The translations under genes were made by a program, and so were the position numbers. Positions 1 to 52,832 of a DNA stretch of 52,832 bases are shown here, one piece after another. This DNA comes from a virus (Duplodnaviria > Heunggongvirae > Uroviricota > Caudoviricetes). The stretch lies in IMG/VR virus record IMGVR_UViG_3300028797_000097, one strand, 5' to 3'. The notes beneath the pieces are model-generated. The model worked only from the letters and a program-made list of their open reading frames with translations. It was not told the origin of the DNA and made no database searches. Within the stretch, counting starts at the first letter, position 1; every line of letters starts with the position of its first letter.

Positions 1-437
1 AGAGTATAATCCTTACCAACCTTTGCATCAGTAATGCCAAGGTCAGATGGCTTGAAAAGAATACCTTGAGAAATAACTCCAAACTTTCCGAGCTTCATGC
101 TCTTGATTTTGAACTTCTTATCTCTGAGAAATTCAAAATATGGGTACTTAGAAGTTTCTTGAATTGCTTTGAGAGCAGCTTCAATTTCTTCCTTTGAAGA
201 ATCTGCTAATTCTTTGCCTTCCTTGATAGCAGTGTATTTAGCACGAAGTTCATCAGTTAAACCATCTGGAAGCAACGAGTCAATTTCGACATACATTGCC
301 AAATCACCAGGTTGATATTCACCTTTCTTAACGACTACAGTATAGTCCATAACCGTAGCAAGTTCAATTCTGTCCGCCCCAGGAATCTCTCGGATGTCCT
401 TAATTCTTACAATATATGCTAATGGTTTTCCAAACAT
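1..437 (-). CDS. RNA ligase, DRB0094/Rnl2-like family, N-terminal part (runs off window start; not in supplied ORF track)
   Basis: Own translation from ATG 437: MFGKPLAYIVRIKDIREIPGADRIELATVMDYTVVVKKGEYQPGDLAMYVEIDSLLP, the typical N-terminal OB-like module of this family; the catalytic domain lies outside the window. Confidence 0.8.
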   Translation of the reverse strand, partial: MFGKPLAYIVRIKDIREIPGADRIELATVMDYTVVVKKGEYQPGDLAMYVEIDSLLPDGLTDELRAKYTAIKEGKELADSSKEEIEAALKAIQETSKYPYFEFLRDKKFKIKSMKLGKFGVISQGILFKPSDLGITDAKVGKDYT

Positions 438-463
438 TTTATTATTACCTCTTTGTTGATTAC

Positions 464-492
464 AATATAGAAAAAGGGTTGACTTTCGTCAA
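464..492 (-). promoter_or_regulatory. sigma70-like early promoter fused to terminator hairpin
   Basis: TTGACG-N17-TATATT; hairpin gggttgac-tttc-gtcaaccc 476-495 contains the -35. Confidence 0.8.
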
Positions 493-520
493 CCCCCTAC
501 ACATGATTAAAGGATAATCA

Positions 521-751
521 TTAATATATACTTTTGAATTTTTCAAGCATTTCTTCAACATCCATTCTGAACTTTACAGAACAACCAATTGGAATAGTAT
601 CAATTACTGACTTTTTCCAAACATTAATTGTCGCATCAAATTCTTCAGGATCATGAAGTTCCGGTGCTTCGTCGAGTTCGTATGCGATACTATCGACTAA
701 TTCTTGAATTTTGTTAAACTTTTCCTTTACTGTATCTTCAACTGCAATCAT
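521..751 (-). CDS. hypothetical acidic protein
   Basis: 76-aa ORF, AGGA RBS, operon-like packing. Confidence 0.7.
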   Translation of the reverse strand: MIAVEDTVKEKFNKIQELVDSIAYELDEAPELHDPEEFDATINVWKKSVIDTIPIGCSVKFRMDVEEMLEKFKSIY

Positions 752-1019
752 TTATTTCCTTTATGTGATTGGTCAGGAGTTCATGATTGTTGGCAAGAAT
801 AGTGTATTCAGCTGCATGGACAAACATATCAGTTTCATATTTTTCATCTATGCCCACCTTAGAAGGGTCATAGTCTGAAACTACTCCCCTACTACAGAAC
901 TCCATAAAACCTAATATTTTATAACGTTTGTCTATAATATAGAAATTTATTACATGGGCGTTGATGACCCGAGTAATTTTTTTCAAAATTTTCACTTTCT
1001 TGCTAAAAAGAAAAGACAT
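738..1019 (-). CDS. hypothetical protein
   Basis: 93-aa ORF overlapping both neighbours. Confidence 0.65.
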   Translation of the reverse strand: MSFLFSKKVKILKKITRVINAHVINFYIIDKRYKILGFMEFCSRGVVSDYDPSKVGIDEKYETDMFVHAAEYTILANNHELLTNHIKEINDCS

Positions 1020-1228
1020 TATTTAAGTTTCCTTGCATACTTTTCACATTTTTCTGCAATATTTTTCCACATATCTCGCTTTTCACAATTATATGACCAA
1101 TTTTCATAATAGCAATCTGCATTATGGTCAAAAATATTGGCAATATAACGTGCCATCTTTGCACGAGAAATGTATAATTCGTATTTAGACATAATGGTTA
1201 TAATATTCTTTTTCGATAGTAAGGTCAA
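1019..1228 (-). CDS. hypothetical protein (start uncertain, possibly ATG 1195)
   Basis: ORF with stop/start overlap to the next gene. Confidence 0.55.
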   Translation of the reverse strand: MTLLSKKNIITIMSKYELYISRAKMARYIANIFDHNADCYYENWSYNCEKRDMWKNIAEKCEKYARKLK

Positions 1229-1610
1229 CTTCTTTTTGAATAATCTTTACATTATCCTTTGTAGGATTTGCAAATCCAACAGAACCTCCGAGCGGTGACC
1301 AGAAAATAACATCATTATCTTTAGAAATACCTTCATCAGGTTCCATAAATTCTACCTTGTCAACAAGACAAGTTTCAAAAAGATGATTTCTTGTTCCAAT
1401 ATCAGTAACACCTTCGATAACCGCAGTTCTGATAATCGGTTTTGTAAAATACATATAAAGTGTCGGAACTCTGAAATCGATAGGAAGTTTGTTTTCCTTT
1501 CTCCAATTCTGAATTGCTGCTCTGATTTCAGAACCAATCATTGCTGTAACGACAGAATGATTCTTTTTCTTTTCATTATTGTAAATATAAACAGGTGTTT
1601 TAACTGACAT
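1185..1610 (-). CDS. hypothetical protein
   Basis: ATG 1610 (MSVK) with GGAG RBS, first gene after promoter 1634-1662. Confidence 0.7.
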   Translation of the reverse strand: MSVKTPVYIYNNEKKKNHSVVTAMIGSEIRAAIQNWRKENKLPIDFRVPTLYMYFTKPIIRTAVIEGVTDIGTRNHLFETCLVDKVEFMEPDEGISKDNDVIFWSPLGGSVGFANPTKDNVKIIQKEVDLTIEKEYYNHYV

Positions 1611-1633
1611 AGAATTCTCCAAAAATTTTACTA

Positions 1634-1662
1634 AATATAATAAAAAATAGGGTTATTGTCAA
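1634..1662 (-). promoter_or_regulatory. sigma70-like early promoter fused to terminator hairpin
   Basis: TTGACA-N17-TATATT; inverted repeat atagggtt/aaccctat spans the -35. Confidence 0.85.
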
Positions 1663-1690
1663 CCCTATCTTTATTAGCTATTAATTTATA

Positions 1691-1906
1691 TTATTCGCCA
1701 ACTGGAGTATCAGACAGCATAGTAATACCGCCTTGACCATTAGTATAACTTACTACTGTTCCACCACGATGATCCATAATAACAAAATTAAGATTTTCTG
1801 CCTGTAAAAGTGCTGCAACAACAGAATTATACTTATTAGGCGTTTCTTGAGTTGATGCCATCTTAAGCAGGGTTGTAATGAGTGAATTAAGTTTCTTCTC
1901 GTCCAT
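1691..1906 (-). CDS. hypothetical protein
   Basis: 71-aa ORF, AGGA RBS. Confidence 0.7.
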   Translation of the reverse strand: MDEKKLNSLITTLLKMASTQETPNKYNSVVAALLQAENLNFVIMDHRGGTVVSYTNGQGGITMLSDTPVGE

Positions 1907-1907
1907 A

Positions 1908-2108
1908 TTAATCCTTATTTAATTGTTCTAATAAATTTGATAATACAATTCTAGCTTGCTTTCTATATAACTCTGTGCTAAAATCATGATATGATTCTTC
2001 TATCTTGTCAAGAAGCTTCATAAATTTAGGCATTTTCATAGAATCACTATTTAATGCTTGTGTTTCTATTTCAACTTTGGTTTTAGGAGCACTTCGCCAA
2101 TTAAGCAT
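1908..2108 (-). CDS. hypothetical protein
   Basis: 66-aa ORF, AGGA RBS. Confidence 0.7.
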   Translation of the reverse strand: MLNWRSAPKTKVEIETQALNSDSMKMPKFMKLLDKIEESYHDFSTELYRKQARIVLSNLLEQLNKD

Positions 2109-2132
2109 TTTTATCCTTTATTTTTAAAATAA

Positions 2133-2879
2133 TTAAATACCAAAATTTTCTAAGAAATAATCAGGAAGCTTTGGATTGAAATGTTGAATACGTATCGTTT
2201 CCAGTTTAAATTTTCCTGCATTATACGCACGAATAATCTTATCGTAATTTGGACCTTGAATACCTTTTCTAATAAGTTCATTAACTTCATGATATGTAAA
2301 GCCTAACTTTTCTTCGTCAGAAAGTGGTTGAAGCCCATCAATCGGTGTTTTATGCGTAAGTTCATATGGAAGTCCAAGGTCATCACCAATTTCGATAACT
2401 TCTTCCGTGGTTAGCATATCAATCGGTGCAAAGGAACCACAAGTATCTCCCCAAAGCGTAGCATAGGAAACTATATTTTCGCTGCGATTGCATGTGTTAG
2501 CCATTAACCAACCATTAGTTTGTGCTGTTACCATAATCTGATTAGTACGAAGCCTTGCACCAACATTTGTCTTAGCATCATAAGACTTATCTGCGCCAGG
2601 AACAAGTGCTAAAGATTCTTTAACAAGTGTTTCAATATCTTGAACATCATAACTAATGCCAAGATGATCAACTAATTGATAAGAGCAAGAAATATCCTTT
2701 TGAATACCACATGGAAGTAATACACCATGTACATGTTCTTTACCTAATGCTTCTTTACAAATAGCTGCGACAACACTAGAATCTTTGCCACCAGAAATAC
2801 CAAGAACAGCATCAGTTTTACCTACTCGGTTGAAAAAATCTGCTGTCCAATCAATTACGTTTTTAGTTAATGTCTTCAT
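2133..2879 (-). CDS. nadE: NH3-dependent NAD+ synthetase
   Basis: PP-loop LGISGGKDSS, NVGARLR, NTCNRSE, YATLWGD, DEEKLGFTY; 248 aa, no glutaminase domain. Confidence 0.93.
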   Translation of the reverse strand: MKTLTKNVIDWTADFFNRVGKTDAVLGISGGKDSSVVAAICKEALGKEHVHGVLLPCGIQKDISCSYQLVDHLGISYDVQDIETLVKESLALVPGADKSYDAKTNVGARLRTNQIMVTAQTNGWLMANTCNRSENIVSYATLWGDTCGSFAPIDMLTTEEVIEIGDDLGLPYELTHKTPIDGLQPLSDEEKLGFTYHEVNELIRKGIQGPNYDKIIRAYNAGKFKLETIRIQHFNPKLPDYFLENFGI

Positions 2880-2958
2880 AATTTTTCCTTGATTAATTTT
2901 AAACTTTTATATTATCAAAGATAGCAAAGAAAACAGAGCTGAAATGTAAATTTATTTT

Positions 2959-3102
2959 TTACTTTCCCTCTCCCTTCTCGAACCAACGAAGTTCTCGAAG
3001 TTGCTTTCTAATGTCATTAAATGTATTTCTTTCCTTGATAATTACACCTCCAACCAGTGTAATCCCCAAAAGTGCCAAAACGGCTTTTAAAAATTTATTC
3101 AT
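2959..3102 (-). CDS. 47-aa single-TM protein (not in ORF track)
   Basis: MNKFLKAVLALLGITLVGGVIIKERNTFNDIRKQLRELRWFEKGEGK with AAGGA RBS. Confidence 0.7.
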   Translation of the reverse strand: MNKFLKAVLALLGITLVGGVIIKERNTFNDIRKQLRELRWFEKGEGK

Positions 3103-3131
3103 AATATATCCTTTTTAAAATGTCTGGCACA

Positions 3132-3160
3132 AATATAGTAAATTTTACTTAAATTGTAAA
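3132..3160 (-). promoter_or_regulatory. sigma70-like early promoter
   Basis: TTTACA-N17-TATATT. Confidence 0.75.
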
Positions 3161-3162
3161 CC

Positions 3163-3564
3163 TTACTTCTTTTTTAATAATTCAGTAAATTTATCGGCTA
3201 ATTTGCCAGCATCTGATTTTTCTCTTTCCTGAAACATCGGATCAACTTTCTTTTTAGGTGGGTTTGATTTTGCTTTAGGATAATGTTGTGGAAAATTACC
3301 TTTAATTTTTTGTCTGGGATATGATGGGTCACGTGCAGACATAAAGCTATTGAATCTTTTATCAATATCATCAAGATTTTTTTCAACCTGTTCGATACTA
3401 GCTTCTATAGATTTAATAGATGCATCTACTGAATCTTCAACTCTTGGAATAGTCTTAATCCACTTACCAAATTTTTGATCTTGTGGTTCAGGACCAAGAA
3501 CACGCCAGCCCATGCCTTCCATCATACCTTTTACATCATCTAAATTCATGTATAGATACCTCAT
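3163..3564 (-). CDS. hypothetical coiled-coil protein
   Basis: 133-aa ORF overlapping the macrodomain stop (ATGA). Confidence 0.7.
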   Translation of the reverse strand: MRYLYMNLDDVKGMMEGMGWRVLGPEPQDQKFGKWIKTIPRVEDSVDASIKSIEASIEQVEKNLDDIDKRFNSFMSARDPSYPRQKIKGNFPQHYPKAKSNPPKKKVDPMFQEREKSDAGKLADKFTELLKKK

Positions 3565-4373
3565 TCTAGTATTTCTTTAAATACTTTGTAATTAGTATCA
3601 TCCTTTCCACAATAGACAGCAAATTCAATATTCTTGAAGAAGTATTTTCCGAGTTCCATAGCTTTTTTATAAGCCTTGGCTACGATTTCAGGTGGGTTTT
3701 TGAATGCTCCACAACCGAATGCGCCAAGAATAATTGTTTCATCACCATGAGATGCAGCTAAGTTAAAAATATGAACTGCTCTGCGGAAATGAATATTAAA
3801 CAATTCTTCATCAGTAACGTTTGGTTTTTCACCACGTTCATGGTTGTAAGCGTTTGCAGGTGTTTCACGAAGATTAGGTGCTGCACAAGTAATTACATCT
3901 ACAGAGAATGGACGATACAATAAGTTATAATTGTCCGATTTGATAATTTGAATATTGGGTGTGTAAATTGCATCATTGTTATGAAGTGCATTCCCATATT
4001 CTTTATGTGGTTTATAAAAGATTTCGTCAAACTTCGGGTCAGACAAAACATTATAAAGTGTAGAACAACGACAAAGACATTCTTCTTGTGCATTAGAACC
4101 CTTTGTTACACCGCCACCAGGATTTGTAGCAGAAGCAAAATTGAGAACTGCTACCTTACCAGTATATTTTCTTGCCGCATCAAAAGAACTACTCTTAGTA
4201 ACCTTGACAGTTCCTGGAGTTTTGTTCTCACAGAAAAAGTCAATCGTCATATCATCGGCAAGAAACTCCGAATTTTCAATCGAATACTTAATAGAATTCT
4301 GTAAGGTTTTATCCTTACTGATTAATTCTTGAGTATGATTAAAAATTTTAATATTTTCTTCTTTACTAGCCAT
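3561..4373 (-). CDS. TIGR02452-type macrodomain / bacterial PARG-like ADP-ribosylhydrolase
   Basis: VLNFASATNPGGG, AQEECLCRCSTLY (GGG-x-QEE), ILGAFGCGAF. Confidence 0.88.
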   Translation of the reverse strand: MASKEENIKIFNHTQELISKDKTLQNSIKYSIENSEFLADDMTIDFFCENKTPGTVKVTKSSSFDAARKYTGKVAVLNFASATNPGGGVTKGSNAQEECLCRCSTLYNVLSDPKFDEIFYKPHKEYGNALHNNDAIYTPNIQIIKSDNYNLLYRPFSVDVITCAAPNLRETPANAYNHERGEKPNVTDEELFNIHFRRAVHIFNLAASHGDETIILGAFGCGAFKNPPEIVAKAYKKAMELGKYFFKNIEFAVYCGKDDTNYKVFKEILE

Positions 4374-4375
4374 GA

Positions 4376-4657
4376 TTAAGCCTTAAACATATCATCACAC
4401 TTCAAGAGCAAACGATCAATCTTGGGCTGGATCATCTTTTGGTTATATGGATCATCGCCAACGATGTCATTCTTGGTCCAGTGGCAGAGTCTACCGATAA
4501 TAAGGAACCAGAAGACATTTGCAAGTGGTGACATAAAAATATCAAGCACACTTGGATGAAATGGTACATGGTCCATTTTATGGCCAACATAGAGTGCGAT
4601 AATGCCAGCTGCATACATTGCAATGACAGTGAGAATGATAGTAGTGATTGTAGTCAT
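4376..4657 (-). CDS. small membrane protein
   Basis: Two hydrophobic segments, AAGGA RBS. Confidence 0.65.
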   Translation of the reverse strand: MTTITTIILTVIAMYAAGIIALYVGHKMDHVPFHPSVLDIFMSPLANVFWFLIIGRLCHWTKNDIVGDDPYNQKMIQPKIDRLLLKCDDMFKA

Positions 4658-4690
4658 GTTTATTTTTCCTTTGGTTATAGTTTTTTATAA

Positions 4691-4719
4691 AATATAACAA
4701 AAAGCAGGGCTGTTGTCAA
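4691..4719 (-). promoter_or_regulatory. sigma70-like early promoter fused to terminator hairpin
   Basis: TTGACA-N17-TATATT; stem aagcaggg/ccctgctt plus U-tract. Confidence 0.85.
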
Positions 4720-4757
4720 CCCTGCTTAATGATTTTATTTAGGAGAAATCCTTTTTA

Positions 4758-5408
4758 TTAGACACCCTTGTAAGCTTTGACGACTTCTTCGAATTCAGTG
4801 TCGAGAGCGACAGTTTCGATAGTCTGAGTGCCCTTACCACCCTTACCGGTGATTTCGGCAATTTCCTGCTTAGCTTCGATGTGGAACTGAGTGGTCTTGA
4901 CTTCGCTTTCGATTTCAGCAATCATAGCGTTGCAATCGATACCGAAATCGCCAATCTTGTTGCGATCGCACATCTTGAGTGTATCGATCTGGACCTGGAG
5001 AGCAGTGAGCTTAGCTTCGATGAGAGCCTTGTTGGTGTCGATGTTCTTGAGAGTGTCGCGAACCTGGACACACTGCTTTTCTGTGTTCTGCCAAGCAGTT
5101 TCGATAGTGTCACGAGCAGTCTTCATGCCCTTGTAAACAATATACTTAATCTTAGCTTCATCGAGCTTGTCAGCAGCGATGAGAGATTCGTAGACACGCT
5201 TGCTAGTAGCGGTCTTTTCGTCGAGTTCCTCGAACTTGGCCTTGAGTTCCTTAGCGTTGACCAGCATATCTTCAGCCGACTTGATATACTGAGCGGCATT
5301 CTTATTATACTGATAACGGATTTCCTCAATCTTATCCTTGGTGGAGATGAGGCCTTCGAGACCACGCTGAGCCTTGTGAGCGAAGATTTTGAAGATATTG
5401 AAAGACAT
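4758..5408 (-). CDS. PspA/IM30-like coiled-coil protein
   Basis: 216 aa, continuous heptad coiled coil, PspA-like length and layout; family call by resemblance only. Confidence 0.55.
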   Translation of the reverse strand: MSFNIFKIFAHKAQRGLEGLISTKDKIEEIRYQYNKNAAQYIKSAEDMLVNAKELKAKFEELDEKTATSKRVYESLIAADKLDEAKIKYIVYKGMKTARDTIETAWQNTEKQCVQVRDTLKNIDTNKALIEAKLTALQVQIDTLKMCDRNKIGDFGIDCNAMIAEIESEVKTTQFHIEAKQEIAEITGKGGKGTQTIETVALDTEFEEVVKAYKGV

Positions 5409-5466
5409 AGTTTTGTTTCCTTATGTTAATTGTTGAATTGTTTTATTGTTTTTTGTTTATGTGCAT

Positions 5467-5495
5467 AATATAGTAATTATTATCGCACTTGTAAA
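5467..5495 (-). promoter_or_regulatory. sigma70-like early promoter
   Basis: TTTACA-N17-TATATT. Confidence 0.75.
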
Positions 5496-5503
5496 CCCCC
5501 TGA

Positions 5504-5947
5504 TTATAAAAATTTTATGCAGGCAACCTTAGTGGGATCTACTTTATATTTAAGGTGCTTGTTGAGACGCTTAATCTCATCATTTTTTATATCAGTTAAT
5601 GCATTATATACCTCTGGAATGCAACATCCGCGAGTACTATGGCAATATTCAACTATCGGTGCAGTTCTAGCATCAAATCGTTCTGAAAACTCTTTAATAT
5701 ATGCTAGTTCTTCTTCAGATGAATATTGAATTGTATTACCGTAGAAATCTACAGTTCCAATAGCCGGATGTTCACGTTCCTTTAAATAATCATTAAAGTC
5801 TTCAATAGTATTTTCTAATACCATACTAAAGAGAGTTTCATCTACAGGCTTTTCTCTCGTGCTATATTTAATAATATTGCACAAGCAAGCAGCTCTTACA
5901 GGTTGATCTTCTCTAGGTATCGGTGGAAATGCTGTTCCTGGACCCAT
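5504..5947 (-). CDS. hypothetical protein, paralog of 5960..6493
   Basis: Shared FNDYLK..HPAIG..DF and EIKRLNKHLKYKVD motifs. Confidence 0.7.
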   Translation of the reverse strand: MGPGTAFPPIPREDQPVRAACLCNIIKYSTREKPVDETLFSMVLENTIEDFNDYLKEREHPAIGTVDFYGNTIQYSSEEELAYIKEFSERFDARTAPIVEYCHSTRGCCIPEVYNALTDIKNDEIKRLNKHLKYKVDPTKVACIKFL

Positions 5948-5959
5948 ATATTCTCCAAA

Positions 5960-6493
5960 TTACGAATAATAATAACCGTCTATATTAAGATATGTATTTT
6001 CATTATCTAATTTATAGACAATATGTTTATTTAACCATTCAATTTCTGACGCTTTTAGTCTATGGATGTCGCCACAAATGGTATTTACATATTCACCCAC
6101 TTTATATCGAGGATGTCGATGAATATGCCACATAAGACTTTCAGCTGCGGTTTTAATAAATGATTTTTCTATCTCGGTTGTTACTGGAATTTTAATATTA
6201 AAAAAATCAGCATAACCGATAATTGGATAATCATGTGGTTTCAAAAATTCATTATACTCATTAAGCAATAAAGGCAAAAGATCCTTAAAAACCCTTTCAC
6301 CTTCATCATATCTGGTTACTTTGAAATAACCTTTTTCAGTATGAACTAAATCTCTATAAGTATAATATTTTTCGCCATTAATACATTCTACTCTAGGATA
6401 ACCTTTATATTTTGGTTTTTCAGGTTGTGCCTGAGGCGGAACTGGACAAGGTGCACGTGACATACTGTTTCCTAATATTTCTCTATCAATCAT
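5960..6493 (-). CDS. hypothetical protein, paralog of 5504..5947
   Basis: YNEFLK..YPIIG..DF and EIEWLNKHIVYKLD motifs. Confidence 0.7.
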   Translation of the reverse strand: MIDREILGNSMSRAPCPVPPQAQPEKPKYKGYPRVECINGEKYYTYRDLVHTEKGYFKVTRYDEGERVFKDLLPLLLNEYNEFLKPHDYPIIGYADFFNIKIPVTTEIEKSFIKTAAESLMWHIHRHPRYKVGEYVNTICGDIHRLKASEIEWLNKHIVYKLDNENTYLNIDGYYYS

Positions 6494-7067
6494 CTAGTAA
6501 TTTATTAAATTCATTAATCATTCCTCGTTCAGGAGTTTTTGGTTTATAAATTGTCTTACTTGCAAGGTAATCAATAAAATGACCACAAAGATGGAATATA
6601 CCAATAATAGAAGAAACTACTCCCAAAACGATTAAGCCCGGAATAATGGCAAATGATAAAATTAAAAAACTCCAGTAACAAATTCTAAGTTTAATAGATG
6701 CTGCAGTTCCATCTTTAATAGTTTGCCAATCATCAGCTGGTCTATAATCTGTATCATCTCTTAATAATTTCTGTTTTTCTTTATATTCCCAACTCCAATC
6801 ATTATAATTATCAGCAGTAATAGCCATCATAAGAAAAGAAAATGCACAAGAACATAATATTGTTACATATGGCCATATCATTCCGTTTCTTTTGAAATAA
6901 AACCAAAAATTATTTTGAATAATATTTGTATTTGATTCCAAAATACCGGCGATTGACATGACTACCATGAAACAACAAAATATTATTGCAACGCTTTGAA
7001 GCAAACACATATACCATTCGCCCCAAGCATCTCCATTTAAAAGTGCCTTATTAATTTTTCTTACCAT
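6486..7067 (-). CDS. multi-pass membrane protein
   Basis: About 3 hydrophobic segments; C-terminal MINEFNKLL. Confidence 0.7.
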   Translation of the reverse strand: MVRKINKALLNGDAWGEWYMCLLQSVAIIFCCFMVVMSIAGILESNTNIIQNNFWFYFKRNGMIWPYVTILCSCAFSFLMMAITADNYNDWSWEYKEKQKLLRDDTDYRPADDWQTIKDGTAASIKLRICYWSFLILSFAIIPGLIVLGVVSSIIGIFHLCGHFIDYLASKTIYKPKTPERGMINEFNKLLDD

Positions 7068-7606
7068 GGTTCTGTCCCCACTAGTTTATTATATTCGTCA
7101 ATAATAGTTTTCTTGTATTTTTCTGGAGATTTCTTTCTATAACTATTAAGCATATTACTAACAGATAGTTTATTATGGAATGCTATAGCACATTCACACA
7201 AGAAAGCGAAGAATCTTGCAGAATTCGTAACAATAACTAATATAATTGCAATAGGTGCAAATAAAATACTTCCACCAAACAAGATATTACAACCAAGATA
7301 GAAAATACTTTCAAAATATGATTTTTCATCGTGATTATAATAATAATCTCTATGTTTGTCTATTGCAAACATTAAACAGATATCACCAACAATAAACAGA
7401 ATAATAGGTAATACAATAGCCCACCAATGTTCATGCAAAAAATTGTGCATAACGATAGTGCTTTGCCATGCATTTCGTTGTAAATTACCAAAACCATTAA
7501 CAAGGAGGTAAATTGCTGCAACGACTTGGAAAATTACTTCAATCGAAATAACTCCAACCCACCATTCTTGACCTTTAAAAAAGTAATCAGATAAAAACTT
7601 CTTCAT
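7061..7606 (-). CDS. multi-pass membrane protein
   Basis: About 3 hydrophobic segments; C-terminal IIDEYNKLV. Confidence 0.7.
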   Translation of the reverse strand: MKKFLSDYFFKGQEWWVGVISIEVIFQVVAAIYLLVNGFGNLQRNAWQSTIVMHNFLHEHWWAIVLPIILFIVGDICLMFAIDKHRDYYYNHDEKSYFESIFYLGCNILFGGSILFAPIAIILVIVTNSARFFAFLCECAIAFHNKLSVSNMLNSYRKKSPEKYKKTIIDEYNKLVGTEPW

Positions 7607-7615
7607 ATATTCTCC

Positions 7616-7921
7616 TTATTTAAATACCATTGGAACGGCAGACATTGGAAGCGGTTTATTAGGAATTGCTTTACAACATTGCTTTGATCGTGGCGTATAT
7701 GATGAACGAGTGTTTTCTGCAGCTAAATGACCTTTGTATTCCAGAATACTTTGTTCATATAACTTAGCACGTTTTTCAACCATAAGCTCATGATTTGCTT
7801 TATTAAATTTGACATCCATAGCAAAGTAAGTTATTAATAATGCAACGAAAAGAACTGCTCCGACAATCGATGTTACTGCATAGCAATCATCATAATTTAA
7901 TCTATGATTTTTTGTTCTCAT
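7616..7921 (-). CDS. single-TM protein
   Basis: One hydrophobic helix near the N-terminus. Confidence 0.65.
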   Translation of the reverse strand: MRTKNHRLNYDDCYAVTSIVGAVLFVALLITYFAMDVKFNKANHELMVEKRAKLYEQSILEYKGHLAAENTRSSYTPRSKQCCKAIPNKPLPMSAVPMVFK

Positions 7922-7924
7922 GGT

Positions 7925-8437
7925 TTAGTTTCTCCTTAAATGGTCGTTAAGATTACTGATAACGTTAGGAAGTATTCTACTAACTCTATCATTAATGTTA
8001 GTCATTGCTTCAATCTTTTTCTCTTTATGGTTTTTTGGGAACATGAAAATAAAAGTTAATGTATCTATTATCGGTAAAATATAATACCAATAACTACTAG
8101 AATTTGACGATACAATAGCACTTATAATTCCGACCAAAAACAGATAAGCAGCAACGATTAAAAGTCTATTAATCCACTGTAAAATAGTTGAATTAGTATC
8201 TTGATATTCAATCATTTTTGGTGCATAGTATTTAGTATCAATCTGTTCAATATCATATGTACTTAAATGATATTTAGCATTAAGATGCTTAAGTGATTCT
8301 GGAGTGCTTCCACACCAACAATGTGTATCTTTTACTGGTTCTTTTACTGTTTTTGTTATAGTTTGTGTTGGTATTCCCATAATTGCTAATACAATACAGA
8401 ATACTATCACTAGTTCTGAGATGACTTTTATAAGCAT
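7925..8437 (-). CDS. membrane protein
   Basis: N-terminal TM, CWC motif, two C-terminal TMs. Confidence 0.65.
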   Translation of the reverse strand: MLIKVISELVIVFCIVLAIMGIPTQTITKTVKEPVKDTHCWCGSTPESLKHLNAKYHLSTYDIEQIDTKYYAPKMIEYQDTNSTILQWINRLLIVAAYLFLVGIISAIVSSNSSSYWYYILPIIDTLTFIFMFPKNHKEKKIEAMTNINDRVSRILPNVISNLNDHLRRN

Positions 8438-8454
8438 TGATATGCTCCTATGGT

Positions 8455-8976
8455 TTAGTTTTTAAGAAAGTTGTTATAAGTACTTATCATTTCTTTTTCT
8501 GTTTTTTCTCGAACAATCATTTTTTCTTTTGTTTTTCTTGGTGCGAATAACATAAAGAAATGTTCAAGACAGAAATTAACGGCATAGAATAAATACCTAG
8601 TGAAATCATAAAGAAGAATAAACGGTGCTACCATAAGCAATGCACCACTGCAAGTAGCAAATACCCAAAAATATCCAGCAACTAAGAATCTTCGGTCGTC
8701 ATTACTTGTATACTGTGAATCAGCAAATAATGTGAAAACGCCGAAAATAATAGAAATTATTACCATGATAAGTCCGATTAACCAAACTTTAGCACCTGGT
8801 GGAGCAACAAGTGAAAGATTACCCATTTCTTCTGGAGTTGTAGCAAAATAACCAACGCCAGTAATAACGCTAAAAATAACAATACACAGGACAGATAAAA
8901 CTGTTAAAGCATATGAAAATTCATTATAACTAGCGTCAATAATTGATTTACCAGTATCTTTGAGTAATTTAAACAT
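8455..8976 (-). CDS. multi-pass membrane protein
   Basis: About 3 TMs; C-terminal MISTYNNFL. Confidence 0.7.
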   Translation of the reverse strand: MFKLLKDTGKSIIDASYNEFSYALTVLSVLCIVIFSVITGVGYFATTPEEMGNLSLVAPPGAKVWLIGLIMVIISIIFGVFTLFADSQYTSNDDRRFLVAGYFWVFATCSGALLMVAPFILLYDFTRYLFYAVNFCLEHFFMLFAPRKTKEKMIVREKTEKEMISTYNNFLKN

Positions 8977-9167
8977 TATGGATTTTCTCCTTTGACAAAT
9001 TTGTCAAGAAGTTCTAAGAATTTATCTTCTTCTAAAAAGAATGGATCTTGCCCATACCAACCGAAGAAATTGAACATAAACTGTCCAAAACGCCAATCAG
9101 GGAAATGGGTTATATGGACAGTTTGAAGTTTTTGATAAAAATCGTAAAGACGATTCGGATCTCGCAT
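8976..9167 (-). CDS. small conserved-phage-type hypothetical protein
   Basis: MRDPNRL...PDWRFGQF...DPFFLE pattern seen in many phage ORFs. Confidence 0.7.
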   Translation of the reverse strand: MRDPNRLYDFYQKLQTVHITHFPDWRFGQFMFNFFGWYGQDPFFLEEDKFLELLDKFVKGENP

Positions 9168-9796
9168 TAGTAACCTCTACACTTTTCTTTCATAAGAGAA
9201 ATGAATACTTCATTAATAGGATCACTGGTTTTTCTGATGGTATCAGTTCTTCTTGGAGTTAAACGATAACGAGAACCAGATGGTCTTTGAGTAGCAGTAA
9301 TAACAGGTCGCTGTGTCTGTCTAGCAATCTGGCTAACAAGATCCATAGCTTCATGATAGCTTGTTAGAACGTCTTTAGGACCATTATCAGTAGCTACAGT
9401 TTTAACAACCTTTACCTTATCATAAGCAGGTCTGAAATCACTAAATAAATCCTGTTCATCGATATACTTATCATATTCTTTATCAAATGTAGAAGCATTA
9501 TCGAGAATAGATGGCTTACCAGTTCCAAGGAACCGATTGAGCTTATACCATACTTCTGGCAATTTCTTGTTATACTTGTTTACAAATTCGTCTTCCCTTT
9601 TCTTTCTGGTAGACCATTTACAAATATAAGCAAAGATTGTATTGACAATTAAACCGACAAACATCAGCGGAGCGATAAGAACGCAGGCAACCTTAGGGTC
9701 ATCCTTAACATCAATCATTTTCTGGCTTTTTAAGAACCGAATGAGTAAACGACAGCCGATGTATGAGGCAATGTAGATTAGAAGTAATTTGAGCAT
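9167..9796 (-). CDS. membrane-anchored hypothetical protein
   Basis: Two N-terminal hydrophobic segments, AAGGA RBS, first gene after promoter 9828. Confidence 0.7.
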   Translation of the reverse strand: MLKLLLIYIASYIGCRLLIRFLKSQKMIDVKDDPKVACVLIAPLMFVGLIVNTIFAYICKWSTRKKREDEFVNKYNKKLPEVWYKLNRFLGTGKPSILDNASTFDKEYDKYIDEQDLFSDFRPAYDKVKVVKTVATDNGPKDVLTSYHEAMDLVSQIARQTQRPVITATQRPSGSRYRLTPRRTDTIRKTSDPINEVFISLMKEKCRGY

Positions 9797-9827
9797 TTTT
9801 TATCCTTTTTTATGTTTTACTGAATAT

Positions 9828-9856
9828 AATATAGAAAAAAGAACCACTTTTGTAAA
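9828..9856 (-). promoter_or_regulatory. sigma70-like early promoter fused to the pncB terminator
   Basis: TTTACA-N17-TATATT; stem aaagaacca/tggttcttt. Confidence 0.8.
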
Positions 9857-9896
9857 TGGTTCTTTTTAATTTTTATCTGATGAATATTTTTGCAGA

Positions 9897-11180
9897 CTAC
9901 GGTGTTTTAATCACGACCATTCCACCCTTCCACTGGTCAAGCGGAATATACTCAAATACGCTCTTAACGTATTCAACGTATGCCGGAGATTCGCACATAT
10001 TCTTTTCAGGGCAATCGCTAAGCTTAACGACATCTCTACCATTAACCTTAACAACCTTCATGACCATGGAAAGCGGCTTAATACCAGCAGTCTCAGTTAC
10101 AAGATTTGCCATGAAATAAGTACCGATACCGAAGCTGATCTTGATACGACCATTGAAATGCTGTGCAATCTTGATAGCCTTATCAACATCGAGAGAGTCA
10201 GACCAGCAACCAGTCTTAGTAGTCGGGTCAATACCGAGTGCCTTATAATGGGCAATCAACATTTCACCCCAGACAATCGGGTCACCAGAGTCATGACGAC
10301 ATCCGTCGAACAACTTTGCATAGAACTTATCAAAGTCACGAAGGAACGGAATGAAACCAAAGTTATCAGACAATGCAATACCGAGATCGCCACGATATTC
10401 CTGGGTCCATGCATCAAATACAGCCTTCTGAGACTGACGAATAGGAACATCATCAAGACCCTGGAACAATGCATACATTTCATGTGCAAACGTTCCAATT
10501 GCCTTTACACCATATTTAATGGCGAAATAAAGGTTAGAAGTTCCGACAAAGCACTTACAGTTCTTAGCCATATAACCAACTGCATAGTCCTGCCAAGCGA
10601 AAGAATGTCTACGTCTTGCACCAAAATCAGCAAAACCGAACTTTAAGCCAGAATCGATTGCAGCATTAAACTTATCAACTGCTTCCTTAAGATTTTGCTT
10701 TGCCTTTTCAAAATCAAATTCAAACTGACGGAGATAAAGTTCCTGGATGATTTCCATCACATAGATTTCAAACCAAGTAACCTTGAGCTGAGGACCTTCT
10801 GCTTCAATTTCAAGATCGTCACCACGACGAGTAATCTTGATATACTTTCTCTTCAACCGGAAGTCTTCTAGCCAGTCAACATAGTCAGGCTTAATGTAAT
10901 AAATCTTGGACAATGCATCAAGTTCAAACGGTTGCCATCTAAGAGTACAAAGATGATCAACTTCACGGTTAACTGCATCAACCAAATAACCCAAATGAAC
11001 ATCCTTAGAGCGAAGCTTCCACTTCCACTTAGCCCATTCATTTGGACGCTTATGAAGTAAACATTGTGTCATACTGACCTTATAAATGTCAGTATCACTC
11101 AAATAATTGATGATATACTTTTCTTCATCAATCGGTTTATAATTCTTAATTTCGTCAATTTCTTTTTGAGAAAGTTCCAT
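9897..11180 (-). CDS. pncB: nicotinate phosphoribosyltransferase (E. coli-type NAPRT)
   Basis: DTDIYK, DFGARRRHS, GTSN, GTFAHE, GCRHDSGDP, WGEMLIAHYKALGIDP, SFGIGT, KLSD motifs match PncB rather than NAMPT. Confidence 0.93.
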   Translation of the reverse strand: MELSQKEIDEIKNYKPIDEEKYIINYLSDTDIYKVSMTQCLLHKRPNEWAKWKWKLRSKDVHLGYLVDAVNREVDHLCTLRWQPFELDALSKIYYIKPDYVDWLEDFRLKRKYIKITRRGDDLEIEAEGPQLKVTWFEIYVMEIIQELYLRQFEFDFEKAKQNLKEAVDKFNAAIDSGLKFGFADFGARRRHSFAWQDYAVGYMAKNCKCFVGTSNLYFAIKYGVKAIGTFAHEMYALFQGLDDVPIRQSQKAVFDAWTQEYRGDLGIALSDNFGFIPFLRDFDKFYAKLFDGCRHDSGDPIVWGEMLIAHYKALGIDPTTKTGCWSDSLDVDKAIKIAQHFNGRIKISFGIGTYFMANLVTETAGIKPLSMVMKVVKVNGRDVVKLSDCPEKNMCESPAYVEYVKSVFEYIPLDQWKGGMVVIKTP

Positions 11181-11208
11181 TTTAATATCCTTTTTTAAAT
11201 TTGACTAA

Positions 11209-11237
11209 AATATAGCAAAATAAAATGTATTTGTAAA
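11209..11237 (-). promoter_or_regulatory. sigma70-like early promoter (pncB)
   Basis: TTTACA-N17-TATATT. Confidence 0.8.
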
Positions 11238-11246
11238 TGCTTTTAA

Positions 11247-11254
11247 TATAAATA
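11247..11254 (+). promoter_or_regulatory. T4-type late promoter
   Basis: TATAAATA(ATATAAA) upstream of leader-family gene 11323. Confidence 0.75.
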
Positions 11255-11322
11255 ATATAAATTACGGTTTCTTAGAGTTCCGAGAAACCAAAGAAAATAC
11301 AGAATTTAATAGAGGATTAGGT

Positions 11323-11871
11323 ATGAATCTTAATGAAGCAAAGCAATTTCTTAAAAGACATGGCTTTATCGTAGAAAGAAAGGGTGATTTTGTTGATCCG
11401 TCAACAAGACCTGAATTTTATGACCCGGATTACTATGCAGAAGATGGTTATGATGCTAGTGATGAAGAAAGCGATTGCTCAAATTATGCTACCGAGGTTG
11501 AAAAATATTTAAAAACAAATTATCCTGATAAAAAGGTCGAAGTTAATTATGATATTTCTGACGATGGAGAATATATTAAATATGAATGCGCTGTTGCTTT
11601 TATATTTGATCATCTTCCAACATTTGATGAAGTAACTGACTGTGAAGATATTTCTTATGACATTGCAAATGATGTAGATGATTGCGGATGTCCATGGGAT
11701 GATGGCGAAACTTTAATATATGCCGTTGTCAATGGAAAGAAACAAGATATAACTAATACTTATAAAAATCCAGAAGGCATAGAAAACGCTGAATATTTTG
11801 AAGTTGTTGAAATGTCTTATGGTACAAAACGAATTCCTGAACCAGAAGATCCTCGTGAACCTGAATGGTAA
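11323..11871 (+). CDS. leader-family late protein, acidic cargo (putative virion-internal)
   Basis: MNLNEAKQFLKRHGFIVE leader; GAGGA RBS; D/E-rich body. Confidence 0.75.
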   Translation: MNLNEAKQFLKRHGFIVERKGDFVDPSTRPEFYDPDYYAEDGYDASDEESDCSNYATEVEKYLKTNYPDKKVEVNYDISDDGEYIKYECAVAFIFDHLPTFDEVTDCEDISYDIANDVDDCGCPWDDGETLIYAVVNGKKQDITNTYKNPEGIENAEYFEVVEMSYGTKRIPEPEDPREPEW

Positions 11872-11889
11872 TTTATTAACATGAAAATA

Positions 11890-11919
11890 AAAAAGGATTG
11901 GATAAAACCAATCCTTTTT
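11890..11919. terminator. bidirectional intrinsic terminator
   Basis: aaaaaggattgg/ccaatccttttt between convergent genes. Confidence 0.85.
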
Positions 11920-11927
11920 AAATATTA

Positions 11928-12269
11928 TTAAAAACCATGTTTAAGTTTTTGAACATAATAGTTCAGTGGTTTGTCATCTTCATTTGCTGCATTAACACAT
12001 TTGTTATAACGAGTTTGATTGAAGTATTTTGATCTTTCCTTGAAAATCATTTCATGCATATCGTTCATCATTTTGTAACGGTGCATCATGAATTCATTAA
12101 CAAGTTTTTCTGATGTAACGATATAATAATTAAGTGACTTTTTTAAATTATTTTGGTCTACTGCTTTAATATAAGTAATGCATTCATCATAACGGCCAGA
12201 AGCAAGAAACTTGCTAATATCTGCCATAACTTTTAAATCAGGTGGGAAAAGTTTTAGAAAGAATTTCAT
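11928..12269 (-). CDS. hypothetical protein
   Basis: ATG 12269 (MKFF) with GGAG RBS. Confidence 0.7.
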   Translation of the reverse strand: MKFFLKLFPPDLKVMADISKFLASGRYDECITYIKAVDQNNLKKSLNYYIVTSEKLVNEFMMHRYKMMNDMHEMIFKERSKYFNQTRYNKCVNAANEDDKPLNYYVQKLKHGF

Positions 12270-12288
12270 TTTAATCTCCAAAAAATGG

Positions 12289-12507
12289 TTATTCCTTAAT
12301 ATTGATTTTGATTTGAGAACCTAATGTTCTGATCACAATATCTACGTTTTCTTTTGTAACAGGTTTATGTAATTTTCTTACTACATCTTCAGCCAGTGCA
12401 TAAATCTGCTTTTCTGTCGCGCCATCGGCAACAGCAAGCAGATCTTGCCATACATCTGCAAGGTCATTAAGACCTTCTGTATTATATCTGTCTAGAATAT
12501 TAGGCAT
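12289..12507 (-). CDS. hypothetical protein
   Basis: 72-aa ORF overlapping the pncA stop. Confidence 0.7.
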   Translation of the reverse strand: MPNILDRYNTEGLNDLADVWQDLLAVADGATEKQIYALAEDVVRKLHKPVTKENVDIVIRTLGSQIKINIKE

Positions 12508-13087
12508 TGATTACATCAATCTGTTGACGCTGGAGACAGAGAATTGCAGCCTTCTGACCTTCTTCATCCAAATCAGCAATGCAGCTTGCATCGACCGTAA
12601 TCTTCATATTCGGGAATGCAGCTCTGAGAATAACTGCGTTCGCAAGAACACAAATCGTGCTTACGAAACCCCAAATTTCAATTTCGTCGAATTCAATACC
12701 GAGATTTCTGATATATTCAGGAAGATCGAGCTTACCGAATGTATACTTATCGACAGAATAGAAATTGTGCTTACCATCTTGGTTCTTCTTCTGAAGTTCA
12801 TCAAGAATAGTCTTTTCAATTTCCCAACCATCGGTCAGCTTAATGCAGTGCGGAACTGGAAGCTTCTGACCTTCCAATGTTTCCTCATACGGCTTGCCTT
12901 CCATTGGAGGCCAACCAGTAGTAACCTGCATCTTGTTAAAGTGAGTATCATGCGTTGCAATGATAGCACCATCCCAGTGCTTAATCTTGTTAACAATATT
13001 AGGAACCTTCGCCTGTGCGAATGGATTTGCGAGTGCACCAGTAATAAAGTCTACCTGTGCATCAACTAATAAGCCGAGTTTTGCCAT
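12500..13087 (-). CDS. pncA: nicotinamidase (isochorismatase / cysteine hydrolase family)
   Basis: LLVDAQVDF (Asp), HDTH, PHC, DKYTFG (Lys), GFVSTICV (Cys nucleophile). Confidence 0.85.
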   Translation of the reverse strand: MAKLGLLVDAQVDFITGALANPFAQAKVPNIVNKIKHWDGAIIATHDTHFNKMQVTTGWPPMEGKPYEETLEGQKLPVPHCIKLTDGWEIEKTILDELQKKNQDGKHNFYSVDKYTFGKLDLPEYIRNLGIEFDEIEIWGFVSTICVLANAVILRAAFPNMKITVDASCIADLDEEGQKAAILCLQRQQIDVINA

Positions 13088-13113
13088 TGTTATATCCTCT
13101 CTTTTTATTTTTA

Positions 13114-13142
13114 AATTTAGTAAATTTTTTTGTGTTTGTAAA
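13114..13142 (-). promoter_or_regulatory. sigma70-like early promoter (pncA), variant -10
   Basis: TTTACA-N17-TAAATT. Confidence 0.6.
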
Positions 13143-13147
13143 TATGT

Positions 13148-13792
13148 TTATTTGTTTTCAGCTTCCTTATAAAGCTTTAAAAATTCTCTCGAAATAAAAT
13201 TCGTATGAATTCGTTTTTCTTCAAAAGGTTTATCAGGACCATGAACTGCAACATGCATGTTATATGCCAATCTTCGCATACATTGTAAACCTTCTTTGTC
13301 ATGTTCGAGTTCTTCTGGGAAATCTCCATGCACTTCATTCCAATACTGACTTCCTACGACAGTCATGGAATGCATAAGAAAATAAGAATTAAGATGAGCA
13401 AATGCTAGTTCATTACCTGCACGTCTCGAAACTGTTATCCCTGCTGCATACTTATTACGCATAACATTTGCGGCAGAATAAAATACACGAGACATAAAAT
13501 TGGCAAGTTGACCAGTAATTCCAGCATAATAAACTGGCGATGCAAAGATAAAACCATCGGCATTCTGTGCTTTTTCAATAAAGCGATTAACTAAATCGTT
13601 ATCAAAAACACAGTGTCCAAGTTTTTTATCTTTACAGACATTGCAACAAATACAACCGTTCATCTGTGGACCTAACCACATATTATCGATTACATTATCG
13701 CCGAGAATTTTAAATTCTTCTTCGACTTCATGCAATGCCCTAGCAGTACAACCGTCTCGGTGTGGACTACCATTTACCATTAAAATATTCAT
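13148..13792 (-). CDS. iron-sulfur flavoprotein (flavodoxin-like, Isf/WrbA family)
   Basis: NGSPHRDGCT, CX2CX2CX7C (CICCNVCKDKKLGHC), FASPVYY. Confidence 0.85.
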   Translation of the reverse strand: MNILMVNGSPHRDGCTARALHEVEEEFKILGDNVIDNMWLGPQMNGCICCNVCKDKKLGHCVFDNDLVNRFIEKAQNADGFIFASPVYYAGITGQLANFMSRVFYSAANVMRNKYAAGITVSRRAGNELAFAHLNSYFLMHSMTVVGSQYWNEVHGDFPEELEHDKEGLQCMRRLAYNMHVAVHGPDKPFEEKRIHTNFISREFLKLYKEAENK

Positions 13793-14745
13793 TACTTTTC
13801 TGCCTCAAGTGCAATCAACGAGTTACCACAAGTAATACGGTCTGCGTCTTCTTCATGCGACGGGATGAAAACAATAACCTGCCAACCTGCATCAACAAGT
13901 GGCTTTTCGAACTTTTCGTAAACGTCGAAATCAAATTCAGTAGTGAAGTTATTTACTGCTGCAGCTTCTGTTGCATGGATAGGAGTAATCTTGACAATGA
14001 AACGATCCTTGTCGAAATACTTGTCCATGAGAGCAGGGTCAAGATTGCACTTGCCAGTTGCTGCAAAGTTCAGAGTATACTTTCTACCAGCAGGAGGCGG
14101 AAGACGCTTTGCCAAATCCGAGATTTCCTGCAAGCTTAACGACTGGTTATTAAACATGTCGTTTCTATCAGCTTCATCAAGGGTATTGATAGAGAACTGA
14201 AGACCAATACCGCCATTCCACTTTGCATCGTAACCAAGAGCACACCAGTCTTGGAGGAATGCTTCAAGCTTCTTATTGTTATTCGGAAGCATGGTAGAAA
14301 CGACAGGATGATATTCCTTGAACCAGTTATTGGAAATATTACCAATATCACGAGCGACCTTAATTACGTTTGGATTCCAAGTAGGTTCGCCCATTCTTGC
14401 AAAGTGGACATTGAGTCTTTCACCTTGAGTGATCTTAGAGAATGCGATACCATTAACAATTTCGGACATCAATTCAAAGTAGGGGACATTTCCCTTGAAG
14501 CCGAACTTAGGACAGTCACAGAACTTACAGGATTCAAGACAACCCTTCTGTGTAGAAACCGTAACGACAAGCTTATCCGCTACATCGACGGGTTTGTGAA
14601 CGACCTTTTCGATTCTTTTGGTATAGCCTAAGAAATCTGCCTTAATGTTATTTTCTTTACCATAATCGCCTACGTAAAGATACTCCAAGTTGAGGTCTGT
14701 GTCCGAGACAATCATGCCAGTGTGTGTTTGAGTTATAGTTCTCAT
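13792..14745 (-). CDS. RlmN/Cfr-like radical SAM enzyme
   Basis: VSTQKGCLESCKFC (CX3CX2C), RMGEP, C-terminal ITCGNS equivalent to the RlmN AACGQL methyl-carrier Cys. Confidence 0.8.
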   Translation of the reverse strand: MRTITQTHTGMIVSDTDLNLEYLYVGDYGKENNIKADFLGYTKRIEKVVHKPVDVADKLVVTVSTQKGCLESCKFCDCPKFGFKGNVPYFELMSEIVNGIAFSKITQGERLNVHFARMGEPTWNPNVIKVARDIGNISNNWFKEYHPVVSTMLPNNNKKLEAFLQDWCALGYDAKWNGGIGLQFSINTLDEADRNDMFNNQSLSLQEISDLAKRLPPPAGRKYTLNFAATGKCNLDPALMDKYFDKDRFIVKITPIHATEAAAVNNFTTEFDFDVYEKFEKPLVDAGWQVIVFIPSHEEDADRITCGNSLIALEAEK

Positions 14746-14758
14746 TTGTTATTCTCCA

Positions 14759-14830
14759 TTAAAATACTAATGTTAAAAATTTAAAAATTTCTTCCCATGT
14801 GAGGGTTACTAATTCTTCGTCTGTAAACAT
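14759..14830 (-). CDS. 23-aa micro-ORF
   Basis: MFTDEELVTLTWEEIFKFLTLVF, AAGGAG RBS directly after promoter 14847. Confidence 0.55.
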   Translation of the reverse strand: MFTDEELVTLTWEEIFKFLTLVF

Positions 14831-14846
14831 GGTAAAATCTCCTTCA

Positions 14847-14875
14847 AATATAAAAAAATAGACCGCTTTTGTAAG
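14847..14875 (-). promoter_or_regulatory. sigma70-like early promoter fused to terminator hairpin
   Basis: CTTACA-N17-TATATT; stem gaccgctt/aagcggtc plus U-tract. Confidence 0.8.
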
Positions 14876-14909
14876 CGGTCCTTAATTGTTAAACGTGGTA
14901 AAAAATTAT

Positions 14910-14987
14910 TTACAATATACTAACAACCACAAACCGCGGTGACGATTTGCTGTATGATGAATAGTTGTAAGTATTATTAATAAACAT
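14910..14987 (-). CDS. 25-aa micro-ORF
   Basis: MFINNTYNYSSYSKSSPRFVVVSIL with GAGGA RBS. Confidence 0.45.
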   Translation of the reverse strand: MFINNTYNYSSYSKSSPRFVVVSIL

Positions 14988-15033
14988 TTGTTTCCTCTGT
15001 CTTATATATAATTTTTATTTTTACTTTTTCGTA

Positions 15034-15270
15034 TTAGATTTTCTTTTGCTTGACAGTTAATCCATCTGCTTTAATATCTAAGAGTTTCCTGGAATCATAA
15101 AAATAGACTCTGACAAATTTCTTACCAGTAAAGTCGTGTTTATATTCCCATTTCTTTGCATCTGGAATTATTTGTTCATAACAAAAATTCGGATTACAAA
15201 TTTCTAATACCAATGGTTTTGCAAAAGCAAAACTAACCAAAAATAACATAATAAAAATTAATTTACTCAT
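15034..15270 (-). CDS. small secreted protein
   Basis: Signal-peptide-like MSKLIFIMLFLVSFAFA; CX4C. Confidence 0.65.
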   Translation of the reverse strand: MSKLIFIMLFLVSFAFAKPLVLEICNPNFCYEQIIPDAKKWEYKHDFTGKKFVRVYFYDSRKLLDIKADGLTVKQKKI

Positions 15271-15277
15271 ATTATAT

Positions 15278-15757
15278 TTATGCCTTTAGTTTTTCTTCTA
15301 GTTTATGTAATACTTCCTTATATGTCGTGAAAAGGATAGCGTTACTCCCAGCCCCAACAAAATCAGCACAATTTTCTGGTTTGTCATCGATTAATAAACG
15401 ATTTGGTTTCGCATGTTCAACCTTATTAAAAGACTTATCGCAAATAATAATATTTGCCTGATCTATTTCAGGACAGTTACATTCAAGCCAATATCGTTTT
15501 CCTCGTTTACCAGACTTAGAGAAAATAGCGGATAGAACACCAAGTTTAAAATTATACTTCTTCTGTAATTCAAGAATGCCTAGATAAAGATCATGACCTT
15601 CAAGAAGCCAAGGCATATCAATCCAGAATTTAGCACCAATCTTACATACTTTATCCCAATTCGCTTTTCCCGTAGGTTTTCGGGCATTGTAAAAATCAAT
15701 CTGGTAATCCCAGTTAGTTAATACACCGTCCATATCTAAATATACTTCATCTATCAT
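15278..15757 (-). CDS. HAD-family 5'(3')-nucleotidase-like protein
   Basis: YLDMDGV (DxD), LIDD, K in VEHAK. Confidence 0.8.
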   Translation of the reverse strand: MIDEVYLDMDGVLTNWDYQIDFYNARKPTGKANWDKVCKIGAKFWIDMPWLLEGHDLYLGILELQKKYNFKLGVLSAIFSKSGKRGKRYWLECNCPEIDQANIIICDKSFNKVEHAKPNRLLIDDKPENCADFVGAGSNAILFTTYKEVLHKLEEKLKA

Positions 15758-16749
15758 AGAGTAGAAATGTTTAAAAGTTCAGAAATTGTTTCGTGTCCAG
15801 TTATTTTATGGAAATTTTCCTTAGGCATATCGACCGAAATACTTACTTCCATATTAGGCATGTCTATATAAAGGTCAGGAACGATAATATTGCCTACTGT
15901 ATCTCGTTTCTTAATTCCGTCAATATTATAAATTGAATCTGATGGAACATCAAACAGATGTAATACTCTTGCAGGATTAATCTGTTTAAAACCAAGAATA
16001 TCAAAGTTTATAATCTTGCACATGCTATGCAATGCCGGAATTTTCTTCTGTAACCAGGAAATATTCTTTTCGATTTCTTTCTTATACTTTTCAAAAAGAA
16101 CCTTTCCTCGACCAGTATTCTTGAATCCTTGAATCAAGACCCTTCTTCCCTGTAAAGCAGGAAGGTCATGCCTGTTAAGAATACCAGCGATTACATGAAT
16201 AACGACCCTATCGCCAAGTTTGTCTATGAATTTAAAATCTTCCTTACAATGTGCGTCATGCAATGTAATTCCAAGGCCATAAATGAGTTCTTCATCGATT
16301 AATTTCTTAATAAGGTCTTTATTTTCTTTGATATGAATCTGATTAATATTAAGGTTAACGATGATTTGTCTTGCCTTGAGAATTCCCAGAATAGTTATAA
16401 GTTCTGGATGTGCTAAAGGATTTCCACCAGTAATATTAACTTCAAGTCCAGGATAGAAAGAATTAATCATAGGTAACAGCTTTGACAAATCAGCATGCTT
16501 TGTTGCACTATTACTTCCTTCAGAACAGAACTGACAACCTGCATTACAAAAGTCTGTAATTTTTATAGTTATATTTTCTGGCGCTTCATAAATGAAATTT
16601 TCAGAATCTGTCTCAACCCAACGGTTGACACGAGTTCCTTTAGATCCTGGTTCGTTTACGTAGTAACCAGTCTCTTTGACCTTCGTACCGTCAGTATAAA
16701 TAGTAGTACGATGATTGCCATTTATATAACTAGTTATAATATTACTCAT
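15754..16749 (-). CDS. radical SAM domain protein
   Basis: KITDFCNAGCQFC (CX3CX2C), ITGGNPL. Confidence 0.85.
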   Translation of the reverse strand: MSNIITSYINGNHRTTIYTDGTKVKETGYYVNEPGSKGTRVNRWVETDSENFIYEAPENITIKITDFCNAGCQFCSEGSNSATKHADLSKLLPMINSFYPGLEVNITGGNPLAHPELITILGILKARQIIVNLNINQIHIKENKDLIKKLIDEELIYGLGITLHDAHCKEDFKFIDKLGDRVVIHVIAGILNRHDLPALQGRRVLIQGFKNTGRGKVLFEKYKKEIEKNISWLQKKIPALHSMCKIINFDILGFKQINPARVLHLFDVPSDSIYNIDGIKKRDTVGNIIVPDLYIDMPNMEVSISVDMPKENFHKITGHETISELLNISTL

Positions 16750-16774
16750 AAAAATACCTTATTTTTTCGATTTA

Positions 16775-16803
16775 AATATAGCAAAAATAATTAGTTCTGT
16801 AAA
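16775..16803 (-). promoter_or_regulatory. sigma70-like early promoter
   Basis: TTTACA-N17-TATATT. Confidence 0.8.
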
Positions 16804-16804
16804 C

Positions 16805-16812
16805 TATAAATA
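16805..16812 (+). promoter_or_regulatory. T4-type late promoter
   Basis: TATAAATA(ATATAAA). Confidence 0.75.
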
Positions 16813-16842
16813 ATATAAAATGATAAAAAATTTGAGGATTTT

Positions 16843-17484
16843 ATGATAGATTTTTTAAACGAAGCATTAGATTTGGGTGATGTCGAGAATTACGACGATC
16901 GCAATAAGGCTAAGGGATCATCAACATTCCGTAGCTTTATTATGACCGAAAAGGCTGATGAAGCATATAATAATAGAATTACCAATAGAATTTGTGCAGA
17001 AATTCGTGATATTATGGGAGATATTTATATAGCAACTCCGACAGGTTCTCGTTCTGCAAATAAAATTCAGCTTATTCGTAGAGGTAAGGGTGGTGCTTAT
17101 CAGTTCGAATTAAGAATTAATAGTGATGGAACTATTAGTGTTACTGATAATAGCCAAGCAAAGGGCTTTATCAAGACACTTGATGACGGAACCAAGAAGT
17201 TTATCTTGTTAAATGCTCATGAATTCTATAGAACAAAGAAGACAAATGATGCTGGTGTTTCTGAACTTATCGAATGGTTAACTGATAATTATGATAAGTA
17301 TGAAGCATCAAATGGTGCTGCAAGAGACAGACGTGAAGGAATTACTCAAGCTGCTCGCACTTCTTCCGCTATGGGAACAAGAAGAACAGGTCCAAAACGT
17401 GTTACAGATATGATGAGACGTCACGGTATTAGCAGTGTTTCTGACTTTTTAAGAAACGGCGGCAATATTAGAGACCTTATCTAA
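16843..17484 (+). CDS. late protein with short leader variant (MIDFLNE), unknown cargo
   Basis: Late promoter, GAGGA RBS, N-terminal L-N-E, Arg-rich C-terminus. Confidence 0.7.
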   Translation: MIDFLNEALDLGDVENYDDRNKAKGSSTFRSFIMTEKADEAYNNRITNRICAEIRDIMGDIYIATPTGSRSANKIQLIRRGKGGAYQFELRINSDGTISVTDNSQAKGFIKTLDDGTKKFILLNAHEFYRTKKTNDAGVSELIEWLTDNYDKYEASNGAARDRREGITQAARTSSAMGTRRTGPKRVTDMMRRHGISSVSDFLRNGGNIRDLI

Positions 17485-17504
17485 TATATAATATACAGAT
17501 TTTG

Positions 17505-17533
17505 AAAAACCAGTCAGTAACGGCTGGTTTTTT
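17505..17533 (+). terminator. intrinsic terminator abutting the next late promoter
   Basis: aaaaaccagtc/ggctggttttt. Confidence 0.8.
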
Positions 17534-17535
17534 AT

Positions 17536-17543
17536 TATAAATA
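17536..17543 (+). promoter_or_regulatory. T4-type late promoter
   Basis: TATAAATA(ATATAAA). Confidence 0.75.
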
Positions 17544-17571
17544 ATATAAAGAAAATTAATTGAGAGGAATT

Positions 17572-19329
17572 ATGACTTTTAACGAAGCAAAAAAGCTATT
17601 AAAATCAAAGAATATGTATTTTATCAAGGAAAATGCTGCATTTGGCTCTCTCGAAGAGTATAAGGCCAAATTGAGCGACTTGTGGGCAGATAACTATACA
17701 ACTGATGATCCAGATGAAGCATCTTTTGACGAAATTCTCGCCATGGATGAAGACGCTGAAGAATTGGTCAAGAGTTATTACGAACGTGAACTTGACCCGA
17801 CAGAAGCTGTTGAGGAATTACACGATACTTTAGCAAGTGTTCCGGAAAATACAGAAGATTTCGAAGAAGTTGTCGATGATGAAGGTGAAGATGCTGAATA
17901 TATCGATGATGAAGAAAATATTGATGCATTAGATGGCGATGATAACATCGCTTATGATGAATCTGATTTAGATAACTTCGAAGACGATGAAAATTATGTC
18001 GCAGATGATCTCGAACCGGAGGAAGAATTGAATTTTGGTGAAGCTGTCAGATATTTAAAGAAACATGGCTATGCACTTAATGAAGATGCACAGTTACTTT
18101 TGGAAGCATGGTATGATAATATCGGATTAGACGATACTGATAAGTTGTTTATCCAGAGAACCATGGAAACTTATGCTTCTGCTAAGTCTAAGCCAAGAAC
18201 ACTCGGTGGTCAACGTATTAAGGGTGGTTACATGACACCTGCAAAACGTGCTGATTACTATGGCAAGTTCGAACATATTTTGGAATTGATTGCAGATCGT
18301 CCGAATGCTACCAGAAATATGAGAACTGTTAGAAAGGAAATGGAACTTCTTCAGGATGATAACTGGTATCAGTTCATTCATGAAAAGAACCCAGACCTTG
18401 ACCAAGATACAATTGTTGAAATCTTCGGTCATGCAGCAATCGGTGAAACTGCTGACTTGACACCAGAAGAAGCTGAGCAGCGTCGTGCAGAACGTGCTGA
18501 AGCTGAACGTCGTGCAGCAGAAGCAGAACGTGAACGTCGTGAACGTGAAGCTGCAGCAGAACGCGAACGTCAACGTCGTGAAAACCCAGAACCAGAAGAC
18601 ATGATTACTCATCGTGAATTCGAAGAAACTCCGGAAACTGTTACTACCCGTCGTGTCACTCGTCACCGTATGAGAACAGTTAACCGTAATTATACTGACC
18701 ACTATGCATTCCCAGCTGCAACAATCAAGATTAATATCGATGTTACTGGCGACGATGAATCCAAGGCAGAAGTTGATGAAATTATTTCTGCAATCAAGGA
18801 TAAGTTACGTCTTGCTTACGAAGATGATGAAGGTAAGTATGCAATGTGTAATGTTGATGCAGCAGTTGTTGATGTCGAAGAAGATGGTGCTACAAAGCAA
18901 GAATATCATATCGTTATCAAGATGCCTGCAGAAATCAAGGAAGAAATTGCTCAGTTCGCTCAGGTCGAACTTGAAGATACATTCCCGTTCGTTAATTCTG
19001 AACATCCAGAAGATTCTGTTTATGAATTCGATAATACTGGAAACCGTGATGAAATCGAAGACGAAACTTACGAATATGATGAACCAGTTGTTCAGAGAGG
19101 TCGTAGACGTCCACAGACTACTGGAGCACGTCGTGTTAGCAGAACACCTCGTTGGAGAGTTCACTATACATTAGCTGATGAAAACGGTCGTGATAGTAGA
19201 ATTCAGAGAACTGTTATTGTTCCTGCAGCAACTGCTGAAGATGCTAAGAACAAGGTTGAAAACCCAGAAGACATCGATAATGCATACGCAACTGGTGTAT
19301 TCGCTGTAACAGGTGTTGATAGAGTCTAA
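17572..19329 (+). CDS. leader-family late protein with two leader copies, acidic and multi-domain
   Basis: ATG 17572 MTFNEAKKLLKSKNMYFIKE; internal LNFGEAVRYLKKHGYALNE; E/R-rich helix. Confidence 0.75.
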   Translation: MTFNEAKKLLKSKNMYFIKENAAFGSLEEYKAKLSDLWADNYTTDDPDEASFDEILAMDEDAEELVKSYYERELDPTEAVEELHDTLASVPENTEDFEEVVDDEGEDAEYIDDEENIDALDGDDNIAYDESDLDNFEDDENYVADDLEPEEELNFGEAVRYLKKHGYALNEDAQLLLEAWYDNIGLDDTDKLFIQRTMETYASAKSKPRTLGGQRIKGGYMTPAKRADYYGKFEHILELIADRPNATRNMRTVRKEMELLQDDNWYQFIHEKNPDLDQDTIVEIFGHAAIGETADLTPEEAEQRRAERAEAERRAAEAERERREREAAAERERQRRENPEPEDMITHREFEETPETVTTRRVTRHRMRTVNRNYTDHYAFPAATIKINIDVTGDDESKAEVDEIISAIKDKLRLAYEDDEGKYAMCNVDAAVVDVEEDGATKQEYHIVIKMPAEIKEEIAQFAQVELEDTFPFVNSEHPEDSVYEFDNTGNRDEIEDETYEYDEPVVQRGRRRPQTTGARRVSRTPRWRVHYTLADENGRDSRIQRTVIVPAATAEDAKNKVENPEDIDNAYATGVFAVTGVDRV

Positions 19330-19348
19330 TAATCTCAATTAATAAAAG

Positions 19349-19376
19349 AAAGGCGGCAAGTAATTGCCGTCTTTTT
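19349..19376. terminator. bidirectional intrinsic terminator
   Basis: aaaggcggcaa-gtaa-ttgccgtcttt. Confidence 0.85.
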
Positions 19377-19379
19377 ATT

Positions 19380-20708
19380 TTAGAATGTCTTAATAAATGC
19401 GGTATAACCTAAGTAAGCGTTATAAATGTCATTTACATGGGCAAGTTCTAATGGAGAGTGCATATTCAGAATTGGAACACCTGCATCAAGAACATTGATA
19501 TTCAATTCACAAACCATACTTGCGATTGTTCCACCGCCACCAACATCGACCTTGCCAAGAGAATCAAACTGATACTTAACTCCTGCATCCTTCATAACCT
19601 TTCGGATATAAGCAATAAATTCAGGATTTGCGTCAGCACCACCAGACTTACCACGACCTCCATTATACTTAGAGAACATAATACCACCATTTAACTTAGC
19701 AGAAGATTTCTTATCATAAGCGTCTGCATAAAGTGGGTCATAAGCTGCAGTAACGTCAGAAGAAAGCATACGAGAACGTGCTAAGTATGTAGCAAATTCA
19801 ACTTCATCCTTCGGTCTCAAGACACAACGTAATACGTCTTCAAACCATCTCGATTTTGCTCCTGTAGCACAGCAAGAACCAATTTCTTCCTTATCTACTA
19901 ATACAACACCAGATGTGACTTCTGGAAGCTCCTGGAGCGACAGAACAGCCATTAATGAGGTAAATGCGCAAACTCTATCATCTTGACCATAACCAGCAAT
20001 CAAGGACTTATCAAAGCCAGAATATCTTGCTTTACCTGCAGGAACAATTTCAAGTTCTGCAGAAACTAAATCTTCTTCTTCAACTCCATATTTTTCCTTA
20101 AGGAACTGTAAAACCCATTCCTTAACCTTTTTCTTATCCTTATCTTCAGTTTCGATTTCAGTCGTTGCTACGAGAATATCGAGCTTTTCACCATTAATGA
20201 AATCACTTGCTTTCTTTTCTGCAAGTTTCTTATCAAGGTGAGGAAGAAGGTCACAAATACAGAAAATCGGATCATTCGGATCTTCACCAATAGAAACCTT
20301 TACAGTGTTACCGTCAATAGTGCAAATAACACCATGAATAGCAAGCGGAGTAGTTGTCCATTGATACTTCTTGATACCACCATAATATTGTGTATCAAAG
20401 TAAGCAATTCCATCTGATTCATAAAGTGGCTTTTGCTTGACGTCGATTCTAGGAGCATCAATATGAGCACCGAGAATGTTTACTGCTATGTTTGCCTTAC
20501 CAACAATAAATGCTGCAAAATTCTTATTTTTATTCTTGAAATAAACCTTTTCACCTGGCAACAAAATACCAGAAGTATGTTTATATTGCCTAAAACCAGC
20601 AAGAATAGCAAGACGTTCAGCTTCATCGACACAAAGACGTTCAGTCTTCGCGGTTGAAATAAAATTAATATAATCTGTGATTAAGTTTGTTTGATTTATT
20701 ATACTCAT
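19380..20708 (-). CDS. M18 family (aspartyl/ApeA-like) aminopeptidase
   Basis: GAHIDAPR, GQDDRVC, DKEEIGS, SSDV, MHSPLE; ATG 20708 preferred. Confidence 0.9.
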   Translation of the reverse strand: MSIINQTNLITDYINFISTAKTERLCVDEAERLAILAGFRQYKHTSGILLPGEKVYFKNKNKNFAAFIVGKANIAVNILGAHIDAPRIDVKQKPLYESDGIAYFDTQYYGGIKKYQWTTTPLAIHGVICTIDGNTVKVSIGEDPNDPIFCICDLLPHLDKKLAEKKASDFINGEKLDILVATTEIETEDKDKKKVKEWVLQFLKEKYGVEEEDLVSAELEIVPAGKARYSGFDKSLIAGYGQDDRVCAFTSLMAVLSLQELPEVTSGVVLVDKEEIGSCCATGAKSRWFEDVLRCVLRPKDEVEFATYLARSRMLSSDVTAAYDPLYADAYDKKSSAKLNGGIMFSKYNGGRGKSGGADANPEFIAYIRKVMKDAGVKYQFDSLGKVDVGGGGTIASMVCELNINVLDAGVPILNMHSPLELAHVNDIYNAYLGYTAFIKTF

Positions 20709-20716
20709 ATAAATCA

Positions 20717-20744
20717 AATATAAAAAAATAACGGGTTTTGTAAA
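20717..20744 (-). promoter_or_regulatory. sigma70-like early promoter fused to terminator hairpin
   Basis: TTTACA-N16-TATATT; stem aataacgggttt/aaacccgttatt. Confidence 0.75.
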
Positions 20745-20771
20745 CCCGTTATTGTTAATTGCTGAAATTTA

Positions 20772-22013
20772 TTAAGCGTTTTCTTTGAAGTTCTTAGCGA
20801 ATTCTTCAAATACCTGTTCGAGACATTCCTTAGTCAAACCGAGCTTGAAGACTGGCTTATAAGTATCGTAGAATTCCTGAAGGTTATGTGCTACGAACGG
20901 CTTATCTGTATCAGTCTTATAGCGAGTGTTCAAACGAGTTAAGGCATGCTGACAAATAGCACGGACAATTTCAACACTTGCAGCACCGATTGCGTCACCA
21001 ACGACACCACCGTTACGGATAAGTCTTGGATTATCAGTGAAGTACTTCTTAACAATTTGCTTAGCCTTCAACTTAAATGGATCATTATCACGTCTTGGAA
21101 TTTCGATTGTATTCGGAATTTCACCGTCAATGATTTCATTAATCTGAGCAGCATAAGTCTGAGCATCAGAGTTCAAGAATGAACGGCATTCAGCAGCAGT
21201 CGGGAAGTTAGCAGCACCTAAGCTATCCTTAATAGTCTTCTTAACGCTCTGTTCCATATATTCTGCATCGTTGTTTGCTAACAATCTCATTGCGTCTTCT
21301 GGGAAGTCGTTAATGAACAATGCCAACTTGTAAGCAACGGTTTCGTCCATCTTAGCACGATCTTCTTCTGGAACACGGTTAAGTTCGTCTCTCTTATAAG
21401 CACGAACCCAGTCATTCCAAGCATCACTAAGTTCTGTAGCAGAACCAGAGTAATCCGGCATAATCCAACGAGCCAAGTCACGGCTAAGCTGTCTATAAGA
21501 GTTAGCACCGAATCTGTCCTTAGCTTCTTCTTCGTTGTTCTTAAACCATTCGACGAAATCAGCCATATCAAGTTCGTTATAAGCGTCAGCTAACTGAACA
21601 TTATTTCTGGAAATCTGGTTGTGGAACTTAATACCACGGTCATAGTAGTTTCTATCAATATCATCTTTACTATGTTCGATAGCTCTACCAATTCTAGTAT
21701 AAAGCTTATAATATGCACTTTCTGTAAACTTACGCTTAAAATCATACCAGCTTGTTGATGTAAGATCAATATTGAGCTTACTTCTAATTAATGCAACATA
21801 AGCATCCCAATCAAAGCGGTTAACTTCAATGAATCTTTTTAACTTAGCCATTGCGGTGGCAGTTGAATCACGTTCACTGATAACTTCATTGATTGCCTTT
21901 GCAGTAAGGAACATCTGCTGCTTTTCTGGTGTAAGTTTATCAAAAACACGACGTTGTGCGTTCTTAGCCATTTCAGTAATATATCTCTTTTTTCTGATAG
22001 TGAGCAAGCTCAT
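20772..22013 (-). CDS. late protein of unknown function (divergent leader ending YITE)
   Basis: Late promoter 22041-22048, AAGGAG RBS, 413 aa, mostly helical. Confidence 0.75.
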   Translation of the reverse strand: MSLLTIRKKRYITEMAKNAQRRVFDKLTPEKQQMFLTAKAINEVISERDSTATAMAKLKRFIEVNRFDWDAYVALIRSKLNIDLTSTSWYDFKRKFTESAYYKLYTRIGRAIEHSKDDIDRNYYDRGIKFHNQISRNNVQLADAYNELDMADFVEWFKNNEEEAKDRFGANSYRQLSRDLARWIMPDYSGSATELSDAWNDWVRAYKRDELNRVPEEDRAKMDETVAYKLALFINDFPEDAMRLLANNDAEYMEQSVKKTIKDSLGAANFPTAAECRSFLNSDAQTYAAQINEIIDGEIPNTIEIPRRDNDPFKLKAKQIVKKYFTDNPRLIRNGGVVGDAIGAASVEIVRAICQHALTRLNTRYKTDTDKPFVAHNLQEFYDTYKPVFKLGLTKECLEQVFEEFAKNFKENA

Positions 22014-22040
22014 ATAATCTCCTTAAAATTTACTTTATAT

Positions 22041-22048
22041 TATTTATA
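22041..22048 (-). promoter_or_regulatory. T4-type late promoter
   Basis: TATAAATA(ATATAAA) on minus strand. Confidence 0.75.
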
Positions 22049-22050
22049 AT

Positions 22051-22078
22051 AAAAAATGAGAGAATTAATCTCTCATTT
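22051..22078 (-). terminator. intrinsic terminator abutting late promoter
   Basis: aaatgagaga/tctctcattt plus U-tract on minus strand. Confidence 0.8.
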
Positions 22079-22097
22079 CTTACAAAAAATACAGAGT

Positions 22098-22289
22098 TTA
22101 GAGATTATCGGCTATAATTTCTTCTGATTTTTCTTCTAGTTGTCGTTCTGCCTCAGCTGCATGAATTTTTTCATCTGTAACTACTTCAGTATCAAAACGG
22201 TCAAGATGTAGCATTGCACGTTTTAATTCTTCAGCAGGAAACATAGAAATCATTTCACCCAATTGAAGCTTTGGCTTTTCGTTTTCCAT
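22098..22289 (-). CDS. hypothetical acidic protein
   Basis: 63-aa ORF after the NadD-Nudix gene. Confidence 0.65.
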   Translation of the reverse strand: MENEKPKLQLGEMISMFPAEELKRAMLHLDRFDTEVVTDEKIHAAEAERQLEEKSEEIIADNL

Positions 22290-22301
22290 ATTAATTATTT
22301 A

Positions 22302-23405
22302 TTACTGTTTTAAAGCATCTTCGATAATCATGCCATGGTGGAAACCAAGTTTTGGCAAATTATCAAGCTTAAACCAGCCTACATCTGCAGCATCATCGCC
22401 AGCAACTGCCTTTTTCTTGTCCTTACCAGGAACATGTACAACAAATGCTGTATCAATAATGCGAAGTCTCGGATCAAACATATGGCTATATGTCTTAATC
22501 TGAGTAAACTTTTCAACTGGAATGTCAAGTCCGGCTTCTTCCCTAAATTCTCTCTGTGCTGCATGTTCAAGACTTGCATCTGGTTTTTCCATTTCACCAG
22601 TTTCTTTATTCTTGAATGCAGAATGATTAAAGAATCCACCAGGAGTGCACCAATGACCCATGAAAGGAGGTTTCTTTCTACGAATCAACATAACTTCGTC
22701 GCCGGAAATTGCACAAACGTCAACTGTGTTTGCAAATGCTCCCCAGCCCTGTTTCTTATAGTTTTCAACCCATTTCTTTTCCAAATCCGCATAATTTGTC
22801 GGATTCTGATTATAAAGACATGTAGAAACAATATTATTCTTTGCATCAATTTCGCCTTCATGACGAATAAAATTGAATACAACCTTACTAATATACTTCT
22901 GAACATCCTTATAGTGACATTCTGGATTAACTCTAAAGATTTCTCTAACAGCACTGCTAGAAATACCTTCAGTCTTGAGATTGTCAACAATAGTGCAATT
23001 TGCTTGCTTATAAGCAACAGCTGCGTCTCTTGCGAAGACGAGGAACTTATAAGTATTCAGTAAACGGTTACTATATAACCACTTACCAGCAACGAGACTC
23101 TTCCATTCATCATCGCCAATAACGATAGTAATTTCATTCGGGTCAACTTGACGATAATTAACCCAAAGATATTCATACATTCTGTTAGTTTGAATATCAA
23201 TATCGTAATCAACATTCTTAGATGCTAATGCGACTTTGACCATCTGCTTACGTGCACCTGCGGGTGTGCGATTGGTCTTTTCGTCATTATCTGTAACAAG
23301 AATGTGAAGTTTATCGCCAGCTCTCATTCTTTTCTTGACAGCTTTGATAATTGCTTCATGTGCATGTGTGAATGGGTCAAACCAGCTTCCGAATATATAA
23401 TGCAT
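22302..23405 (-). CDS. bifunctional NadD-like nucleotide adenylyltransferase / Nudix ADP-ribose pyrophosphatase
   Basis: GSWFDPFTHAH (HxxH), ISSSAVR; Nudix WCTPGGF...AAQREFREEAGL, DPRLRII, AGDDAADVGWF. Confidence 0.85.
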   Translation of the reverse strand: MHYIFGSWFDPFTHAHEAIIKAVKKRMRAGDKLHILVTDNDEKTNRTPAGARKQMVKVALASKNVDYDIDIQTNRMYEYLWVNYRQVDPNEITIVIGDDEWKSLVAGKWLYSNRLLNTYKFLVFARDAAVAYKQANCTIVDNLKTEGISSSAVREIFRVNPECHYKDVQKYISKVVFNFIRHEGEIDAKNNIVSTCLYNQNPTNYADLEKKWVENYKKQGWGAFANTVDVCAISGDEVMLIRRKKPPFMGHWCTPGGFFNHSAFKNKETGEMEKPDASLEHAAQREFREEAGLDIPVEKFTQIKTYSHMFDPRLRIIDTAFVVHVPGKDKKKAVAGDDAADVGWFKLDNLPKLGFHHGMIIEDALKQ

Positions 23406-23425
23406 AAGTTATTCCTTTTTTGTTA

Positions 23426-23454
23426 AATATAGCAAAACAATTGTTAGTTGTCAG
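23426..23454 (-). promoter_or_regulatory. sigma70-like early promoter (nadD-Nudix)
   Basis: CTGACA-N17-TATATT; -35 lies inside the 3' end of the upstream gene. Confidence 0.7.
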
Positions 23455-24523
23455 CCCTAACAATCGTCTCGCCATCAAAGTCAGCGAAATGTTCCTTCAT
23501 GTTGTTAATTGTTTCCATTGGAACATTATGGATAGAACCGAAATCATTTGCCATACGGTAAACTGAAACGTTATATCCATGTGCTGCTGCTTCGTTCAAA
23601 TAAGGCTTTAATTCCTTATGCTTTACGAAGGTATTAGAAACAATTACAAAAGAATCTTCACCCTTTAATGCATTGAATACATCATTGAAGCACTTGTTAT
23701 GTGCAACACCTAACAATGCAGGATTGAACTTATATTCTCCAGCTTCATTAATCCAGAAATTATCAGATTCGAAATGGCTAGCCTTATGTCCTTGGGACTG
23801 CAAGCTAGCAAGTAACTTCTTTGCAAAAGTAGACTTGCCGGAACCTGGAATACCACGAACAATGACCAATGTCTTACCATCGTCTTTTGGTTGTAACTCA
23901 TGGATTCTTACTGGTCTGTAATAAGATTCCCAGTTAACGTTATTTTGCACTAATTCTACTCCTTTATGATTGCACTTTGTTGTCTGTGCGAATTCATGTG
24001 TATGACCATGAACAAGATACGTAATGAATGTTCCTTCAGAATCATAATAATTTAATGCAGAATTATCAGAATCCTTATAACCCTTATCATCTATATCATT
24101 ATAGGTATAATGCTGCAAAAGATAATTTACACCATTATGAGTTAACAAGATATGGTTATCACGAACCAAAGTAACCTTTGGAAATCCCTCGATTACCTTC
24201 GATAACTTCTTGAAGATTTCATAGTCATGATTTCCCAATAACCAGTACATATGCTTGAAATGCAACTTGCTGTAATACTCTCTAAACAAGTCTACTAACT
24301 TGCTACCTGGAGTTCCAAGGGTGAAATCACCAAGGAAGAAAACAGTAGTCTCGTCGTCAACAACATCATTCCATTGCTTCTCAATATCTGCGTTCATTTC
24401 ATCAATTGTTGCATACTTTCTTGTTCTATCGAAATGGTCTTCGTAGCTAGTACATAACTTACGATGGTTTAAATGTAAATCGCTTGTAAAGACAATCTTA
24501 TTGTCATCTATTGTTATTTTCAT
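23444..24523 (-). CDS. calcineurin-like metallophosphoesterase fused to P-loop (AAA_33 / polynucleotide kinase-like) kinase
   Basis: SDLH, LGDF, GNHD, HGHTH, then RGIPGSGKST and IVSNT. Confidence 0.88.
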   Translation of the reverse strand: MKITIDDNKIVFTSDLHLNHRKLCTSYEDHFDRTRKYATIDEMNADIEKQWNDVVDDETTVFFLGDFTLGTPGSKLVDLFREYYSKLHFKHMYWLLGNHDYEIFKKLSKVIEGFPKVTLVRDNHILLTHNGVNYLLQHYTYNDIDDKGYKDSDNSALNYYDSEGTFITYLVHGHTHEFAQTTKCNHKGVELVQNNVNWESYYRPVRIHELQPKDDGKTLVIVRGIPGSGKSTFAKKLLASLQSQGHKASHFESDNFWINEAGEYKFNPALLGVAHNKCFNDVFNALKGEDSFVIVSNTFVKHKELKPYLNEAAAHGYNVSVYRMANDFGSIHNVPMETINNMKEHFADFDGETIVRADN

Positions 24524-24612
24524 ATTACTCCTTTAGTTTTTTGTTCAAATATAGAAAAAAGGGATAAGCCAGAAGCCGGTCCCTTAAAAAGTTTTGAAAC
24601 TTTTATTATATT

Positions 24613-26553
24613 TTACTTTGTTGCTGTAGAGAACAAATCGATTAAAGTGTCCTTGCTTAACTGAGTTAAATCAAGTGCAACTTCAGTCTTTTCGTCACCA
24701 TCTTCAACGAAAGTGAAACCTGCCTTTTCAAGAATAGGCTTCAAGTCCACGAAGGAACGGCACTTATTCTTGAGATTTTCGATGTATACCTGAGCATACT
24801 TCTGGTTAGGAACACGACCACCGCCTTGAGTAAGGTCCATAAGATAAACCTTATTATCGATGATCAATGCACACTGCTTATCACGTTCACCATCAACTGG
24901 AATAATGAATTCTGCCTTGATGTTGTTCGGATCACACATCGGACATTCACGACCATTATATGAACTATAGCCACGGTCCTTCATGTTAGAACGATTTTCA
25001 CGTGCTACGAAGAACTTAAATTGAGACTTCGGAGATCCAGAGAATTGAGAAACAGATACCTTACCATCTGGGCATGCCTTGCTAATATAGAACAATTCAG
25101 TAGCTTCCGGTTCGGCATTTGTCATGTCACCAGAGAAGATAACCTTGTTGTTCTTATCATTATAAGCAGCATTCCAACCATAAGAATTACCGTTAATATC
25201 AGCCAAATGGAGGTCGAAATCTCGAGTTCCCCATTCGTTACGCCAATAAATACCGATAACGTTATGGTCATCACCCATATCAACAGAAGTACCGAACGGA
25301 TAGTTTCCAATAAAGTTCTTTTCAGAAGTCGGAACGGTTAAGTTCACATTCTTCGGATAACGAACAGTGCATGCCTTGTCCTTGATTGAGTTAACAATAG
25401 AATCTTCGAGCATGCCATAAACCCTCATAAGATAAGTGTTCATGTTCTGAGAAACCTTAGGTGCGTCTTCACGAACCCACATCTTACCATTTCTGATTAC
25501 ATACATCTTTCCAGATGCATTCTGAAGCTTAGCAAGAATAGCTTGCATAAGTGTAATCTTCTTAAAGTTGGTGATGCTATCCTTTGCAAGACGATCAGCA
25601 ACTTCAGTCAATGGCTTTTCTTCTGTGATAATAGTTTCCCAGAATCCCGGCTTAAACGGCTTATGAACAGAAACTGCCAAACGTCTGATATGGTTAATAA
25701 CAGACGCATTAGTTGCCTTACCAGCTACTGCAGCCTTAAGCTTTGAAGCAGCCTTGCGGAATGCTTCGTTCTGGAAAACCTTTGCAGATTCAACACCTGC
25801 TGTATGCTTGAAAGCAAGGAACAATGGCTTAAATCTGTAGAAAATAGAAGCCAAAATGTTACATTCAGTTTCAGAAAGATGAGTAAAATCAACCTTGCTA
25901 GCATTTTCCTTAATAGTCTGAATAGTACGACGGTCCTTGATGAGCATTGCCTTACCAGTTGCCTTGAAGACAAAGTATCTAAGCATGTTAAACGGATCTG
26001 CACCATAGATATTGGTAGCATCCATCAACATAATGACCGATTCCTTGTTCTTAATTGTGTCAATATTAAGACCGTACTTGAGGTAACGTTCTTCCTTGAC
26101 AATATAATCAATAAGAATTTCAAGAGTTTCAGATTCAAGTGCGATACCTGACTGAAGCATCTTAATACAACGGTTATAGATTTCCTCATCAGTTGCAGGC
26201 ATGATAACCTTAAATGACTGATACGGAATTTCTACATCGGGAGATTGGTTAGGGACATAACCATTTCCGGCAGTAAAGCCAATACCGTATGTGGTTGCAT
26301 AATGAACAAGCTGATCAGCCAAAAGTTCGATACGAGTCTTGGATGTAATGTCTTCCCACTTCTTGTAGAAGGTCTTATTGTAATTGGTTTTTGCTTCAGC
26401 CTTGACCCAAGCCAAAGTAGTCTTGGAGCAACAATCAGGGTGAATAATCCAACCATACTTAGCAGATTCTGCGTTAACTTCTAAGAATGAAAGCTTATCT
26501 TCAGATGCCGTAGGCGCGACATTAAACATTGTAATCAACTTGAGATTAATCAT
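24613..26553 (-). CDS. 646-aa conserved-phage-type protein with TerD-like C-terminal region
   Basis: RDFDLH, GWNAAY, IFSGDMTNA resemble TerD-type stress domains; N-terminal part unrecognised. Confidence 0.5.
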   Translation of the reverse strand: MINLKLITMFNVAPTASEDKLSFLEVNAESAKYGWIIHPDCCSKTTLAWVKAEAKTNYNKTFYKKWEDITSKTRIELLADQLVHYATTYGIGFTAGNGYVPNQSPDVEIPYQSFKVIMPATDEEIYNRCIKMLQSGIALESETLEILIDYIVKEERYLKYGLNIDTIKNKESVIMLMDATNIYGADPFNMLRYFVFKATGKAMLIKDRRTIQTIKENASKVDFTHLSETECNILASIFYRFKPLFLAFKHTAGVESAKVFQNEAFRKAASKLKAAVAGKATNASVINHIRRLAVSVHKPFKPGFWETIITEEKPLTEVADRLAKDSITNFKKITLMQAILAKLQNASGKMYVIRNGKMWVREDAPKVSQNMNTYLMRVYGMLEDSIVNSIKDKACTVRYPKNVNLTVPTSEKNFIGNYPFGTSVDMGDDHNVIGIYWRNEWGTRDFDLHLADINGNSYGWNAAYNDKNNKVIFSGDMTNAEPEATELFYISKACPDGKVSVSQFSGSPKSQFKFFVARENRSNMKDRGYSSYNGRECPMCDPNNIKAEFIIPVDGERDKQCALIIDNKVYLMDLTQGGGRVPNQKYAQVYIENLKNKCRSFVDLKPILEKAGFTFVEDGDEKTEVALDLTQLSKDTLIDLFSTATK

Positions 26554-26583
26554 AAAATTTCCTTATTTGTGTTATTAAAAAAT

Positions 26584-26652
26584 CGCTATCGCGAAAAGTA
26601 GATAACTGCCTAAAAAATAATTCATCTTATAGGAACTTTCTTTGCGATAGCG
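26584..26652 (-). ncRNA. candidate structured 5' leader RNA / attenuator
   Basis: CGCTATCGC/GCGATAGCG outer stem, inner CCTA/TAGG and AAGAT/ATTTT stems, U-tract; starts at the predicted +1. Confidence 0.45.
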
Positions 26653-26658
26653 GGATTA

Positions 26659-26687
26659 AATATAGTAAATTATTTTACTCTTGTAAA
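26659..26687 (-). promoter_or_regulatory. sigma70-like early promoter
   Basis: TTTACA-N17-TATATT. Confidence 0.8.
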
Positions 26688-26690
26688 CCC

Positions 26691-27806
26691 CTATTTAGAA
26701 ATTATTTCAATTTCATAGAAATACTTTTGCATGATACCAACCAGTTTTTCATACCAGATTTTACCATCATTAATCCATTCTTCGAGATTTGGCATTTCCA
26801 TGTTAATTAAGTCACCAACATTCTTCCATCTCAGACATTTCTTCATTCTGAACATGGTCTTAAGCTGGTTAATAATAATTTCATATCTTTCCTTGGTAAG
26901 ATACTTTGTGATATTTCCACACATATCTTTAAACAAGTCTTCAAGTTCTTTTTGGTGTTCCTTATCAGTACAAGCATTCATGTATAAAATACCATTTTTG
27001 GTAATGAGATGAATGTCACCGATAACATAATAGCTCAGTCCACGCTTCTCTCTGATTTCCTGGCAGAATGGAGAATTCAAACCTTCACATAACATCTGCA
27101 TGCCAACTAAGGCAGGGAGATATTCGGTCTTAATAACGGGATGCTTACTAAAAACAAATACATTAACTTTTTCAGAATCTGTAACCGGGAGAATTTCTTG
27201 TTTCCTATCTCTAAACTTAAGAGCTACAGGTTCAGGTAAGGTGTCTAAATATTCAATATTGCTAAAGTCTGTTTTATCCTTGCCAACTTCAACAATTCTA
27301 AGGGGTTTCGTATATTGTTCTTTTGCGACCTGAAGCATGTCTGCATAAGTAAAAGCTTCAATATCTGCTGGAATACCAGTCGGGTCGTGAACATCGAAAT
27401 AGTTATAAATTAAGTTTGTGTAATGACCATCATTTGGGTCTTCATAAGAATCGAGAAGTTCTTGCATAACGATTTTCTTTTCATTTTCAAAATCCTTCTC
27501 TGTAATATTTACATAATCGTTTAAAAGTGCTCTGACAAGTTCTTTTTTAAAGTCGGATGGTAATTTATCTTCGAGTCCTCTAAAATAAACTACAACATAA
27601 TTTTGTGAAGTGGATGCATTAAAATCAATACAATCATTTGTGAATCTGTCCATATATTTATCAACACTCTTCGTGATCAAATGTTCCATCAAGTGTGATA
27701 TTCCCCTACGACCTGGTTTTTCATATGCACAACCTGTAGGAAATACAATATTTAACGATGTTAATCCTAGTTTATTCTTCTTAAATACATGTCCTGCTTT
27801 TATCAT
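26691..27806 (-). CDS. M16 (insulinase/pitrilysin) family zinc peptidase
   Basis: GISHLMEH (HxxEH), FNASTS, EIREKRGLSY. Confidence 0.9.
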   Translation of the reverse strand: MIKAGHVFKKNKLGLTSLNIVFPTGCAYEKPGRRGISHLMEHLITKSVDKYMDRFTNDCIDFNASTSQNYVVVYFRGLEDKLPSDFKKELVRALLNDYVNITEKDFENEKKIVMQELLDSYEDPNDGHYTNLIYNYFDVHDPTGIPADIEAFTYADMLQVAKEQYTKPLRIVEVGKDKTDFSNIEYLDTLPEPVALKFRDRKQEILPVTDSEKVNVFVFSKHPVIKTEYLPALVGMQMLCEGLNSPFCQEIREKRGLSYYVIGDIHLITKNGILYMNACTDKEHQKELEDLFKDMCGNITKYLTKERYEIIINQLKTMFRMKKCLRWKNVGDLINMEMPNLEEWINDGKIWYEKLVGIMQKYFYEIEIISK

Positions 27807-28161
27807 TCCTTTCCTTTAATTTATTCTTTAACTCATTCTCGCGGGCAGGATCATAATGTTCACCGAGCAATGATTTTCTCAATTCATCGACTGACATATT
27901 GTCTGAATCTTTGACTAGACTTCGGAGGAAATCTATATCAAAGTTTATGGCATTACTATAATATGCCATATTTTTATTATATCCAGGCTTTCCTGGTCCA
28001 CACTTAAATGCCTCATTTACCCAATAGAACGAAGGTTTCTGATCGTCATAAATCTTAAATAACAGATCGTCAGAATAATACCTACGAAGAAACTTATCGT
28101 AGGCATCCAGATCTTTCATATGTGCTGGATAATCCTTCTTTAATCTTTCTATAATATACAT
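27781..28161 (-). CDS. hypothetical protein
   Basis: 126-aa ORF in operon. Confidence 0.65.
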   Translation of the reverse strand: MYIIERLKKDYPAHMKDLDAYDKFLRRYYSDDLLFKIYDDQKPSFYWVNEAFKCGPGKPGYNKNMAYYSNAINFDIDFLRSLVKDSDNMSVDELRKSLLGEHYDPARENELKNKLKERNDKSRTCI

Positions 28162-28166
28162 AATAA

Positions 28167-28763
28167 TTAGAAGTGTGTGATGTGGTCTCTATTGTGATAA
28201 TCTTTAATTTCCTTGGTCTCGGTATCATATACGAGAAGGTCAAGGTTATAAAATTTAAACCCATTACTATTAATTACATCGTATGCACTGATTCCCTTAT
28301 TACCAGTTAAATAATGATAGATATATCTAGTAACCATACCATGGCTAATGCACACGATATTGTTAACATTCGGGAATGCATCATGCATGCTATCAAAAAA
28401 CTTGAAGACTAAATCAATTTGCTTTTCCATATCTTCTGGTTTCAAAGGAACGATATTTTCAAATTCTTCCTTTGTAATTTCCCAGAACTTCAAGTTATTC
28501 AATTCGCTACAATCAAATTCATTCAATTCATTAAGAATCATCATCGGCGGAATCTTAAACAATAATTCTGCCGTTTGTTGACATCTTTTTGTTGGAGAAG
28601 AAATAATAGGAGTATTAATATCAATCTTCGGTAAGTATTGACCAATATCTTCCTGCCAATGTTCTGGCATAGTTCCAGCAATAGGTTCCTGACTGTAATC
28701 CTGAACCATAGCTCCAGTCAAGTTCGGTGCAGTCGGTGCATGTCTCAAAAAATACAATTTCAT
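28167..28763 (-). CDS. histidine phosphatase superfamily protein
   Basis: LRHAPT (RHG-like), SSPTKRCQQTA, LNEFD, SHG. Confidence 0.85.
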   Translation of the reverse strand: MKLYFLRHAPTAPNLTGAMVQDYSQEPIAGTMPEHWQEDIGQYLPKIDINTPIISSPTKRCQQTAELLFKIPPMMILNELNEFDCSELNNLKFWEITKEEFENIVPLKPEDMEKQIDLVFKFFDSMHDAFPNVNNIVCISHGMVTRYIYHYLTGNKGISAYDVINSNGFKFYNLDLLVYDTETKEIKDYHNRDHITHF

Positions 28764-28765
28764 TT

Positions 28766-29134
28766 TTAAGTCCTGTTAATCTTTTTAATAAAATCGCTTT
28801 CACAAGTGCTTAATCTAGGTGCGAAAATAATCTTTAAAATATCTTCCGGCTTTTCGGTTCTATAAATGACTTGATCCGTGCACTTGAACGGATTATTATC
28901 AACGCCTTCAAAGTAAAGATAGAAACTTTTTTCATCGAAGACGAGCATTGCGTCAATATATCCGGTGTTTTCATCCTGAATATAGAATTTATATCCTAAA
29001 ACACCTTCTACTTGTGTTTTACACAATGCTGTTAACTGAATGTCAAGACCTGACTTGAACTGTTCATACATTTCATCACATGTCGCATAAGCGGTCATGA
29101 TGCAGAAGAGTAATGCAAGAATAATTTTCTTCAT
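28766..29134 (-). CDS. secreted hypothetical protein
   Basis: ATG 29134 MKKIILALLFCIMTAYA signal peptide; four Cys in the mature part. Confidence 0.7.
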   Translation of the reverse strand: MKKIILALLFCIMTAYATCDEMYEQFKSGLDIQLTALCKTQVEGVLGYKFYIQDENTGYIDAMLVFDEKSFYLYFEGVDNNPFKCTDQVIYRTEKPEDILKIIFAPRLSTCESDFIKKINRT

Positions 29135-29142
29135 GGTATTAC

Positions 29143-29373
29143 CTACTTTGTATTGGCAATCATTGTCATGCAATTTGCCAGATCCTCGATGTTAGAAATA
29201 CTATTGGCTATCAATTTATTGTTCTTGGTGTATATGTTAAAAGAGTCGTTTTGTTGTTTAACAATAAATTGACGACCAGATTTTGCATTAAATTTGAAAT
29301 AATCCAAGTGTCTTGCCTTGGTCTCATCCCAAATCCTACGGATTTCAATAATTTCTCTATCCAACATACACAC
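29143..29373 (-). CDS. hypothetical protein
   Basis: First ORF after promoter 29386, GAGGT RBS. Confidence 0.65.
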   Translation of the reverse strand: MCMLDREIIEIRRIWDETKARHLDYFKFNAKSGRQFIVKQQNDSFNIYTKNNKLIANSISNIEDLANCMTMIANTK

Positions 29374-29385
29374 CTCTTTTATGTA

Positions 29386-29414
29386 AATATAGCAAAGGTG
29401 TAATACATTGTAAA
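29386..29414 (-). promoter_or_regulatory. sigma70-like early promoter
   Basis: TTTACA-N17-TATATT. Confidence 0.75.
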
Positions 29415-29417
29415 CGC

Positions 29418-30164
29418 TTATTTTTTAAATAATTTTAAGAAAATATCAAGTAATGTTTCAAAAAGACCCTTTTCTACTGGTTTTTCTTGAATTTTTTCTG
29501 ATTTTTCTTCTTTAATTTCAGGTTTCGATTCTTCTCTAACTTCTGGAACTTTTACTTCGACAATTTCTTCTTTAACTTCTTTTGCTTCTTCTATTACTAT
29601 TTCTTCTATAGGAGAAACTCTAATAATAAAATCTTGCCACTTAGAAATATCATTTGTATCTTCATTCCAACCAATAATGCCAGGGCACAACTTCCCATTA
29701 ATATCATAATGTCTGATAACATGGTCTGGTTTAATATTGTATTCTTCCATTAATTTCTTTGTAAGTTCTACGCAGTTATTTATTACCGCATCTGTAAAAT
29801 ACCAGTTTTCATCATTTGGCGATGTAACTTTCTTTGCAGAATTTGTAGAACACATCTCGATACCGATAGAATTAGCACTTGTGCATACTTTATATAGCGA
29901 ACCGCCTTTGGTCTTATATTTAGAACCGCCACAATGCCAGCAGTATCTGTTCTTTATATCAGGGTTATACTGGACTATGTTTTCGTCGTCAATAATGAAG
30001 TCTGCAGAGGCTTTTGTAGTTTCCTTAGCAAAATACTTAGCATTTGATTTCGCAGTCCCTGGCTTGCTTGTAACGCCCGCAGTATAGTGTATAACGATAT
30101 ATTTAATCTTTCGATTTTTTGATTCTGTTGTATTGGCTGTATTAGTGCATTCTATGATATTCAT
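29418..30164 (-). CDS. N-acetylmuramoyl-L-alanine amidase (Amidase_2), probable endolysin
   Basis: IVIHYTA, SADFIID, WHCGG, SIGIEMC, VIRHYD, KLCPG; E/K-rich linker and amphipathic C-terminal helix. Confidence 0.9.
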   Translation of the reverse strand: MNIIECTNTANTTESKNRKIKYIVIHYTAGVTSKPGTAKSNAKYFAKETTKASADFIIDDENIVQYNPDIKNRYCWHCGGSKYKTKGGSLYKVCTSANSIGIEMCSTNSAKKVTSPNDENWYFTDAVINNCVELTKKLMEEYNIKPDHVIRHYDINGKLCPGIIGWNEDTNDISKWQDFIIRVSPIEEIVIEEAKEVKEEIVEVKVPEVREESKPEIKEEKSEKIQEKPVEKGLFETLLDIFLKLFKK

Positions 30165-30168
30165 ACAT

Positions 30169-30176
30169 TATTTATA
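30169..30176 (-). promoter_or_regulatory. T4-type late promoter (amidase)
   Basis: TATAAATA ending 5 nt before the ATG; a second copy overlaps on + (30173-30180). Confidence 0.65.
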
Positions 30177-30180
30177 AATA

Positions 30181-30210
30181 GAAAAACCGGAACTAAATTC
30201 CGGTTTTCTT
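30181..30210 (-). terminator. intrinsic terminator
   Basis: gaaaaaccggaa/ttccggttttc. Confidence 0.8.
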
Positions 30211-30227
30211 TTAATTTAAATTTATTA

Positions 30228-31166
30228 TTATGCTCTTAATTCAGATGCGTTTCGCTTTGTACATGCCAAACCAATCATCTTTTTAACAGTTTCTTCACCG
30301 TAATGGTCAACATATGCACGAACATGACTTGTAATTGCTGGATATTTACCATACCAAACTGGAATTTCAGTAAATGTAACAGTATCACCAAGTTTCATAT
30401 TTGCAATTTCATCAATATGTTTACCGCCAACGCATAAATCAAATAAACGTCCTAATGCACTTTTAGCACGATCATTTGCAGTACCATCTATAAATTTTTT
30501 AAGGCAAGCATCAAGCATGGATTCATCTTTACATGCATATGTAAGAGTTACATTACCTGCAGTATAGCCATCACCTAGACGTTTTTTTGGCGCAGGTGTT
30601 TGTTTATTTTGACTTTGAATATCGTCAAGTTCCTGGTCCATAGCATCCATATAAGCATCTTCGCGAATGAGCTTAGAACACTTATTTTGGAGTAACTTTT
30701 TAGCTTCTGTTAGCTTTGCCTTTGCAGCATTAATTGCACGAGAACCAAGTGCTTTATATAATCCGTCAAAATTCAAACCATTAAAATCGGCATTTAAGTC
30801 AAATGGCTGACCTGGATTATTTTTCTTATATGCTAAAAATTCACTAGTTGCTGCGATAAACATAGCTTTTAATTCTGTAATATCATTAGGATCTTCGTCT
30901 CCAGTTAACCAACCGCAATCATCGATTGCAATTCTAATTATACCAGGTAAAAATCTGTCTTGACCTTTTTCTCTCCAAAAGAGATGAGAAAATGTAGCAC
31001 GTGCTTGTTGAATAAGCTCTTCAACAGAAGAACAGCCAGTACGAGTTAATGCATCTGAAGATTTTATCCATTGTATTGCTTTTCTAATGCCATCAGAGTT
31101 AGCATCTTCTTTAAGAAGTGTATATCCCTTATTTTTAAGTAAGCCTTTAGCTTCTTGTAAATTCAT
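30228..31166 (-). CDS. leader-family late protein with internal second leader
   Basis: MNLQEAKGLLKNKGYTLLKE; internal KLTEAKKLLQNKCSKLIRE. Confidence 0.75.
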   Translation of the reverse strand: MNLQEAKGLLKNKGYTLLKEDANSDGIRKAIQWIKSSDALTRTGCSSVEELIQQARATFSHLFWREKGQDRFLPGIIRIAIDDCGWLTGDEDPNDITELKAMFIAATSEFLAYKKNNPGQPFDLNADFNGLNFDGLYKALGSRAINAAKAKLTEAKKLLQNKCSKLIREDAYMDAMDQELDDIQSQNKQTPAPKKRLGDGYTAGNVTLTYACKDESMLDACLKKFIDGTANDRAKSALGRLFDLCVGGKHIDEIANMKLGDTVTFTEIPVWYGKYPAITSHVRAYVDHYGEETVKKMIGLACTKRNASELRA

Positions 31167-31189
31167 TTTTTCTCCTTGTTATTTTATAT

Positions 31190-31197
31190 TATTTATA
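31190..31197 (-). promoter_or_regulatory. T4-type late promoter
   Basis: TATAAATA(ATATAAA). Confidence 0.75.
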
Positions 31198-31200
31198 AGA

Positions 31201-31229
31201 AAAAACCGAACACTTATGTCCGGTTTTTT
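31201..31229 (-). terminator. intrinsic terminator (imperfect) abutting late promoter
   Basis: aaaaaccg...ccggtttttt. Confidence 0.6.
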
Positions 31230-31259
31230 GAATGCATTCACAAGTTCTAAGCTAAAGGA

Positions 31260-31322
31260 TTAGACCTTTCCGCCCTTTGCCCAAGGTGGTACATTCGCTT
31301 TTGTTTCTTTTGATTTTGCCAT
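31260..31322 (-). CDS. 20-aa basic late micro-peptide (not in ORF track)
   Basis: MAKSKETKANVPPWAKGGKV; GGAGG RBS; own late promoter. Confidence 0.65.
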   Translation of the reverse strand: MAKSKETKANVPPWAKGGKV

Positions 31323-31342
31323 TTTTTCCTCCATTATATTAT

Positions 31343-31350
31343 TATTTATA
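31343..31350 (-). promoter_or_regulatory. T4-type late promoter overlapping the upstream stop codon
   Basis: TATAAATA includes the TAA of 31346..32629. Confidence 0.65.
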
Positions 31351-32629
31351 AGGCGTCTCTGATTAATTTATTGATTTTATCCTTATTGAAATTATGTTTG
31401 GTTATTTCAGGATGTGTCTTAATAACTTGACATAATTTAAGAATTTCGTCGAAATATTTTTGTTGCTTAGCCTTTGGCAACTTATTAAATTGGTTACTAA
31501 AGAGCTTTGTAACAAGATTCTTAGCAATTTTAGATATACTGTTCTTAGAACGCTGGATAGCATCGATATAATCTGGAAGTTTCTGGTGTAATTTTGCTTC
31601 ATATTCAAGTTCGTCAGAAGCATAAGCACCTGAAGCCATTACTTGATGAGCATCATAGTCATGTGCATCTTCAGTTCCATCTAATTGCTTATTATTAGCC
31701 TGAATATAGTGAGTTAATTCATGATGAAGAACTTCCTGGAAGAAATCACCAAAATATTCTTCCATAATCTTATCAACAACCTGCATTGGTGTTTCTGCAT
31801 CAGCTTCAACTTCTTCTACAGCATCCTTGAACTTGAATGAATCGTCAACATAAGTATAGCTACTATAACCATAATTACCACCGTAACCATATCCGCCATA
31901 GCCATAACTACCATAATAACCATTGCTGCTGGAACCATATCTATCACGGAAACGAGCATATAATGCATCACGTTCTGCGGTTCGACCAGTAGTCGGAGTT
32001 GCTGTCTTTTTCTTACCCTTGTTCTTTTCAAGGTTAGCTAAAATCCTATCAACTTGTTCTTGACCTTCTGAAGCTTTTTCTCTAGCTTTTGGGAATGGAA
32101 TTGTATTGATTTTTCTACTTGTATACTTACCTTCTGTAATTTTCTTAGTTCCTTTTGTAGTAGAACCAGCGGTCTTAGTTGTAGCAGCAGAAATAACGTT
32201 TGGTAAGTTAATCATCAAAATGACTGGATCTGTATCTGGGTTTGTATCACCCATGGCGTTAGCATATAATGCACCTTTTCCTCTACCTTTCTGTGCATCA
32301 TAATCACTACGAATATCTTTTTTATCACCATAGAGTTTAACAGTCAATGCTTTCATTCTGACTGGTTCTGGACGATAAGTAACAGGAACCATCAATGCTG
32401 GGATTTCGATTGTAATTGTCTTTTCTACATCTTCGCCATCATAAACCTTGTCAAGCATCTGTGTGAGCTTTTGTCTTAACAATTTCATGATACGTGCTTT
32501 ATATTTTGTAACAAGTTCCTCTACGTCAAACGTTCTATTTTCTGTGACTAAACGATTTTCAGAAATGATATAACCTGACTCTGTAAGAACCTTTAATGCC
32601 TTATATATTTCCAGTTCATTGAGCTTCAT
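31346..32629 (-). CDS. late protein with divergent leader and HExxH zincin-like domain
   Basis: MKLNELEIYKALKVLTESGYIISE; G/Y/S-rich linker; VLHHELTHYIQ and downstream ELEYEA. Confidence 0.7.
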   Translation of the reverse strand: MKLNELEIYKALKVLTESGYIISENRLVTENRTFDVEELVTKYKARIMKLLRQKLTQMLDKVYDGEDVEKTITIEIPALMVPVTYRPEPVRMKALTVKLYGDKKDIRSDYDAQKGRGKGALYANAMGDTNPDTDPVILMINLPNVISAATTKTAGSTTKGTKKITEGKYTSRKINTIPFPKAREKASEGQEQVDRILANLEKNKGKKKTATPTTGRTAERDALYARFRDRYGSSSNGYYGSYGYGGYGYGGNYGYSSYTYVDDSFKFKDAVEEVEADAETPMQVVDKIMEEYFGDFFQEVLHHELTHYIQANNKQLDGTEDAHDYDAHQVMASGAYASDELEYEAKLHQKLPDYIDAIQRSKNSISKIAKNLVTKLFSNQFNKLPKAKQQKYFDEILKLCQVIKTHPEITKHNFNKDKINKLIRDAL

Positions 32630-32651
32630 AAAGTTCCTTTTTATTTTATAT

Positions 32652-32659
32652 TATTTATA
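32652..32659 (-). promoter_or_regulatory. T4-type late promoter
   Basis: TATAAATA(ATATAAA). Confidence 0.75.
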
Positions 32660-32661
32660 AC

Positions 32662-32692
32662 AAAAAAGGTAGTCAAATTAATGACTACCTTT
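32662..32692 (-). terminator. intrinsic terminator abutting late promoter
   Basis: aaaggtagtca/tgactaccttt plus U-tract. Confidence 0.8.
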
Positions 32693-32715
32693 AAGGTACT
32701 ATGCGATACAATATA

Positions 32716-33279
32716 TCACACTCTTAGGAACATATCTAAAATTGATTCTGATTTTTTCTGTAATTCTGCATGTAATCGTTCGTTTTCTTTTATGACATTC
32801 ATAATGTCATGAATAATCATATTTTTAGAGAACTTCTGGTCATATTCGTCGCAGTATTCAGTTAACCTGGAAATGCTGTCTTCAATACTACAATGAATTT
32901 CAGTTTTTTCTGTTTCCAAAGGTTTATCTTTGTCGATTACTTCCTTGATAGCATTGAAATATTTTTCAAACTTATCGAACTTAAACCTTACTCTAGTATC
33001 ACCGTCGAACTCATAATATTCAGACATAATGAAGTCTGGAATATCCTTAATTTTCTGTTTTACATACTTATAAAGACGAATATTACAGTATGTAAAATCA
33101 TCTTCAGCTGTTCTGAACGTGATCGTTCCAATGACAGCTTCTCGATAAAGAACATGCCAAACCCTATCATTCATAATATGGATTGACTGAATATCGATAT
33201 TCATTCGGTCAAGAAGAACATGTAATAGATAAGATGACTGGTTTAAATAGTCAAATATTTGTTTTTCATCTTGTCTCAT
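32716..33279 (-). CDS. hypothetical protein
   Basis: 187-aa ORF. Confidence 0.7.
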   Translation of the reverse strand: MRQDEKQIFDYLNQSSYLLHVLLDRMNIDIQSIHIMNDRVWHVLYREAVIGTITFRTAEDDFTYCNIRLYKYVKQKIKDIPDFIMSEYYEFDGDTRVRFKFDKFEKYFNAIKEVIDKDKPLETEKTEIHCSIEDSISRLTEYCDEYDQKFSKNMIIHDIMNVIKENERLHAELQKKSESILDMFLRV

Positions 33280-33283
33280 GGTT

Positions 33284-33466
33284 TTACGAAGGTAAATACG
33301 TTAAAAGAGCTACAAAAGCAATATTCAAAATATAAAATTTAGCAAGAGAACCAAAAACATCGCCGACACTCATTGGTTTGTTCATATCGATAGATGTCGT
33401 GGTGACAATAAGAAATACAAGTTCAACTATGAACAGAATTGAACCATAACCAAGAACACTAAGCAT
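33284..33466 (-). CDS. small two-TM membrane protein
   Basis: ATG 33466 (MLSVLGYG) overlapping the upstream stop, GGAG RBS. Confidence 0.6.
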   Translation of the reverse strand: MLSVLGYGSILFIVELVFLIVTTTSIDMNKPMSVGDVFGSLAKFYILNIAFVALLTYLPS

Positions 33467-33659
33467 GTGCAATCTCCTCTTTCTTTTTATAAGGGTGAGT
33501 TTTATCCTTTTCAATAGAGATAATTGTCGGAATTGAACCATAAGCTTCGCTGATGAATGATTCAAGTTCCTTCTGGACTTCTTCCTCATTTTCACCATAA
33601 CGCTTAAAAATCATGGGTTCATTCAGAATTGTTACTACACACTTGTATCTTTCTTTCAT
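33459..33659 (-). CDS. hypothetical protein
   Basis: ATG 33659 (MKERYK) with AGGAG RBS. Confidence 0.65.
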   Translation of the reverse strand: MKERYKCVVTILNEPMIFKRYGENEEEVQKELESFISEAYGSIPTIISIEKDKTHPYKKKEEIAHA

Positions 33660-33686
33660 AAAATAAAAACTCCTTTTTACCATTAC

Positions 33687-33715
33687 AATATAGCAAAAAG
33701 GAGGAGAATTGTAAA
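33687..33715 (-). promoter_or_regulatory. sigma70-like early promoter
   Basis: TTTACA-N17-TATATT. Confidence 0.75.
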
Positions 33716-33743
33716 TAGGTTATTGACTAGTTAATTTATTCAG

Positions 33744-34202
33744 TTACCATTCAACTGATTGGCCATCTGGAATGCTTTTAAATATTGCTTCAGTAAAATT
33801 GATAATTAACATAGAACCGTCAATATATCTAAATGCAATATATGTACAACCTTCTTTAGTTTCTTCGTCAAATTCTTGTGCATATAAATCTGTAACACAT
33901 GGGTATGTTCCATGATAGTTTAAAAACTTTTCAAATGATGGACATCCATCTTTATTAACATTTGTAATTAATGCACAAAGTTCATCATTTTTGCCTACAT
34001 ATCCAATAGTGCTACAAACAGTAAGTGCATCTGGAGACATAACGACATTCATCAGTTTATCCCAGTTTACATACCTGTCAAAAACCTTTAATATTTCAGC
34101 AAATCTTTCATGAGACCATCTACCATAAGTATCGTCTTTCCAGAATTGCCACCATTTCTTTTTAGTATCTGAGAATTTAAAATTAACCTGCTTGATTTTC
34201 AT
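33744..34202 (-). CDS. hypothetical protein
   Basis: 152-aa ORF; KKKWWQFWK near the N-terminus. Confidence 0.7.
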   Translation of the reverse strand: MKIKQVNFKFSDTKKKWWQFWKDDTYGRWSHERFAEILKVFDRYVNWDKLMNVVMSPDALTVCSTIGYVGKNDELCALITNVNKDGCPSFEKFLNYHGTYPCVTDLYAQEFDEETKEGCTYIAFRYIDGSMLIINFTEAIFKSIPDGQSVEW

Positions 34203-34971
34203 TTGTAAAAACCTTTATCTCTGCTTGATTTTCATTTGTAAAAACATCTACCTTATTATATATGTCATACATGCCACTCATCTTTCTGGTAATTTCAGAA
34301 ATTATTTGGCTACATTCTTTATTCTTACGTGCTCGTTCTTCTCTCTTTTCATATTCTTCATTAAAAATATGTGGAAGTTCAACTTCGCATGCGGGAGTAT
34401 TATATTCTATCGTTTCAATATTATTTTTCTTTGCATATTCTGCAAATGTAGAAATAATTTTATCTCTATACTTTTCAGAATCTTTAACTGGATAATAGTC
34501 ATTAACATATTTTAAATATTCTTCAATTTTACCAGGAACAAGTCTAACATTTTGACATCTTCCCCAACAGGTAGATAATGTATAGCCTTGACCAAGCAAA
34601 CTAAGATATTGACTAATTTCACTATCTACACTCTGAAAATTCTCTAAGTATCTTTCACAGGTACTTTTTAAATATTCAAATAGATAATCACTGGTTTTGT
34701 CTTCAATATCAGAAGAAAAGAATTTAAAACCTTTTGAAATTTTATTAGTATATGGACCATCAAAATGGTCATAAATCAGGTTTCTATACTTTTCAGGAAT
34801 TGTTGATTTATAATTACTAAGAACTTTAATATTAAGTCCATCATCATCATATGCCAATTCAAAATTTTTATTAAACAATTCCTTAAACTTAGGATCTTTA
34901 TCGATGCGGATTTTTAATTCAAACATCTTATCATCAACAAGTTTTTTCATTGCTTCTGCGGATATACCCAT
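34183..34971 (-). CDS. hypothetical protein
   Basis: 262-aa ORF ending in duplicated VFTNENQA. Confidence 0.7.
   Translation of the reverse strand: MGISAEAMKKLVDDKMFELKIRIDKDPKFKELFNKNFELAYDDDGLNIKVLSNYKSTIPEKYRNLIYDHFDGPYTNKISKGFKFFSSDIEDKTSDYLFEYLKSTCERYLENFQSVDSEISQYLSLLGQGYTLSTCWGRCQNVRLVPGKIEEYLKYVNDYYPVKDSEKYRDKIISTFAEYAKKNNIETIEYNTPACEVELPHIFNEEYEKREERARKNKECSQIISEITRKMSGMYDIYNKVDVFTNENQAEIKVFTNENQAG
34188..34245. repeat. 25-bp direct repeat, two copies, period 33 bp
   Basis: ctgcttgattttcatttgtaaaaac at 34188-34212 and 34221-34245. Confidence 0.95.
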
Positions 34972-34973
34972 TA

Positions 34974-35411
34974 TTATTCCTCTATAATTTGCTTTTGTAT
35001 TTCATCATGAATTTTGGTGACTGTATCATCGCCCCAAACATTTTTAATACAATTAATATTATACTTAATAGTTTCGATTGTATCTTGAATAGCCTTGGTT
35101 CTATTTGTCATATCAAAATAAATTTCTGAATAACAACATGAATCATCATAACTATACCAAGAATTAATAAAATAAACTTCCTCGTCTATTAAATCACCAA
35201 CTTCATCCTGAATTTTTTTACCAATATAATCTGGTTTAAATTCATTTACATTATCTGCATACTTAGAACAGTCATCTGCTTCTAAAACACATTCACTAAT
35301 GAATTCTAAGAATTCTTTTATATAACCATTATGATAAGTTACAAAAAATTGTTGTGGATCTTTTTCATCTAACCGTTTATAATTAAATAATGTCTTATAT
35401 GTCTCGGTCAT
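34974..35411 (-). CDS. hypothetical acidic protein
   Basis: 145-aa ORF. Confidence 0.7.
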   Translation of the reverse strand: MTETYKTLFNYKRLDEKDPQQFFVTYHNGYIKEFLEFISECVLEADDCSKYADNVNEFKPDYIGKKIQDEVGDLIDEEVYFINSWYSYDDSCCYSEIYFDMTNRTKAIQDTIETIKYNINCIKNVWGDDTVTKIHDEIQKQIIEE

Positions 35412-35592
35412 TTTTATATTCCTTAATTAATCCATTAACTGCTTCAATAATATAAAGAACTGTAAATGTCACAGTAATTACAGCAGTTAACCATAACGGC
35501 ATTGTCTTTTCTATAGTAATAAATGCTACAGAACAAGCTAACATAATAATTATTTCTGCAATAAAATATTTCCAAAAGTAGCTACTAAACAT
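35395..35592 (-). CDS. small two-TM membrane protein
   Basis: Two hydrophobic helices. Confidence 0.65.
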   Translation of the reverse strand: MFSSYFWKYFIAEIIIMLACSVAFITIEKTMPLWLTAVITVTFTVLYIIEAVNGLIKEYKNDRDI

Positions 35593-36142
35593 CTAAATTC
35601 TCCGGGTGTAAAAATCTAACTTCTATATTAAAATTATGTTTATTTGTAAACATTCTGGATTCTATTTCTTCTTCATTATTAGTATCATCAATAAGAATAA
35701 ATCTATCAGTATTTATTATATCACATTGGGCATTTTTGAAATCAATTAAATCTTTCACTTGTTGAATAAAACAGGTTTGTTTTTCAAGGCCAAAACGTTT
35801 CATTGCTCCAGGTATATGTAAATCTTCAATTAGTATTTCATCTGAACTATTAACCCATTCATGTTTAACTGCACATTGAATAGAATCATCTTTTGTCCAG
35901 ACAAGACCTCTATTGTCTTCTGGTATTTCTAATCTATCAAATAAATTTTTAACAATTTCTTGGTTAATTTCTGAACGTTCTTTCCAACCCCAAGTAAATA
36001 AATGACATTTGACTCCAGGGTGTGTTATAATAAAATGGGCTTTTAACCATCTAACAATATTATCACACTTACGTGGAAGAAAGGAACAATTCCACAGATC
36101 ATCGATAATTGTATTTTCTATGTCAAAAAATATATGAATCAT
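35585..36142 (-). CDS. HAD-superfamily-like protein
   Basis: IFFDIENTII (DxE variant of motif I), LFTWG, FILIDD. Confidence 0.6.
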   Translation of the reverse strand: MIHIFFDIENTIIDDLWNCSFLPRKCDNIVRWLKAHFIITHPGVKCHLFTWGWKERSEINQEIVKNLFDRLEIPEDNRGLVWTKDDSIQCAVKHEWVNSSDEILIEDLHIPGAMKRFGLEKQTCFIQQVKDLIDFKNAQCDIINTDRFILIDDTNNEEEIESRMFTNKHNFNIEVRFLHPENLDV

Positions 36143-36148
36143 AATCTA

Positions 36149-36177
36149 AATATAGAAAAAATAGGATAAAATGTAAA
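36149..36177 (-). promoter_or_regulatory. sigma70-like early promoter, probably leaderless transcript
   Basis: TTTACA-N17-TATATT; ATG 7 nt downstream, no SD. Confidence 0.75.
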
Positions 36178-36181
36178 TACC

Positions 36182-36622
36182 CTATTTACTATTCTCTTTG
36201 ATCAGTTTCCTTTGTATTTTCTCCATCTCTTCATCATTACGTTTAATTATATTTTCTAATTTTACCCGATGATTTTGAATAGATAATAATTTTTCATATA
36301 ATTTTTCTTGTTTTTTAAGATTTTTTTCTTTTGAAATGGATTTTTCTAATTTTCTTTCATCATATTTACAACGAGCGATTGATGGACTAAAGTCCCAATC
36401 CCAATGAGCACCGGTTCCATGAAACTGAGCGAACGTCCCTTCAGGAGTATGACCTGAAACACCTGGAGCTTGCCAGAGAAATGGAAATAAATCTTCAACA
36501 CAGGTTACTTCTACTTTTTCGTCATTATAATAAATGACATCTCGTTCAGTATCGAATGTTTCCTTTAATGTCCCATAAGAACATCTACCCAAATCTCTAA
36601 AAGCTTTAAGTGTTATAATCAT
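36182..36622 (-). CDS. hypothetical protein with C-terminal coiled coil
   Basis: 146-aa ORF, AAGGA RBS. Confidence 0.7.
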   Translation of the reverse strand: MIITLKAFRDLGRCSYGTLKETFDTERDVIYYNDEKVEVTCVEDLFPFLWQAPGVSGHTPEGTFAQFHGTGAHWDWDFSPSIARCKYDERKLEKSISKEKNLKKQEKLYEKLLSIQNHRVKLENIIKRNDEEMEKIQRKLIKENSK

Positions 36623-36631
36623 TTATTTTCC

Positions 36632-36982
36632 TTAGGCATTAATTGTTGCACGTTCATCTCTAAATCGTTCTTCATCAATTTTCTTACTATATGCTTTAAT
36701 TGCATTCTTCATGAAAGATTCAGCTTCAGCTTTATCCATCTTACCGGTATGAACCTTAAAGATACGGCGTTCTCTTAAATCCTTTCCACAATGTGGACAG
36801 AAATTAATAGGTGCTATTGTTCCATTATGGCTGATATACCATGGATGTTCATCACCATGTCTATAAAACAAATGCCAGCTGCCAGACCCAAAGGTATCTG
36901 CAGAAAAACGTTTAAACCATTTTCTAGGAGTTGGATCTCCTTCTTTGGTTTCAAATTCTACATGTTCACAATATTCACACAT
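36632..36982 (-). CDS. zinc-finger protein (CxxC...CPHCG)
   Basis: MCEYCE...INFCPHCGKDL. Confidence 0.7.
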   Translation of the reverse strand: MCEYCEHVEFETKEGDPTPRKWFKRFSADTFGSGSWHLFYRHGDEHPWYISHNGTIAPINFCPHCGKDLRERRIFKVHTGKMDKAEAESFMKNAIKAYSKKIDEERFRDERATINA

Positions 36983-36986
36983 AATT

Positions 36987-37448
36987 TTAATCCATATAAA
37001 TTATATCGGTATTCGTTAAAATATTTACCTTATTAAGATCAATATATTTCATACCTTCTTGCCAAGGTTTTGAAAGACCTGGACCGATAATACAAAACGC
37101 GCCGATACCGTAAACAATTTCTACTTCTGACCATTTATCATTATATTTCAAATAGATATGGTAGTTTTCCCATTCATCTTTATCATCCGACCAGATAAAC
37201 TCCCTGAAACTTTTGTTCCAAAGATTCTGATAGAAAAACTCCATACATGACCAGATTTCGTCTTTATCTTTGCCCCTATACTTATACATTAAAGATTCTT
37301 CTTCAAACACCTTCTGCTTATCTACGATTTCCCTAAGCTTGCCAAGCATCTTGCCCAGCTTAATCCGTTCCTTGAGCATTACATCAAAATGCCCTATATA
37401 TTCAGGGTTATCAGAATTCTTTACAATAACTCTATAAGGTTTAGCCAT
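36987..37448 (-). CDS. hypothetical protein
   Basis: 153-aa ORF. Confidence 0.7.
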   Translation of the reverse strand: MAKPYRVIVKNSDNPEYIGHFDVMLKERIKLGKMLGKLREIVDKQKVFEEESLMYKYRGKDKDEIWSCMEFFYQNLWNKSFREFIWSDDKDEWENYHIYLKYNDKWSEVEIVYGIGAFCIIGPGLSKPWQEGMKYIDLNKVNILTNTDIIYMD

Positions 37449-37449
37449 A

Positions 37450-38319
37450 TTAACTCCACTTATCTATATATCTCTTTGCGACTTTACTGCCTTGAGCGGC
37501 ATCAATTACTGTTCTTAATGTTGTAATCTTCTCATGTTCCCTTTCAGTAAAATCATATTGCTTATCACCATAAGCAAGTTCATCGAGTTCGTCTTTAAGT
37601 TCTTCCAGCGTTACTTTAGCCGGATATTTACGCTTTCTGAACCATTCTTCATAATGCTTATCTTCAATAGGTCTGACCTTAACTTTATGTTCCTTAAACC
37701 ATTCAACACGACGGTCAGTAAATTCCCAGTCAATAGTTCTGTCAATACCGAAATGACTAAGAAAACCGTCAAGCGTATCAGGCGAGACATGAGTTAAAAA
37801 TTCTGCAATATCAGAAGCCTTTTCCAGAGTTAATTGTTCATCATAGAAACGATGACTATTTGCTAATTGAATGTTAAAAAGTTTATCTCTAAACTTTTCA
37901 TTCTTATCATAATCATCATCGAATTCTTTGATTTTAGAATAAGCATTACCATTAAATGTGTGCTTTTCATCGCCAGAAACGGTAATGTTAATTTCTTCAA
38001 CCCTTAAGAAATGTTCAAGTCTCCTAAGGAATGCATCTGTTTCGTCAATAGTTTCCTGATCTTCTCGATCACGTAAAGAACCGACTACAGTAATATAACC
38101 ATAATCCCATGTATCTGCGGATTCAGATGTATAGCAGGAAGGATGATAACCGCAATGAACAAAAAATCTTACAGGAGATTCAGAACCTGTAATATCAACA
38201 CCACGCTTTCTGATTTGACGAATTGACCAGAGAATATAATCTTCAATTCTACTTCTTACAGAAGTACTAAACGGCGTTTCGACACTGATTGTTCCATTCA
38301 CATATGTCCAATGTGACAT
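37450..38319 (-). CDS. hypothetical protein
   Basis: 289-aa ORF, AGGT RBS, first after promoter 38349. Confidence 0.75.
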   Translation of the reverse strand: MSHWTYVNGTISVETPFSTSVRSRIEDYILWSIRQIRKRGVDITGSESPVRFFVHCGYHPSCYTSESADTWDYGYITVVGSLRDREDQETIDETDAFLRRLEHFLRVEEINITVSGDEKHTFNGNAYSKIKEFDDDYDKNEKFRDKLFNIQLANSHRFYDEQLTLEKASDIAEFLTHVSPDTLDGFLSHFGIDRTIDWEFTDRRVEWFKEHKVKVRPIEDKHYEEWFRKRKYPAKVTLEELKDELDELAYGDKQYDFTEREHEKITTLRTVIDAAQGSKVAKRYIDKWS

Positions 38320-38348
38320 TTATACCTACCTTTCTAAAATACAAAGTA

Positions 38349-38377
38349 AATATAATAAAAACAGGGTTTTTTGTAAA
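38349..38377 (-). promoter_or_regulatory. sigma70-like early promoter with short hairpin
   Basis: TTTACA-N17-TATATT; agggttt/aaaccct. Confidence 0.75.
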
Positions 38378-38387
38378 CCCTATTAAA

Positions 38388-38681
38388 TTAATACCACCAT
38401 GCTGCAATATGATGTTTGCAACTTGGACATTCTGTACAAACTGCATGTCTTACTGTTTCTTCTTCACAATGTAATCGAATTCCAGCTACTACATAATCAT
38501 AAGGTTTTTCAATAAATCTATAAACCCACATTTCATTTGGATTTACACTAAATGCTGCCTTACAATGTTTGCATTGAAATGAAGTACCTCTTGGAAAATT
38601 CCGATATTTGTATGCATCATCTAATTCGACATTATAACTTGACGCACCGAGTGTTTCTTGCACTTCTTCAGCTGTCACCAT
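38388..38681 (-). CDS. zinc-ribbon protein
   Basis: CKHC ... CPSC pairs. Confidence 0.7.
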   Translation of the reverse strand: MVTAEEVQETLGASSYNVELDDAYKYRNFPRGTSFQCKHCKAAFSVNPNEMWVYRFIEKPYDYVVAGIRLHCEEETVRHAVCTECPSCKHHIAAWWY

Positions 38682-39186
38682 AAGTTACTCCTAAATTTGG
38701 AACTTCCCTAGCATCATAATCTTTATTTACTAAAGTTTTAATTCCAGCTATATAATCCGTATATTTTGCATTATAAGCATCTATTTCATTAATTACATCT
38801 TCTTTAGATAATTCTGTATAATGATTACTATAAAATTCAACCGTTGGAGTAAATTCTTTATCTTTTACCCTATGATTAAAAATAGTATTATTAAATATTT
38901 TAATTTCTACTAAAACCTTAGCACAAACTGAATGACAATCCGAAGTTATTTCGTTAACGCAGTCAATAGCATCGATTAATGCATAACTGACTTGATACCT
39001 ATCTAATTCTTCTGGAATAGGATTATAATCATAAGCTGCATGAATAATCTTTATCCACTTACCATTAAGTTTAGAATACTCTTCTTTTATGGTAGCAGTT
39101 TTAGCTTCTTCTAATTCGACTTGCAGTCTCTTTATATCTAGTTTAATATCTTCTATACTTCTCATGCAATAAGTTCCCTTCCGCAC
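38668..39186 (-). CDS. hypothetical protein (start uncertain)
   Basis: N-terminal coiled coil. Confidence 0.65.
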   Translation of the reverse strand: MRKGTYCMRSIEDIKLDIKRLQVELEEAKTATIKEEYSKLNGKWIKIIHAAYDYNPIPEELDRYQVSYALIDAIDCVNEITSDCHSVCAKVLVEIKIFNNTIFNHRVKDKEFTPTVEFYSNHYTELSKEDVINEIDAYNAKYTDYIAGIKTLVNKDYDAREVPNLGVTYGDS

Positions 39187-39392
39187 ATTGGACAGAATTT
39201 AATTTGCTTTGAAACGCAACGTCTAACCCAATCATAACTACATTCATCATCGATACTGACGCGAATTCTAAAACCGCCTGACTTATCATATTGAATGAAG
39301 ATAGTAGAATTACCATCATCTGATAAATCTTTTTTACAATGACAGAATAAGCATTTTGGTTTATCCGTTGTTATTGGAAATTTTTTATCCAT
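39162..39392 (-). CDS. zinc-finger protein (CxxC...CPMCG), like 36632
   Basis: CLFCHC...IKFCPMCGREL. Confidence 0.7.
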   Translation of the reverse strand: MDKKFPITTDKPKCLFCHCKKDLSDDGNSTIFIQYDKSGGFRIRVSIDDECSYDWVRRCVSKQIKFCPMCGRELIA

Positions 39393-39817
39393 TAAAACTT
39401 AGCCTTGATTTCTAATTTTTTATCAGTAGTAACATCGACATTCAAAGGAAATACATGTTTACAAACACATTCTTTCTTAGAATGAGTATAAAGAACTTCC
39501 TTTAATCGTGAATCATAGAACTTGATATTAATGTCAAGCCATGTTCTATTTCTAACGAATTCATTTAACTGTTGCCAAGTCTTGAAATCTTCAAATTCAT
39601 CAAATGTAATATCAAATCCGTTATCGTCTTCATGAAAATCAACTTTTCTAGCCTTAAGCATAAGGTCATCATACTTATAACCAGTTTGACTATTAATAAA
39701 TTCAACCTGGAACAAATAACCCCTTGCTAAATTAGGCCAATTTCCCAAAGTTTTAAAAACGTTCATCGGATTTGACTTCTGAATTTCATCAAAAATTTCT
39801 TTAATTTTATTTTGCAT
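39392..39817 (-). CDS. hypothetical protein, weak resemblance to tail-tube (gp19-like) fold
   Basis: LARGYLFQVEF, LKARKVDF, ITFDEFED; resemblance only. Confidence 0.35.
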   Translation of the reverse strand: MQNKIKEIFDEIQKSNPMNVFKTLGNWPNLARGYLFQVEFINSQTGYKYDDLMLKARKVDFHEDDNGFDITFDEFEDFKTWQQLNEFVRNRTWLDINIKFYDSRLKEVLYTHSKKECVCKHVFPLNVDVTTDKKLEIKAKF

Positions 39818-39819
39818 AT

Positions 39820-40245
39820 TTATTCCTTACTTGGTTTTGGACTGTCGAGATATGGAGGAAAATCCTTAGGCTTTTCTCTTAAAGCTTTTTGCTTTTCGTA
39901 ATGAGCTTTCCTGCGTTCCTGCGTATCTGCTTCTTTTTGTTTATTAAATTCTTCCCAAAAACTAGCATCTAATGCTGTCTCACCTGTATATGTGATTGTA
40001 GTAGGTTCAAATGGATTTTGCGGATAAACCTGACAACCATACAATGCAACTACATCTGGGTGTCTAATCCAGGTATCATCATTTGGAAAATTTGGATTAT
40101 ATGGATTGGGTTTGTAATCATCTGGTAACTTCTGGATTTCACCAATTGACTGACCCGCTTGGCCATCTTTAGCCATTTCACGAGTTAACTCTAAGAACTC
40201 CTCTGGAGTACATTCTATATCGAATCCGTTAATTCTTACTTTCAT
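39820..40245 (-). CDS. hypothetical protein
   Basis: MKVRINGFDIECTPEEF, P/N-rich centre. Confidence 0.7.
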   Translation of the reverse strand: MKVRINGFDIECTPEEFLELTREMAKDGQAGQSIGEIQKLPDDYKPNPYNPNFPNDDTWIRHPDVVALYGCQVYPQNPFEPTTITYTGETALDASFWEEFNKQKEADTQERRKAHYEKQKALREKPKDFPPYLDSPKPSKE

Positions 40246-40248
40246 AAT

Positions 40249-40764
40249 TTAATCCTCTTCATCTTTGGATTCTTCATGTTGTTTTCTATAAATTTCTTCC
40301 ATTCTTGCCATTTCTTTCTTAGCCCAATTAGCATCATCACCATTATTAATCCAGTTAATAATCGGATTTTGAATGTATTTAATCCATAACGAAACTAAGT
40401 AGAAAAATACTGCAAGAATCACTATAATAATTTCAAGCATTGCCATGAGACAACCAATAACTGTAGTAATTCCATCAAACCATGTCTTAGGTGACAATGA
40501 TTCTTGATATTTATAAAAATCTGCACAGGTTGTATTAGGAACAAGGTCATATCTATCTCTTGCGCCTTTCTTGACTGCTACCAATGCATAATTCATTTCT
40601 TGATCGTCAAAGATAAATGTTTCTTCAGAAACACATTCAGGTGATTCGAGGAAGTAATGACCTTTGTGGTAAATATACTTTCCGCCTACAAAATTGCAGA
40701 ATAACAAAGAACCAATAATAACGGCGCTAAGGAAATATCTTAAAATTCGTTTAAACATCTTCAT
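40249..40764 (-). CDS. two-TM membrane protein, paralog of 40766..41209
   Basis: ATG 40764 with GGAGG RBS; TM-loop(EC...TC.D.Y)-TM. Confidence 0.7.
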   Translation of the reverse strand: MKMFKRILRYFLSAVIIGSLLFCNFVGGKYIYHKGHYFLESPECVSEETFIFDDQEMNYALVAVKKGARDRYDLVPNTTCADFYKYQESLSPKTWFDGITTVIGCLMAMLEIIIVILAVFFYLVSLWIKYIQNPIINWINNGDDANWAKKEMARMEEIYRKQHEESKDEED

Positions 40765-40765
40765 A

Positions 40766-41209
40766 TTAGTCGTCCTCCTCTTCGTCGTTGTCTTCTTTAA
40801 GCCAGTCATAAACTTTTGAAATCAAGAAGAAAATTAAATATACTAATCCGCAAACAATTACTGCTGCATCAGCCAATATAATAAGAGCACCAAGCAATCC
40901 CAATGGAAGTGGCAAGTCTACGTCATAATTCTTGTTTACGTAATAATCATAACAAGTCTTATATTTAGATATTTGATAAATTGTCTCTCGGTCAGGAGTA
41001 ACCGCATAAGCATAATATTGTTTTTCACTTGCACAGTTCGGCATTCTTGAAACTTCGACACATTCAAGATGGTCAACTTCATCATTTGCCGCAAGGACCT
41101 TATAAGGCAAGTATTGAATTGCAATACACAATAGTACAATAATTGCAATAATAATTTTATGTCTTTTGTTATATTTTTTGTCGTAGTGAATATAATCGCT
41201 ATTAACCAT
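40766..41209 (-). CDS. two-TM membrane protein, paralog of 40249..40764
   Basis: TM-loop(ECV...TCYDYY)-TM, acidic tail. Confidence 0.7.
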   Translation of the reverse strand: MVNSDYIHYDKKYNKRHKIIIAIIVLLCIAIQYLPYKVLAANDEVDHLECVEVSRMPNCASEKQYYAYAVTPDRETIYQISKYKTCYDYYVNKNYDVDLPLPLGLLGALIILADAAVIVCGLVYLIFFLISKVYDWLKEDNDEEEDD

Positions 41210-41212
41210 TTT

Positions 41213-41488
41213 TTACTCCCACTTTTGTTCTAAGTAACCTTTACCATTGCAACGAGTACAACGTTCCCACTCATAATGACCTTCTACATGACCAACATCA
41301 TAGTTGTCATAAGAATCAATCCATCTACCACGAAAACCTTTTTCACCATGACATTTGGGGCAAGTGATACGAGTTCCTGCTTTACGTCGTTCATAATCGA
41401 TACATGCATCTTCAGTACTAAATTCAGTCCCGTCATTAGCATAATAGAACTCTCGTTCTACCATTACTGGTTTCTTTCTTGTATACAT
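41213..41488 (-). CDS. DnaJ-type zinc-finger protein
   Basis: CPKCHGEK and CTRCNGKG (CxxCxGxG). Confidence 0.75.
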   Translation of the reverse strand: MYTRKKPVMVEREFYYANDGTEFSTEDACIDYERRKAGTRITCPKCHGEKGFRGRWIDSYDNYDVGHVEGHYEWERCTRCNGKGYLEQKWE

Positions 41489-41883
41489 TAGTTTTTTCCT
41501 TTTTCGTAATTGTTAATTACATTTTTAAGAGAATCAATTATATATTTTTCGTCTACTACCTGAATATTGACATTATAGTCTATAGAATCCTGATACCATT
41601 TTGCCTTTTTCTTAAGACAACTTACAGTTTCTTCTTGACATTTTGGTTTCATGGCATAGAACATTTCAAATCTTTTTTCTTTGTCTGGTGCAAAATTAAA
41701 TAATAAAATACCTACAATAGTGCATACAACACCCAGAATAAGCTCGGCAGTGTCTTCACTTTCCCAGTATTTACGTTTAATTCTGTTATGAATAAACGTT
41801 GATAATGCAAGAACACCGAATACTCCTACAAAAATACCTGTCGCTTCAAAAATCCAGGTTAAAAAATTAACAGCTGACATCAT
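41488..41883 (-). CDS. two-TM membrane protein
   Basis: Two hydrophobic helices. Confidence 0.65.
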   Translation of the reverse strand: MMSAVNFLTWIFEATGIFVGVFGVLALSTFIHNRIKRKYWESEDTAELILGVVCTIVGILLFNFAPDKEKRFEMFYAMKPKCQEETVSCLKKKAKWYQDSIDYNVNIQVVDEKYIIDSLKNVINNYEKGKN

Positions 41884-41897
41884 CTGATTTTTCTCCT

Positions 41898-42116
41898 TTA
41901 TCTAGCTTTTGATGTAATATGTAATAGATATTCTAGTTGTTTAATTTCTTTATCTTTTTCAGTAAGCAATTTATCGACATCTTCCTTACGATAGAATTTT
42001 TCATCACTATTCACAGAAGAATATTCCTCACCAACAATTGCTACAGTTTCGCTGCTATCATCAATAGAACCAATTTCAAACGAATATTCTTTTAATTTAA
42101 CTACTTCTTTTCCCAT
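41898..42116 (-). CDS. hypothetical protein
   Basis: 72 aa; likely leaderless first gene. Confidence 0.7.
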   Translation of the reverse strand: MGKEVVKLKEYSFEIGSIDDSSETVAIVGEEYSSVNSDEKFYRKEDVDKLLTEKDKEIKQLEYLLHITSKAR

Positions 42117-42122
42117 AATTCA

Positions 42123-42151
42123 AATATATAAAAAATTAAACGATTTGTCAA
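42123..42151 (-). promoter_or_regulatory. sigma70-like early promoter, probably leaderless transcript
   Basis: TTGACA-N17-TATATT; ATG 7 nt downstream. Confidence 0.8.
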
Positions 42152-42158
42152 CCCCGAC

Positions 42159-42166
42159 TATAAATA
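42159..42166 (+). promoter_or_regulatory. T4-type late promoter
   Basis: TATAAATA(ATAAAA). Confidence 0.75.
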
Positions 42167-42183
42167 ATAAAAAGGGATTTATT

Positions 42184-42516
42184 ATGACTATAAATGAAGC
42201 AAAAGAATTTCTTAAAAAGAATGGATATAAAATATTAAAAGAAGATGTGAACTCAGATGAAGCACCGGCATGGGAAGAAGGTTGGAAAGAATTATCTTTT
42301 AATGAAAAAAAGGCAGCACGCTGGCTTATGCAGAATTTTAATAAAGATCATAGAATTAATGAAGAAGATTTAGAAAAGTCTTTAGATGTAATAATTATTG
42401 AAGCAATTTTAGACCATAAAGATGAATGGCTTGAATTTATGTCTGATGAAAATATTGTAGATATGGTTTATGAATATTTAAATTCATTATCAGTAGATGG
42501 TCTTAATAACTTATAA
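42184..42516 (+). CDS. leader-family late protein, acidic cargo
   Basis: ATG 42184 MTINEAKEFLKKNGYKILKE. Confidence 0.75.
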   Translation: MTINEAKEFLKKNGYKILKEDVNSDEAPAWEEGWKELSFNEKKAARWLMQNFNKDHRINEEDLEKSLDVIIIEAILDHKDEWLEFMSDENIVDMVYEYLNSLSVDGLNNL

Positions 42517-42535
42517 TTAACGAGGATATATTGCT

Positions 42536-42976
42536 ATGAAACTTCAAGAAGCATTAAAGTTATTAAATAATTCTGGTTATATTTGTGAATCTACAGTTGT
42601 TGCAGCACCGACATTTGAAGAATATAAAAATGAAGTCTATCAGTTGCTTTCAAATCGTCTCGGTCAAGAACGTGCTGATATGATTATAGATTATGAAGAA
42701 AGAGAACTTCAGGATTATGCTTATAGGCAAGGTTGGTCAGTTAAGCAAGGTGCCGAAGCAGTCATTGAATGGACAACACCAAGTGAAAAACAGAAAGAAA
42801 TTTTAGATTTCATGTATAGTAACTGGGATGCTGATAATGAACGTTCTTACGGTCCAGATTCTGAATATGACGCAGTATGTGAACGTGCACGAGAACAATT
42901 CGAAGATTCAGAATCGCTTATTCCTAGCGATACTTATGAATTTGCGGTCCTTTATGGTAAAGAGATTAATGAATAA
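42536..42976 (+). CDS. leader-family late protein, acidic cargo
   Basis: MKLQEALKLLNNSGYICE; GAGGA RBS. Confidence 0.75.
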   Translation: MKLQEALKLLNNSGYICESTVVAAPTFEEYKNEVYQLLSNRLGQERADMIIDYEERELQDYAYRQGWSVKQGAEAVIEWTTPSEKQKEILDFMYSNWDADNERSYGPDSEYDAVCERAREQFEDSESLIPSDTYEFAVLYGKEINE

Positions 42977-42980
42977 AAAT

Positions 42981-43005
42981 AAGAGAGTTTAAAAACTCTC
43001 TTTTT
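42981..43005. terminator. bidirectional intrinsic terminator
   Basis: aagagagttt/aaactctctt with A/T tracts. Confidence 0.8.
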
Positions 43006-43273
43006 ATTTTACTTCATTACACTTCATGATTTTACCCTCTGTATCATAGTATGCTGATATTGCACTACGATTTCCAGCGGTATGATAAATATATGCATTA
43101 TTTGTTTTTCGGTCACAAATATAATACATATTAGGTATAATATTACCATCATCAATATGATAAAATGATGGTTTTAGACTGCTATTAACAGTCACACCTG
43201 GTTCCATAGGTGATACTTTTTCACAACCGATTAAGGTCATAGCAAATGCTAAAAGAATAAATAATTTTTTCAT
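43004..43273 (-). CDS. predicted lipoprotein
   Basis: ATG 43273 MKKLFILLAFAMTLIG-C lipobox-like signal. Confidence 0.7.
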   Translation of the reverse strand: MKKLFILLAFAMTLIGCEKVSPMEPGVTVNSSLKPSFYHIDDGNIIPNMYYICDRKTNNAYIYHTAGNRSAISAYYDTEGKIMKCNEVK

Positions 43274-43277
43274 AATT

Positions 43278-43688
43278 TTATCCGTATACTGTTGGTCCTG
43301 CTGGAAGATGATTTTTAAATTGTTTATAATATTCAAAATAAAAATTTACAGATTCTGTAGCAAATGACATCAGATCGCATTGTCCTTTGCTATATCTACA
43401 ATCTACTAAATATAAATCTATATCGTCTGATATAATATTTCTGAAAAATTCTTTAATAGAATCACCAAATTTATGCATAATCCAGATATCTACATCCATA
43501 CCTCCGCGAAAATCTGGAAAATCATAAAAAGTAAGTTTAAAAGTTAACGTAACTTTACAATTATTGAACCGATTTTTACTGAATTTTATACCAAATTCAT
43601 CTTTTAATACTGATGCAATAGCGATTGGCATTGAACCATCAATGTCTGAATTATTTTTGATTACTTGAAAATCATCATATATCGACAT
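43278..43688 (-). CDS. hypothetical protein
   Basis: 136 aa; likely leaderless first gene. Confidence 0.7.
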   Translation of the reverse strand: MSIYDDFQVIKNNSDIDGSMPIAIASVLKDEFGIKFSKNRFNNCKVTLTFKLTFYDFPDFRGGMDVDIWIMHKFGDSIKEFFRNIISDDIDLYLVDCRYSKGQCDLMSFATESVNFYFEYYKQFKNHLPAGPTVYG

Positions 43689-43695
43689 ATTTCAT

Positions 43696-43724
43696 AATAT
43701 AGAAAAAGGATTGACTTTCGTCAA
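43696..43724 (-). promoter_or_regulatory. sigma70-like early promoter fused to terminator hairpin
   Basis: TTGACG-N17-TATATT; ttgac-tttc-gtcaa core identical to 479-492. Confidence 0.8.
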
Positions 43725-43748
43725 CCCTTTTTTGAACATACATGGTAA

Positions 43749-44117
43749 TTAGACTGTAATCTCCGATGTAACATAGACTGGATTTAAACCTTGTGCTATC
43801 GCAGTAGCATTTGCACATGGTGCGTTCCAGTCAATAGTATGAATTAATTTATAACCTTCTGATATTAATTCGTCTACTGCCGATTTCTTAAATGGTGGCA
43901 AGTTATTAATAACAGATTCTCTAATAAATTCTGTTGCCTTATCTTTTGGCAGTCTAGCGATTGGAATCCAATTATTTGCAACAACGTAACGGTCACCACC
44001 ATTTTTGAGAACTGTTTTAACTTCTTCTTTAAATTTTTTACTTTTTTCTTCTGAAAGAAGTTGACCTTCTGAAGGAGTTAAATTACTACATGCACCAAAT
44101 AAATTATCACCCATCAT
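43749..44117 (-). CDS. hypothetical protein
   Basis: 122-aa ORF. Confidence 0.65.
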   Translation of the reverse strand: MMGDNLFGACSNLTPSEGQLLSEEKSKKFKEEVKTVLKNGGDRYVVANNWIPIARLPKDKATEFIRESVINNLPPFKKSAVDELISEGYKLIHTIDWNAPCANATAIAQGLNPVYVTSEITV

Positions 44118-44820
44118 CTTTTAATCCCTTTGTACTATATTGTTCTAGTTTTTCTTTTGCTGCTAATAATGTCTTTTCTATATCGTCTATATTTCTATAT
44201 TCCTTCCACGTACATTTCCATTTATTGGTTCCATAATGACCAATTTCTGGATTATTAGAATATACATTGTATATATCATATTCAACTGTATCTAATACCT
44301 TTACTCTTCTTACGCCATCTGGTTTAAAATAATTCCTGTCAAGACCTTCAGTATATAAAATCGGTGGACAAAATGGAACTATATCTGTAGTATACCAATT
44401 CTCAGCTTCATCCCAATCTGCAGGCTTTATAAAATCTAATTTTTTCAATAATTCATCAAGTTCTTTATTCTTTATATTTGGGCCAGCATGTAAATACATA
44501 AAGAAATTGGATATTCCTCTAATAAGCTCTCTAATATATAAAACATCCCAATCCTTATAAAGCAAATCATATTTTCGTTCATCAACTACTATAGATTTAC
44601 CGTCTACAATATTGCCAAGAAAAATTGTAAATTCTTCTATCGGTTCTAACGGATTCGTAATATAATCTGTCTTTACATTTACCATAACCAAATAATCGTC
44701 TTTCCTGTCGTTAACGTTATAATAAATTGTAGACATTCGGCGTTCATCACCGTAACAATATCCTAAGTCTTTATCCCAACCAAGTGATAAACAAATATTA
44801 TTAAATTCAATTAAATTCAT
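44107..44820 (-). CDS. hypothetical protein
   Basis: 237-aa ORF. Confidence 0.7.
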   Translation of the reverse strand: MNLIEFNNICLSLGWDKDLGYCYGDERRMSTIYYNVNDRKDDYLVMVNVKTDYITNPLEPIEEFTIFLGNIVDGKSIVVDERKYDLLYKDWDVLYIRELIRGISNFFMYLHAGPNIKNKELDELLKKLDFIKPADWDEAENWYTTDIVPFCPPILYTEGLDRNYFKPDGVRRVKVLDTVEYDIYNVYSNNPEIGHYGTNKWKCTWKEYRNIDDIEKTLLAAKEKLEQYSTKGLKDDG

Positions 44821-44821
44821 A

Positions 44822-44986
44822 TTATTTATCCCAATTATCCCTTTGCGCTTCTATAAAATCTGGTAATTGTGGACGATTCCTTTCATATTCTGCATCCATT
44901 AATCTACTAATAAAAGGTTTTTCGTCTTTATCCTTATTTTTATAATTGTCAAGCTGAACTTCAATAAAATCTGGTAACTGTCCCAT
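44822..44986 (-). CDS. 54-aa protein with two QLPDFIExQxDN repeats (not in ORF track)
   Basis: MGQLPDFIEVQLDNYKNKDKDEKPFISRLMDAEYERNRPQLPDFIEAQRDNWDK; fills the gap between sufE and 44820 exactly. Confidence 0.75.
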   Translation of the reverse strand: MGQLPDFIEVQLDNYKNKDKDEKPFISRLMDAEYERNRPQLPDFIEAQRDNWDK

Positions 44987-44988
44987 AT

Positions 44989-45363
44989 CTATCCCATTAT
45001 ACTATATGCTTCTGCATATTTTCTCATTTGATTTAAAATACTTGCAAACCCGTTTTGCCTGGTCGGTGTCAAACCGTTAGTAAAACCATTTTGAACGAAC
45101 CAGTTTGGATCGATTGCTAAAATTTCAGACGGTGTTTTACCGCTAAAGAAATTACAAAGATAAACTCCCAAACCTAACGATATTAGTGCTGGTGTTTTAT
45201 CGTCTGTGCATACGTCAAAGAAAACTCTACCAAAACTATATGTGGGTTTCAGATATAATTTTATCCCGCAACCTTTGACTAACCATTTTTCATCTTTCTC
45301 AAAATCTGACTTGTTATTTCTGGCAAGTTCAATCAAGTATTTCCACTTCTCGTCATTATCCAT
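44989..45363 (-). CDS. sufE: SufE-family sulfur acceptor / cysteine desulfurase activator
   Basis: KWKYLIELAR, VKGC (conserved Cys), GKTPSEIL, LTPTRQNGF; ATG 45363 preferred. Confidence 0.85.
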   Translation of the reverse strand: MDNDEKWKYLIELARNNKSDFEKDEKWLVKGCGIKLYLKPTYSFGRVFFDVCTDDKTPALISLGLGVYLCNFFSGKTPSEILAIDPNWFVQNGFTNGLTPTRQNGFASILNQMRKYAEAYSIMG

Positions 45364-45377
45364 GTTTACAAATATAG

Positions 45378-45405
45378 AAAAACCGGTCGAAATCAACCGG
45401 TTTTA
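45378..45405 (-). terminator. intrinsic terminator overlapping a -10 (TATATT 45371-45376)
   Basis: aaaccggt/accggttt; the -35 is non-canonical. Confidence 0.65.
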
Positions 45406-45426
45406 TTTTTTAATTTGACTTTTTGA

Positions 45427-45753
45427 TTACCAAGATAATCGTAATATCCAATGTTTAATCATTCCCTTAGGAGAATCTTCAAGCTTAGCTGTTATACTCT
45501 CGTTTTGGAACATTTTAATGACTTCTGGGACGATTTTATCTATTAGTAAGGGTGAATCATAGGTATAGTCAAAAAGCGGATGTACGTCGTCGTATTCAGC
45601 CGTATTGATAGATATACCGGCACTTCGTTTTCTAGCATCAGCACATCTTTGAGCTTCTGAATATGCTAGTTTAAAAAGCTTAGATGCTTCTTCTTTAACT
45701 GCCTTCTCAGATGCATCAATAGTTCTAGCTCTTAATAAATCACCCAGCTTCAT
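45427..45753 (-). CDS. hypothetical protein
   Basis: 108-aa ORF ending ...ILRLSW. Confidence 0.7.
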   Translation of the reverse strand: MKLGDLLRARTIDASEKAVKEEASKLFKLAYSEAQRCADARKRSAGISINTAEYDDVHPLFDYTYDSPLLIDKIVPEVIKMFQNESITAKLEDSPKGMIKHWILRLSW

Positions 45754-46126
45754 ATTTTTCCTTTTTAAGTTTTACTATTTCATTTTCAAGGCGTTCAATT
45801 TTTTCTTGATACCATTTTTCAAACCATGGACCATTAACTGCCCAATATCTTTCATCGATACTACACAAACTTAAAGGACCATATTTTTTGAGCATATAAA
45901 GTGTATGCATTTCTGCAATTCGTTCTGCTGAAACATCTATTTTATTTTCAGCATTAATTTCAAAAATACATGCATTTGGATCTACCTTATGCCCGTCATG
46001 TTTGTATAAAGGAGTAACTCTGACAGCAGAATAGCTTTCTTTACCCCACGTCCCATCAATAGCTATTGATATTTGTGGATTTCCTTCAACTTTTTGTAAG
46101 GCTTCGATTAATTCATTCTTTGTCAT
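45740..46126 (-). CDS. hypothetical protein
   Basis: MTKNELIEALQK start typical of small phage ORFs. Confidence 0.7.
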   Translation of the reverse strand: MTKNELIEALQKVEGNPQISIAIDGTWGKESYSAVRVTPLYKHDGHKVDPNACIFEINAENKIDVSAERIAEMHTLYMLKKYGPLSLCSIDERYWAVNGPWFEKWYQEKIERLENEIVKLKKEKYEAG

Positions 46127-46382
46127 CGTAAGTTGAAATCTCCTTTAACTTGTTTAAAAATTTTGCAAATTCATTTACACTAAACGTTTGTGTAAGACCT
46201 TGTTTTCGCCAATCTGGATTCGGATCTGATGTAATACTGAATGTAACTGCCGCTTCAGTTTCACCTCGTTCATACATAACACCATAATCAATCATTGCAT
46301 CATATTCATGCTTTCCCTGTTTAAATCTAACAGTTACATGATTATCGTCTCTACTTACTTCTTGAAAATCTGTCATTAGCAA
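46113..46382 (-). CDS. hypothetical protein
   Basis: 89-aa ORF. Confidence 0.65.
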   Translation of the reverse strand: MLMTDFQEVSRDDNHVTVRFKQGKHEYDAMIDYGVMYERGETEAAVTFSITSDPNPDWRKQGLTQTFSVNEFAKFLNKLKEISTYDDKE

Positions 46383-46981
46383 CTCCTTACAAATACAAGT
46401 CTAATATCTGCATCTCTATCCAAATCATAATCTTCTCTAGCCATATCTTGAATAGCCCATAAAAGGCCATTCCATCTAAGTGCTTTCTTATAACCTGCAG
46501 ACTGGTTATTAAGTTCTTCCAGAAGTTCTTTATTTATTGGATATGTTAATGGATTATAATTGGGAACAGGGTCAGCAGAACCTTCTTGATACTTGTCAGA
46601 ATGAATATCAAGAGAATAATCGATATAAGGATTTATTTCACACTTAAATCCTAATGCCTTGTAACACATCATCATGGTATTGTCATATTGTTCGATGATT
46701 CTATCACAAAGACGTCTCATATTATCTAATGGACAAACCTTGACCCAATGATATTCATCAATATTACCATCATAGAAATCAAGTACTCCCTGAGAAAGTT
46801 CAGAATTATCTACCGAATCAAATGTATTTTCTTCAATATCTTGCGTACCAGCTGCATAGTCCATTGTGTCTGTAAGCAAAAAATGTTTAACTTCAGACAT
46901 GATACAGGTTTTACCGATCATTTCCCATTTACTGGATCCTCTTCTTCTTTTCTCAGCGAATAACTTAATTCCCCATGACAT
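46376..46981 (-). CDS. hypothetical protein
   Basis: 201-aa ORF, MSWGIKLFAEK start. Confidence 0.7.
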   Translation of the reverse strand: MSWGIKLFAEKRRRGSSKWEMIGKTCIMSEVKHFLLTDTMDYAAGTQDIEENTFDSVDNSELSQGVLDFYDGNIDEYHWVKVCPLDNMRRLCDRIIEQYDNTMMMCYKALGFKCEINPYIDYSLDIHSDKYQEGSADPVPNYNPLTYPINKELLEELNNQSAGYKKALRWNGLLWAIQDMAREDYDLDRDADIRLVFVRSC

Positions 46982-46983
46982 AA

Positions 46984-47127
46984 TTAATCTTCCTTCATTT
47001 CTGTAACTTCTGCTTCATCTGGTTCGAAACCATCTTCATCAATACGCATCAATGCTATTTCGTATGCATCGTCTTCAGATTCTGCACGAATAGTCATTGT
47101 TTTACTGACTTTGACTTTATATTTCAT
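46984..47127 (-). CDS. 47-aa acidic protein (not in ORF track)
   Basis: MKYKVKVSKTMTIRAESEDDAYEIALMRIDEDGFEPDEAEVTEMKED; TAATG coupling. Confidence 0.7.
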   Translation of the reverse strand: MKYKVKVSKTMTIRAESEDDAYEIALMRIDEDGFEPDEAEVTEMKED

Positions 47128-47363
47128 TAGTCTTCTTCCTCTTCTTCCTCTTCTCCGCATTCAGCTTCATATTCGGATTCGAGTTCATAATATTCATCGC
47201 TTGACATTCTATCGCAAATATATTCATACTTGCCATAATTTTCATTCATACGAATATAGTCTTCAAAGAAAAAAGCTAAATCTTTAAATTCATGACCATC
47301 GCCTTCATACTTTCCAGTCTTAGCAAGTTCTTGACAAAACTTGAGTGCTTCTTCTGCATTCAT
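47127..47363 (-). CDS. acidic hypothetical protein
   Basis: Ends EEEEEED; TAATG coupling. Confidence 0.7.
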   Translation of the reverse strand: MNAEEALKFCQELAKTGKYEGDGHEFKDLAFFFEDYIRMNENYGKYEYICDRMSSDEYYELESEYEAECGEEEEEEED

Positions 47364-47926
47364 TAGTCTTCATCCTCATCTTCAGGTTCATCGTCAAAAT
47401 CGAAATCATCATCGTCATCTGAATTAAGATCTTCGAAAGTCAAAATATCCTTATAAGATTTTGCATCATAATTATATTCACAACTTTCTTCCCTTGTTCC
47501 AGCAGGTCTTCTTGTGAGTTCATAACTAAATGAATGGTTATTCCAGCAGTTATCCATATGAGGAAGACAATCACCGATTTCTTCTTCTACTTCTTCTTTA
47601 AGTTCTTCCATATCATCATCTGGATCTTTTGAATCATCATCAAATTCGCCAAAAAGATGATCCATCAAATAGTCATACTTTTGCCAGTCTTCACATCTAT
47701 CAGACGGTTTCAAACCGAACTTATGTAAATCTTCAAGATAGTTATCCAGGTCAAAATCACTTTCGCCATCATATACTTCAAAATTTTGATAAAGCAAAAT
47801 TTCTGCAGCTAATGATTTCTGTTCTTCTTCAACTTCATCATCATACGTGCCTAAACCGTATGATTCATGAATATAGTCAGCATCATTTGTATCGACTGTT
47901 ACTTCAATTTCATAATCCCATTTCAT
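47363..47926 (-). CDS. highly acidic protein (DNA-mimic candidate)
   Basis: About 67 of 187 residues are D/E by manual count. Confidence 0.7.
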   Translation of the reverse strand: MKWDYEIEVTVDTNDADYIHESYGLGTYDDEVEEEQKSLAAEILLYQNFEVYDGESDFDLDNYLEDLHKFGLKPSDRCEDWQKYDYLMDHLFGEFDDDSKDPDDDMEELKEEVEEEIGDCLPHMDNCWNNHSFSYELTRRPAGTREESCEYNYDAKSYKDILTFEDLNSDDDDDFDFDDEPEDEDED

Positions 47927-47940
47927 ATTATTTTTTCCTT

Positions 47941-48291
47941 TTAGTCAATATCCATTACCCAACAGACAATATCCCTTGTCTGCTTATCATAGATGATACC
48001 AATATAGTGGTTTTCATCGCCAAATGTTTTAAAACCTAAATCAAACGTAGATGGAGGACCGGCTTGTTCATAAGCTGGATTTATCCAACCCTCATAATAG
48101 TCAAGATAACTTTCCCAAGAATCCTCTTCTCGGTTAAACAAAGCATCGATTTCATCGTCTTCTGCATCTGGTTCTGTCACGACTTTTTGCCAACTTTCTT
48201 CAAGTTCATCAAAACTTTGACCACGAGAATCTTGCAAAAAATCATGCTTAAGTTCTGGAATTTCAGATAATGTTACTGAATCAATTTTCAT
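47941..48291 (-). CDS. acidic hypothetical protein
   Basis: 116 aa, D/E-rich. Confidence 0.7.
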   Translation of the reverse strand: MKIDSVTLSEIPELKHDFLQDSRGQSFDELEESWQKVVTEPDAEDDEIDALFNREEDSWESYLDYYEGWINPAYEQAGPPSTFDLGFKTFGDENHYIGIIYDKQTRDIVCWVMDID

Positions 48292-49085
48292 TATACCAAC
48301 TCCACAACTGGTTTTTCACCGTTAAAGATAACATCAACTCTGTTTACAACTTTAGAGAAAATAGGCATATCAATAACCTGAATTTCTGAACGTTTAACCA
48401 ATGTATCACGTTCGACTTTTTGCTTAAATTCTTCAGGAATCTTCTCCCATTCTTCAGCTGTTAAAGCACGTTCAACAACTTTACGTTGTGCATAAGCTCC
48501 TCTCTTGAAGAAAGCTGGATAATCATTCCAGTTAATACCCTTTTCCATAAGCATGTCCTGTTTTTCAGAACCATTCTTGCCATGAAGTTGCTTATCAGAA
48601 TAATAAGCCCTTGCAGCCATAGAAATAGAGTTCTTGGTTGCATCGAATTCTCTCCAAAGAATTTCGTTAGTTGCTTCAACCCTGTTAGGAACTTGCCAGC
48701 ATCTACAATCGAAGAATGCTAATGGTTTGTCTGGATATGTCTTGTGGATTATTTCGTTAAACTTGGCAGTCGCAATCGAAGCCAATACAGAAGTAAGTTT
48801 AGAAATACGACCGCCAAATAATGCATCACAGTCATCTCTGAGAACTAAAGAGATTTCATCCGACTGAGTATAACCAATGCAAGCATTTGACTGTTCGACA
48901 AGATATTTCATAGTCTCAATCATTGCATTAGCCATATCTTCATCATATGGTCGTTTCATTCCTCTGGTAAATGTATGGAATGCCCTACCGTCAATTCTTA
49001 CACAGATAGGAAGTCCAGGAATAAAGGTTCTTCGTGCCTCGATTCCTTCATAAAGTTTCATTCTATCGCCAAAATCATCAGTCAT
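48291..49085 (-). CDS. tRNA(His) guanylyltransferase Thg1-like 3'-5' polymerase
   Basis: RIDGRAFHTFT, GYTQSDEISL, FFDCRC, KNSISMAA, GINWND.P..FKRG. Confidence 0.92.
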   Translation of the reverse strand: MTDDFGDRMKLYEGIEARRTFIPGLPICVRIDGRAFHTFTRGMKRPYDEDMANAMIETMKYLVEQSNACIGYTQSDEISLVLRDDCDALFGGRISKLTSVLASIATAKFNEIIHKTYPDKPLAFFDCRCWQVPNRVEATNEILWREFDATKNSISMAARAYYSDKQLHGKNGSEKQDMLMEKGINWNDYPAFFKRGAYAQRKVVERALTAEEWEKIPEEFKQKVERDTLVKRSEIQVIDMPIFSKVVNRVDVIFNGEKPVVELV

Positions 49086-49088
49086 ATT

Positions 49089-49361
49089 TTATCTCCATTT
49101 AACTTTTTCAGTTTCCCATTTATATGGAATTCTATACATTTTTGGATCACGTGGAATGCAATAAGAATATGTAACATCTACTTCACTTTTATCTAAAAGT
49201 GGATCATCATCATTGTATAAATCATTAGCAAATTTAATTGCTTCTGCTTTTGATGAAAAATCTCGACTTTTAGGAAATGGATATGGATCACCAGTCCATG
49301 GTTCTTCCATTGCATAATGAACAGTATAATGTTCATTAATTATATTTTCTTGTTTACTCAC
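49089..49361 (-). CDS. hypothetical protein (GTG start inferred)
   Basis: In-frame GTG at 49361 next to the upstream stop. Confidence 0.55.
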   Translation of the reverse strand: MSKQENIINEHYTVHYAMEEPWTGDPYPFPKSRDFSSKAEAIKFANDLYNDDDPLLDKSEVDVTYSYCIPRDPKMYRIPYKWETEKVKWR

Positions 49362-49623
49362 CGTCTGGGATTTCTGGTAATTCTGCCCAATATTTTGTGA
49401 ATTGTGCTCCGAAAGTAGTATCATAATCTCCGTCTATTTCCCAATAATATTGTTTAACTGATGGCCACATATTTAATGTGCCGATTTCTATTAAAGTTTT
49501 CTTATTATTACCCTCACCAAAATATCGGTCAGGCGTTTCATAAATTAATACTCTATCACCTATATGAAGGTCAGGATGTAAATCACCATTTACAAATACT
49601 GGCTTCCAATCAACCTTGTTCAT
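49354..49623 (-). CDS. hypothetical protein (DUF551-like layout)
   Basis: VDWKPV...P...DRVLI...TKYWAELPEIP pattern. Confidence 0.6.
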   Translation of the reverse strand: MNKVDWKPVFVNGDLHPDLHIGDRVLIYETPDRYFGEGNNKKTLIEIGTLNMWPSVKQYYWEIDGDYDTTFGAQFTKYWAELPEIPDGE

Positions 49624-50024
49624 TGTTTTTCCTTCATTGTAACATCATGCATACAAGTAATGATATATGCTCCTAAAGAATCTTGGATTTTTACCGCTAA
49701 ATCTTCTGGAATTCCGCTACTAGTCAAATATCCCCAACCACGAATCAAGAATGAAACCTTATTACCATTCTTGTCGTTATAAAAGATTACAGCATCATTG
49801 TAATAAGCGTCATTGAAATCTGCATGAGAATATTCCTCTTGGTTCATTGCTTTTACAAGTTGTTCCATATCCTCGCGGTTAGATTCGATTTCGGCATTAT
49901 TACCAGTAACGTAAACATTACCACACCAAATCATGGCGTTAAGCATACGGTCAAGTTCAAACTTGTCTTTAAAGTAGTTTTTCCAAAGATTTACATCAAT
50001 ACTCATATTATTCTCCTTATGCAT
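49620..50024 (-). CDS. hypothetical protein
   Basis: 134 aa; FLIRGWGYLT. Confidence 0.7.
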   Translation of the reverse strand: MHKENNMSIDVNLWKNYFKDKFELDRMLNAMIWCGNVYVTGNNAEIESNREDMEQLVKAMNQEEYSHADFNDAYYNDAVIFYNDKNGNKVSFLIRGWGYLTSSGIPEDLAVKIQDSLGAYIITCMHDVTMKEKQ

Positions 50025-50214
50025 ACCAGCGTTCTGTTTCCCAGAATATCTTGGTCAATTCTTTGAAACCGAGCTTATCCAAAACTTCACAGAGTAGAGC
50101 ATCTGCAGCAACATGTGCACCTTCTGTATCTTCCTCTAAAGACTTCCTTTTAAGTTCATTCATTCTAGGAATAGCATCACCTAAAATCTGTTTCTTTTCT
50201 TCGTCTGTAATCAT
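50017..50214 (-). CDS. small conserved-phage-type hypothetical protein
   Basis: ATG 50214 MITDEEKK...DTEGAHVAADALLCEVL..LGF...WYA. Confidence 0.7.
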   Translation of the reverse strand: MITDEEKKQILGDAIPRMNELKRKSLEEDTEGAHVAADALLCEVLDKLGFKELTKIFWETERWYA

Positions 50215-50215
50215 T

Positions 50216-50383
50216 TTAAAGCCACGTTTTATTTTCTGATATTTCACGGACATGCATATAGCCTGGGTCTTTAGCTCTGCCTTCGACAAAATTAACTAAT
50301 GCAGTTACACCCGTTAGATTGTCAAGATTAAATTGTTTTGTCATTGTAGAATATGAATTATGTGATATTACTTCAACGATCAT
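50216..50383 (-). CDS. 55-aa hypothetical protein (not in ORF track)
   Basis: MIVEVISHNSY...NKTWL with AAGGAG RBS; fills the gap. Confidence 0.65.
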   Translation of the reverse strand: MIVEVISHNSYSTMTKQFNLDNLTGVTALVNFVEGRAKDPGYMHVREISENKTWL

Positions 50384-50410
50384 TTTTACTCCTTTTCTTT
50401 GTCTATAAGT

Positions 50411-50683
50411 TTATTTTCTGATATTTCCACTTTTAGGATGAACTTCTATATCCATATAATGAACTGGATAATTTACTGTTTTTTCTGAAGATTCTGTATT
50501 AAATGGAATTTCTTCTTCAATAGTCTTTACATGATATAATTTAACATTGATTGCAGAAACTATATCTTCATCAGTATTAATGAAATCAATAGCTTCATCT
50601 TTACTTTTAAAAGATTTTTGATAAGTATATGATGAAACTTTATATTGCCATGTAACTTTATATGATTCCGAAATTAAATTCAT
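50411..50683 (-). CDS. hypothetical protein
   Basis: 90 aa; likely leaderless first gene. Confidence 0.7.
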   Translation of the reverse strand: MNLISESYKVTWQYKVSSYTYQKSFKSKDEAIDFINTDEDIVSAINVKLYHVKTIEEEIPFNTESSEKTVNYPVHYMDIEVHPKSGNIRK

Positions 50684-50690
50684 ATTTTAA

Positions 50691-50719
50691 AATATAGAAA
50701 AAGAGCTGACTTTCGTCAA
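50691..50719 (-). promoter_or_regulatory. sigma70-like early promoter fused to terminator hairpin
   Basis: TTGACG-N17-TATATT; tgac-tttc-gtca core. Confidence 0.8.
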
Positions 50720-50747
50720 CCCTTTTATAATTTTGATAATTTAAAAA

Positions 50748-51155
50748 TTAATATATTTCTATTCTATGTTTGTTAATAATAATACGTCTATGTTCAAATT
50801 TATCTTTCCATTCTTCACCATAAACGCCGGTTTTAAATTTTTCCTCAACTTTCTTAATTGCATAGTTCTCAACTTCTTTATAGTCGTCAAGATAACAATC
50901 AGAAAGATTAAGTTTAATCCTATAACCTTTATTGTTAGTAATATCTATATAAGGAACTACAGCCAACTTATATTTGGATTTTTTATCCAATTCATCATAA
51001 CATCTTTCGCAGTATCTTTTGCCTCTATATGTTAAATATGCTTCATCTGACCATAGTTCATCACCACATCTTGCGCAATAACCTTGTACATGGCTTTCAT
51101 TAATGACTTTATAACCATTTTCTGAAAGTAATTGTTTTGCTTCATCTAAATTCAT
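50748..51155 (-). CDS. leader-family late protein with zinc-finger cargo
   Basis: MNLDEAKQLLSENGYKVINE; CARC...CERC; GGAGG RBS. Confidence 0.75.
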   Translation of the reverse strand: MNLDEAKQLLSENGYKVINESHVQGYCARCGDELWSDEAYLTYRGKRYCERCYDELDKKSKYKLAVVPYIDITNNKGYRIKLNLSDCYLDDYKEVENYAIKKVEEKFKTGVYGEEWKDKFEHRRIIINKHRIEIY

Positions 51156-51172
51156 TTTTAACCTCCTATGCT

Positions 51173-51502
51173 TTAGTCTTCATACCATTCATCGCAGGTA
51201 AGGTCAGCGAGCAAGTTCTGTACACAAGTATCAGTTTCACACGAGTTAAACTTGACACCATCTTCATATGCATCTTTTGCCGCACGATCATCATTATAGT
51301 CTTCTCCAGCATATCCTATGATAAATGCTCGCTTAAAGTTATTATAATCGGCATCATCACCCCAGTATTTATACGAGCGGTCCCAGAGTTCGTCAAAAAT
51401 CTCTTCAGGGGTATATGATAATCTTTCATTCAGTTGTTTGGTTTCCTTGATAAGCCTGTACCCTTGTTTCTGGAGTAATTGTTTTGCTTCTGTTAAATTC
51501 AT
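51173..51502 (-). CDS. leader-family late protein, acidic cargo
   Basis: ATG 51502 MNLTEAKQLLQKQGYRLIKE. Confidence 0.75.
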   Translation of the reverse strand: MNLTEAKQLLQKQGYRLIKETKQLNERLSYTPEEIFDELWDRSYKYWGDDADYNNFKRAFIIGYAGEDYNDDRAAKDAYEDGVKFNSCETDTCVQNLLADLTCDEWYED

Positions 51503-51527
51503 TTTCAATCTCCTTGTTATTTTTTAT

Positions 51528-51535
51528 TATTTATA
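51528..51535 (-). promoter_or_regulatory. T4-type late promoter
   Basis: TATAAATA(ATAAAA). Confidence 0.75.
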
Positions 51536-51546
51536 GAAATTTTGTA

Positions 51547-51554
51547 TATAAATA
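51547..51554 (+). promoter_or_regulatory. T4-type late promoter, divergent from 51528
   Basis: TATAAATA. Confidence 0.7.
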
Positions 51555-51582
51555 AAGAAACGTTTAAGAAAAGGTGAAAAAT

Positions 51583-52110
51583 ATGAATTTAAATGAATGG
51601 ACATTGAATCAAGCAGCAGGTTTATTGGATGAAGGTTTTAAACCGTTCGGTTCTACTGAAGACTATAGTGCTGAAGAACTTCGTAAAATAGCAAAACAGA
51701 GAGAAATGTTACATGAAGAAACAGATTCTGATTCTTCTTTAGATCAAATCTTTGAAACTCTTACTAAGACTCGTGATATTTGGTTAAAAGAATTACAAGA
51801 AACATTGCCCGAAGGCTATCATGCTACTGCCTATACCGGTTCTTGTGCTACAGGATTATCTAAGAGAATTCCCGGAATTAATATTACACATGATGTTGAA
51901 AGAGAACCGGGTAAATATATATTGGTAAATAATGAGAATCCTAGAAAAATTGAATTTGAAGGCGTCGGACCATGCACTTTGAATGGGTGGGAAAAAAATA
52001 TAGCAATTCACTATCCAGGTGTCAGACGTATGGCTACACGATTCAGACTTCCAGGAATGTATAACTATAAACATGAAGTTGCAAAAATAGTTAAGGATAT
52101 AACTGGGTAA
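51583..52110 (+). CDS. late protein with short leader variant (MNLNE)
   Basis: ATG 51583, AAGGT RBS, several L-x-E sites in the first 50 aa. Confidence 0.7.
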   Translation: MNLNEWTLNQAAGLLDEGFKPFGSTEDYSAEELRKIAKQREMLHEETDSDSSLDQIFETLTKTRDIWLKELQETLPEGYHATAYTGSCATGLSKRIPGINITHDVEREPGKYILVNNENPRKIEFEGVGPCTLNGWEKNIAIHYPGVRRMATRFRLPGMYNYKHEVAKIVKDITG

Positions 52111-52113
52111 AAT

Positions 52114-52287
52114 ATGAATGATATTAAAAAGATTATTAAGGATTCATTAATTACAATTCTTTCTAAGGATTTTCCCAATGTCCAAAACATTGAAAACCTT
52201 ATAGAAGTCAAGGAATGTAAAAATAGAAAGAATGGCGATTACTGTATATCATTACATAAATTTGCGAATAGGTTAAATCATGAATAA
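52114..52287 (+). CDS. 57-aa protein resembling the ArgRS N-terminal domain (not in ORF track)
   Basis: MNDIKKIIKDSLITILSKDFPNVQNIENLIEVKECKNRKNGDYCISLHKFANRLNHE. Confidence 0.55.
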   Translation: MNDIKKIIKDSLITILSKDFPNVQNIENLIEVKECKNRKNGDYCISLHKFANRLNHE

Positions 52288-52531
52288 AGACAAGTATTAT
52301 GTTCAAGATCCAGATTGTGGATGCTGGATGCACAGAAGTCCATTAAAACGTATTATTAATCCTATTTTACGAAAGATACAATTCTGGTCAAAAGACAAAT
52401 GGGTTATCGGAAGTAAGACAGAATTTGATGAAAACGGTATTCCACATTTCAAAGGTTATGGAATGGTCAAAACCAGAGTAATGACGATTGAAGAATATAA
52501 CGAATGGAAAAAACAAAAAGAGGAAAATTAA
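52280..52531 (+). CDS. hypothetical protein
   Basis: 83 aa, overlaps the upstream stop. Confidence 0.7.
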   Translation: MNKDKYYVQDPDCGCWMHRSPLKRIINPILRKIQFWSKDKWVIGSKTEFDENGIPHFKGYGMVKTRVMTIEEYNEWKKQKEEN

Positions 52532-52543
52532 ATTCCTCTTTTT
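52515..52543. terminator. bidirectional intrinsic terminator
   Basis: aaaaagaggaa/ttcctcttttt with the stop codon in the loop. Confidence 0.8.
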
Positions 52544-52575
52544 ATATAATCAGTATCATCTAAATTTTATATATT

Positions 52576-52832
52576 TTAATGACCACCATATTTTTCTATA
52601 ACTTCTTTCAAAGCATTTTTATATCCGCGTTGACCATAAGCAAATATAGTTAATACTTCTTTTGCGAAATCACGATTCATTAAAGTTTTATCAGAAATAG
52701 TATAACTAAATTGATTTTTAAATGGACATTCCCAGAAAATTTTTTCATAACTGCCACCAATAGTACGCAATTTTATTGTACATTGACCATCTTTATCCCT
52801 ATTAAAATATAAATGAATATCTCTTGGTCCTA
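52576..52832 (-). CDS. hypothetical protein, 5' end outside window
   Basis: Frame stays open from the window end (GPRDIHLYFNRDKDGQCTIKLRTIGG...). Confidence 0.65.
   Translation of the reverse strand, partial: GPRDIHLYFNRDKDGQCTIKLRTIGGSYEKIFWECPFKNQFSYTISDKTLMNRDFAKEVLTIFAYGQRGYKNALKEVIEKYGGH

Follow-up and report, generated by a model that had tools for sequence, protein, structure and literature searches.

Several phage-encoded pathways that restore NAD+ have been described. NARP2 combines a NAMPT with an NMN adenylyltransferase, as in NadV/NatV of Vibrio phage KVP40 (Osterman et al. 2024 preprint, 10.1101/2024.02.11.579819), NARP1 and NARP1-AP combine Adps and Namat without or with the macrodomain phosphatase Adpp, and the name NARP3 is now taken by a pathway of a PnuC-like transporter and a NadR-like enzyme (Sci Adv 2026, PMC13464706). 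In addition, Preiss-Handler clusters (pncB-nadD-nadE) were found in animal-gut jumbo phages by Li et al. (2024, Microbiome, PMC11662467), who also mentioned phage pncA and proposed a counter-defence role. Preiss-Handler sets in gut jumbo phages and the idea of counter-defence are already known; what is possibly new in the locus described here is the fusion of NadD with a Nudix domain, which differs from the known NadM-Nudix proteins, and a like-for-like exchange of the pncB cassette.

The DNA that was analysed (the window) comprises 52,832 nucleotides of IMG/VR virus record IMGVR_UViG_3300028797_000097 and belongs to a T4-like jumbo phage of the ruminant (cattle or goat) gut. The initial annotation had read four of its genes as a route from nicotinamide via nicotinate, NaMN and NaAD to NAD+. 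All four are intact open reading frames on the minus strand, and this reading is well supported by protein families, catalytic residues and folds as well as by the co-occurrence and linkage of the genes in viruses. We estimate a probability of about 0.75, judged from sequences and structural models, that they provide a four-step deamidating salvage route of the Preiss-Handler type, leading from nicotinamide to NAD+ in the infected cell. PncA would deamidate nicotinamide to nicotinate, PncB would convert nicotinate and host-made PRPP to NaMN in an ATP-coupled reaction, the NadD-type domain would adenylylate NaMN to NaAD, and NH3-dependent NadE would amidate NaAD to NAD+. The fused Nudix domain would most likely hydrolyse ADP-ribose to AMP and ribose-5-phosphate, which would clear the second product of NAD+ cleavage and send carbon back towards PRPP.

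The pncB gene (9897..11180, minus strand) encodes an E. coli-type (type I) nicotinate phosphoribosyltransferase of 427 aa that exceeds the cut-offs of NF003704 (451 versus 379 bits) and TIGR01514 (381 versus 269.55 bits) and can be aligned from end to end with the PncB of P. aeruginosa (1yir, 1e-87), including the histidine of the GTxAHE motif (H233). The nadE product (2133..2879, minus strand, 248 aa) is a single-domain NH3-dependent NAD+ synthetase that contains no glutaminase part (PF02540, 2.9e-41; TIGR00552, 140 bits, cut-off 63.65); its ATP-binding loop SGGKDS begins at residue 29, it is 82-86% identical to its counterparts in four related phages, and its top PDB match is the NH3-dependent NadE of P. 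horikoshii (2e18, 4.6e-29, 105 bits). The assignment of pncA (12500..13087, minus strand, 195 aa) as a nicotinamidase with an isochorismatase-like cysteine hydrolase fold required more sensitive comparisons, as the Pfam match is to the generic isochorismatase family alone (PF00857, 1e-12) and none of the NCBIfam models, including any curated nicotinamidase model, matched. With a profile of six phage PncA orthologues, the best PDB matches were nicotinamidases (yeast Pnc1 2h0r, 1.7e-8, followed by 1ilw, 3s2s, 2wt9 and 3pl1). No variation was seen in the triad D9/K114/C146 or in the residues that bind the metal (D47, H49 and H80), and all 12 top Foldseek matches of the AF2 model (pLDDT 75, with a poorly modelled metal-binding loop) are nicotinamidases.

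The third gene of the route (22302..23405, minus strand; PF01467 and PF00293) encodes two domains. The N-terminal adenylyltransferase domain (residues 1-195, 22821..23405, minus strand; PF01467, 6e-11) scores below the cut-off of TIGR00482 (49 bits), but its profile matches NadD structures over their full length (2h29, 1.1e-10; 2qtr, 3dv2, 1kam) and no NadM among the PDB structures, and Foldseek aligned it with NaMN adenylyltransferases at a TM of about 0.75 and an rmsd of about 3 Å; T13-x-x-H16, ISS149-150, R154 and W109 are invariant. Whether the domain prefers NaMN or NMN cannot be read from its sequence. The C-terminal domain (residues about 209-367, 22305..22781, minus strand; PF00293, 2e-13) is an ADP-ribose-type Nudix domain with an invariant Nudix box (R285, E286, E289, E290) and a 13-residue insertion in the loop of that box, which is missing from one relative. 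Its likeness to ADP-ribose-binding Nudix domains, on which the proposed substrate is based, is seen in the PDB sequence matches (2fml and the NadM-Nudix protein 2qjo) and in the Foldseek matches (NrtR with ADP-ribose, 3gz8, and NadM-Nudix). The bacterial NadM-Nudix proteins of Synechocystis and Francisella (2qjo, 2qjt, 2r5w) have the same succession of a pyridine-nucleotide adenylyltransferase and an ADP-ribose-type Nudix domain, and the Nudix domains are detectably homologous. However, the N-terminal domain of the phage protein belongs to the NadD branch, and the curated models of the bacterial proteins remain far below their cut-offs (47 versus 397 bits).

Three of the genes had been proposed to lie behind promoters of their own, and this holds for pncB, pncA and the fusion gene, with a weaker site in the last case. 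A scan of the window for the phage's own early-type consensus TTTACA-N17-TATATT, with no more than one mismatch in 12 positions, yielded 17 sites on the minus strand, 15 of which lie in non-coding DNA (6.9% of the window) directly upstream of minus-strand genes. The pncB promoter (11209..11237, minus strand) has 12 of 12 matches and an extended TG and lies 29 nt before the ATG, and the pncA promoter (13114..13142, minus strand; TTTACA-N17-TAAATT, 11/12) lies 27 nt before the ATG. The promoter-like site in front of the fusion gene (23426..23454, minus strand; CTGACA-N17-TATATT, extended TG) matches the consensus less well than these two and extends into the 3' end of the gene before it. At least pncB, pncA and the fusion gene each form a transcription unit of their own with one class of early promoter, and should therefore be switched on together early in infection. 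The nearest early-type promoter to nadE (3132..3160, minus strand; TTTACA-N17-TATATT, 12/12) is located 253 nt before the ATG, with a short leader or small ORF in between, and probably drives nadE.

Like NARP2, the proposed route would rebuild NAD+ from nicotinamide and PRPP, and both feature an adenylyltransferase joined in one protein to a Nudix domain of the ADP-ribose type. In contrast to NARP2, it is deamidated and involves four enzymes instead of two, PncA and PncB replacing NAMPT and NadE being added, and the adenylyltransferase is of the NadD type and not of the NadM type; NARP2 has been tested experimentally, whereas the four-gene set is known from sequence and predicted structure. 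With NARP1 it would share the aim of restoring NAD+ after its cleavage to nicotinamide and ADP-ribose, but neither PRPS-like Adps nor NAMPT-like Namat was found in the relatives or the near-identical contig, and ADP-ribose would be hydrolysed here and not pyrophosphorylated; the window also encodes a PARG-type macrodomain, but this comes from a macro family other than that of the Poa1p-like Adpp, and in relatives it shows no linkage to the module. NARP3 likewise restores NAD+, but takes up nicotinamide riboside (PMC13464706), and the relatives of this phage are devoid of PnuC. The absence of NAMPT, Prs/Adps and PnuC from the complete relatives means that NARP1 to NARP3 are absent, that the four-gene set is their only NAD+ route, and that PRPP must be made by the host. 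The initial annotation had noted that the window contains no PRPP synthetase, so that host Prs or a phage gene elsewhere would be needed; Prs was found neither among the window ORFs tested nor in the complete relatives or the 191 kb contig that is nearly identical to the window. It should be noted that each NAD+ made by the route costs several ATP as well as PRPP from the host, and these may run short in an abortively infected cell.

The proposal of a third route thus stands as far as the distinction from NARP1 and NARP2 is concerned, but not as a first sighting, given the NAD-jumbo phages of Li et al. (PMC11662467; e.g., Kuafu_71 pncB-nadD-nadE). These are also jumbo phages of the ruminant or animal gut that carry pncB, nadD, nadE and an NAD-dependent ligase-like gene (here in relatives), and the same counter-defence hypothesis applies to them. 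They differ from the present phage, in which the conserved module includes the gene for the first step, pncA, the NadD and Nudix domains form one protein, and the genes lie scattered, each as an early transcription unit of its own, instead of in a cluster; in addition, Bacteroidota hosts are predicted for the Kuafu clade, whereas the promoters here look sigma70-like. Two isolated jumbo phages have related annotations, Sinorhizobium phage Phosso (PV764938) with NMNAT, Nudix, pncB and nadE close together and Agrobacterium phage Atu_ph07 with pncB and nadE. Yet PncB is just 32-34% identical to theirs, Phosso encodes the adenylyltransferase and the Nudix protein separately, and a search with the window PncA as query detected no nicotinamidase in it.

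A survey of other viruses, which had been suggested as a check, indicates that the four genes belong together as a genuine module. Four related records (G001, G002, G003 and G005) contain all of them in synteny at 37-95% identity, and all 19 viral loci with the same PncA family also contain pncB and/or nadE at a distance of no more than 10 kb. Locus L054 has all four genes within 5.6 kb, and a distant lineage (L061) has a 3.2 kb overlapping pncA-pncB-nadD-nadE operon; the neighbourhoods compared have nothing in common but the four NAD genes. In one case a gene with 37% identity has taken the place of pncB at the same position; it also passes the curated PncB cut-offs, and thus the function was kept. 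The dispersal of the genes over 21 kb among unrelated genes, the generic Pfam match of PncA and a weak match of a distant orthologue to a biuret amidohydrolase model might suggest four unrelated acquisitions without a common pathway, for example with an isochorismatase-like protein that cleaves another amide. This is very improbable in view of the linkage in every viral locus, compact operons among them, of the PxHC motif and a metal site specific to nicotinamidases, both invariant, and of the nicotinamidases found as best sequence and structure matches. Still further from likely is a cellular origin, in which the genes would be ordinary housekeeping salvage genes of a bacterial or archaeal chromosome, even though near-identical contigs sit in two goat-gut MAGs labelled Methanobrevibacter. 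A 191 kb contig (G006:C83) that is 92-97% identical to the window DNA carries a gene for a T4 Gp23-type capsid protein, a family present in none of 14 control genomes; the same gene occurs in IMG/VR relatives (G002 and G003) from a group of phages of 411-424 kb, one record of which (424 kb, terminal repeats) is rated 100% complete. The density of genes, the many small genes packed tightly on a single strand, the endolysin and the T4-type late TATAAATA boxes are phage-like as well, and sigma70-like promoters do not suit an archaeon. A different order of the last two steps, as in Francisella, where NadE makes NMN from NaMN before an NMN adenylyltransferase acts, or a passage through the amidated branch, is unlikely, albeit less so. 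The best Foldseek match of the whole fusion protein is to bifunctional NMN adenylyltransferase/ADP-ribose pyrophosphatases, NadE is short like the Francisella enzyme, whose structure 3fiu is one of its PDB matches (1.3e-14), and members of the NadD/NMNAT family are able to accept NaMN as well as NMN. However, the whole-protein match has an rmsd of 16 Å, so that the domain arrangement differs and the two-domain composition alone is shared; both profile and fold place the N-terminal domain with NadD, and NadE is closer to the ordinary NH3-dependent enzyme than to that of Francisella (58 bits). We therefore infer the order via NaAD, together with the substrate preferences that it implies.

What the phage would gain from the Preiss-Handler route is a matter of inference, and nothing in the analysis separates counter-defence from general NAD+ provisioning. 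It is quite conceivable, if short of an even chance, that the genes are auxiliary metabolic genes that keep NAD+ high for phage consumers during the long and costly infection by a jumbo phage and were not selected by immunity. An adenylation domain of the NAD-dependent DNA-ligase type is encoded by the complete relatives (G002 and G003), so that a housekeeping need for NAD+ would explain the genes equally well, and the clade has conserved a macrodomain of the microbial PARG type, which suggests turnover of ADP-ribosylation; the same case was made for the NAD-jumbo phages (Li et al. 2024, PMC11662467), and nadE alone occurs here and there in cyanophages and pelagiphages. On the other hand, PncA pays only if it is fed free nicotinamide, which is released when NAD+ is cleaved, the fused ADP-ribose-type Nudix domain suits the recycling of cleavage products, and the amidated analogue (NAMPT plus NMNAT) was likewise first taken as metabolic and later proved to be counter-defence (NARP2). 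We tentatively put the chance that the main benefit lies in countering an NAD+-depleting defence at close to even. A counter-defence role of the four genes is plausible, and it may coexist with a general supply of NAD+ to the phage.

The four NAD-related open reading frames picked out in the initial annotation were found to be intact, both by a check of the sequence and by family matches: nadE (2133-2879), pncB (9897-11180), pncA (12500-13087) and a nadD-Nudix fusion gene (22302-23405), all on the minus strand. They are embedded in AT-rich DNA (~33% G+C) in which small genes are densely packed, nearly all of them on the minus strand. Judging from sequence, we consider it about 75-80% probable that the encoded enzymes form a route from nicotinamide to NAD+ via nicotinate. 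NadE (248 aa) consists of a single NAD synthase domain (PF02540, 2.9e-41), scores 140 bits on TIGR00552 (cut-off 63.65), has an SGGKDS loop from residue 29, lacks a glutaminase domain and is closest, among solved structures, to the NH3-dependent enzyme of P. horikoshii. PncB is an E. coli-type (type I) nicotinate phosphoribosyltransferase that exceeds both curated cut-offs (451 bits on NF003704, cut-off 379; 381 bits on TIGR01514, cut-off 269.55) and aligns over its full length with the P. aeruginosa enzyme (1yir, 1e-87), H233 pairing with the histidine of GTMAHE in the latter. We take this histidine of the GTxAHE motif to be the phosphohistidine site of ATP coupling. The NAMPT PHROG matches the same protein at just 2e-16 and over only part of its length.

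From a single sequence, PncA is the weakest assignment of these three enzymes. In Pfam it belongs to the generic isochorismatase family, and it matches none of the NCBIfam models, including curated nicotinamidases such as NF008623, on which a distant orthologue in the phage locus L061 reaches 28 bits (cut-off 174). A profile built from six phage orthologues and run against the PDB gave nicotinamidases as top matches (yeast Pnc1 and the enzymes of P. horikoshii, S. mutans, A. baumannii and M. tuberculosis). All six orthologues share the Asp-Lys-Cys catalytic triad (D9, K114, C146), which aligns with its counterparts in Pnc1 and the P. horikoshii enzyme; the metal site, D47-x-H49 and H80 (H80-C81 of PxHC), is likewise invariant and aligned to RDWH and VHCV of Pnc1. 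The D-x-H motif and the histidine of PxHC(V/I) distinguish nicotinamidases from other amidases of the isochorismatase family. A moderately confident structure model (pLDDT 75, below 50 in loop 48-86) had nicotinamidases as all of its best 12 Foldseek matches in the PDB (E 2e-7 to 7e-6, TM ~0.6).

The fusion protein, with a cytidylyltransferase-like and a Nudix domain in Pfam, is predicted from sequence and structure modelling to contain a NadD-type, not a NadM-type, adenylyltransferase. Its N-terminal domain is a divergent member of TIGR00482 (49.3 bits, below the cut-off of 112.45) in which the motifs T13-H-A-H16 and I148-S-S-S with R154, as well as W109, are conserved. A PDB search with the single sequence returned only pantetheine-phosphate adenylyltransferase (E 0.01); a profile of 18 homologues matched bacterial NadD structures over the full length (S. 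aureus 2h29, 1.1e-10; B. anthracis; B. subtilis), and there were essentially no NadM-type structures among its PDB matches. The confident AlphaFold model (pLDDT 89) superimposes on NaMN adenylyltransferases with a TM of ~0.75 and an rmsd of ~3 Å. In the Nudix half, the RE-x2-EE residues of the Nudix box (R285, E286, E289, E290) are invariant in 20 sequences, and the loop of the box contains a 13-residue insertion that is absent in one relative; this half is closest to NrtR with bound ADP-ribose and to NadM-Nudix, with NudC and GDP-mannose hydrolases scoring nearly equal. The fusion would thus work like the bifunctional NadM-Nudix enzymes, yet it lies outside that family (at best 46.8 bits on the curated NF0037xx models, cut-off 397). 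The presence of a conserved NadE is an indirect argument that the NadD domain would make the deamidated product. Members of this fusion family are frequent in metagenomes, where 322 proteins were counted, on contigs of up to 464 kb. An identical protein is encoded on a 218 kb ENA contig that disagrees with the coordinates of the window, so that the window probably derives from a different assembly of the same phage. A limited literature search brought up no paper on a fusion of this NadD-Nudix type, which is possibly undescribed so far.

Four related phage records (G001, G002, G003 and G005) contain the complete set of genes in unchanged order, with protein identities of 37-95%. When viral contigs were searched with the PncA profile, 19 loci were obtained, and in all 19 of them pncB and/or nadE lies within 10 kb. 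This linkage and the conserved order support the reading of the four genes as one pathway. At locus L054 the fusion gene, pncB, pncA and nadE occupy 5.6 kb, and three further loci (L061-L063), whose PncA proteins are merely 35-39% identical to that of the window, contain a tight pncA-pncB-nadE cluster. The open reading frame between pncB and nadE in L061 is a stand-alone NadD (105.6 bits on TIGR00482, cut-off 112.45), so that a contiguous operon of overlapping genes, pncA-pncB-nadD-nadE, is formed within 3.2 kb. Beyond the four NAD genes, the neighborhoods have almost nothing else in common. The 21 kb spread of the module in the window is the result of insertions, and the Nudix domain belongs to the accessories of a single lineage, not to the core module.

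Several other genes were observed near the module. The compact operon of L061 is directly followed by a homing-endonuclease-like gene (NUMOD1, I-HmuI-like; 13164-14363, plus strand), which could aid the movement of the cassette between phages. A 63-aa open reading frame of the window without a family match (8976-9167, minus strand) recurs near the module in L055, L056, L061 and L062 (51-61% identity). Directly upstream of the NadD-Nudix gene lies a metallophosphoesterase-P-loop kinase fusion resembling polynucleotide kinase-phosphatase (23444-24523, minus strand), and a Thg1-like tRNA-His guanylyltransferase is encoded at 48291-49085 (minus strand); the module of distant phages is adjoined by an RNA ligase gene in L054 and by a Thg1-like gene in L061, which points to accessory regions common to genes of RNA repair and of NAD metabolism. 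Additional metabolic cargo that is unusual for phages, all on the minus strand (19380-20717, 26691-27806, 13792-14745, 15754-16749 and 28167-28763), comprises an M18 aminopeptidase (NF002600, 565 bits), an M16-type peptidase, two radical-SAM proteins and a histidine-phosphatase-family protein. The human-gut phage Phass-1 (OQ749652.1, 96860-101298), which uses an alternative genetic code, has in order a nicotinamidase, a ribose-phosphate pyrophosphokinase, a nicotinamide phosphoribosyltransferase, a hypothetical gene and a NadE-like gene; this set looks like a NARP1-like pair joined by deamidation and re-amidation enzymes.

A megablast search of the window against 50,697 deposited phage genomes gave no match; close copies of its DNA are present in IMG/VR, and it is collinear with G005 at ~84% DNA identity. 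Two goat-gut contigs of 173-191 kb (JAFQXD010000042.1 and JAFRFB010000097.1), 92-97% identical where aligned, are filed in metagenome-assembled genomes (MAGs) labelled Methanobrevibacter, and window DNA was also found in bovine gut metagenomes of several studies. The 191 kb contig carries a T4 Gp23-type capsid gene, whose family is absent from all 14 control genomes. Gp23 is also encoded by two relatives at greater distance: G002, a 424 kb genome that has terminal repeats and is rated complete, and G003, of 411 kb. The Methanobrevibacter label is probably due to mis-binning of low-G+C phage DNA. Thus, the Gp23 gene on a near-identical contig and the IMG/VR relatives identify the DNA as that of a phage, not of a bacterial chromosome.

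Prs, NAMPT, PnuC and ligase genes were searched for in the relatives and in the 92-97% identical contig. No PRPP-synthetase-like gene (PF13793; Prs/Adps) was found in five related records, and the MAG containing the near-identical contig yielded no Prs match at all. Each of the five records has a single NAPRTase-family gene, which is pncB, and therefore NAMPT and Namat are absent; PnuC (PF04973) had no match in the five. The relatives thus lack both the PRPS-like Adps and the NAMPT-like Namat of NARP1, the NAMPT of NARP2, whose NMN adenylyltransferase also differs from the NadD-type enzyme of the window, and the PnuC-like transporter of NARP3. The distinctness from NARP1 and NARP2 that had been proposed is therefore upheld, the deamidated route would be the sole NAD+ route of these phages, and, as the initial annotation had anticipated, it would rely on PRPP of the host.

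Collinearity between the window and G005 is broken at 9891-11917, where pncB and a late open reading frame of the window (11323-11871, plus strand), which adjoins pncB behind a TATAAATA box at 11247, are replaced. The PncB of the window shares 95% identity with its counterpart in G001, a phage more distant than G005, and 36-37% with those of G005, G002 and G003; among the same relatives, PncA and the fusion protein have the opposite identity pattern, and contigs with a PncA 98% identical to that of the window carry the other pncB type. Both types exceed the curated PncB cut-offs. One pncB has thus been swapped for another at the same site, which argues that pncB function is under selection. 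Positions 11186-11911 are missing from RNA and DNA contigs of other strains. Immediately upstream of pncA, an NADPH-dependent FMN-reductase-like gene (13148-13792, minus strand) is absent from the near-identical 191 kb contig (92-97% identical) and represents an optional cassette. The neighbors of pncA encode no kinase, phosphatase or vWA domains.

A generic sigma70 scan of the window revealed no enrichment over shuffled sequences. A phage-specific consensus, TTTACA-N17-TATATT, has 17 minus-strand matches of at least 11/12, 15 of them in non-coding DNA (6.9% of the window) and nearly always 0-106 nt upstream of a minus-strand start. A perfect copy lies 29 nt upstream of pncB, an 11/12 copy 27 nt upstream of pncA and a weaker copy with an extended -10 in front of the NadD-Nudix gene, so that the three genes said to follow sigma70-like promoters of their own indeed do so; the copy nearest to nadE is 253 nt upstream. 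At least pncB, pncA and the NadD-Nudix gene are separate units with one promoter class, which, as far as timing can be deduced, is presumably read early by host RNA polymerase. The T4-type late boxes (TATAAATA) mark genes other than the NAD genes. Compact terminator-promoter units were also observed on the minus strand (9836-9867, 20727-20753, 14860-14881 and 4702-4727), in which the -35 element (TTTACA/TTGACA) is located in the G+C-rich hairpin loop region and the T-run serves as spacer before TATATT. Contigs of four bovine-gut RNA libraries (90-99% identity) span pncB, pncA and part of nadE; they were not accepted as proof of transcription, because nearly the whole 20 kb is covered and DNA carry-over is possible.

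It should be noted that the deamidated route is not new as such. Li et al. 2024 (PMC11662467) report 174 phages in which a salvage or Preiss-Handler pathway is complete, give the cluster pncB-nadD-nadE of Kuafu_71 as an example, mention phage pncA, note NAD-dependent ligases and propose, there without experiments, counter-defence against Sir2-type NAD+ depletion. Both deamidated clusters and the counter-defence idea were thus on record, and the novelty claimed for a third route does not stand. The genes taken here as the mark of a NAD-jumbo phage with the Preiss-Handler pathway (pncB, nadD and nadE) are all present, together with pncA; complete relatives with a T4-type capsid measure 411-424 kb, and contigs of the window's phage at least 191-218 kb. 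Annotated clusters also exist in isolated jumbo phages, for example Phosso (NMNAT, Nudix, pncB, nadE). The experimentally demonstrated routes, NARP1 and NARP2 (10.1101/2024.02.11.579819), NARP1-AP (10.64898/2026.01.28.702374) and NARP3 (PMC13464706), use neither PncA nor PncB nor NadE. In our literature search, no test of a deamidated phage route was found, phage, pncA, pncB and NAD+ depletion occurred together only in Li et al., and the name 'NARP4' gave nothing relevant.

Two benefits for the phage have to be weighed. Counter-defence is a candidate whose odds come close to even. PncA is sensible only if free nicotinamide, a product of NAD+ cleavage, is the input; a Nudix domain of the ADP-ribose type is attached to the NadD domain; the NAD genes would be early, as deduced from their promoters; and the amidated analogue has been shown to be counter-defence. 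A general supply of NAD+, which we also regard as a serious contender though short of an even chance, would fit the NAD-dependent ligase-like gene in complete relatives and the PARG-type macrodomain in the clade. The latter is represented in the window by a microbial-type PARG macrodomain protein (3561-4373, minus strand; PF10021 1e-32, TIGR02452 177 bits), whose gene overlaps a 133-aa open reading frame of unknown family (3163-3564, minus strand) just upstream of nadE. The macrodomain protein might undo ADP-ribosylation by host or phage. Although conserved in four relatives, it was rejected as a fifth member of the pathway, since its positions there are unlinked, a long way from the NAD genes in G001 and G002.

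Our tentative proposal, which we hold at somewhat less than an even chance together with the consequences that follow, is that pncA-pncB-nadD(-Nudix)-nadE constitutes a fourth phage pathway of NAD+ reconstitution against NADase defences. If so, NAD+ and phage growth would recover in cells with such defences, and the pathway, because it needs just nicotinamide and PRPP, would also overcome defences that spoil ADP-ribose, such as aRES, by which plain NARP1 is defeated. It would furthermore work in hosts whose PncA quickly withdraws nicotinamide from NAMPT-based routes, and the NadD-Nudix fusion would couple NAD+ synthesis to the removal of ADP-ribose. Three leads emerge: the compact 3.2 kb four-gene operon of L061 is suited to cloning, the replacement of one pncB by another is evidence of selection for keeping the module, and the substrate preference of the NadD-Nudix fusion would decide the route.

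Depletion of NAD+ is among the commonest means by which bacteria bring a phage infection to an abortive end. Experiments have established three NAD+-rebuilding pathways of phages, and the deamidated four-enzyme route, common in large uncultured phages, has been described from sequence only. If counter-defence is indeed its role, it would represent a fourth solution, and it would mean that an entire housekeeping pathway can be taken up by phages to that end.

Follow-up and report, generated by a model that had tools for sequence, protein, structure and literature searches.

Why should genes with otherwise unrelated products begin with the same peptide? The question is raised by a 52,832-nt stretch of DNA (the window; IMGVR_UViG_3300028797_000097) from an uncultured, giant, T4-related phage of the cattle gut. 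Seven of its ORFs, named here by their start coordinates, open from Met1 with the tag M-N-L-x-E-A-K-x-L-L-x-x-x-G-Y-x(0-2)-Φ-x-E (Φ, hydrophobic), and a six-frame scan of the window showed the motif at Met1 to be confined to these ORFs (Table 1). The profile made from them scored 37-46 bits on each. After removal of residues 1-26, the seven proteins fell into seven separate BLASTP clusters, and by BLASTP clustering the cargos of 108 tag-bearing proteins formed 21. An earlier note on this DNA had claimed that unrelated bodies share an N-terminus of ~20 residues and that the similarity stops at a Glu after hydrophobic residues; both claims held, the seven N-termini being as quoted there and hydrophobic-x-Glu closing every tag. 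The tag is 18-25 aa long, and no match in a Pfam search of the window proteins covered it. AF2 models of low to moderate confidence set it apart from the cargo fold as a helix with an exposed segment; by the structure models, residues 3-12 would form an amphipathic helix, followed by a Gly/Asn turn and a short, exposed strand that closes with hydrophobic-x-Glu.

The cargos are mostly acidic, small and fast-evolving, and no informative family was found for them except for a zinc ribbon (CxxC...CxxC) and one HExxH protein. The acidic and zinc-finger payloads described earlier are present; the zincin (SprT-like) matches, those of the 427-aa protein 32629, are weak and below threshold. A role of the cargos in anti-defence or host takeover is speculation. 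Four divergent or short versions of the tag had also been listed. The one at 32629(-) is a genuine if diverged copy, in which 4 residues are inserted, whereas 22013(-) carries no tag and 16843 has a mere 'LNEAL' resemblance that the profile missed; the latter gene, with a 213-aa product, is a partner conserved in every relative on the upstream side of the 585-aa gene. The 51583 gene belongs to another leader class (MNLNE[WR]....AA.LL.E), which is found in the relative G001 too, where an orthologue and a paralogue likewise stand behind TATAAATA.

Table 1. Tagged genes, late promoters and terminator-like hairpins of the window. A slash follows the last residue of a tag; a dot in the strand column marks bidirectional hairpins.
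Feature	Position	Strand	Remarks
Late-promoter motif TATAAATA (extended TATAAATAATATAAA)	11247-11254	+	69 nt 5' of 11323 gene
Tagged gene, 182 aa, acidic, pI 4.1	11323-11871	+	tag aa 1-18, ends IVE/R
Terminator-like hairpin, bidirectional	11890-11919	.	ends 11323 cassette
Late promoter (16805-16812) and 213-aa basic late gene	16805-17484	+	no true tag
Late-promoter motif	17536-17543	+	immediately 3' of terminator hairpin
Tagged gene, 585 aa	17572-19329	+	tag aa 1-20 (FIKE/N); conserved across lineage
Internal motif copy of 17572 gene	18031-18093	+	aa 154-174, ends LNE/D
Terminator-like hairpin	19352-19368	+	ends 16843/17572 cassette; RNA-library contig stops there
Terminator hairpin (AAAACCGG...CCGGTTTT), then TATAAATA	30182-30208	-	downstream repeat copy flanking 31166 cassette
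Tagged gene, 312 aa, two units	30228-31166	-	tag aa 1-20 (LLKE/D) and cargo A
Internal motif copy of 31166 gene	30654-30716	-	aa 151-171, LIRE/D; with cargo B forms unit 2
Late promoter (31190-31197) after similar terminator hairpin	31190-31240	-	upstream repeat copy, 31166 cassette
427-aa late protein, diverged tag	31346-32629	-	MKLNE-LEIY-KALKVLTESGYIISE/N; HELTH at aa 303
Late promoter (32652-32659)	32652-32692	-	directly after terminator hairpin 32665-32692
Late-promoter motif	42159-42166	+	two-gene cassette 42184/42536
Tagged gene, 110 aa, acidic	42184-42516	+	tag ends ILKE/D; G001 orthologue 49% identical
Tagged gene, 146 aa, acidic	42536-42976	+	second in operon; short tag form, ends ICE/S
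Terminator-like hairpin, bidirectional	42981-43002	.	ends 42184 cassette
Terminator hairpin	50699-50726	-	ends 51502 cassette; also early-type -35/-10 (PeSL-like composite)
Tagged gene, 135 aa, CxxC-x18-CxxC zinc ribbon	50748-51155	-	second in operon; tag ends VINE/S
Tagged gene, 109 aa, acidic	51173-51502	-	tag ends LIKE/T; G001 orthologue 52% identical
Late-promoter motif	51528-51535	-	51502/51155 cassette
Divergent late promoter (51547-51554) and 175-aa gene	51547-52110	+	second leader class, MNLNEW....AAGLLDEGF

The motif TATAAATA occurs 16 times in the window against 8.8 ± 2.9 expected. Ten copies sit 5-69 nt 5' of gene starts, and five of these serve the seven tagged genes, whose operons they precede by 18-69 nt. 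We take it for a late promoter because in G001, a complete relative of 424 kb with about 13 tagged genes, it is found upstream of the portal, protease, tail and terminase genes. All seven tagged genes of the window are first or second after TATAAATA, and none of the 16 genes preceded by early-type sites (TT[TG]AC[AG]-N16-18-TATA[TA]T; 17 in the window, all on the minus strand) is tagged, which agrees with the earlier description of the leader as absent directly behind sigma70-type promoters. The association extends to G001, where TATAAATA accompanies 10 of 13 tagged genes versus 73 of 703 others (p = 5.6e-8) and where tag, motif and a gp21-like protease occur together. A G001 ORF matched gp55 weakly (phrog_234, 28 bits, E 5e-7), and a direct search with T4 gp55 gave no match; contigs from RNA libraries indicate presence only. 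With the tag limited to late genes and its first codons A-rich, a start-proximal peptide or mRNA feature tuning the translation or stability of late proteins could be imagined. We find this scarcely credible: most late genes, including all the structural ones examined, are without a tag, a defined helix/turn/strand pattern is conserved over 20 residues, and the motif recurs within proteins and at their ends.

The cassettes are bounded by terminator-like hairpins (Table 1), as had been noticed for most of them. The 31166 cassette is flanked by similar hairpin and TATAAATA modules (30182-30208 and about 31200-31240), and a related strain lacks precisely this cassette, since its contig joins 30204 to 31224; the 11323 cassette is an indel, entirely missing from the syntenic relative G002. 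That cassettes come and go between "terminator + late promoter" repeats is new here. The arrangement resembles the PeSL-mediated shuffling recorded in T4-type phages (PMC2839356, PMC4122927), in which variable genes lie between composite terminator and promoter motifs where recombination takes place: early-type composites number 17 in the window, and the deletion of one tagged cassette runs between two such repeats. It differs in that the repeats around tagged cassettes pair the terminator with a late (TATAAATA) and not an early sigma70-type promoter. The flanking repeats, the missing cassettes and the PeSL precedent would also suit a by-product of mobility, with promoter, ribosome site and first 60 nt moving as a PeSL-like recombination module and the peptide being functionless. 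This is very improbable in our judgement. The tag is conserved as a peptide, not as DNA, with different codons for 32% of identical residues and a nucleotide identity of only 65% across it; 42536 and 51155, second genes of operons without a promoter of their own, are tagged too; and internal copies keep their key residues in homologues that are only ~30% identical to the window protein. Mobility thus accounts for how the tag spread but leaves its conservation unexplained.

An N-terminal targeting leader, as first proposed, fits the strong bias towards Met1 (25 of 35 copies) but not the whole distribution, as seven copies are internal and three C-terminal. A few copies are preceded by short N-terminal extensions, and two of the three C-terminal ones have no Glu site after them. 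Given these positions, we regard the motif as a position-tolerant helix-Gly-strand module and not only as an N-terminal signal. A second cargo unit follows the internal motif in the 312-aa window protein and in P0009 and P0078, the G002 orthologue of 31166 consists of unit 1 only (155 aa), and one database relative has the zinc-ribbon unit of 51155 as the in-frame continuation of another tag-cargo unit. Internal copies are marks of in-frame "tag + cargo" fusions, which, like the internal and C-terminal placement itself, is also new here. The 585-aa protein continues after its tag with an acidic disordered linker (aa 91-153), the second motif copy and, at its C-terminus, Arg-rich domains that are ferredoxin-like, and the internal copy's E, A, L and E are invariant in 24 homologues, among which is the divergent subgroup only ~30% identical to the window protein. 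In its AF2 model, DSSP assigns a strand to both copies, so a pairing partner would be needed, which may be the other copy. A PASTA match over an internal copy in one G001 head-module protein was sub-threshold (20.3 bits, cut-off 23.2). We rejected assignment to a PASTA or HicA-like alpha-beta domain, which the helix-Gly-strand pattern had suggested: no Pfam match covered the tag in any window protein, and the PASTA match was the only one.

These features raise the possibility of a general docking or oligomerisation module in which the helix-Gly-strand of one copy pairs with that of another, or with a hub outside the head interior, the hydrophobic-x-Glu being an uncut strand end. The variable placement, the two or three copies in P0001, P0017 and the 585-aa family, the DSSP strands and a shape recalling a PASTA-like helix-strand start all speak for it, and the hub might be, for instance, a late complex in the cytoplasm, or a tail, baseplate or decoration site. 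Still, we consider it rather unlikely, though the least improbable of the rivals. Pure docking needs neither the Met1 bias nor a fully conserved Glu site that shifts with indels, the small, acidic, fast-evolving cargos are unlike adhesins or fibres, and no cargo gave an above-threshold match to tail or baseplate families.

As to the Glu site itself, [LIVMF]-x-E ending at residue 18-25 was found in 76 of 76 distinct tags versus 23.6% of control proteins, and the site is kept through length variants at positions 18, 20, 22 and 24. The window holds no head genes, and the protease evidence comes from G001, whose marker protein is 62% identical. G001 encodes a gp21-type prohead protease (MEROPS S77; PF03420, 101.7 bits; phrog_207, 186 bits) with conserved GELSHP and GVSSRG Peptidase_S77 blocks, a T4_CASP scaffold (PF25623, 29.5 bits), a gp20 portal and a gp23-type capsid protein. 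Together with the weak gp55-like match, this supports a T4-related lineage, the portal being only 24-27% identical to that of any cultured phage. At its conserved maturation site the G001 capsid protein reads '...GSELLTE/D' exactly 36 residues before 'VRR', in the same register as T4 'GSFLTE/A', a known gp21 site (PMC9026906), so that protease specificity is probably conserved. The N-terminus of the G001 protease (MEAKKLLNE...KVINE/D) looks tag-like, with a profile score within chance (7.6 bits, E 0.44), and parallels the LIE-9 site of T4 gp21 (PMC9026906). The C-terminal copies, two without a following Glu site, and the copies behind N-terminal extensions indicate that cleavage is not the sole role of the motif, and both Glu5, in a helix N-cap box, and hydrophobic-x-Glu, at the end of a strand, could be purely structural.

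By analogy with T4, we lean, if only slightly, towards a lineage-specific, cleavable capsid-targeting leader, with docking, packaging, cleavage and injection of the tagged proteins inferred. Tagged genes would be transcribed from gp55-type late promoters, and the tag would dock every protein on one shared partner in the prohead core during assembly, be it scaffold, protease or capsid interior. Cleavage by the gp21-type protease after the terminal Glu, with perhaps a second cut after the invariant Glu5-Ala6, would then free the cargo within the head, to be delivered together with the DNA. A 'tag + cargo of about 100-150 aa' would be the functional unit, present as single genes, two-gene operons or in-frame fusions that preserve the tag and the putative cut site of every unit, and strains would swap units by recombination between the repeated modules. 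More tentatively, and with considerable doubt, the tag may be a position-independent plug-in docking module with candidate protease sites after Glu5 and the terminal Glu, which with the flanking repeats would form a plug-and-play cassette system. Any tagged unit of ~100-150 aa could then join the prohead core, either alone or within a polyprotein that is cleaved; its strand might pair with tag copies on conserved hubs, of which the 585-aa protein would be one, and the packaged set would be readable from sequence and turn over by cassette exchange.

If the tag loads heads, sequence alone would suffice to predict the packaged and probably injected proteins across an entire clade of uncultured giant phages of the rumen (350-680 kb), and strain-to-strain cassette turnover would point to the genes under strongest host-phage conflict. 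It would also be a second, structurally different address peptide by which T4-type capsids could be filled with foreign proteins. Testable hints on tag recognition come from the unit fusions and from the internal and C-terminal copies.

Among known systems, encapsulin cargo-loading peptides are alike in that a short N- or C-terminal peptide sends unrelated cargo into an HK97-fold shell, but with another sequence and no protease step; the likeness is an analogy only. The capsid targeting sequence (CTS) of T4 internal proteins was reportedly described by Mullaney and Black in 1996. In phiKZ-like giant phages, propeptides of ejection or inner-body proteins are processed (SPN3US gp245, phiKZ gp175; PMC5694885, PMC10052503); there too a homologous protease cuts many head-internal proteins after Glu, with extra sites within propeptides and identical N-termini among paralogues. 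Those phages, however, use (A/S/G)-x-Glu, their propeptides often exceed 100 aa, and they have neither a T4-type scaffold nor gp55 promoters, whereas the present lineage is T4-like in its head genes. In T4, the CTS of IPI, IPII and IPIII and the propeptides of Alt, gp24, gp22 and gp21 are removed by the prohead protease gp21 (PMC9026906, PMC3012670); T4 propeptides have 10-20 aa and may hold two sites (PMC9026906, PMC5694885), as in IPII with IAE/A and KLE/A (PMC5694885), and the internal proteins are described as basic (PMC9026906). Our tag is twice the minimal T4 length with a defined helix-Gly-strand pattern, and its profile gave no match to T4 IPII or IPIII even at E 1000, nor any similarity to MKTYQEFIAE. 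It also occurs inside proteins and at C-termini, on mostly acidic cargos, in ~13-15 genes per genome dispersed as single cassettes where T4 has a few IP loci, and its packaging and cleavage are predictions. Like the T4 CTS, it is a short leader at the N-terminus of fast-evolving proteins that are otherwise unrelated and probably expressed late, within or just beyond the T4 length, ending in (L/I)-x-Glu, possibly with two sites as in IPII, and belonging to a lineage with a gp21-type protease, gp22-type scaffold and gp23-type capsid protein in the relative G001.

The seven N-termini quoted in the earlier note were correct, and a six-frame pattern scan of the window found the shared motif of 18-20 residues (the tag, M-N-L-x-E-A-K-x-L-L-x-x-x-G-Y-x(0-2)-Φ-x-E) only at Met1 of the seven ORFs starting at 11323, 17572, 31166(-), 42184, 42536, 51155(-) and 51502(-), each scoring 37-46 bits with a profile made from the seven tags. 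The protein bodies behind the tag (the cargos) are unrelated, as had been claimed: once residues 1-26 were removed, the seven proteins fell into seven separate BLASTP clusters, and 108 tagged proteins from the window, its complete relative G001, its syntenic relative G002 and a large protein database gave 21 clusters. Nucleotide identity in the tag region is 65%, with different codons at 32% of identical residues, so that the conserved thing is the peptide and not a DNA repeat. In the family of the 585-aa protein encoded by gene 17572, whose divergent subgroup shares only ~30% of residues with the window protein, the E, A, L and E of an internal tag copy are invariant. Both the codon differences and this invariant copy make it unlikely that the tag is a pure by-product of mobility or an expression element. 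Among the divergent versions proposed earlier, 32629(-) proved to be a real diverged copy, 16843 bears a faint resemblance at most and 22013(-) carries no tag; 51583 falls into a separate, second class of leader, with two more cases in G001. This class, MNLNE[WR]....AA.LL.E..., is carried by late genes adjoining tagged cassettes and has only its first five residues in common with the main tag.

The candidate late-promoter motif TATAAATA, of gp55 type and mostly in its extended form TATAAATAATATAAA, lies 18-69 nt 5' of the starts of genes 11323, 17572, 31166, 32629, 42184 and 51502; the copies before tagged genes are frequently right behind a terminator hairpin. Genes 42536 and 51155 each come second in an operon led by TATAAATA, and the proposed position of tagged genes, first or second behind this motif, holds for all seven. 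The cassettes are also bounded by terminators as described, a terminator-like hairpin closing every one of them. In G001, TATAAATA is found <=60 nt upstream of 83/716 genes, the structural genes of the table below among them, which marks it as the probable late promoter of the lineage. About 13 G001 genes have the tag at Met1, and the co-occurrence looked for in relatives was recovered there, with the promoter <=60 nt upstream of 10/13 tagged genes versus 73/703 others (p = 5.6e-8); two further tagged genes are second in operons. A generic sigma70 scan of the window was not above shuffles (91 versus 78 +/- 10; 112 versus 106 +/- 11), and a specific recurrent early-type motif, TT[TG]AC[AG]-N16-18-TATA[TA]T, was therefore used instead. 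It has 17 copies in the window, all on the minus strand, of which 16 precede genes; none of these 16 genes carries the tag, in agreement with the claim that early-type promoters lead no tagged gene. A second placement of the late promoter, TATAAATA-N4-ATG without Shine-Dalgarno, exactly at -12, was seen at 20 G001 genes, tail and structural genes included, and at the window's endolysin gene; it suggests leaderless late mRNAs.

Similarity between tags ends, as the earlier note had it, at a Glu behind a hydrophobic residue. The sequence [LIVMF]-x-E is present at this place in 76/76 distinct tags, with its end at residue 18, 20, 22, 24 or 25, versus 23.6% of control proteins, and because its end shifts among these positions the site survives tag indels. 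Two AF2 models (low to moderate confidence) both show a helix at residues 3-12 and the tag outside the cargo fold, the helix being followed by a short strand (residues 17-19) in one and by an unpaired segment in the other. Among 5.8 billion proteins searched with the profile, 83 matched, all metagenomic, on contigs up to 679 kb, none with a Pfam domain.

The gp21-like protease sought in relatives is present, G001 encoding a Peptidase_S77 (gp21-type) prohead protease; with this and the structural set given in the table, the lineage is related to T4. The G001 portal shows 24-27% identity at most to any cultured phage, so a cultured close relative is absent. The gp55-like match of G001 is weak and came by PHROG profile only; T4 gp55 as direct query found nothing in G001. 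In the G001 capsid protein, '...GSELLTE|D' sits 36 residues before 'VRR', the same spacing as that of T4 'GSFLTE|A', the known cut of the prohead protease gp21 (PMC9026906); the register is ungapped (36 residues to VRR in both), MAFFT having left the two sites unaligned. With this equal register, the (L/I)-x-Glu specificity of the protease is likely conserved in the lineage. The N-terminus of the G001 protease, MEAKKLLNE...KVINE|D, has a tag-like look, parallel to the T4 gp21 LIE-9 site, with a profile score within chance. Two small G001 proteins were also noted. The N-terminus of a small late protein, '...LILDE|DFSMGVGGPCGLDQGIPHGG', copies the capsid protein just past its maturation site '...LLTE|DFTQGVGAPLGLDQGIPHGG'. 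Adjoining the protease gene, on the strand opposite to that chosen by the automatic gene call, lies a small Cys-rich acidic ORF in which 11 N-terminal residues precede the motif (MSMINTILVAEQ-AKLEEAKRIVEENGMTFIRE|S); its location hints at a core protein of the gp67/gp68 kind.

Our best reading, held with moderate confidence and by analogy, is that the tag, although without similarity to the T4 tag, is a lineage-specific, cleavable capsid-targeting leader. It would dock its protein onto the prohead core, a gp21-type protease would cut behind its terminal Glu, and internal copies would act as release sites within fused units. Of the motif copies in the window, G001 and G002, 25 are at Met1, 7 are internal and 3 stand at C-termini. 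The main rival, a more doubtful one, sees in the tag a module for docking or pairing in general that serves some other late assembly; it accounts better for the copies at C-termini and for proteins with several copies, but leaves the invariant, shifting Glu site and the Met1 bias unexplained. Judged by sequence, the internal copies are unit boundaries. The 312-aa protein of gene 31166 corresponds to a G002 protein of 155 aa extended by 'motif + second cargo', the database protein P0009 joins another tagged unit, in frame, with the zinc-ribbon unit that gene 51155 encodes, and in P0078, also from the database, 320 aa are inserted behind the tag, ahead of the kept 'LLVE|S' junction. In G001, a 167-aa ORF carries a whole tag copy at its end (MSLDEAFTVLNENGYITEAR); behind it come an in-frame stop, a single codon and the start of a separate 178-aa gene, possibly a split or stop-interrupted tag-cargo unit.

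The cargos are mostly acidic (pI 4.1-4.4), one having a zinc ribbon and one HExxH. Neither Pfam nor PHROG yielded an above-threshold family for the 20 tagged proteins scanned, and a protein search found no relative of the 312-aa cargo among GenBank phages. The 427-aa protein of gene 32629, which carries the HExxH, had weak LPD23/SprT-like leads from an Atlas look-up; the 585-aa protein had no Atlas match and its model gave generic ferredoxin-like/CutA matches only in a fold search (every E > 0.001). An 'anti-defence' role of the cargos is speculation.

The window is 52.8 kb long (GC 34%, ~93% coding, majority of genes on the minus strand) and had no near match among GenBank phages in a near-identity search. 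Its recognisable genes, among them also a radical-SAM enzyme and an amidase endolysin, are auxiliary functions usual in phages. Four IMG/VR contigs were found as relatives via a 646-aa marker protein, and the full sequences of G001 (424,163 bp, complete with terminal repeats; marker 62% identical) and G002 (70.6 kb; DNA 80-99% identical, syntenic to window 1-36 kb) were used. Bovine gut metagenomes of several studies contain this DNA. The 646-aa protein, without Pfam or PHROG family, is conserved in all relatives. Two cattle-gut RNA libraries covered its gene with by far the deepest contigs (depths of 381 and about 34; neighbours about 2-36), and very high expression of this family-less gene is probable.

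Coordinates of features in the window and in the complete relative G001
Feature	Sequence	Position	Strand	Remark
NAMPT	window	9897-11180		among early genes
M18 aminopeptidase	window	19380-20708		among early genes
Cytidylyltransferase (NMN adenylyltransferase-like)/Nudix enzyme	window	22302-23405		among early genes
Phosphoesterase + kinase	window	23444-24523		among early genes
M16-like peptidase	window	26691-27806		among early genes
646-aa protein	window	24613-26553	-	
Early-type -35/-10 pairs	window	20717-20753, 38349-38384, 43696-43732, 50691-50726	-	examples
TATAAATA-N4-ATG	window	30164-30176		endolysin start
Direct repeats around 31166 cassette	window	30182-30208, about 31200-31240		
Second leader class	window	51583-52110	+	
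Second leader class	G001	79671-80189, 81344-82213	-	
ORF ending in tag copy, and 178-aa gene	G001	98795-99838	+	
Cys-rich acidic ORF	G001	187700-188050	-	
Small late protein	G001	217968-218552	+	
Structural set	G001			gp20 portal, gp15-like protein, tail tube proteins, terminase, gp23-type capsid protein, T4_CASP scaffold

Cassettes are gained or lost between strains. The 11323 cassette is absent from G002, with 748 bp versus 21 bp between the same neighbour genes. The 31166 cassette lies between two direct repeats, 'AAAACCGG-loop-CCGGTTTT hairpin + TATAAATAAT', and a cattle-gut RNA-library contig joins 30204 to 31224, so that a related strain lacks exactly the inter-repeat DNA and with it the whole cassette; other contigs have a different cargo at this place. 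One RNA library gave a 1,765-nt contig covering exactly 17589-19353, the 585-aa gene to its terminator, contigs being no proof of transcript ends. Many early-type -35/-10 pairs of the window are within or beside terminator hairpins, like the PeSL (promoter-early stem-loop) elements of T4-type phages (PMC2839356, PMC4122927), and the absence of the inter-repeat DNA from a related strain points to a late-promoter analogue of PeSL-mediated shuffling.
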